Source: a virus (lineage: Duplodnaviria > Caudoviricetes). From it: 28,795 nucleotides of DNA. The stretch is from the IMG/VR virus record IMGVR_UViG_3300044724_007133, positions 1-28,795 of that record; one strand, given 5' to 3'. Of this stretch, positions 1-28,795 are shown in pieces (within the stretch, counting starts at the first letter, position 1; every line of letters starts with the position of its first letter). The translations under genes and the position numbers were made by a program. The notes beneath the pieces are model-generated. The model searched no databases. It had not been told where the DNA came from and saw only the letters and a program-made list of their open reading frames with translations.

Positions 1-1948
1 TAATAGCGGCGCTATCTAAACCGCCAGATTGATCGGCAAATGATAATGTACCTGCTCCGTTTGTAACCAAGACCTGATTAGAAGATCCGTCTGATGTTGG
101 TAAAGTGAACGCTGTTACAAACGATTGTAGGTTAGCATCATATGCAAGTACATCCGTACCAGCAACAGGAATTTCACTTGTGATCGCTAGCGTACCGGTG
201 GTTACAGGTAATGTAAGATCTACGTTGCCGCTGTAGCTTGAATGAGGAGCAGATTTAATTCTTGCTCTGTGTGCATTGTTAACTTCACAATACAAATCAA
301 CATACGCTACCGAGCTCGTGCCTGTCCGAACTTCAATACCACCGTCTTGAATTGTAACACCACCAGTGGATCCATTACCGTCTACAATAATCGACGAATC
401 GTCAATCAATCCTCTGAGATAGGTGTTTGTAACTGTACCAGTTATTTCAGCAGTAAGACCGGAGATGTCTGTCGAGGCATCAATCTGACCAAGTGTGATT
501 TGTTGACCACTCAATGTTAAGTAATCGTACGAACCAGCTAATGTGACGTCAGTAGAGTTGTCTGTACCAACAGGATCGAACTTTACACCAGACGCAGCAG
601 TAAGATCAGAATCAATACCGAGATACTTGCCAGCAAGAGTACCTGCATTGAAAGCTGCAAGTGCAAAATCAGTACCACCTCTGTTAACAACGTTTACCGG
701 TAATGAGGAATCTAGGCCTGCATCAACCAAACCATTAAACACATAGTATTCACCGTTGCTTGCATCTCTAAAGAAGCCGGTGTGTCTCTTGGTCGAACCA
801 CCATCATCAGAGTAATGACCAACAAAGCCAATGTCTACGGCGTCCGATGTCTCATTGCTATCGGCAAGGTGTAGCAACGGATCTGTGACTGTATATGTGA
901 TAGAGTTAACTGTAGTGGTTGTACCATTAACCGTTAGATTGTCAACTGTAATATCAGCAAATGTAACATTATCTGATGTACCAACAGCCTGGCCGATTGC
1001 AATCGAGCCAGATGTAATAGTAACACCCGTGCCGCCACTAAAGTGTGCACGAGTCTCGGCTGCAGATGGACCTGTGTAGGTAATTGTGCCTGCACTGTAA
1101 GTAAGTGAACCATCCCCACCAGCATCTGTTACAGAGATAGCTGCTTTAGCGTCACTATCAGCACGTGCCGTAGTATAGTAAAGATTAGTACCTTCTGTTA
1201 CATTAGATGTCGTTAGATTAGAAATATCTGTGGACGCATCGACTTGGCCAAGAGTGATTTGTTGACCAGAAAGTGTTAGGTAGTCATAGCTACCAGCCAG
1301 CGTTACATCAGTTGAGTTATCCGTGCCTGCAGGATCAAAGCTGGTACCTGAAGCCGCAGCAAGACTTACAGTAAAATCGCTATCATGTCTAGCTGTTGTG
1401 TAATATAGATTGGTACCTTCAGTTACATTTGACGTTGTTAGGTTTGAAATATCTGTCGAAGCATCAATCTGATTTAACGTAATTTGTTGAGTAGAAATTG
1501 TTAGGTAGTCATAGCTACCGGCAAGTGTTACATCTGTTGAGTTGTCTGTACCAGCTGGGTCAAAACTAACACCCGAAGCAGCACTTAACTGCTGAGAGAA
1601 GTTTGCCGAGTCGTATGTTGTATATCCATAAGCAGTAATTTGACCAGCAGCATTAGCAGAGTCATAAGTGGTATAACCAGCATCATTAGTAAATGAACTA
1701 ACAGTAGTAGGTGCCCCGGTTAGAGAGCTGTAGGCATAATCTTGCCGCAATTGGACATATGCACTGTCAATAAGGGCAATTGTAGCAGCAGAATCAACGC
1801 CTGCATCTCCAGATACTAAAACACCACCAGCGGTAGTACCATCACCGATGTATAGTTTCTTAGTATCCGTTACGTAAATCGGCTCACCAGAATCTGGTGT
1901 GATACTAGATCTATCTGCCTCAACGCCTTTTCTAAATTGTAATGGCAT
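1..1948 (-). CDS. Tail fibre-like virion protein, 3'-truncated by the window edge (>=649 aa); Mtd_N-like N-terminus
   Basis: Absent from the ORF track because there is no stop in the window. ATG at 1948 is preceded by GAGGTG (SD). Hand translation: MPLQFRKGVEADRSSITPDSGEPIYVTDTKKLYIGDGTTAGG...FADQSGGLDSAAI. The N-terminus resembles the QFR.G...GE..Y.TDT.K..IGDG motif of Mtd_N-type fibre anchors. G/T/S/D-rich, with internal repeats and a module shared with 2558..5464. Confidence 0.85.
   Translation of the reverse strand, partial: MPLQFRKGVEADRSSITPDSGEPIYVTDTKKLYIGDGTTAGGVLVSGDAGVDSAATIALIDSAYVQLRQDYAYSSLTGAPTTVSSFTNDAGYTTYDSANAAGQITAYGYTTYDSANFSQQLSAASGVSFDPAGTDNSTDVTLAGSYDYLTISTQQITLNQIDASTDISNLTTSNVTEGTNLYYTTARHDSDFTVSLAAASGTSFDPAGTDNSTDVTLAGSYDYLTLSGQQITLGQVDASTDISNLTTSNVTEGTNLYYTTARADSDAKAAISVTDAGGDGSLTYSAGTITYTGPSAAETRAHFSGGTGVTITSGSIAIGQAVGTSDNVTFADITVDNLTVNGTTTTVNSITYTVTDPLLHLADSNETSDAVDIGFVGHYSDDGGSTKRHTGFFRDASNGEYYVFNGLVDAGLDSSLPVNVVNRGGTDFALAAFNAGTLAGKYLGIDSDLTAASGVKFDPVGTDNSTDVTLAGSYDYLTLSGQQITLGQIDASTDISGLTAEITGTVTNTYLRGLIDDSSIIVDGNGSTGGVTIQDGGIEVRTGTSSVAYVDLYCEVNNAHRARIKSAPHSSYSGNVDLTLPVTTGTLAITSEIPVAGTDVLAYDANLQSFVTAFTLPTSDGSSNQVLVTNGAGTLSFADQSGGLDSAAI
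452..1582 (-). repeat. Intragenic repeat AASGxxFDPxGTDNSTDVTLAGSYDYLTxSxQQITLxQxDASTDIS(NLTTSNVTEGTNLYYTTAR): copies at 1388..1582, 1163..1357 (225-nt period) and a partial copy at 452..598
   Basis: Direct comparison of the translated copies: near-identical protein with many synonymous nucleotide differences. Confidence 0.9.
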
Positions 1949-2330
1949 CTCTACACCTCAAATGTTAAAATGTTCCCATGTCGAGAGTAAACTCAACAGG
2001 AGAGGAAAACGTACCAAAGTCATATGCTTGACTTGTTCCAGCCGATGTTACATTAGCTGTAATGCGAATTGTGTCTGAAGCGGGTGTAGTAGTAATAGAG
2101 ATATTAGAACCAGCTTCCAATGTCAAAGTATCAGACGGACCATCCGCCTCAACAGTAGTTTGACCGGAGACAGCAATCTTAGTGAATGTATTCTGCCGAG
2201 CTGCAACATACGCGGAATCAATTAACGCAATTGTTGCTGCAGAATCTACTCCTGTTGGAGCTTGGGGGGTTTGTCTCGCTTGTACATAAGCAGAGTCAAT
2301 AAGGGCAATAGTGGCTGCTGAGTCTACACC
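1754..2330 (-). repeat. 16-aa peptide GVDSAATIALIDSAYV encoded three times in two genes (1754..1801, 2205..2252, 2283..2330)
   Basis: Identical peptide in all three copies; codons differ at synonymous positions. Confidence 0.9.
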
Positions 2331-2486
2331 GAGAGCTCCAGCACTAATACTCTGGACACTATTCGATGTATTTTTAAAATAGAGCTTACCATCTTGGTAG
2401 TTAAGCGCTACTTCACCATACTGGAGATCCGCCGCAAGAGGTACTTTACCTGCTGTGGCAGACTTTTTAAGTATAATTCTAGCCAT
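1965..2486 (-). CDS. Short tail-fibre-associated virion protein (173 aa)
   Basis: N-terminus MARIILKKSATAGKVP...GEVALNYQDGKLYFKN is typical of phage fibre anchor domains; two DSAATIALIDSAYV repeats; ends YDFGTF...LDMGTF. Confidence 0.75.
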   Translation of the reverse strand: MARIILKKSATAGKVPLAADLQYGEVALNYQDGKLYFKNTSNSVQSISAGALGVDSAATIALIDSAYVQARQTPQAPTGVDSAATIALIDSAYVAARQNTFTKIAVSGQTTVEADGPSDTLTLEAGSNISITTTPASDTIRITANVTSAGTSQAYDFGTFSSPVEFTLDMGTF

Positions 2487-2513
2487 TCTATTCCCTAAAA
2501 AGGTTTTATTTAA

Positions 2514-2541
2514 AGTCGGAAGACTATAGAGCCTTCCGACT
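2514..2541 (-). terminator. Intergenic stem-loop (possible weak terminator or mRNA-stabilising hairpin)
   Basis: Perfect 9-bp inverted repeat AGTCGGAAG/CTTCCGACT. On the minus strand it extends to 12 bp with one G-U pair and a CTAT loop, but the U-tract is short (TTTAAAT). Confidence 0.5.
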
Positions 2542-2557
2542 GTTTAATTATATAGTA

Positions 2558-5464
2558 TTAATAGCTACCGCCATCAATTGTATCAATAGTAACGAGACCG
2601 TCTGTTACATCAAACTCATCCGAGTCAAACTTTGCAATACCAGCTGCATTAACAGTCGCATTTGCAATTCCAACTGTTAGTGTTGTCCCACTAGCAGATG
2701 TTGTAATAGGACCAGAACCGTTGATAGTAAACGTTTCACCAATCGTTGCAGCAATCGAACCACTCTGTGATGTAAGAGTAATATCGTTAGCAGAAATTGT
2801 GCCGGTTCCTGAAAAGTGTGTACTATTGAAAGCAGCAACACCCTTTGTCGCTCCGTCAGCTGCCGCATTTGCTACAGTTACTTGGATCTCGTCACTAACA
2901 ATTGATGTGCTAACGCCTTGGCCAGACGCACCGGTGATTGTTACAGTCTCACCTAATGTTCTATCTACCGTACCAGCACCATCAGTAGCAAATGAAACAT
3001 CATTGGATGTGACATCGCCACCAGTTACAGTAAAGTTTGTACCATCGAATGTTGCAACACCTGCGTTGGTCTCACTTGCTAGCTCAGCAGCGATTGTGTA
3101 TGTATTAACACCATCAGTAATGTCAATACCTTCACCAGCAACCAAAGCAGTCGACAAGAATGTATCAACACGCGTGTCTGTGTAGTAAAAATTAGTACTA
3201 CCTTGTGTTAGATCATCCGTCGTCTTTGCTGCAAAGTCTGAATCAAAACCAGACATCGAACCAACAATGGTGTCGGCTGTTAGAGTACCAACTCTAATGT
3301 TTGCATATTGTAGAGATGCATCACCGAAGTTAATCGTATCAGCTGGTGATGAAGAATCAAGAGCTGAGTCAACTAAGTTCTGGAATAGTACGTATGTACC
3401 GTTTGTTGCGTCACGAACAAAACCAGTGTGTCTCTTTGTGGTACCACCGTCATCTGAGTAGTGACCTAGGATACCAATATCGATAGCATCTGATGTCTCA
3501 TTGCCTGTAGCAACGTGAATCATTGGGTCGGTAATCTCAAGAGTTGAAGTATTAATTACCGTTTGTGTACCGTGGATCGTTAGGTTACCATCAACAACAA
3601 GGTTGTTTGTGACCTTTAAGCCAGAGAATGTAACCGAGTCACCCGTACCAACAGCCTGACCGATTGCAATAACACCTGTACTACTGTCATATGTGACGCC
3701 AGTGCCACCTGAGAAATGGGCTCTTACTTCAGCAGCCGATGGACCTGTGTAAACAATCTCACCAGTAGATGGTGTGTATGTAAGCGAACCATCACCACCG
3801 TTGTCTGTAACGGTTAGCGAATAACGAGCGTCCGAATCAGCGCGTGCTGTTGTGTAGTAAAGGTTATTTGAACCTTCGTTAATATCATCCGTGTCAATTG
3901 TACCTGAACCACCTAGAGAGATAGTAGTACCATTAACCTGGATCGTAGAGTTTGCTAGTTCAGCGTTACTAATCTCACCATTAGCAAGAGTAACCGACTT
4001 ACCGGATAGATCTAATGTACCAGCAAGTTGTGTATCACTAACACCGCCAGCAGCAATCGAAACTGCACCTGAAGAAACCGAGAAGTCAGCTGATGCAAAC
4101 GATGCAATACCCTTAGTAGATGTTGTTGCATCGTCACCTGTAATTGTTACTTTACCCGTGGTAACAGCAGTACTAATACCAGTACCACCTTCAATATCAA
4201 CTGTACCGCCAAGAGCAACATCTGTAGTGTTTGTATCGTCACCAGTGAATGTTGTTGTCGAGTTTACAAGTTTGGCATTTGCAATCGAGCCAGCCAACTG
4301 ATCATTACTAACACCACCTGTGGCAATAGCAACTGCACCAGATGTAACTGTAAAGTCGCCTGCTGCAAAAGATGCAACACCCTTTGCACTTGTAGTCGCA
4401 TCATCACCAGCAACTGTAACGGTGCCGTTCGAGACACTGGTACTAATACCAGAGCCACCAACAATCTCTAAATCAGAATCAAGAAGATTAATACCACCAG
4501 TGCCTGTATCAGCAGCAAGGTTGAGGTCTGTAGAAACGTTAACAGAACCAGCAGCAGTCAAACGACCTTGCTGATCAACTGTAAATGTTGGAATAGCAGA
4601 GGCAGAACCATACGAGCCTGGTGTTACTGCCGTATCGTCTAGATCAATAGAAACTTGTCTACCAGAAACTGTTGTTGTGATTCCTGTGTCGCCAACAATA
4701 GACAGCGATGAGTCAAGTAGACTTACATCACCAGTTGTTGCACCATCACCAGCGAGATCTAGTGTAGAAGAAATATCTACTGTATTAGCAGCAGTTAACT
4801 GACCTTGGGCATTAACTGTAAACGTGGGAATCTGTGTAGTAGAACCGTACGAGCCTGCAGATACACCTGTGTTTGTAATGCTGATTGCAACATCGTTGTC
4901 TGTTACGGCTGTTGTAATCCCTGTGCTGCCTGTGATCGTTAGATCGGAGTCAGCCATGTTAATGGTGTCAGTACCTGTATCACCATTAATTGTTAGATTC
5001 GATGCACCTACGTTATCATCAACGTATTGCTTTGTTGCAGCGTCTGTACCAGCAGTAGGTGTGCCTAGACTTGTAATCTTAGCGCTCGAAACATCAACAG
5101 TACCTGATCCGTTGGGATCTAATACAACATTACCGTTGGTATCTGTCGAGCTAATTGTGTTCCCGTTGATGTCAATATTGTCAACTTTTAAGTTGTCAAT
5201 CTTGCTGCTTGCATCCGTAATAATTGCACTGGATGCAGTCAGTGTACCTTCAACGTGATCTAATCTATCTGTAAAGTACTTACCACCAATGACATCAATG
5301 CTGTTAGCATTGCCTGAGCCATCGACACCACCCGTACCAATGTATAGTCTATCACCACCATTGCCTTGGGTACCGCTTAAGTATGAGTACGCCTGTTCAC
5401 CTAGCTTGAGTGTTGACGGTGCACCACTCGTACCAGATCGTTTAATTTTAATAATTGATGCCAT
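2558..5464 (-). CDS. Long tail fibre-like protein (968 aa)
   Basis: N-terminal MASIIKIKRSGTSGAP..LKLGEQAYSY...RLYIG fibre-anchor motif; DAATKQYVD motif; GSYGS..IPTFTV..QG.LTAA twice; about five AT..xGxAxF...FxV repeats; C-terminal IDGGSY. Confidence 0.85.
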   Translation of the reverse strand: MASIIKIKRSGTSGAPSTLKLGEQAYSYLSGTQGNGGDRLYIGTGGVDGSGNANSIDVIGGKYFTDRLDHVEGTLTASSAIITDASSKIDNLKVDNIDINGNTISSTDTNGNVVLDPNGSGTVDVSSAKITSLGTPTAGTDAATKQYVDDNVGASNLTINGDTGTDTINMADSDLTITGSTGITTAVTDNDVAISITNTGVSAGSYGSTTQIPTFTVNAQGQLTAANTVDISSTLDLAGDGATTGDVSLLDSSLSIVGDTGITTTVSGRQVSIDLDDTAVTPGSYGSASAIPTFTVDQQGRLTAAGSVNVSTDLNLAADTGTGGINLLDSDLEIVGGSGISTSVSNGTVTVAGDDATTSAKGVASFAAGDFTVTSGAVAIATGGVSNDQLAGSIANAKLVNSTTTFTGDDTNTTDVALGGTVDIEGGTGISTAVTTGKVTITGDDATTSTKGIASFASADFSVSSGAVSIAAGGVSDTQLAGTLDLSGKSVTLANGEISNAELANSTIQVNGTTISLGGSGTIDTDDINEGSNNLYYTTARADSDARYSLTVTDNGGDGSLTYTPSTGEIVYTGPSAAEVRAHFSGGTGVTYDSSTGVIAIGQAVGTGDSVTFSGLKVTNNLVVDGNLTIHGTQTVINTSTLEITDPMIHVATGNETSDAIDIGILGHYSDDGGTTKRHTGFVRDATNGTYVLFQNLVDSALDSSSPADTINFGDASLQYANIRVGTLTADTIVGSMSGFDSDFAAKTTDDLTQGSTNFYYTDTRVDTFLSTALVAGEGIDITDGVNTYTIAAELASETNAGVATFDGTNFTVTGGDVTSNDVSFATDGAGTVDRTLGETVTITGASGQGVSTSIVSDEIQVTVANAAADGATKGVAAFNSTHFSGTGTISANDITLTSQSGSIAATIGETFTINGSGPITTSASGTTLTVGIANATVNAAGIAKFDSDEFDVTDGLVTIDTIDGGSY

Positions 5465-5769
5465 TAATAAAAGCCTCCATCGGAAGTAATGTCTGCCACA
5501 ATTTCATTTTTAGCAGTCCACTTACCGTTATCTGAATCATATACGAGAAGCCCTTCATCCTGAAGACTTTGCAAATCGACATCTGACAAGTCGCTAATTG
5601 CTAGCTTACCAAACGACAGCGTTCCCGCTCCGTTTGTTTTAACAACATCATTTGGATTGCCATCTGCTGTGGGATATCGTAGACCCGAAGCTACTAGAAC
5701 GCCGTTGAATACAGCGCTGTCGTTCACCTCTAAGCCCTTGCGGACGATAAACCTCTTATTGATGGCCAT
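5464..5769 (-). CDS. Small fibre-associated virion protein (101 aa)
   Basis: MAINKRFIVRKGL start; YPTADG....VVKTNGAGTLSF motif shared with the 1..1948 protein; DLSDVD and LVYDSDNGKW fibre-type motifs; ends DGGFY; TAATG stop/start overlap with the next gene. Confidence 0.75.
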   Translation of the reverse strand: MAINKRFIVRKGLEVNDSAVFNGVLVASGLRYPTADGNPNDVVKTNGAGTLSFGKLAISDLSDVDLQSLQDEGLLVYDSDNGKWTAKNEIVADITSDGGFY

Positions 5770-5812
5770 TTATTTCACTTTCCACTTGGCTACGTACATA
5801 CTACTACTTGTT

Positions 5813-5820
5813 TATTTATA
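5813..5820 (-). promoter_or_regulatory. T4-type late promoter TATAAATA
   Basis: Exact gp55-sigma consensus in the intergenic gap, about 44 nt upstream of the ATG at 5769. Confidence 0.8.
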
Positions 5821-5828
5821 TGTTTTAA

Positions 5829-6677
5829 TTATGCGTCTATTGTAAACTTCTTAGCTTTAAAGCTCGTATTTGTCAGCGTCGGTGTGAACAGAAGAGATAT
5901 TGTTGAGCTGTCTCCTGTAATACTAATAGTAGCATCAAACTCGCCGAGACTTGAATCATCTGAAAGAGTACTGACATATCCATATTCATTCATATACACA
6001 CTACTACCATTATGAGTCAACAACATTTCATACGTCTCGTACCTACTGTCTGAATCATGCTCGAGTTGAATTACATACTTGACGGATCGATGTAGATTAC
6101 CTTTGAATGTATCGACAATCTGGTTTTGAGTTGTCAGTGTCAAATCTGTAGATGGGTCCTCACCTTTAGCAAGAGTTTGAACTACTCCAATTACTGGTAC
6201 ACCATCTTCGCCCAGAACTTGATTCCCATCGTCATCCAACACGACCTGAGATACACCAAGGCCACCAGCGCCATCATCAGACAACGCAATGTCACCAATA
6301 TAGATCGTTTGTCCTTGTACATACAACGAACCCCATCTATATTGCGGTGTACCTAAGTTATATCTGATATCAGAGTCTGGTACAATTGAACCCTCTGATA
6401 CAATATTTCCTCTAAGTTTTAAACCAGCACCAAACCTTGTGGTTGAATCAAGCTCTTCAATTCTTTCGAGAATTGCCTTATCTGGAACATTAGTAAAATT
6501 GTTCCAATCAAGATAGTAACCGGGCGGCTGTCTGTTAAGAGTGGCGGCATTGAATGCCGCTTGATCAACTGACCGTATTGGCGTGCCAATTACAACCTTA
6601 GATACAAGAGTTTGACCCTCTGATATCTTTACGGTTGTCTTCTGACCTACCGATACGTTAAACTTTTCTGAAGCCAT
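5829..6677 (-). CDS. Virion structural / fibre-associated protein (282 aa)
   Basis: YYLDWNNFTN and IVPDSDIRYNLGTPQYRWGSLYV fibre motifs; C-terminal DTF....RSVKYVIQ...E.LLTHNG..VY..EYG module typical of T4-like cyanophage virion proteins. Confidence 0.7.
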   Translation of the reverse strand: MASEKFNVSVGQKTTVKISEGQTLVSKVVIGTPIRSVDQAAFNAATLNRQPPGYYLDWNNFTNVPDKAILERIEELDSTTRFGAGLKLRGNIVSEGSIVPDSDIRYNLGTPQYRWGSLYVQGQTIYIGDIALSDDGAGGLGVSQVVLDDDGNQVLGEDGVPVIGVVQTLAKGEDPSTDLTLTTQNQIVDTFKGNLHRSVKYVIQLEHDSDSRYETYEMLLTHNGSSVYMNEYGYVSTLSDDSSLGEFDATISITGDSSTISLLFTPTLTNTSFKAKKFTIDA

Positions 6678-6680
6678 GTC

Positions 6681-7034
6681 TTATTTTGTTACTGATGGAG
6701 TGACAAAAATTTTACCCTCGATAACACGCTCAACAATAGTAGTTGCGCTGTCCTCGTCATAGGATATTTCTACATCATAAACATACTTACCGGCTCTTAG
6801 AGAATTAGTTTGCTCATTTGTCAAGGATAGGTTTATAATACCGCTGGAAGCGGGGGAAGCGACAATACCAGTAAACGTAGTTGTGTCTGAATCTCCACTG
6901 TTATAATTTTTTTTCATCTTACCATCAACAGTGTATCCATCCAGATCTTTTTTTGATCCGTCCGTATTTGTAAGATGTAGTTCTATAGAAACATCTGTAC
7001 CTTGATCAATTGTAAATTCTTCGTACTGAGCCAT
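6681..7034 (-). CDS. Conserved small virion protein of T4-like phages (117 aa; possibly BppU-N-like beta-sandwich adaptor)
   Basis: IDQGTD start and G.YVYDVEI...RVIEG.IFVTPSVT end are characteristic of a family found next to fibre genes. Confidence 0.7.
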   Translation of the reverse strand: MAQYEEFTIDQGTDVSIELHLTNTDGSKKDLDGYTVDGKMKKNYNSGDSDTTTFTGIVASPASSGIINLSLTNEQTNSLRAGKYVYDVEISYDEDSATTIVERVIEGKIFVTPSVTK

Positions 7035-7068
7035 TTTAAACCTATAGGATAGTATTACACGATTGTAT

Positions 7069-7076
7069 TATTTATA
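7069..7076 (-). promoter_or_regulatory. T4-type late promoter TATAAATA driving the left-hand fibre genes
   Basis: Exact consensus (tatttata on the + strand), 35 nt upstream of the ATG at 7034. Confidence 0.8.
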
Positions 7077-7097
7077 ATGGTTGTGGTTGTGAACATT

Positions 7098-7105
7098 TAT
7101 AAATA
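7098..7105 (+). promoter_or_regulatory. T4-type late promoter TATAAATA driving the enzyme cassette
   Basis: Exact consensus, followed by SD AGGAG (7120..7124) and ATG at 7130. Confidence 0.8.
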
Positions 7106-7129
7106 ACTACGTAGTTTACAGGAGTTTAT

Positions 7130-7792
7130 ATGGCTGCGCTGAGCACATGGAACAAATCGGATTATTTTTCACCACTTGATCTTGGACAAAGAGTGATTGT
7201 GGGGTGGGCACCTAGTATGCAACAAGGAGGTAGTCCTACTCCTAACCCAGCCAACATATTAGTTCAAATGTGCCTTGAATATTACGGTAAGGACGTGACA
7301 TACGTACTATACTCGAATGTCAGTAATCAGTTTACCCCAAAACAAAAAGTCTTGGTAAACCGTGAAAAATTTTATAATATGGTAGAACAGTTTGGTTTAA
7401 AACATTACATTTATTTTGATGATGATAATTTAGGCTATTCATCTAAAAAATCTCCAACAGAACAATCACTGGTAGATCTGGTGGTTCCAAGAGTTTTGAA
7501 GCAGATGGGAGAAGATTCGAATTCCATCAATGTGATAGAAGCTATGAATCGTCATAGATTATATGTGCCCCACACAAAGTCCATAATTTCTGCTAGTAAT
7601 ACTTTGCTCGCTCAACAAAACAATCCGCTAGCCATAGTCGAGGATAATACTACTGAGATTGGCAAAAGAGATTATATAGTCGATTATTTTCAGGAGTCAC
7701 ACCAGGCCGGTTATCTTGGGTTTATCAAATTCATGAATGGGATTGTTCCATTTGAAAATTTAACAAATGAGGAAGTTGCGCAACTAAATTAA
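7130..7792 (+). CDS. Hypothetical protein (220 aa), possibly a degenerate PP-loop/QueC-like adenine nucleotide alpha hydrolase fold
   Basis: Strong SD and promoter support the gene. RVIVGW...ILVQMCLEYYGKDVTYVLY and C-terminal PFENLTNEEVAQL resemble the QueC-like architecture, but the SGGxDS motif is absent. The function call is weak. Confidence 0.6.
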   Translation: MAALSTWNKSDYFSPLDLGQRVIVGWAPSMQQGGSPTPNPANILVQMCLEYYGKDVTYVLYSNVSNQFTPKQKVLVNREKFYNMVEQFGLKHYIYFDDDNLGYSSKKSPTEQSLVDLVVPRVLKQMGEDSNSINVIEAMNRHRLYVPHTKSIISASNTLLAQQNNPLAIVEDNTTEIGKRDYIVDYFQESHQAGYLGFIKFMNGIVPFENLTNEEVAQLN

Positions 7793-7794
7793 CT

Positions 7795-8523
7795 ATGAAT
7801 ATAATATGTGTGAAGTGGGGTGATAAGTACTCTGCTGAATTTGTTAATAAACTCTATAGTATGGTCAAGCGAAATCTTCCTAGAGATTTTGACTTCTACT
7901 GCTACACAGAAGATCCCACAGATATAAGATCAGAAGTTAAAATTATTCCAATACAATCCGATCTTGAGAAGTGGTGGCTCAAGATTGATATGTTGGGACA
8001 CTTCAATGACCCCAGAGGACAAACTAATATTCTTTTCGATCTTGATATTGTTATTATTAATCCGTTGAATAGATTGTTAGAAGTCCAACCAAAGACGGTT
8101 TCTGTCCTTCACTCGGTGTGGAGAGATGGTATGATATTTCCCAAGGGTAAAGTCAAAAGAAAAGGTAATGTGTATAGACCTGACAAAATGTTTCGTTATG
8201 GCCAAGATAGATATACAACAAAGTACAATTCCTCTATAATGATGTGGCAAGGTGATCAAGGAGTACCAGTATATGAACTCTTCCAAAGAAAGAAAGTCGA
8301 CTCTCTCTTCAAATACAAAGGTGTGGACCGATTCTTATACAATGAAGAATTGGAAGTCGCAACCTTACCAACAGATATTGCTTACTCATATAAGATGGGC
8401 ACGGATTATCGTACCGACAACAAAGCCGGACTATACAGACCGTCGTACGAGGTATGTATTTTCAACGAAGGTGCCAGTCTATTACAAGCAGAGGAATGGG
8501 TAAAGGATTTTTGGTATGAATGA
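7795..8523 (+). CDS. Glycosyltransferase, GT-A fold (242 aa)
   Basis: ICVKWGDKY....VNKLYSMV.RNL, FYCYTED, WWLK, DxD motif in LFDLDIVI, NSSIMMW and GVDRFL: a widespread GT8-like phage/bacterial glycosyltransferase family. Confidence 0.85.
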   Translation: MNIICVKWGDKYSAEFVNKLYSMVKRNLPRDFDFYCYTEDPTDIRSEVKIIPIQSDLEKWWLKIDMLGHFNDPRGQTNILFDLDIVIINPLNRLLEVQPKTVSVLHSVWRDGMIFPKGKVKRKGNVYRPDKMFRYGQDRYTTKYNSSIMMWQGDQGVPVYELFQRKKVDSLFKYKGVDRFLYNEELEVATLPTDIAYSYKMGTDYRTDNKAGLYRPSYEVCIFNEGASLLQAEEWVKDFWYE

Positions 8524-9148
8524 ATTTCTTTATTATCGAAACTTGTTAATGAGTGGAGGGGATTGGACTTCTTGGACACCAAAACTAGATTTGCAACAGG
8601 TTCAACAATATTGCTTTGACAACAGTAGTGTGTTTATGAGGTATCATAAAGATGATAAGGTTGATCAAAAACGTACGGCACTTCCTATAACAAATGCAAC
8701 GGGCCAACACGACGATTCTAGTTTTATAGTTCTCAAGGAACTCGATCAACACGAATTTTCATTTACTAAAAAAACTCAGCACTATTATGATTCGGGACTA
8801 GGATCCCTTCTTGATAAGTTTGGGTCATCGTTGGGTAGAACACACATTGTAAATCTACAGGCTGGTGGTTATTTCCGTCCTCACCGCGACGGGCCAATGG
8901 AGTGGCATTCACCAGAGTTAGAAGGATGCAGATTACTATATTGTATCAATAATTGTGATTATAATAACTTCCATTTGATTTTAGGAAATTCTGTTCTGCC
9001 TTTGAAGGATGGTGACATCTATTTAATCAATGCAATGATAAAACATTCTGCAGTTAGTTTTAGCGACGAATGCTTTTTTCTGATGATGAATGTAAAATAT
9101 GACAGACAAACAATGAAAGCGCTAATTGATCTTGAATTCAATAGATAA
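8516..9148 (+). CDS. 2OG-Fe(II) oxygenase, Asp/Asn beta-hydroxylase-like (210 aa)
   Basis: GRTHIVNLQAGGYFRPHRD (HxD) with a distal His in INAMIKHSAVS; double-stranded beta-helix pattern. Confidence 0.8.
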   Translation: MNEFLYYRNLLMSGGDWTSWTPKLDLQQVQQYCFDNSSVFMRYHKDDKVDQKRTALPITNATGQHDDSSFIVLKELDQHEFSFTKKTQHYYDSGLGSLLDKFGSSLGRTHIVNLQAGGYFRPHRDGPMEWHSPELEGCRLLYCINNCDYNNFHLILGNSVLPLKDGDIYLINAMIKHSAVSFSDECFFLMMNVKYDRQTMKALIDLEFNR

Positions 9149-9746
9149 TTATTTTGTTGGAGCTTTTGCACAAACAATAAAATCAAATTCGAGCTCCCCA
9201 GATATTACACAGTTTGCAAATCATTTACTGCCAAACAAACTACATAGTAAGCAGTGGTTGGTAGAGCAGCTCGCAAAACACGTTACACCTGACAACGTGC
9301 TATTATTAGGATCGTGGTACCCAACATACATACCATATTATCTTGGTGGTAATCATTTCACATGTGTAGATACCGACCCCACAGTTAGACATTTGGCCGA
9401 GCAGTTCAACATAATAATGTATGGCGACAATGATAAATTTAGGTTTACTTCTACTGATGCAAAACTTTGGTTAGAACACTCACATGAACAGTATGATGTT
9501 GTCATCAACACAAGTTGCGAACACATGGAATTTGATTTGGTGGAAATGAATCTTAACAACAAGTCAATGTATGCAATGCAAAGCAACAATTACACCCACG
9601 CTGATGGGATAAGGATCACAGAGCATATCAATTGCAAATCAACACTCGACGAGTTTGTTAATAGTTGTGGACTGTCACGTTTGTACTATACCGGTGAACT
9701 TAAATTAGAACAATATACGAGGTTTATGGTGATAGGACAAAAATGA
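9126..9746 (+). CDS. Class I SAM-dependent methyltransferase-fold protein (about 206 aa; TTG start uncertain)
   Basis: SKQWLVEQL, VLLLGSWY (motif I variant), CVDTDP (acidic residue ending beta2), DVVINTSCEHM, QSNNY and EHINC: a phage-common methyltransferase-like family. Confidence 0.75.
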   Translation: MILNSIDNYFVGAFAQTIKSNSSSPDITQFANHLLPNKLHSKQWLVEQLAKHVTPDNVLLLGSWYPTYIPYYLGGNHFTCVDTDPTVRHLAEQFNIIMYGDNDKFRFTSTDAKLWLEHSHEQYDVVINTSCEHMEFDLVEMNLNNKSMYAMQSNNYTHADGIRITEHINCKSTLDEFVNSCGLSRLYYTGELKLEQYTRFMVIGQK

Positions 9747-10396
9747 ATACTCGAGTGGAACAAATACGGACATGGTGCAAAAATAATAATATTTTTTATC
9801 TCAAAGCAGATATAAAGATACCACCACAGGTTGAACAAGAGGCCATGGCGGTGTATAATAATCAACTATTTACACCTCATCGTGTAAGTCACGGCCGTGG
9901 ATGGAGTTCTGCTACATTGTATGGGGAAGAGTGGAACATTACTCATTATGATCCCAACGCTAAGGACAGGTACAAGTGGACAATGTTAACAGACCATGCA
10001 CCGATAATGACAGATTGGTTAAAAAACACGTTTCCGAATAACGGTCGCTACGGTAGGTGTCGGTTTATGTTATTAGAGTCGGGTGGTTATATTCATAGCC
10101 ATACTGACACCCATCAATGGACAGATGGAATGGAATTGAAGAACGACGTTATGTCAGCTATTAACATAGCAATCACGCAACCTGCTGATTGCTATTTGCG
10201 TAGAACAGAAGACAAACTTGAGGTGCCGTTTCAGCCACGAGAGGTGTATTGGTTTAATAATGGACCATTCCACGAAGCAGCAAACTTCAGCAAGTTGCCA
10301 AGAATACACTTCATTGTCCATGGGGGGTCATGTGACAAGCGAAATAAATTATTCATAAGATCATTTGAAAAAGAATATCCAGATGCAGACGTTTGA
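9743..10396 (+). CDS. 2OG-Fe(II) oxygenase, Asp/Asn beta-hydroxylase-like (217 aa)
   Basis: GWSSATLYG, RCRFMLLESGGYIHSHTD (HxD), NIAITQP and FHEAANFSKLPRIHFIVH (distal His plus 2OG-binding Arg); ATGA overlap with the upstream gene. Confidence 0.85.
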   Translation: MNTRVEQIRTWCKNNNIFYLKADIKIPPQVEQEAMAVYNNQLFTPHRVSHGRGWSSATLYGEEWNITHYDPNAKDRYKWTMLTDHAPIMTDWLKNTFPNNGRYGRCRFMLLESGGYIHSHTDTHQWTDGMELKNDVMSAINIAITQPADCYLRRTEDKLEVPFQPREVYWFNNGPFHEAANFSKLPRIHFIVHGGSCDKRNKLFIRSFEKEYPDADV

Positions 10397-11714
10397 CGAG
10401 TATAAGAATTATATTATATCAAACACACACCATGCAGAAAACAATAGCAGGAAGCAGGTCCACATTATACTGGACTATCCATTGCTGCCGTTCGGAGATT
10501 TTTACAAACAGTTGATGGGACTAACATGGTTTACTGGTATCCGTAGAGGTGATAACACCGACAAAGAGAAGGCAGCAATCTTTGCAAAGACCTTAGATGA
10601 GGGGTGTGCTGAGGCAGACAACTTTGACTATGCATTGGTTTCATATGTCGGCACTGTATATCGTACGCCATCACTTCCAGCCGACAACATATGGACAATG
10701 TTTGATCAATGGATAGAAAACGAAAGTGAGCAGAGTCCTTGCAAGGGGCACATATTGTGGCATCCAAACAAACAATACGGTAGGTTACACCTCCAGTCAA
10801 TGTTTCTAGATCTGAAACATTGGCGATCTGTGGGACGTCCATCGTTTGGCAAGTGGACAGGGACAGCAAGTGTTCCTGTTGTATGTAAACAAAACATACA
10901 TGATGATTACACACCCCTGTGGTTAAAACCGGGTACTGAAAAGAAGGACGTTGTAGACGCAGAAATGGCTGAGTACATTACTGCGTTGTTAGTTGATGGT
11001 AAGCAAGTTCTGAATTTTACAACTGAAGAGCGACATTTAAAATACTTCACCTACCCCCAACGAGAAGAAGTGTCAGCTCCTTTGAACCAGGACAAAGAGC
11101 AAGTTCCCAACATTATATACAGAAACAACACCAGTCATTTTTCCACATTAGAACGATTTTACAACGAATACAATGGACCCAAGTATGATGTTATATACGC
11201 ACCAGCATCTGGTGCTGTGGGGGAATATTTGTGGACAAAGTTTGGTCACAGCAACACCAAATTAGTATTTTTTGATAACAACAAACCTTCTGTTATATGG
11301 AAGGATAGTCTTTACGGGGCGTACAGTGCTGGCAACGCTAGAGTGACTTCCGTTGATCAATTGGATCGAATTACAGAAATTGTTGCACGGCGGTATGGTT
11401 GTTACGTTGATGTTGCAGAATACAAAGCAAATCAGTACGGTGAGTTTTGGTCAGATCAGCAATGGGTCGACACAATAAACAGTGTGCAAGATGTGGATAT
11501 GATTGAGCTCGATTGCATGACACAGTTGCCATCAATAGATCCATCGAAAAGAAACTTAGTATACCTAACTAATATTTTTTCATACGTATTTTCATACTTT
11601 CATTATTCCATAGATTATATGGATATACAATTCAATAAATATTGTTCACTGCCTAATACAACTGTGATGGGAGTTGACCCATTTCGTGAAAAAATAATTT
11701 GTCAGAATCATTAA
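10383..11714 (+). CDS. Two-domain hypothetical enzyme (about 443 aa from ATG 10383): N-terminal HDDYTPLW domain and C-terminal Rossmann/methyltransferase-like domain
   Basis: The ORF track starts at TTG 10365; ATG 10383 is the more plausible start. IYAPASG...LVFFD and LVYLTNIFSY resemble SAM-binding Rossmann motifs. Clear paralog of the next gene. Confidence 0.65.
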   Translation: MQTFDEYKNYIISNTHHAENNSRKQVHIILDYPLLPFGDFYKQLMGLTWFTGIRRGDNTDKEKAAIFAKTLDEGCAEADNFDYALVSYVGTVYRTPSLPADNIWTMFDQWIENESEQSPCKGHILWHPNKQYGRLHLQSMFLDLKHWRSVGRPSFGKWTGTASVPVVCKQNIHDDYTPLWLKPGTEKKDVVDAEMAEYITALLVDGKQVLNFTTEERHLKYFTYPQREEVSAPLNQDKEQVPNIIYRNNTSHFSTLERFYNEYNGPKYDVIYAPASGAVGEYLWTKFGHSNTKLVFFDNNKPSVIWKDSLYGAYSAGNARVTSVDQLDRITEIVARRYGCYVDVAEYKANQYGEFWSDQQWVDTINSVQDVDMIELDCMTQLPSIDPSKRNLVYLTNIFSYVFSYFHYSIDYMDIQFNKYCSLPNTTVMGVDPFREKIICQNH

Positions 11715-11725
11715 GATATTTAATT

Positions 11726-12748
11726 ATGACGGAACTACAAAACTACATTATTAATGGCCCAGCCACCAATCAAAACTACGTCCATATAATACTGACAAAT
11801 CCAACTACTACTGATCAGGACATAGTTACGACATGGCTATCATATCCAGAAAGATGCAACATTATATTTGCAGATAGTTTAGAGGGTGGATACAAACTAG
11901 CACTGCAACAAAAATACAACTATGCAATTGTTTCTTGGAGTGGTGTAAAATATTACACTCCTCTGTCACCAGCATCAAACATCGCTGACATTTTTCATCT
12001 TTGGTTAAATAACGAATCCACAAACACACCGACAAGGGGGATAAAAGGACGGACGTTATTTTGCAATCTTCTAAAACAATCAGATACTGTACAGCGATTT
12101 ACAAATGCAGAAACTGTGTGGATCAATAATCCATCTGTCGAACAACCGAATCTGTTAATATACCGCGACATAGAAAAATACAGCGACGTAGTAAAATATA
12201 TTAGTCAACTAACCCCAAGACAGTATGATAAAATATATGCACCAGCATCAGGAAGTATAGGTGAACTAATTTGGGGTTCGTTGGGCAGTAACAAGCACAC
12301 AAAGATGATTTTTTGTGGCGCCAATAAACACTATGTGTTGTGGAAACAAAGTTTATATGGATTGTTTGGCGCTAAACCTACAAACGGATTGCAACTGCTA
12401 CACATGACTAAAATTATGGCTGAGCGGTACAATTTATACATGCATCAACCTGAACACAACTGTAACAACGTTTTGTGGTCTGACGATGTTTGGGCTGATG
12501 TTGTTCAAGAGATTTCAAATGCGTCAGCAATATTATTCAATTGGTTAGATAATGATATTAGTCTTGACGCAAAGGCGACAAAGCTAATTTATATTGGTGA
12601 TACGTTTATTGATCCAAATCAATACACTAGACATACGTGGCGCCACATCCGAGATACATATAATAAACTGCTTACCACTCCAAACACAACAGTAATTGGC
12701 ATATCACCTCTAAAAGAAATAACTATACATGAAAATCATAGCCGTTAG
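11726..12748 (+). CDS. Shorter paralog of 10383..11714 (about 340 aa from ATG 11726)
   Basis: Colinear similarity: NYII, VHIIL, IFA..L..G, YA.VS..G..Y.TP..PA.NI, W..NES, YD.IYAPASG..GE..W, WK.SLYG, WSD..W.D and PNTTV.G..P. Confidence 0.7.
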   Translation: MTELQNYIINGPATNQNYVHIILTNPTTTDQDIVTTWLSYPERCNIIFADSLEGGYKLALQQKYNYAIVSWSGVKYYTPLSPASNIADIFHLWLNNESTNTPTRGIKGRTLFCNLLKQSDTVQRFTNAETVWINNPSVEQPNLLIYRDIEKYSDVVKYISQLTPRQYDKIYAPASGSIGELIWGSLGSNKHTKMIFCGANKHYVLWKQSLYGLFGAKPTNGLQLLHMTKIMAERYNLYMHQPEHNCNNVLWSDDVWADVVQEISNASAILFNWLDNDISLDAKATKLIYIGDTFIDPNQYTRHTWRHIRDTYNKLLTTPNTTVIGISPLKEITIHENHSR

Positions 12749-13424
12749 AATAGGAAACAGGTATGGTCCTGAGTACGAGCAGTACTTAGAATCAAAGCTA
12801 CCTGAATATGAGTTTGTTTGGGTTCGTGAACCAATCGATCCGAGAGTACAACTTCAATGGAATAAGATGTACGGGATGACACTTGATATTGATGAACCAA
12901 TTTGTGTGATGGATATTGACGTGTTGTTAATCAATGACTACAAAAAGATATTTGAATACCCAATCGAGCGAGGACAGTTCTTAGCTGCACCGGGTTGGTG
13001 GAGATGGGGATTCGATGATCTAAAAACCAGATTTACAATTAACGGTGGGTTTTACAAATACTATCCCAAAGACTGCGCATACATCTATGAAAAGTTTATG
13101 AGCGATCCTCACCACTGGCAGACAACTTATATCGAACAAGGTTTTACATCAGGACCGGTCAATGGAGAGCAGCATTTTATTAATGACACAGTAAATGAAC
13201 GCCTTGAGCTAGTCAAACTGCCCAATGATTGGTTTTGCAGAATGGAGGCTCGACCAGAACACAGCCACAGTATTTCGCGGATGAATACAAAGTTCAAAGA
13301 GGCGACTGGGCACTCTTATGCATACTTAGGGGGAGAGTTCTGGCCTACAATTAAGTTTGTTCATTTTACCCACATGGCTAATCATCCTCGCAATTGGAAG
13401 GATTACCATTTATTCGTGGATTAA
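12729..13424 (+). CDS. Glycosyltransferase, GT-A fold (231 aa)
   Basis: AVRIGNRYGPEY, WNK, DxD motif in VMDIDVLL, INGGFYKY, GEQHFI and KFVHFT; distant relative of 7795..8523. Confidence 0.8.
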   Translation: MKIIAVRIGNRYGPEYEQYLESKLPEYEFVWVREPIDPRVQLQWNKMYGMTLDIDEPICVMDIDVLLINDYKKIFEYPIERGQFLAAPGWWRWGFDDLKTRFTINGGFYKYYPKDCAYIYEKFMSDPHHWQTTYIEQGFTSGPVNGEQHFINDTVNERLELVKLPNDWFCRMEARPEHSHSISRMNTKFKEATGHSYAYLGGEFWPTIKFVHFTHMANHPRNWKDYHLFVD

Positions 13425-13898
13425 CTTACCCGCGTAATACATTGCATCAAGCACGTTGTCGGCGTCGCGCATCTTCTTCTTTGTGTCAGCATCTGAAGAT
13501 GAGGCAATTCTTTCATCATCAAATAATCTTAGCTTGAGCTCGAACAAGAAGTCTTGTCCCTCTGTTCCCTCGGGTAGCTCAAACAACCAATCAAAGTTCA
13601 ATCTCTTGTTTGGCTCCACAACCGATGGATCGTAAACGAATCCTTTCTTCTCCGCTTCTGCCATATAAAAGTTAGCAAGCTGCTGACGAAAAACCTTTTC
13701 ATTTTCATTTGTTTCGCGCTCAATGTCATCTAAGGATAGGTCTTTAAGAATTGCATCATACCCACGATCAATACCTGGAAGCGTTTCTGCAAGCACCTCT
13801 TGCAGCTCATTTGAATTGTTCGGCTTCCAAAACGCTCTTACTGTATCTCGCGATCCTTGAACAAAATAGGCTCTAACAAATTTACCTTTATCGTACAT
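13410..13898 (-). CDS. Hypothetical protein (162 aa), helical and charged; possibly an assembly chaperone
   Basis: SD TAAGGAG upstream; last gene of the minus-strand structural run; overlaps the convergent glycosyltransferase gene by 15 nt. Confidence 0.7.
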   Translation of the reverse strand: MYDKGKFVRAYFVQGSRDTVRAFWKPNNSNELQEVLAETLPGIDRGYDAILKDLSLDDIERETNENEKVFRQQLANFYMAEAEKKGFVYDPSVVEPNKRLNFDWLFELPEGTEGQDFLFELKLRLFDDERIASSSDADTKKKMRDADNVLDAMYYAGKLIHE

Positions 13899-13907
13899 AA
13901 TTACTCC

Positions 13908-15134
13908 TTAATATCGCCCCTGTACCAAACGGTACTGCTGAATATTTTGCGGCGATCCATCATTTACTGGTACAAATTGCGAACGGTAGTCATCGTCAGT
14001 AAACCGCCTTTCAAGTCTTACTGAATCATCCAACCTCGTGTCTCTCATCAATGATCCCACTGGAAACCTTTCACCATTCCAATAACTGCTAGGTATTATA
14101 CCGTACGTCATTCGAAATCTAATTCTATAATTGTCAACTGCAGCAATATAATAACTCATACGATTTATTAATTTACTTGCAAGTTGGTCGGGTGTGTATG
14201 GTTGAAGATCGTTACTATCAGTAAACCGATAAAAATCATAGGATTTATTTGAGTAAGCGGAGAGAGTTGTGTTGCAATTTAACTTCCGGAACAAAAAATA
14301 TCTATTAATTAATTTCTCAGTCGAACTAGTATACAATAATCCTGTATTCACATACGCATCTTCATCTGCTCGTGTATCTTGAAACAAAACCCCCGATCCA
14401 AAGCTTCCATTGTTGTGGGCATTCAACACGGAGTAACCACTAGGAGTACTGCCACTAGCTACTGTATATGGTCTGAGATCCTCAGTCGATAGCGCTAAAG
14501 ACGTTTCACCATTTAGAAGTAAGATTGCAGGTTTAATGAACGTATCATCAATATCCGCCAATGTCATTCGACGTAAGTCACCGTTAGCATCTCGATACAA
14601 TGGCCGATCTTCTTCCGCTATGTCTGCAAGACTGCTGGGATCGCCATGGACCCACTGAGCCAGATTGTTATAATACCCAGTGCGTGTCACCACATCAACT
14701 GTTGCAGTGTAATCACTAGCATTTGTTGTTCCGGTGCCAGGCTCGAGCCAAGTGTTCTGCATATCATCATTTTCATCTAAGGCAGTCCATGTATCTCCTG
14801 GCGAACTAGCTAGTGAAGTACCCCTGTAGCGCACAATATCCATCACATATGGCTGACCATACCCAGTCAACTGAGTCCAACTTGTTGCAGTCTCTATGCT
14901 CTGTTCTGTGTACTGATAATTTGTTTCGGGGTACGAGCCATATGTATGTGTAAAACCAAAATACAACGCAACACCAGCGTTGAACTGCGTGCTGGAAGAT
15001 CCAGGATCGCTTCTCAACAATCCATAATATGCATTGACCAACTTGAGCTGGGCATACGTAACATCAGATTCTTCTTGTAGAGTTACAGAGTTAGACTCTA
15101 AGCCCGCATCTTTTAGAGGAGTACGTACTGTCAT
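13908..15134 (-). CDS. Hypothetical virion protein (408 aa), probably associated with the fibre
   Basis: Follows the 982-aa fibre directly; Y/T/S-rich; MTVRTPL start, LRRMTLADIDDTFIKPAI and DDYRSQ motifs. Confidence 0.65.
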   Translation of the reverse strand: MTVRTPLKDAGLESNSVTLQEESDVTYAQLKLVNAYYGLLRSDPGSSSTQFNAGVALYFGFTHTYGSYPETNYQYTEQSIETATSWTQLTGYGQPYVMDIVRYRGTSLASSPGDTWTALDENDDMQNTWLEPGTGTTNASDYTATVDVVTRTGYYNNLAQWVHGDPSSLADIAEEDRPLYRDANGDLRRMTLADIDDTFIKPAILLLNGETSLALSTEDLRPYTVASGSTPSGYSVLNAHNNGSFGSGVLFQDTRADEDAYVNTGLLYTSSTEKLINRYFLFRKLNCNTTLSAYSNKSYDFYRFTDSNDLQPYTPDQLASKLINRMSYYIAAVDNYRIRFRMTYGIIPSSYWNGERFPVGSLMRDTRLDDSVRLERRFTDDDYRSQFVPVNDGSPQNIQQYRLVQGRY

Positions 15135-15153
15135 ATCAAACCTTTACAAATAA

Positions 15154-18102
15154 TTAAGAGCTGACACCCGTAATAGTGAATATTGTAGTACCAGAGCTGT
15201 TTTTAATATTTAGGGTAGTGCCACCATCGACAAGCTTGCTCGCCGTAACTGCACCATCAGCAATCATACTATTAGTCACTTGTATCCAATCTGCATTACC
15301 AGCTGCGCTTGCACTTCTACCTAAAACGTATCCTACACTTGAAGTAGTATTTACTTGCTCAATTTTGTCATTAGTAACGGCATTATTAGCAATCATTGCT
15401 GTCTGAACTTGAGTCGCCGTAACAGCTGCTGTGGCTCCTGTTGCATTACCAAGAACAGTATTAGCATCAATCTGCTGTAGCTTACTAACAGAAATGCCGG
15501 CAAGAGTACTTATATCACCATCTAACAAGAAACCATTCAACGACAATTCGACATGACCATCTGTAACAGTAAAGTTGGCAGAGTCAAACGATGCAATACC
15601 TTTGTTATCCTTTGTTGCATCTTCACCACTAATTATACCAAATTGAAAATCAAGACCCTCACCAGCATAAATATGCGCCCTGACTTCAGAAGCAGATGGT
15701 CCAGTGTAAGTAAATACACCGGTACCAGAATCATAACTCAATGAGCCATCACCACCAGCATCTGTTACACTAACAGCACCTCTTGCACGGGCGTCTGTGA
15801 AGTATTGATTTGTCGAACCCTCACTTACCGAATCTGTTGTTCTATTAAATACCTCATTGATCGCCCCGACTATTGTCGTCGCTTTTGTATCAAGGTCGCC
15901 AACCGCGCCCGATGTACCATCAAGAGTGGTTAAACGATCGCTGTCTGTATCAATTCTAGCTTTTAGTTCATTGATAGCAGCAACTGCATTTGATTGTGCT
16001 GTGGTATTTAAACTTGACAGCGTTCCAATGCGACCATTGAGGGTAGTATACAAATTATTGACGTTGCTGACAACAGTTGTGCCAGATTTGAAAGCTGTAT
16101 TAAAACTTGAGATTGTGCCAATTGTTGTATTTGCTGTATTGGCATTTGTATCAACTTCGTTGATTGCGGCAACCAACGAACCTTGTGCATCTGTATTTAA
16201 GCTCGCCAGCGTACCGATTTCACCATCAAGTTCATTGATGGCAGAAATTAGATCGGTACCAGTTGTAGTTAGTTGAGCAATGTCACCACCAATGTAATCT
16301 GACTCTAGCTCGTTAACAGCAGCTGTTAGGTTTGTCGCGACGGTGTTGAGGGATAGCGTACCAGCATATGCATCGGCATCCTGAATGTTTGTCAACAAAA
16401 AGTTGAGTATTTCTGAGAGATGTTTATCATCTAACGAATCTGTTAGATCTGCATTTGGTAGAAAAACCTTACCATTGAACGTAACATCTCTTTCCGTTGT
16501 TGGAGTACCAGTAGAAACAGTAAACACCGTTTGGCCATTAGACTTAACTTCAAGGTTGTTATCAGCAGATTTTCTTGTTAGAGTGGCATACGATACACCA
16601 TTTTTGTACAACGTAACGTTGCCACTAAATGGATCAATCCTAACATCAGAACTATCCGATACAAGATCTAGTCTACCATAGCTGGCTCTGACACGAGCTG
16701 CATCGGTACTAAGATCCATCTCAAGGCCATGAGTAGTTGAATCATGGAAGTGGAATTCACCCCCATAAGCCTTGAATGTAGCTACACCTGTTGCTGTAGC
16801 TTTATCACCTATCTCAAATAAAAGCTCGTCTTTTTCAACTTTGAATGTTGTCAGTTCAGCTGATGTGTTTGTAAATCTTAAAAGCTCATCGCCGTTGTCT
16901 TGGACAATAACATTACCGCCGTCTCCATCAAGAAGAAGGTCGCCAGCCGCTTCAATTTCTAGGTTGCCAGAACCAGTAAAGATCTTAGGAGTGCCTGTTA
17001 GGTTAGCAGTAATAACTGTGGTACCGCCATCCTTCAAATAGATGTTGCCACCATCAGCATCCAAGCTGATGTTAGCAGAGACATCGAGTGTTAGACTGCC
17101 TGTCCTGTTGATGTTTGTACCACCAACAGTAACACTACCACCGGTTGCAACCGTACCAGCAGTAGTAACATTAGCACCATCAAATGTCATGGCAGTCGTA
17201 CTGCCTGACTTGACAATTAGGTTACCCGATGTGTTGGTAAATGCACCATACTGTGTACCATCATCCTTTAGAGCGACGTCACCTCCGTTTGCATCTAAGT
17301 TAATGTCACCTTCTACATCAACGGTTAGATCACCGGCTGGTACATCAATCTCTTTGTTTGTACCGTCATTAGTAAATGTAAATTGAGTTGTGCCGTCATC
17401 AGCAATTTCAACAGTAGCGTTGTCTGCATCAAGTACAATACTTGTTGCTGCATCAACAGTAAAGTCGCCGGTGTTGGTTACACCTGTGCTGTCAACAACT
17501 TGCCGGCCGTTTGTAACGCTATTGAATTCTACATCAGATGCTACTAATACAGCTTGATCAAGAAGACCATCTAGCGAATCAACACGGTCAACAACTTCTA
17601 CAATAGCACCTACTGTATTAGTGTTTTCTGTTGTTGTGAGAGCTGTTACGTCACCAAGCTCTGTACGCAATTCTCTTGCAGCTGCTGAAAGATCAGTAGC
17701 AGTGAGACCGGTCAACGTCATGTTGCCAATGTCTGTCTCGTGCTCGTTTATAGCACCTGTAAGAGTCTTTGCTGTGGTTGTTAAGTTAGTTGCTGGCTCA
17801 GCACCAATATCAGAGTCAAGCTCATTGATAGCAGCACGTAGAGTCTGAGCTGTTGTCGCTAATGCACTATCACCAATCTCTGCATCATGTTCGTTGATTG
17901 CAGTAACGACATTGGTTTTATCTATTGTCGTTAGATTTTCACGAGGACCAAGATTAGAATCAAGACTATTAATAGCTCCTACTACATCGGAGTCAGTATC
18001 CGTAGTGAGCTGAACGATATCACCTAGATCGGTCGAGATATCGTTAGTCTTCTCTTTCCATACATTAATGGTATCGCTTGAATTGACAATTGTCTTGGCC
18101 AT
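15154..18102 (-). CDS. Segmented coiled-coil fibre protein (982 aa; tail fibre or fibritin-like)
   Basis: DTINVWKEKTN anchor; about 12 repeats of LxTxxxxxxxAINE(L/H)xxxIG in two blocks; four LDADGG-type beta repeats; MIA..AVT..K repeats; C-terminal LNIKNSSGTTIFTI. Confidence 0.8.
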   Translation of the reverse strand: MAKTIVNSSDTINVWKEKTNDISTDLGDIVQLTTDTDSDVVGAINSLDSNLGPRENLTTIDKTNVVTAINEHDAEIGDSALATTAQTLRAAINELDSDIGAEPATNLTTTAKTLTGAINEHETDIGNMTLTGLTATDLSAAARELRTELGDVTALTTTENTNTVGAIVEVVDRVDSLDGLLDQAVLVASDVEFNSVTNGRQVVDSTGVTNTGDFTVDAATSIVLDADNATVEIADDGTTQFTFTNDGTNKEIDVPAGDLTVDVEGDINLDANGGDVALKDDGTQYGAFTNTSGNLIVKSGSTTAMTFDGANVTTAGTVATGGSVTVGGTNINRTGSLTLDVSANISLDADGGNIYLKDGGTTVITANLTGTPKIFTGSGNLEIEAAGDLLLDGDGGNVIVQDNGDELLRFTNTSAELTTFKVEKDELLFEIGDKATATGVATFKAYGGEFHFHDSTTHGLEMDLSTDAARVRASYGRLDLVSDSSDVRIDPFSGNVTLYKNGVSYATLTRKSADNNLEVKSNGQTVFTVSTGTPTTERDVTFNGKVFLPNADLTDSLDDKHLSEILNFLLTNIQDADAYAGTLSLNTVATNLTAAVNELESDYIGGDIAQLTTTGTDLISAINELDGEIGTLASLNTDAQGSLVAAINEVDTNANTANTTIGTISSFNTAFKSGTTVVSNVNNLYTTLNGRIGTLSSLNTTAQSNAVAAINELKARIDTDSDRLTTLDGTSGAVGDLDTKATTIVGAINEVFNRTTDSVSEGSTNQYFTDARARGAVSVTDAGGDGSLSYDSGTGVFTYTGPSASEVRAHIYAGEGLDFQFGIISGEDATKDNKGIASFDSANFTVTDGHVELSLNGFLLDGDISTLAGISVSKLQQIDANTVLGNATGATAAVTATQVQTAMIANNAVTNDKIEQVNTTSSVGYVLGRSASAAGNADWIQVTNSMIADGAVTASKLVDGGTTLNIKNSSGTTIFTITGVSS

Positions 18103-18336
18103 TTACAACTTCTCTACTAATTTAGTAAGCAAGCTCTTAATATCTTGTACATCATTCTTTAAGTTGTCAACGTCTTCACGAAGCTGTGCTTGTTGTTTAA
18201 TTTGATCTCTTCGAGCTTGTTTTACTCTTTGAGCTCTTGCTATTTCATCATTACTATTTATACTAACAATTGCACCCGATCTCATGTCGCGCACGAGACC
18301 GGGATTGTTCTCCACAGGCACATGATAAGATTTCAT
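18103..18336 (-). CDS. Small coiled-coil protein conserved downstream of VrlC-like genes (77 aa)
   Basis: VENNPGLVRD..SGAIV motif and a heptad C-terminus (VDNLKNDVQDIKSLLTKL); abuts both neighbours. Confidence 0.8.
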   Translation of the reverse strand: MKSYHVPVENNPGLVRDMRSGAIVSINSNDEIARAQRVKQARRDQIKQQAQLREDVDNLKNDVQDIKSLLTKLVEKL

Positions 18337-18337
18337 A

Positions 18338-21300
18338 TTAGGTACTCAAGGCAATTGCTCTGAAGTCCCGAATTTGTGGAACCTTCGAACTGTTTGTTGA
18401 TTTCATTACAATCTTAAATTGCATCTGATCAAACGGTGTCAAATCGCCATTATCACCTCCAATCAAATACTCATACTCTCTAAACACTGTTATGTTATCA
18501 TCTGTCGCTACAGGAGAAATAGTATCCTGTAGAATCCACTCAGTGTTAAACAAGATACCTTCCGCGCTGTCTTGGCTTGTATTAGTTCTGTAATACAAGT
18601 CAACGTAAGAACCATTAGGTCTGTTTGCTGCCAAAAGAACTTTAATGCCTGTTGCAGGATTTTCTAGAGCGACAGGAAGAGTAATATGCTTAGCGAGATG
18701 AGTACCACCTGATGGTGAAGTTTCTGCAATGTACGTATTAGGTACATTGAATCCACTCGTTGCAGCTGCAGCCTGTCTGTCGATCAAATTGTTGACAGCA
18801 AGAATTGAGCAACGCTGCATATCGAGCATAGGCGATACATTGCTATTCGAAGAATTCAAAATAGCGTTGATTTGAACTGACTTGTTACCATTGTTGGCAT
18901 CGAACCCTTGCGCTGCCTCAACCCGCTCTGATGCAATCACTTTAGGTGTGTTAAATATGTTATTATCGTTAATAACAATTGGTGTGAATGAGGTATCTTG
19001 ATTGTACCCACTTAGACCATCATTCGACGTCAATGAAACACCAGAAAGGAATTTACCTGTAAATCTTATTGTAGTGTTTGGAGGAACGAGGGTTTCGACT
19101 AGCGGAACAGCAACGTCCATCATTACTTGTCGTTCAGTTAGTACTGCGGTTCCTCCACCCAACGCTGTCGCGTTTGCAGCAGAATCAGCTATGATCTTAA
19201 ATCCGTATCCATCGACTGATTCAATTGTTCTCACGCCATTGATAGAGCCTGCTGATATACCACCAACAGCTTCTGCCCCAGCAATGTTAACCGTATCTCC
19301 AACAACAAAACCATGTCCTGTTAGAGGAATGTATACACCAGAGTCTCCGGAGTCGGTCAACAATTCGTTCGTTTGAATTAATTCAAGAGGTGTTGTTACA
19401 TTCACTAGTCTAGCGACACCCTGGCTTGTACTAAAGTTTGCTTTATACAAAGTAAACATTAAATCACGTTCTTGATCAGGAGTCCATGTTCTAGCGTTCT
19501 GTGACTTAAACAACGAACCGAGAGAAGGTTGTTTAGCAACTCTCGCTGCAGTCGTGTTCAATTGGAAATCACCAGCCTTCGATACATAGACATTGTACGT
19601 CGTTGTATCAGCGATCAACACAATTGAGTACTCGTTACCACCTGTTAGATAAACAGGTTCGTCAAACTCAAATACAGTTTCTAGTCCTTGTACATCTGTC
19701 ATAGAAGCTGTAGTTAGATCAGCAGGGACCGCTGTTGGCACTTGCTGTGTCATCGCTAGAATTTCTGTTGATGATGGAACACCATTCACTGTTGGTCTAA
19801 TTTGACAAATCACAGGAATTGTTGAATCCACAGTAGCAAAGTGGATACCAACCTTTGTTACATACACACCCTCTGTTTCAGGAACAAAGAATGTCTGAGC
19901 TAGAGGATCAACCAACCAAGCTCTTGTGGTAGTACCACCTCCAATAACAATCCGTCTCGTTGCAACAATGTCGCGTTGTCGAGTTTCCAAAACTCCCGTT
20001 GACGTAAAGTTCGCACGTGCAATACATAGCGCGTTGTCATCTTGCGCTACATTAATATCCATTAATTTGAACTCGCGGGTACCAGTTCTGAATCTTCTTG
20101 CGGCTGTAGACGGAATGAAGAATGAACCAGCAAGCGTACCATCAGCACCTGTAATGATTTCAGATGTTGGAGTATCGGGGTGCTGAGTTGCAGCATTATA
20201 ACGGTTACCATAATCTTCGTCGTTTTGACTGTGACGAGAATACGATTCAACTTTAACCCACGACGACACATCCACATTATCAAAGAATGGGAACATTCTG
20301 TGGTTAGGTTTTAGACCCCAAGCCCTGAAATACACCTTTCTTGAACGCATGAATGGAATAAAAGCGGTATCTAATAATCTGTCTCCGACAGTATTACGAA
20401 TAACTCTATCAGACGTAATACGTGCTGTTTGGAACGTGCCTACTACTGTCCTCCATCCCCGCATTCTGTGACTAATACGTCGCTCTATTGATTCGTTCTG
20501 AACCGAAGCACCAAATGTTGCCTGACCTTGTAGTTGACCAGCCCAATTCCACAACCAATTATTCCAACCAAAACTAGCATTGTTGCTGATTGTGACCCCG
20601 CCATCTATCACATTGTCGGCAACATAGTCACGTTCGACCCAGTTATCCGTTGTAGGTGAAAGTTCCATGAAACCTTCTTTGCGTACAACAGCATAAGGAT
20701 TAATGTTAATATATTCGCTTGCAAACTGCTGATCTTGATATGTTGAGTGAGTGTATGACAAATAAACATTGTCGCCCTTCAATACAACATTAGTCGAATT
20801 GTCCGAGTCGAACTTCAATCGGCGCTCTTGTTCAACAAACGACGGTCTAAGAATCCCTTGTTGAGGATCAATAGAGGCATGATAATCAGCACTCGTTGTT
20901 AATGCACGAGCATGATCGTAGAAATTATCTACAAAGAAACCAGACTTGAGACGAGAATTACCAGCGGAATCAAATACCAGTAAGTTATCTGTTTGAGTCT
21001 CTAGTAGAGATAGCGAAGTGACTTCTTCAAGTTTTGACAACCGTTGCTCGAGCAAATCGATATCTTGCATTGTGTATCGTTGTGCGCGAATCTGGTTAGT
21101 AAACAAATCTCCATCATTTAACATGTATGGATTCATGTGAACATGGAACAAATCCAACGTGCCTGTTGGTTTAGCTGGTAACTGAGGGACAAGAGAAGGT
21201 TCACCCTCTAGAACACTAACGGCACTGTTCTGATCAATACCAATTCTCAATGTCTTGCCAAGATAATACTTCACATCAGCTTGTACAGCCTGAGCATTTC

Positions 21301-23446
21301 TTGGTAATCTAAATTGAATTGATCCTGCACTTGTAAAGTCATCGCTCGGACTCTTTACAGAACGGAAATCAAGTACATCTCTGAGATTGACTGTAGAACC
21401 ATCGTCTTTTGTATAGTCAGGAATATCTTCATAGTCAATCTGTCCTGAATATGAGTTTACGGCAAAATAGTGGCCACCTGCCAAATGCTCGAAATACCTG
21501 AACTGTACATATACATCACCTGCTGGTGCTGTTTGTCCTGGCTTGAGTCTCAATTGACCCAAATCATAATGTGTATCCCTTTGACCATTGTCAAACTCAT
21601 AACGAGAAGAAATGTCAGCTCCTGAAACTGAGCCACTTCTGATTGCTAACACATCGTAAACATCTGCTTTTCCTAAATTAACAGTACCATTACCTGCAGG
21701 TGTGATTGTACTTGTAGTAGTTGTAAGACTTTTCTGCTTAGGTTGGGCATTGGTCAACAACACAAAACCATGAACTTCTAACAATGTTCCATCGTCTATT
21801 GTTACGGTATCAATGTTAAAGTTTGCAAACGTATCACCCGCCGTACCACCACTAGCAAGCGTTGCCGTGAACGAAACATCAGAGTCTCTACTAAACACAA
21901 AATCAGTTGTGTTAGTCCAATCTGCATCTGTTAATCCAGTTAATTGAACTTGGTTGCTTGTAGCAGAGATTGATCCGAAATAGCGGTGAACAGTAATATC
22001 TGCACCAGTGACGCTTTGTGGTCGTGTGATTGGCAAATCAAATAAGTATGAGCTCGCAGCTGCTTCTTTCAAAACCGCAGTGTCGTTTTCTGCAAGAATA
22101 TTGATATAGTTTGTTGTGCTTGTGCCCAATGATGCCAAACCGCCTAAGTTCGCGCCAGACTCTCTTTCCACACCAAACAAATGAATTCGGAAGTTACCAT
22201 CGTTGTTTTCTTCTACGGCACTAACATAAGCAGTACCAAGAGTGGTCCCTGTAAAATTAGATCCACTCTTTAGCGTTACTTGTTCGAACGGATTAGGCAA
22301 ACCAGCGTTTGAACTAGCAACACCAATATAGTAATAACCATACGAAGCACTAATTGCTTCATCTGTTGTTAATTCAGTTGTTCGTGGCTTATCAATTGTA
22401 AACTTCGTTGGAAGATTAATAAACGCTCTGTACCCATCAACATACGCTACACCATTACTAATGTCTAAATCAACTTTTGTATTGTCATCTTCGTTCGTAT
22501 CAAATTTAAGAATAAAATTCTTGGCAATGTAGTTACCTGATTCTTCGAATGTTCTAGTAGCTAACAATTTTTCAGGAATGTTGTAATCATCACCAGTTAC
22601 ATTTTCGTCTATCTTCACTCCGTTGCGTATTTGAGCAAGATAGATGTAGTTGTCGGTTGCAGTGAGGTCCTCAATCACAGCAAGTGTGAGACGGATTCTG
22701 TAACGGTCTGCACCAGGCGCAGATCTGTTTAGTGTTGCACCTTGATTGTCAAACAAATTAGGGTCATCTGCCGTAGTAACAATGCTTTCTGTTACCTTCA
22801 AGCCGATAGTTGCGTTGGGAGTACTAGAATATTTGGAAACGATAATACTCTGTGAACCAGTAAATACTAATCTTTCCTTGACATAAAAATCACCAGCGTC
22901 AATAGAAAACCGTGTACCTTGTCCCACAGCTGGATTGGATGGAGTGTTAGTTGTCTGTACAGTAAATGTAAAATCACCTCCCGACAATGTAGTACCGGGT
23001 GTAACTCTAATTGGTTCGCTACCAGCTGTTTCTGCTTGGGTACTGACATAGCGAACAAACAGCGTTGCAGGCTCTGCTGCACTAACATAGGCTGTGCTCT
23101 CAATCACCTCTACGATGACACCCTCAGTACTTGTCAATCGTTGACTACCTGAGTTTAGTGTAGTTAGAGCGGCTCCTGTAGGGTAAGGATTAATTGATGT
23201 ATCTAACTTAATGAATTCATATTCATTGTTAGACGTCATGTTTCCCGAATTGACAGGGTTACCATCTTTAAACAGATGTCGCAGCAAACGAGACATTTCT
23301 GTCTGTGTAATCGTTTGCATCTGTGTAAGTTCACGAGCCTGCAAAGCACGGCCGGCGTTAAACAGAATACGGTGATAGTTGTCGCTATCAACGTAATCGT
23401 CTTTATAGGTAGATGCAAATAAATTTTTCGAGAAACTTGTAGCCAT
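18338..23446 (-). CDS. vrlC: VrlC-like / DUF4815 large baseplate-associated structural protein (1702 aa)
   Basis: YKDDY...NYHRILF..GRALQARELTQMQT, APGADRY, RTFEESGNY, RYTMQDI..LEQR, RLKSGFFVDNF, DPLAQTF, GSLFKSQN..TWTPDQ..DLMF and P.IRDFRAIA motifs. Confidence 0.85.
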   Translation of the reverse strand: MATSFSKNLFASTYKDDYVDSDNYHRILFNAGRALQARELTQMQTITQTEMSRLLRHLFKDGNPVNSGNMTSNNEYEFIKLDTSINPYPTGAALTTLNSGSQRLTSTEGVIVEVIESTAYVSAAEPATLFVRYVSTQAETAGSEPIRVTPGTTLSGGDFTFTVQTTNTPSNPAVGQGTRFSIDAGDFYVKERLVFTGSQSIIVSKYSSTPNATIGLKVTESIVTTADDPNLFDNQGATLNRSAPGADRYRIRLTLAVIEDLTATDNYIYLAQIRNGVKIDENVTGDDYNIPEKLLATRTFEESGNYIAKNFILKFDTNEDDNTKVDLDISNGVAYVDGYRAFINLPTKFTIDKPRTTELTTDEAISASYGYYYIGVASSNAGLPNPFEQVTLKSGSNFTGTTLGTAYVSAVEENNDGNFRIHLFGVERESGANLGGLASLGTSTTNYINILAENDTAVLKEAAASSYLFDLPITRPQSVTGADITVHRYFGSISATSNQVQLTGLTDADWTNTTDFVFSRDSDVSFTATLASGGTAGDTFANFNIDTVTIDDGTLLEVHGFVLLTNAQPKQKSLTTTTSTITPAGNGTVNLGKADVYDVLAIRSGSVSGADISSRYEFDNGQRDTHYDLGQLRLKPGQTAPAGDVYVQFRYFEHLAGGHYFAVNSYSGQIDYEDIPDYTKDDGSTVNLRDVLDFRSVKSPSDDFTSAGSIQFRLPRNAQAVQADVKYYLGKTLRIGIDQNSAVSVLEGEPSLVPQLPAKPTGTLDLFHVHMNPYMLNDGDLFTNQIRAQRYTMQDIDLLEQRLSKLEEVTSLSLLETQTDNLLVFDSAGNSRLKSGFFVDNFYDHARALTTSADYHASIDPQQGILRPSFVEQERRLKFDSDNSTNVVLKGDNVYLSYTHSTYQDQQFASEYININPYAVVRKEGFMELSPTTDNWVERDYVADNVIDGGVTISNNASFGWNNWLWNWAGQLQGQATFGASVQNESIERRISHRMRGWRTVVGTFQTARITSDRVIRNTVGDRLLDTAFIPFMRSRKVYFRAWGLKPNHRMFPFFDNVDVSSWVKVESYSRHSQNDEDYGNRYNAATQHPDTPTSEIITGADGTLAGSFFIPSTAARRFRTGTREFKLMDINVAQDDNALCIARANFTSTGVLETRQRDIVATRRIVIGGGTTTRAWLVDPLAQTFFVPETEGVYVTKVGIHFATVDSTIPVICQIRPTVNGVPSSTEILAMTQQVPTAVPADLTTASMTDVQGLETVFEFDEPVYLTGGNEYSIVLIADTTTYNVYVSKAGDFQLNTTAARVAKQPSLGSLFKSQNARTWTPDQERDLMFTLYKANFSTSQGVARLVNVTTPLELIQTNELLTDSGDSGVYIPLTGHGFVVGDTVNIAGAEAVGGISAGSINGVRTIESVDGYGFKIIADSAANATALGGGTAVLTERQVMMDVAVPLVETLVPPNTTIRFTGKFLSGVSLTSNDGLSGYNQDTSFTPIVINDNNIFNTPKVIASERVEAAQGFDANNGNKSVQINAILNSSNSNVSPMLDMQRCSILAVNNLIDRQAAAATSGFNVPNTYIAETSPSGGTHLAKHITLPVALENPATGIKVLLAANRPNGSYVDLYYRTNTSQDSAEGILFNTEWILQDTISPVATDDNITVFREYEYLIGGDNGDLTPFDQMQFKIVMKSTNSSKVPQIRDFRAIALST

Positions 23447-23459
23447 TCTTTTCTACTCT

Positions 23460-24875
23460 TTATAGTTGAATAACAATTTTAATATCTTCTGTCTGCTCTT
23501 CAGCACGTTGAATAGGAGCTCTATTATCTATGTACAGCAATTCACCACTGAATGGATCTATTGAGCCTCTAGTATACGCATCAGAGTCTGCGTCTGTTGC
23601 GACAAGCTCTGTGACGCCTTCACCAACACCACCATCGACCGTCACTGTTTCCGACTCTTGAAACTTTGTGAATCCTGTCGTTTCTGTTTGGTGGAAATAC
23701 AGATAATGGGTAGAACCAGAGTCATACACATCATCGAGATAAGCACGAGCGCCAGATGTGCCCCCTTCAATAATCGCGGGTGCACCTGAGGTTCCTAGTT
23801 GAAATGTTGTACTAACAGACGATAGTGATAGATATCTTAAACCAGATCCTGTGGTGCTTGTATAATCGGAATCTACGTCTTGCCATTTCTTAGGATTGCG
23901 AATCAAAGAAACTTGTCTGAAGCTGTTGCCAGATGTAATAATCCAGTCATCATCTTCTGCTCCAGATGGCTTAACATTAAGCATCATTGCGCTTGCTTTT
24001 AAGTCATCTCGCGCATCATAACCAAAGCCTTGTGACGGACCAATTACAGGCCGAATCACTGCTGTCACACCACCCACACCAGTCGGAGCTTCTACAGAAA
24101 CAGAGGCCCAGTCATACCCTGATCCAATATCAGGACTGCCAGATCCATTCGAATCAATTTCTATCTTTACAACCGCACCGCCATCGATGAACGCTCTTGC
24201 AGTAGCACCTGTCCCATTACCAACAACAGTGACAGCTGGAACGGTTTCATAACCACTGCCCTGATTTGTAACTCGATAACCAATAATTTGTCCTGCAACA
24301 GCGGCGTTCTGGTTTATTACTTGGTTTCTTTCTGACTCAGGATCTGCGGCGCCAGCACTATCAATTCTTTGGACTGGCATAAAGTTTGCGGCTAGAAATT
24401 TGGAAGCAGATAATGCACCAATAGTATACAAGTAACGCCACATGTAGCCATCAGCTGTGTAAAACGGACTTGTGCCGGTACCTGTTGGTTGAACAGTGGA
24501 AGGGACAGCCTGTCCTTGGGCATTCCGACCACCCTGCAAACAAACATACACCTGGTTCTCGTCTGTTATTACATAGAAGTTGTTAGTAGGATGGCCTACA
24601 CCAGCATCATCCCAACCCGAATATACAGCACCTGTTGACCAGTTACTACGGGGTACAACAGCGGATGCATCAGATACTAATTTATACGATTGAACAGCAT
24701 ACCTTGCTTGTCTGGCGGTACGCAATGAGTTGGTAGGAGTTGTAGGATTCTGATCAGAATCCCATGGATCGTTTTTACCAACTGCCGCATAGTAGTAACT
24801 GCTGACGTTTTCAATATCAGCTATTGTCTGACTTATAAACTGTTTCTTTAAATTATCAGTGATTGTCGCTGCCAT
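23460..24875 (-). CDS. gp8: Baseplate wedge subunit gp8 (471 aa)
   Basis: VVPR.NWSTG..Y, FYVITDENQVYVCL, TADGYMWRYLYTI, KFL..NFMPV and SGELLYIDNRAPIQR...QTEDIKIVIQL. Confidence 0.9.
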   Translation of the reverse strand: MAATITDNLKKQFISQTIADIENVSSYYYAAVGKNDPWDSDQNPTTPTNSLRTARQARYAVQSYKLVSDASAVVPRSNWSTGAVYSGWDDAGVGHPTNNFYVITDENQVYVCLQGGRNAQGQAVPSTVQPTGTGTSPFYTADGYMWRYLYTIGALSASKFLAANFMPVQRIDSAGAADPESERNQVINQNAAVAGQIIGYRVTNQGSGYETVPAVTVVGNGTGATARAFIDGGAVVKIEIDSNGSGSPDIGSGYDWASVSVEAPTGVGGVTAVIRPVIGPSQGFGYDARDDLKASAMMLNVKPSGAEDDDWIITSGNSFRQVSLIRNPKKWQDVDSDYTSTTGSGLRYLSLSSVSTTFQLGTSGAPAIIEGGTSGARAYLDDVYDSGSTHYLYFHQTETTGFTKFQESETVTVDGGVGEGVTELVATDADSDAYTRGSIDPFSGELLYIDNRAPIQRAEEQTEDIKIVIQL

Positions 24876-24887
24876 TTGTTTATCCTA

Positions 24888-25886
24888 TTATGCAGTAATT
24901 GTGACGTAAGCGTTGCTTGAATCAGCACCACCAACCATAAACCAGTTAGCGCCTGACCAAATAACTTGTGTTGAACCGTTTTGTGCTAAGCTAAACGATG
25001 TGCCTGGAGCAAAGCTGGTTGGAGTAACTGTAACTAGACCTGCACCAGCATTGGCCATAATCTTGAGTTCTCCTGTTGTTGTTCCATCAGCAAGGGTTGC
25101 TGCAAGAGCTGAGCCTTTGTTGAATACTACGAAAGAGGCACTATCACTAACAGCTCCATCAGCTGTTTGTGTTTGATGATTCAATGCCAACTTGTTAACC
25201 TCAACAGCACCCGATCCTTTACTATTAACATTGAAATTAATATTAGTATCTGAACCTGTAGCACTTAGAGATGGACCGTTACCCGTAGCAGCGTTGGCTA
25301 AAGTAACCTCGTTAACAGCACTTGCTGTGGCTGTTACTTTAATAAGTTCTGCACCATTGATATCATTAATAGAACTATCAACAATAGGAGTTGTAAGAGT
25401 AGCAGACGTAAGAGTCTTATTTGTTAAAGTCTGTTGCGTCGCAAGTGTAACAATCGTATCGCTGTCTGTCAACGTTGGAATGTTTAGGTTAGTATTGGCC
25501 GTCAACGACCCAGGAACAAGAACATAATTGTGAGAAGAATCCGCATCCTTAATTTCTGGTTGTGTCATTGCTGGCGTCAGCAATGTTTTATTTTCTAATG
25601 TGTCTGTCGTATCGTTTAAGATAACAGTACCAGTAGCATTAGGAAATGTGATTGTACGCGCAGCGGTTGGGGTTGTAAATGCAAGATCGGTATAGTTAGA
25701 AGCAGTCTGAGTTCTTCTAATAGTAGTGTCTTGAATTTGAATATTAGTAGAAGGCTGACCGCTATCCCCACTTAGCTGCTCATAGATCTCAGCAAAGTTC
25801 TGATTGATCTTTTGGCCAGCAACACGTAAGGTATCACCTGTACCGTCGTTAGCTGATGTGCCAATATTAATGTTCTGTCGTGCCAT
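24888..25886 (-). CDS. Baseplate protein with T4 gp9/gp10-type N-terminal domain (332 aa; fibre connector)
   Basis: MARQNINIGTSANDGTGDTLRVAGQKINQNFAEIY matches the gp9/gp10 N-terminal motif; TLENKTL/TLTNKTL fibre repeats follow. Confidence 0.8.
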   Translation of the reverse strand: MARQNINIGTSANDGTGDTLRVAGQKINQNFAEIYEQLSGDSGQPSTNIQIQDTTIRRTQTASNYTDLAFTTPTAARTITFPNATGTVILNDTTDTLENKTLLTPAMTQPEIKDADSSHNYVLVPGSLTANTNLNIPTLTDSDTIVTLATQQTLTNKTLTSATLTTPIVDSSINDINGAELIKVTATASAVNEVTLANAATGNGPSLSATGSDTNINFNVNSKGSGAVEVNKLALNHQTQTADGAVSDSASFVVFNKGSALAATLADGTTTGELKIMANAGAGLVTVTPTSFAPGTSFSLAQNGSTQVIWSGANWFMVGGADSSNAYVTITA

Positions 25887-25914
25887 GTTCTAACCTATTA
25901 ATTAGTTATACTGA

Positions 25915-25922
25915 TATTTATA
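25915..25922 (-). promoter_or_regulatory. T4-type late promoter TATAAATA overlapping the gp7-like stop codon
   Basis: Exact consensus (GTA TAA ATA), 29 nt upstream of the ATG at 25886. Confidence 0.7.
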
Positions 25923-26961
25923 CGATGGGCAGATCACTATCAAACTGTCTGTCCAATGGATCCCAAACTGGTACATAAACTTCGTCAAACGTATCAAGCG
26001 TAGACGAGAGCCGTGCAACCCGGAAATCAACACCAGCAGAATCTTCATCGAACGATGGAGATGTTCTACCTGCAGCCTCACCAATATCATCGTATGTCCT
26101 ATCCAATTGCTCAATTGTAAGGTCTCCGTAGTTTGGCTCACCCTTAAAGTTAGTGGAAACTTCAACTCTTCTTACCACGCTATACTCGCTATCTGTTAAT
26201 GCATCATCATAGGTATCACCATGGATACCACCTCTTGCAACAACCAAACCAGAAACCTCTGTTAGTGTAGTTGATACCAACGCTCCTGTGCTGTGTACAG
26301 CAATCGCGGGTGCCTCGTCAGGTGTGGCTGTTGGCGCGAATAAATTTACATCCCCTGTGGCAGCAAGTTGAACTTCTGCACCGAGATACAATCCAGCCGG
26401 ATGAACAAACAGTTTGTATGTATCCTTCCACTCGCTGAGTGGTATACCAATTCTAATAAGGATAGCATACTGTTGATACAGTTTATCGTTCAAAATAAAT
26501 CGTTCAGACTCCGAACCAATTTCTGATTGACCGACAGTAAAAATATATTTCTTCGTATATTCAATATCTGGATTTAAACCATAGAACATTCTGAAGAATT
26601 GTTGCATAGAAAACAAAGTGCCCTTGGATCTATAGAGAACACTTGAGACCTTTGCAGCTGCTCGTTTATCTTGGAATCCTTGAAAATATTGCTCGCCGAG
26701 CAGCAATTCATCCTCAATGAAATTTAACAGCTTTTCATCTGCTGCAGAAATATCCTTGCTTTCAAACAACTCATGGATTAGATGAGATGGTGAAATTGGA
26801 TCATGCTCGAATTGATAATATGCTTCCAGGAATGCAAGGAACTTAGGATATGTCGAGCCAAAGTATTCAGGCAACACCTCACGAATTGAGTGCTTATCAC
26901 TGAATGAAAGGTCCCGTCGATTATTATCGACTAGAGTTTTGTCTTGGGTAACGTGCGCCAT
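25918..26961 (-). CDS. gp7: Baseplate wedge protein gp7-like, unusually short (347 aa)
   Basis: LPEYF...YPKFLAFLEAYYQF, LYRSKGT..S...FFRMFYG and YQQYAILIR.....SEWKD..KLFVHPAG; lies directly after gp6. Confidence 0.75.
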   Translation of the reverse strand: MAHVTQDKTLVDNNRRDLSFSDKHSIREVLPEYFGSTYPKFLAFLEAYYQFEHDPISPSHLIHELFESKDISAADEKLLNFIEDELLLGEQYFQGFQDKRAAAKVSSVLYRSKGTLFSMQQFFRMFYGLNPDIEYTKKYIFTVGQSEIGSESERFILNDKLYQQYAILIRIGIPLSEWKDTYKLFVHPAGLYLGAEVQLAATGDVNLFAPTATPDEAPAIAVHSTGALVSTTLTEVSGLVVARGGIHGDTYDDALTDSEYSVVRRVEVSTNFKGEPNYGDLTIEQLDRTYDDIGEAAGRTSPSFDEDSAGVDFRVARLSSTLDTFDEVYVPVWDPLDRQFDSDLPIV

Positions 26962-26962
26962 A

Positions 26963-28792
26963 TTAGTAAGATGCGTCTACTACTACAGGTGTAATAAAGG
27001 AGTTTACTTTGTCGTGCTTAAGAATATCATTTCGCACTGGAGCAACTGCACTTTGATTTGCTGGTGTTACAGTAATCTTAATGTAATCTTCCCCACCAAT
27101 CAATTCTTCCGGTCTCAATCCAACAATGCTAACAACGCCGGTAGTTGGATTAAATGTGCCAACATTGTCGATCGCGACCGACAAATCAGCGATAACAATT
27201 ACTTCTAGAGTAGAACTGTTAAGTCTATTTCTAATATTACAAATCCGTCCTTGATATTTAAACGGAGAAGAAGTAATAATATGATTTTTATCGTCTGGTT
27301 CAGCTAATGGAGAAGGGAACCGAAGAGATACGCTGTTAAGATTATCAATTAATGGAACAAACCGTTGTTGCATTTTAATTTCTGCACGGGTCGACAATAC
27401 AGCAGGACTGACCTCATCAATCAATGTCAACAAATTTGATCGACGAAATGCTCTCTCGAACTTACCTGTGTTATTCGCAAAATACGTATCAACAATTGTG
27501 TCAATTTCTGCACGAACAACATTGAGGTTGACTGATGTCAATCGAGGGTTGAATTGGAAAAATATACCTGTCTCTATAAAAGTCTCAACAGGATCATCAA
27601 ACTTAAGATCAAAAGAAACAACTGAGAGCTGACTTGCAAGATCAAGGATCTGTAGTTTTGTGCTGTCAATTTGAGCCTGAGTAACATTATCGTTGAAGAC
27701 GACAGACATATAAACAACACCAAATTCAGGATCAAGAGAATCTTCCCCTCCCCATGCCTTGATGTCTTTGATTAATGATGAGAAGTTTCTAAGAACCAAA
27801 GCAGAATAGTCTGCAGCTGTTACCATCCTGTTTTGTGATGCATATTGAAACGGTGCATTTTTTCTAATCGATTCTATCGTTTCTTTACCAGCACCACCGG
27901 CCGCATTTGATATAGTTGTAACATTGAGATTGTAATCATTACCATCTGTTACCTCAACTCTATTAGATGCCTTGAAGATTGCTGCTTGATTAGCATCTTC
28001 ACCAACAGCTGAAAGATATTCAACTACAATTTTGTTACCAGCTGTTGGCGTCCGTCCCAGAATTGATCCATCGCCAAACGATAATTCAAAATATCCATTG
28101 GGCGATTCTTTCAGAATGTATAGCGTTGAATTAGCATCTATTAGTGTTGCATCAATAATATTGTTGTAAGTTGTGTACGTCGTTGATGTTGCCGTGTCAT
28201 ATACTTTTACAACAACAGATTGTGAATCCATTGTTTCATCTGGAATAATATAGATTGTATTCGCAGCATCTGTCCCCACAAAGAAACTTTTTGTCTTTGC
28301 TGTACCTTCATAGATTACAATATTGTCATCGCCGGCCTGTGTTTCGAACTGATAGTAACCATTACCATCATCCGTGGCAACAATAGCTTCCTTCGTTTGA
28401 AAAGTATACACTACGCTATCGACAGTTGATGTAAATGTCGTGCCTGCTGGCAATGTGATCGTTGCTGGTCGTCCAGCTAGGTTTCCTGTGTTGATCGAAA
28501 GTGTGACAGTAGCGCTGGCAGATGTTTGGGTCTTAGGAATATATCCAATTCCTTCTGATAAAGACACGACCGAGCTTCTTAGCTGCGCTGTACTAAGAAA
28601 AGATTCATTCAATGCAAAGTTGGCAATCAACGCATTGTAGTGAGTATTGTAAGCCAATACATCTAATAAATTAGATAATCCAGAAGCTTCAAAATTATAA
28701 TCCGTAAACTCTTCTTTTTCTTGTAAGAATGTCTTTAGATTATTTTTAATTGAATTGAAGTCTAATGCTGTTGACTTGATAGTAGTTGCCAT
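26963..28792 (-). CDS. gp6: Baseplate wedge subunit gp6 (609 aa)
   Basis: LDFNSIKNNLK.FL....EFTDYNFEASGLS.LLDVLAYNTHYNA..ANF..NESFL.TAQLRSSVVS, FGDG.ILG, ETIESIRKNAP..YASQNRMVTAADY and AWGGED. Confidence 0.95.
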   Translation of the reverse strand: MATTIKSTALDFNSIKNNLKTFLQEKEEFTDYNFEASGLSNLLDVLAYNTHYNALIANFALNESFLSTAQLRSSVVSLSEGIGYIPKTQTSASATVTLSINTGNLAGRPATITLPAGTTFTSTVDSVVYTFQTKEAIVATDDGNGYYQFETQAGDDNIVIYEGTAKTKSFFVGTDAANTIYIIPDETMDSQSVVVKVYDTATSTTYTTYNNIIDATLIDANSTLYILKESPNGYFELSFGDGSILGRTPTAGNKIVVEYLSAVGEDANQAAIFKASNRVEVTDGNDYNLNVTTISNAAGGAGKETIESIRKNAPFQYASQNRMVTAADYSALVLRNFSSLIKDIKAWGGEDSLDPEFGVVYMSVVFNDNVTQAQIDSTKLQILDLASQLSVVSFDLKFDDPVETFIETGIFFQFNPRLTSVNLNVVRAEIDTIVDTYFANNTGKFERAFRRSNLLTLIDEVSPAVLSTRAEIKMQQRFVPLIDNLNSVSLRFPSPLAEPDDKNHIITSSPFKYQGRICNIRNRLNSSTLEVIVIADLSVAIDNVGTFNPTTGVVSIVGLRPEELIGGEDYIKITVTPANQSAVAPVRNDILKHDKVNSFITPVVVDASY

Positions 28793-28795
28793 ATT

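Follow-up and report, generated by a model that had tools for sequence, protein, structure and literature searches.

An Asp-Ser-(Asp/Ala) motif on the outer tail proteins of a clade of marine T4-like phages as a candidate O-glycosylation tag

Why do so many baseplate and fibre proteins of one uncultured, estuarine T4-like phage carry the tripeptides DSD (Asp-Ser-Asp) and DSA (Asp-Ser-Ala)? The window analysed here (the whole stretch of 28,795 nucleotides, Table 1) spans the VrlC-to-neck island known from pelagi- and cyanomyophages as a host recognition cluster with fibres and glycosyltransferases (PMC7029224). The glycosyltransferases of marine T4-like phages have so far been read as tools acting on host LPS; the passages of PMC7029224 on the island assign its enzymes to host O-chain modification and do not mention a virion motif. 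Literature searches returned no earlier description of an Asp-Ser tail motif.

Table 1. Features of the window and their motif sites
Feature	Position	Strand	Remarks
Fibre-like protein, Mtd_N domain	2..1948	-	cut by window end; 3 DSD, 5 DSA (partly repeats)
Fibre-like protein, 173 aa	1965..2486	-	4 DSA within duplicated unit
Fibre-like protein, 968 aa	2558..5464	-	5 DSD, 1 DSA
101-aa protein	5464..5769	-	1 DSD, 1 DSA
282-aa protein	5829..6677	-	2 DSD
117-aa protein, phrog_1084 / fibre assembly phrog_3304	6681..7034	-	1 DSD, 1 DSA
Eight-gene opposite-strand cassette	7130..13424	+	zero DSD/DSA
Cassette GT-like gene	7795-8523	+	phrog_1962
Cassette Asp_Arg_Hydrox gene	9743-10396	+	family match
Tail fibre, 982 aa	15154..18102	-	3 DSD, 2 DSA
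VrlC-like baseplate protein (DUF4815)	18338..23446	-	DSD aa 20, 521, 880; DSA 826, 1421, 1626
gp8 baseplate wedge	23460..24875	-	3 DSD, 1 DSA
gp8 DSD sites	aa 39 (24753-24761), 335 (23865-23873), 430 (23580-23588)	-	
gp8 DSA site	aa 172 (24354-24362)	-	
gp9/10-like connector	24888..25886	-	1 DSD, 1 DSA, 3 DSS
gp7-like wedge protein	25918..26961	-	1 DSD, 1 DSA, both in C-terminal part
gp6 inner wedge, 609 aa	26963..28792	-	no DSD/DSA/DSS; internal negative control

In the 15 minus-strand proteins (7,380 aa), DSD occurs 23 times against 4.53 expected from per-protein composition (Poisson p ~6e-10) and DSA 20 times against 4.84 (p ~2e-7). These are the two most over-represented tripeptides of this set, and the motif is four- to five-fold above chance in the window's outer baseplate and fibre proteins. 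The DSD count agrees protein by protein with the roughly 23 of the original prediction, which had also put DTD at about three (3 counted) and had placed the motif on most baseplate and fibre proteins: DSD is found in 10 of the 15 proteins and DSD or DSA in 11, with neither in gp6 nor in the 408-, 162- and 77-aa minus-strand proteins. DSA, DSS and DSG had all been called frequent; this holds for DSA, only mildly for DSS (11 vs 4.99, or 7 vs 2.98 with repeats masked) and not for DSG (6 vs 4.96). That the cassette lacks DSD is correct (0 in 2,124 aa, 8 proteins) but carries no information by itself, the expectation there being just 0.54. When self-similar repeats are masked, the excess persists (DSD 15 vs 2.64, DSA 13 vs 2.69). 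The 43 sites form 33 flank clusters, and the nine non-fibre proteins alone hold 11 DSD against 2.08. Serine codons at the sites are a mixture of TCN and AGY, and the DNA pattern GAYTCNGAY is nearly confined to the coding frame (17 vs 1 elsewhere); the signal thus lies at the protein level. The Mtd_N fibre-like protein measures 909 aa where complete, in the near-identical record G010.

Next, 87 de-duplicated motif-positive loci were compared with 36 negative ones. Loci counted as positive when their DSD+DSA ratio was 2.5 or more, which makes the magnitude of the excess, though not the residue specificity, partly circular. Within D-x-D, only serine is enriched (674 vs 102 expected; threonine 55 vs 111), and x-S-D is enriched solely for aspartate. 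Small third residues are favoured (besides aspartate, A 598/105 and S 293/126, observed/expected), while bulky ones are depleted (DSL 34/95, DSE 29/60, DSP 19/52), as are further hydrophobics (DSI 50/90, DSV 43/97, DSM 2/16). Threonine is also rejected before alanine (DTA 88 vs 117). The tripeptide profile of the negative loci is flat. Among 120 gp8 homologues the counts are DSD 296 vs 30, DSA 219 vs 38 and DTD 11 vs 30, and among 120 VrlC homologues DSD 557 vs 86; these are related sequences and not independent, so p-values based on them overstate. The third position is chiefly D or A, less often S, N or G.

This profile was set against two known systems. The Bacteroidota O-glycosylation sequon is D-(S/T)-(A/L/V/I/M/T), with no tolerance of Glu for Asp (PMC12871550). 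As in the phage motif, Asp directly precedes the modified Ser, and DSA fits. However, that system acts on non-cytoplasmic targets and tolerates Thr as well as bulky residues in the third position (PMC12871550). In the phage motif there is depletion of Thr, Leu, Ile, Val and Met, the third-residue set L/I/V/T/A/S/M is matched by A and S alone, and the third position is most often Asp. With Thr rejected and bulky residues depleted, the originally proposed comparison is unsupported. The accompanying claim that DSD fits no known sequon overlooks SdgB, a cytoplasmic staphylococcal transferase that GlcNAcylates the Ser of a minimal DSD tripeptide (PMC8561734). SdgB and SdgA resemble the phage proposal in that the Ser of DSD is modified in the cytoplasm (PMC8561734), but they have a GT-B fold and act on long SD repeats, while the phage sites are isolated DSD/DSA in folded proteins and the SD dipeptide of the window is not enriched (53 vs 54 expected). 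No SdgB-like GT-B family appeared among the clade-restricted clusters.

The T4-like motif-positive phages form one clade of marine phages; the motif is absent from HTVC008M and Mosig. In 10 positive records the outer proteins hold 134 DSD (18.9 expected) and 100 DSA (19.1), against 7 (15.0) and 11 (16.6) in 8 negative records. The enriched classes are outer neck, sheath, baseplate and fibre proteins; one fibre protein of 2,855 aa has 77 DSA, and orthologues of the 117-aa protein show 16 motifs vs 1.6 expected in 10 positive records and 0 vs 0.5 in five negative ones. Inner virion proteins show the reverse, with DS[DAS] at 15 vs 40.8 in positive and 24 vs 27.4 in negative records. For gp6 the figures are 16 vs 64.5 (72 sequences) and 18 vs 17.1 (21 sequences). 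Depletion extends over inner baseplate and replication proteins, and capsid and tube proteins are free of the motif. Two non-virion proteins do carry DSD in the clade, namely the late sigma factor gp55 (7/8) and the small terminase, at its N-terminus. Outer enrichment together with inner depletion suggests a tag that something reads, and the prediction that exposed virion proteins bear a lineage-specific motif resembling an acceptor is borne out in the outer tail proteins of this one clade.

All four gp8 sites lie in loops of an AlphaFold model, and 481 of 515 tag serines are in loops or insertions compared with 2,808 of 4,435 other serines. In gp8 homologues the sites drift by 1-5 residues inside loops. 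VrlC sites occupy 25 regions with variable occupancy; aa 20 (53/60 homologues) and aa 880 (50/60) are among those well kept.

Loops would also suit an explanation without any enzyme, in which D-S-D/A forms tight turns or acidic patches whose binding of Ca2+/Mg2+ keeps the outer tail stable in seawater. The flanks are somewhat enriched in Asp at -3 (2.4-fold) and in Gly at +3 (2.6-fold), Lys/Arg are scarce there, and the well-kept VrlC sites agree with such a role. We nevertheless regard it as unlikely. Calcium-binding loops follow the pattern Dx[DN]xDG; the DxDSDG form makes up 16 of 674 DSD, other D-x-D are not enriched, and neither Thr nor Asn substitutes for Ser. DSA misses the second acid, orthologues of marine origin beyond the clade lack the motif, and a passive feature leaves the depletion in inner and replication proteins unexplained.

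The best candidate for the writer is a distally encoded protein of ~205 aa (members about 200-230 aa), family A3/A4, with a predicted Maf/CstII fold. It is matched in 10 of 28 records: 9 of 15 positive ones (7/8 of those at least 58% complete), record C48C1, and 0 of 12 others. C48C1, also the sole match among 50,697 phage records, retains the enzyme and keeps the tag on its fibres; in its subclade, gp8 and VrlC no longer have the tag. All 12 records picked by the enzyme and holding gp8 are motif-positive. For the phage studied here, the gene had no match in three overlapping records (10-23% completeness) and a further 9.6 kb beyond. The T4-like positives belong to a single clade, so that co-occurrence is just as good for further genes restricted to it, including GT25 and those of a primase-like and a hub protein. 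A sister subfamily of the enzyme occurs in four motif-free records (G047-G050) and distant relatives in motif-free HTVC008M, Mosig and G021; a Maf-like fold alone is thus insufficient for the tag.

The enzyme model (pLDDT 92.6) best matches the Magnetospirillum magneticum Maf 5mu5 (Z 11.4, rmsd 3.5, 166 aligned; VIA-align, predicted model), followed by CstI (2p56, Z 9.8), SteA (Z 9.3) and two pyrophosphokinases that share the fold, MptE HPPK (Z 9.0) and TPK (Z 7.4). No Foldseek match reached E<=0.001, the top hit being CstII (E 0.006). CstI/CstII are the only sequence-level structure matches of the Maf-like profile, a wider version of which aligns to them weakly at GNGPS, CN, SG and G-D (E 0.04-0.14). 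Only 4 of 33 members match Pfam PF01973, all below its cut-off (best E 0.12), and the Atlas neighbour cluster of the family is 34% PF01973 (score 0.92). Candidates for acids that may correspond to the catalytic E324 and D415 of Maf are D45, invariant in 49 members, and D138, nearly so; both lie inside the span aligned to Maf 273-508.

A second lineage points the same way. In siphovirus DSL-LC06, of a family unrelated to the T4-like clade, a Maf-like relative lies directly upstream of virion genes with 8 DSAG against 0.2 expected. DSAG is found in 35/35 distinct siphovirus loci (picked by terminase) and the Maf-like gene in all 15 that reach its position; lacking any enzyme-free member, the set adds a second lineage and no within-lineage contrast. 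The two tag-linked enzyme subfamilies are not sisters in the tree, and in both lineages the gene sits among glycosyltransferase genes.

On this evidence we consider it an even call that D-S-(D/A) is a tag whose serine is O-glycosylated by the small distal enzyme with its predicted Maf/GT42 (CMP-sugar) fold. T4-like tail proteins assemble in the cytoplasm, and there the enzyme would act, reading, in flexible loops, Asp at -1 and a small residue at +1. The sugar it adds would be acidic and come from a CMP donor, for which host CMP-Kdo is the simplest guess and a nonulosonate the alternative; enzymes of the adjoining GT25, GT8 and GT9 genes might then extend the glycan. Such a coat may shield or condition the tail surface, with protease, adsorption or receptor effects. 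The Maf flagellin nonulosonate O-glycosyltransferases are likewise cytoplasmic, CMP-sugar dependent and Ser/Thr-linked, and in E. coli Maf enzymes can attach Kdo to Ser/Thr (bioRxiv 2020.06.03.131540). They differ in that Maf has 632 aa and the phage protein is a lone domain, wholly covered by the catalytic-domain match and without the N- and C-terminal flanking domains; in that Maf has no known sequon (PMC11339370) and the phage motif is sharply defined; and in that Maf targets flagellin and the phage enzyme putatively tail proteins. A wider version, tentative and rather doubtful, is that two or more unrelated families of marine phages own a sequon-directed protein O-glycosylation in which the one-domain Maf-like enzyme uses host CMP-Kdo to prime D-S-small loops of the virion and phage heptosyl-, GT25 and GT8 transferases build an LPS-core-like coat. 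Under this reading the tail surface would imitate that of the bacterium, and among Maf-fold transferases the 200-aa enzyme would be the first to have a tag of three residues, with a use in site-directed glyco-labelling in laboratory E. coli.

Phage glycosyltransferases modify virion proteins in mycobacteriophages (Freeman et al. 2023, cited in PMC12619734), where glycans are reported at the C-termini of capsid and tail tube subunits (PMC12619734). In contrast, the T4-like clade has a many-copy motif on outer tail proteins. Piled on outer and purged from inner tail proteins, this motif points to the virion as the substrate in a large uncultured clade, and motif and candidate enzyme together pinpoint exact residues and one small protein as targets. 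If the proposal is true, phage virion glycosylation would extend beyond mycobacteriophages, with consequences for adsorption and for how stable particles are in the sea, and protein engineering would gain a minimal tag-enzyme pair.

Another possibility is that the first sugar is placed by a distal-cluster enzyme of GT25 (or GT8/GT77-like) type and the Maf-like protein only caps the glycan, CstII-style. GT25 is present in 11/12 positive and 0/12 negative T4-like records, Pfam finds none in C48C1 with its tag-free gp8 and VrlC, and CstI/CstII act on glycans. This is nonetheless rather improbable: GT25 is missing in 7/7 DSAG siphovirus genomes and C48C1 keeps its fibre tags, a point left unsure by BLAST linking that placed one C48C1 protein in the GT25 cluster. 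Alternatively, the tag is read and the mark is not a sugar, with serine phosphorylated, pyrophosphorylated or nucleotidylated by the fold of the candidate enzyme (MptE/thiamine pyrophosphokinase-like) or by a host enzyme. MptE HPPK, SteA and TPK score close behind Maf, and serines in acidic context are common kinase targets; still, the conserved GNG.S, CN, SG and G-D align with CMP-binding sialyltransferases and the gene keeps glycosyltransferase neighbours in both lineages, which makes this quite improbable. Docking of a partner without catalytic function, be it an assembly chaperone, a decoration protein or a component of the host surface, would account for a short, loop-borne, mobile motif, and the gp55 and small terminase tails fit binding rather than surface coating. 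We hold it to be very improbable, as tens of copies in some fibres are more coat-like than contact-like and no binder except a 68-aa head-region protein stands out among the clade-restricted families.

The original prediction favoured the adjacent plus-strand cassette, which lies among fibre genes and holds, besides its GT-like and Asp_Arg_Hydrox genes, only genes with no family match. That it glycosylates the serine or beta-hydroxylates the aspartate is scarcely credible, and as primary writer the cassette is largely refuted, since five of its eight genes have best or near-best homologues (39-64% identity, order kept) in motif-free G050, G007 and Mosig have homologues of p242/p206 without having the motif, and motif-rich G001 has no p242 match. 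The hydroxylase has a 64% identical orthologue in G050, and its family PF05118 does not track the motif (3/12 positive records, with a weak fourth match in G002, vs 5/12 negative); given this spread and an invariant Asp-then-Ser before a variable third residue, Asp hydroxylation is unsupported. Positive loci commonly hold GT/methyltransferase-like genes at the same position, and the window's cassette amounts to no more than a variable accessory.

The window (28,795 bases, the complete viral record) derives from an uncultured T4-like phage and encodes gp6, gp7-like, gp9/10-like and gp8 proteins, VrlC, a 982-aa fibre and more fibre-like proteins, with a cassette of eight genes on the opposite strand. 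In its 7,380 minus-strand residues, DSD (23 against 4.53 expected from composition) and DSA (20 against 4.84) are the two most over-represented tripeptides, while DTD occurs 3 times (6.0 expected). The per-protein counts of the original prediction were all correct on recount. Masking repeats leaves DSD (15 vs. 2.64) and DSA (13 vs. 2.69) enriched, which rules out repeat expansion as the cause. A DNA-level cause, i.e. a GANTC methylation site or a DNA repeat, was also ruled out, with serine codons being mixed and the pattern restricted to the coding frame. DSS and DSG had been called frequent as well; DSS is mildly enriched and DSG is not. The absence of DSD from the cassette enzymes was counted correctly but says little, as just 0.54 is expected there.

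Part of the DNA of viral record G010 is 99.9% identical to the window. Half or more of the baseplate stretch is present in 15 of the 21 listed runs; after removing possible sources, seven studies are left, labelled estuary, seawater or marine, with no RNA dataset among the listed holders. A search by place for look-alike windows found none. Among 50,697 phage records, the best match to the window gp8 is Phage C48C1 (36%), for which no paper was found in the literature. C48C1 also encodes a highly repetitive protein of 3,347 aa, rich in GNY/YSR/YTR units.

The enrichment extends to 120 gp8 homologues (DSD 296 vs. 30, DSA 219 vs. 38, DTD 11 vs. 30), where the motif positions slide inside a few loops, and to 120 VrlC homologues (DSD 557 vs. 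86). Retrieval bias from DS-containing seeds was controlled by using DS-free seeds and by building the tree from motif-masked sequences. The 80 loci retrieved with DS-free seeds fall into two groups, 55 whose whole-locus ratio is at least 2.3 and 25 in which it is at most 2.1. In a gp8 tree of 123 distinct sequences, a single branch of 92 rows (support 99) contains 85 of the 87 positives, the remaining two being low-count cases. The motif is a trait of one T4-like clade, in line with the lineage-specific motif originally proposed. HTVC008M and Mosig are motif-negative. Six negatives are nested in the main branch as a subclade with C48C1 (L015, L071, L200, L202, L205 and L207); loss has affected its gp8 and VrlC, and most members (4 of 6) retain the motif on a fibre. 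L071 and L202 have almost no motif in the available DNA.

Across near-whole records, the marked proteins are gp14, gp15, the sheath, gp7, gp8, gp9/10, VrlC, a 117-aa protein and the fibres; the capsid, portal, tube, gp13, gp5, gp6, gp27, gp48 and gp53 are not marked. Six records have 47–144 sites within the gp7-to-sheath span (11–24 expected) against 7–13 elsewhere (12–19 expected). Of middle residues only Ser is enriched, of front residues only Asp, and the third is small. The gp8 model (pLDDT 89.8) has the T4 gp8 fold, and 481 of 515 tag serines mapped onto it are predicted to lie in loops or insertions, compared to 63% of other serines, a placement that refers to loops of a single-protein model. 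In positive phages, and far more than in negative ones, counts of DS followed by D, A or S fall below expectation in inner proteins (15 vs. 40.8; negatives 24 vs. 27.4), replication proteins (10 vs. 27.3; negatives 17 vs. 24.7) and gp6 (16 vs. 64.5; negatives 18 vs. 17.1). As the sequences counted are kin, effect sizes weigh more than p-values. It is very probable that some factor reads the motif. There are two exceptions to the outer-virion rule: the late sigma factor gp55, with a C-terminal DSDL in seven of eight positive records, and the protein at the small-terminase position, between gp15 and the large terminase, in which a DSD start is common in positive records. The end of gp55 has a conserved DSDL-x-x-F-L stretch. 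A fibre-like protein of 2,855 aa in G013 carries 77 DSA and 3 DSD.

The original prediction considered the adjacent cassette as a possible writer, by glycosylation and/or Asp hydroxylation. From gene occurrence, this cassette does not appear to be the writer, because its five best-conserved genes share order with those of the motif-free T4-like record G050 (DSD 6 vs. 7.4, DSA 2 vs. 6.3) at 39–64% identity, and neither its GT-like p242 family nor PF05118 (Asp_Arg_Hydrox) tracks the motif. The p242 family is present in the negatives G007 and Mosig and has no match in the positive G001. Since the identity to the distant G050 exceeds the level suggested by gp8 similarity, the cassette apparently transfers between lineages as one block. 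Two cassette proteins of 449 and 349 aa are paralogues (31% identical) without a Pfam or PHROG match; their Atlas neighbours are unnamed viral clusters, and a partial GT2-like fold is weak and below the naming bar.

The motif is real, clade-wide and tag-like; the proposed writer appears to be wrong, and a Maf-like enzyme is a specific alternative candidate. Comparing the proteomes of nine positive and eight negative phages gave few clade-restricted families, the transferase-like ones being GT25 and an unnamed family of ~205 aa. The gene of this unnamed family belongs to a distal glycan cluster that also encodes GT25, GT8, GT77-like and sulfotransferase proteins. The family was matched in 10 of 28 records (9/15 positives, C48C1 and 0/12 others); among the positives that are at least 58% complete, the share is 7/8. 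Conversely, 12 of 20 records picked via the enzyme contained gp8, all 12 being positive. No match was found in the available pieces of the source phage genome, no NCBIfam family fits, and a scan with the single protein P0300 found nothing. A third enzyme subfamily is present in four records that lack the motif, and HTVC008M, Mosig and G021 have distant members. In the tree, the two subfamilies linked to the tag do not group as sisters. The enzyme was also found on eight bacterial genome-bin contigs (L401–L408) with eight different taxon labels and T4-like neighbour genes, so no host is assigned; these are likely mis-binned phage DNA.

The predicted enzyme structure (pLDDT 92.6) best matches Maf (Z 11.4), then CstI (9.8), SteA (9.3) and MptE (9.0). 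Because the SteA and MptE scores are near that of Maf, a pyrophosphokinase-type chemistry is kept as an alternative; the sequence motifs, however, align with CstI/II. The most probable reading, at about even odds, is cytoplasmic O-glycosylation of the tag serine by this enzyme with a CMP-sugar as donor, after which downstream transferases would lengthen the glycan. The donor might be Kdo, as a guess; Maf transfer of Kdo in E. coli has been reported (bioRxiv 2020.06.03.131540). GT9 heptosyltransferase-like genes are present in G002 and in the siphovirus DSL-LC06. The proposed cytoplasmic O-glycosylation resembles that by Maf (PMC11339370) and SdgB (PMC8561734) without belonging to either type. 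Unlike Maf, the candidate lacks the flanking domains, and PF01973 is not matched above cut-off; unlike SdgB targets, the phage sites lack SD repeats. As far as the Bacteroidota sequon is described in PMC12871550, the phage motif departs from it in rejecting Thr and in its choice of third residue. Subscription journals and supplements aside, the literature searched held no printed account of the motif or of a phage Maf.

Coordinates of the features discussed
Feature	Record or locus	Position
Eight-gene cassette	window	7130-13424
Counterpart of five cassette genes	G050:C1	37671-41503
449- and 349-aa paralogues	window	10365-12748
gp55 (also in orthologues)	G001	134143-134730
Small-terminase-position protein, DSD start	G004	60379
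Small-terminase-position protein, DSD start	G005	54211
Small-terminase-position protein, DSD start	G011	61963
Small-terminase-position protein, DSD start	G012	70679
Small-terminase-position protein, DSD start	G014	116809
Fibre-like protein	G013:C1	66129-74696
Repetitive protein	C48C1 (L015)	29948-39991
GNG-type gene without DS tag, unannotated, Maf/GT42-like by weak profile match	HTVC008M (L390)	752-1309
As above	HTVC008M (L390)	4180-4983
As above	Mosig (L399)	6398-7255
KpsC-like gene (also in relatives)	L443	6408-7331

A related enzyme subfamily is encoded directly upstream of the virion genes in DSL-LC06 (30 kb), a metagenome assembly (PMC10611076). Its virion proteins, including the capsid and major tail protein, are rich in DSAG (8 vs. 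0.2) and DSA (11 vs. 2.5). Among 80 loci picked by terminase, 35 distinct ones were retained; DSAG occurs in 35/35 and the enzyme gene in all 15 loci reaching its position, a set with no enzyme-free member as control. In L568 and L590 the gene is present and was missed by ORF calling. Because GT25 is missing from 7/7 DSAG siphovirus genomes, the Maf-like fold is the one shared transferase found across the T4-like and siphovirus lineages. A KpsC-like gene (named from the record annotation, with no Pfam match) nearly always lies near the Maf-like gene in DSAG siphoviruses, and Mosig has two homologues of it; such genes would fit a CMP-Kdo pathway.
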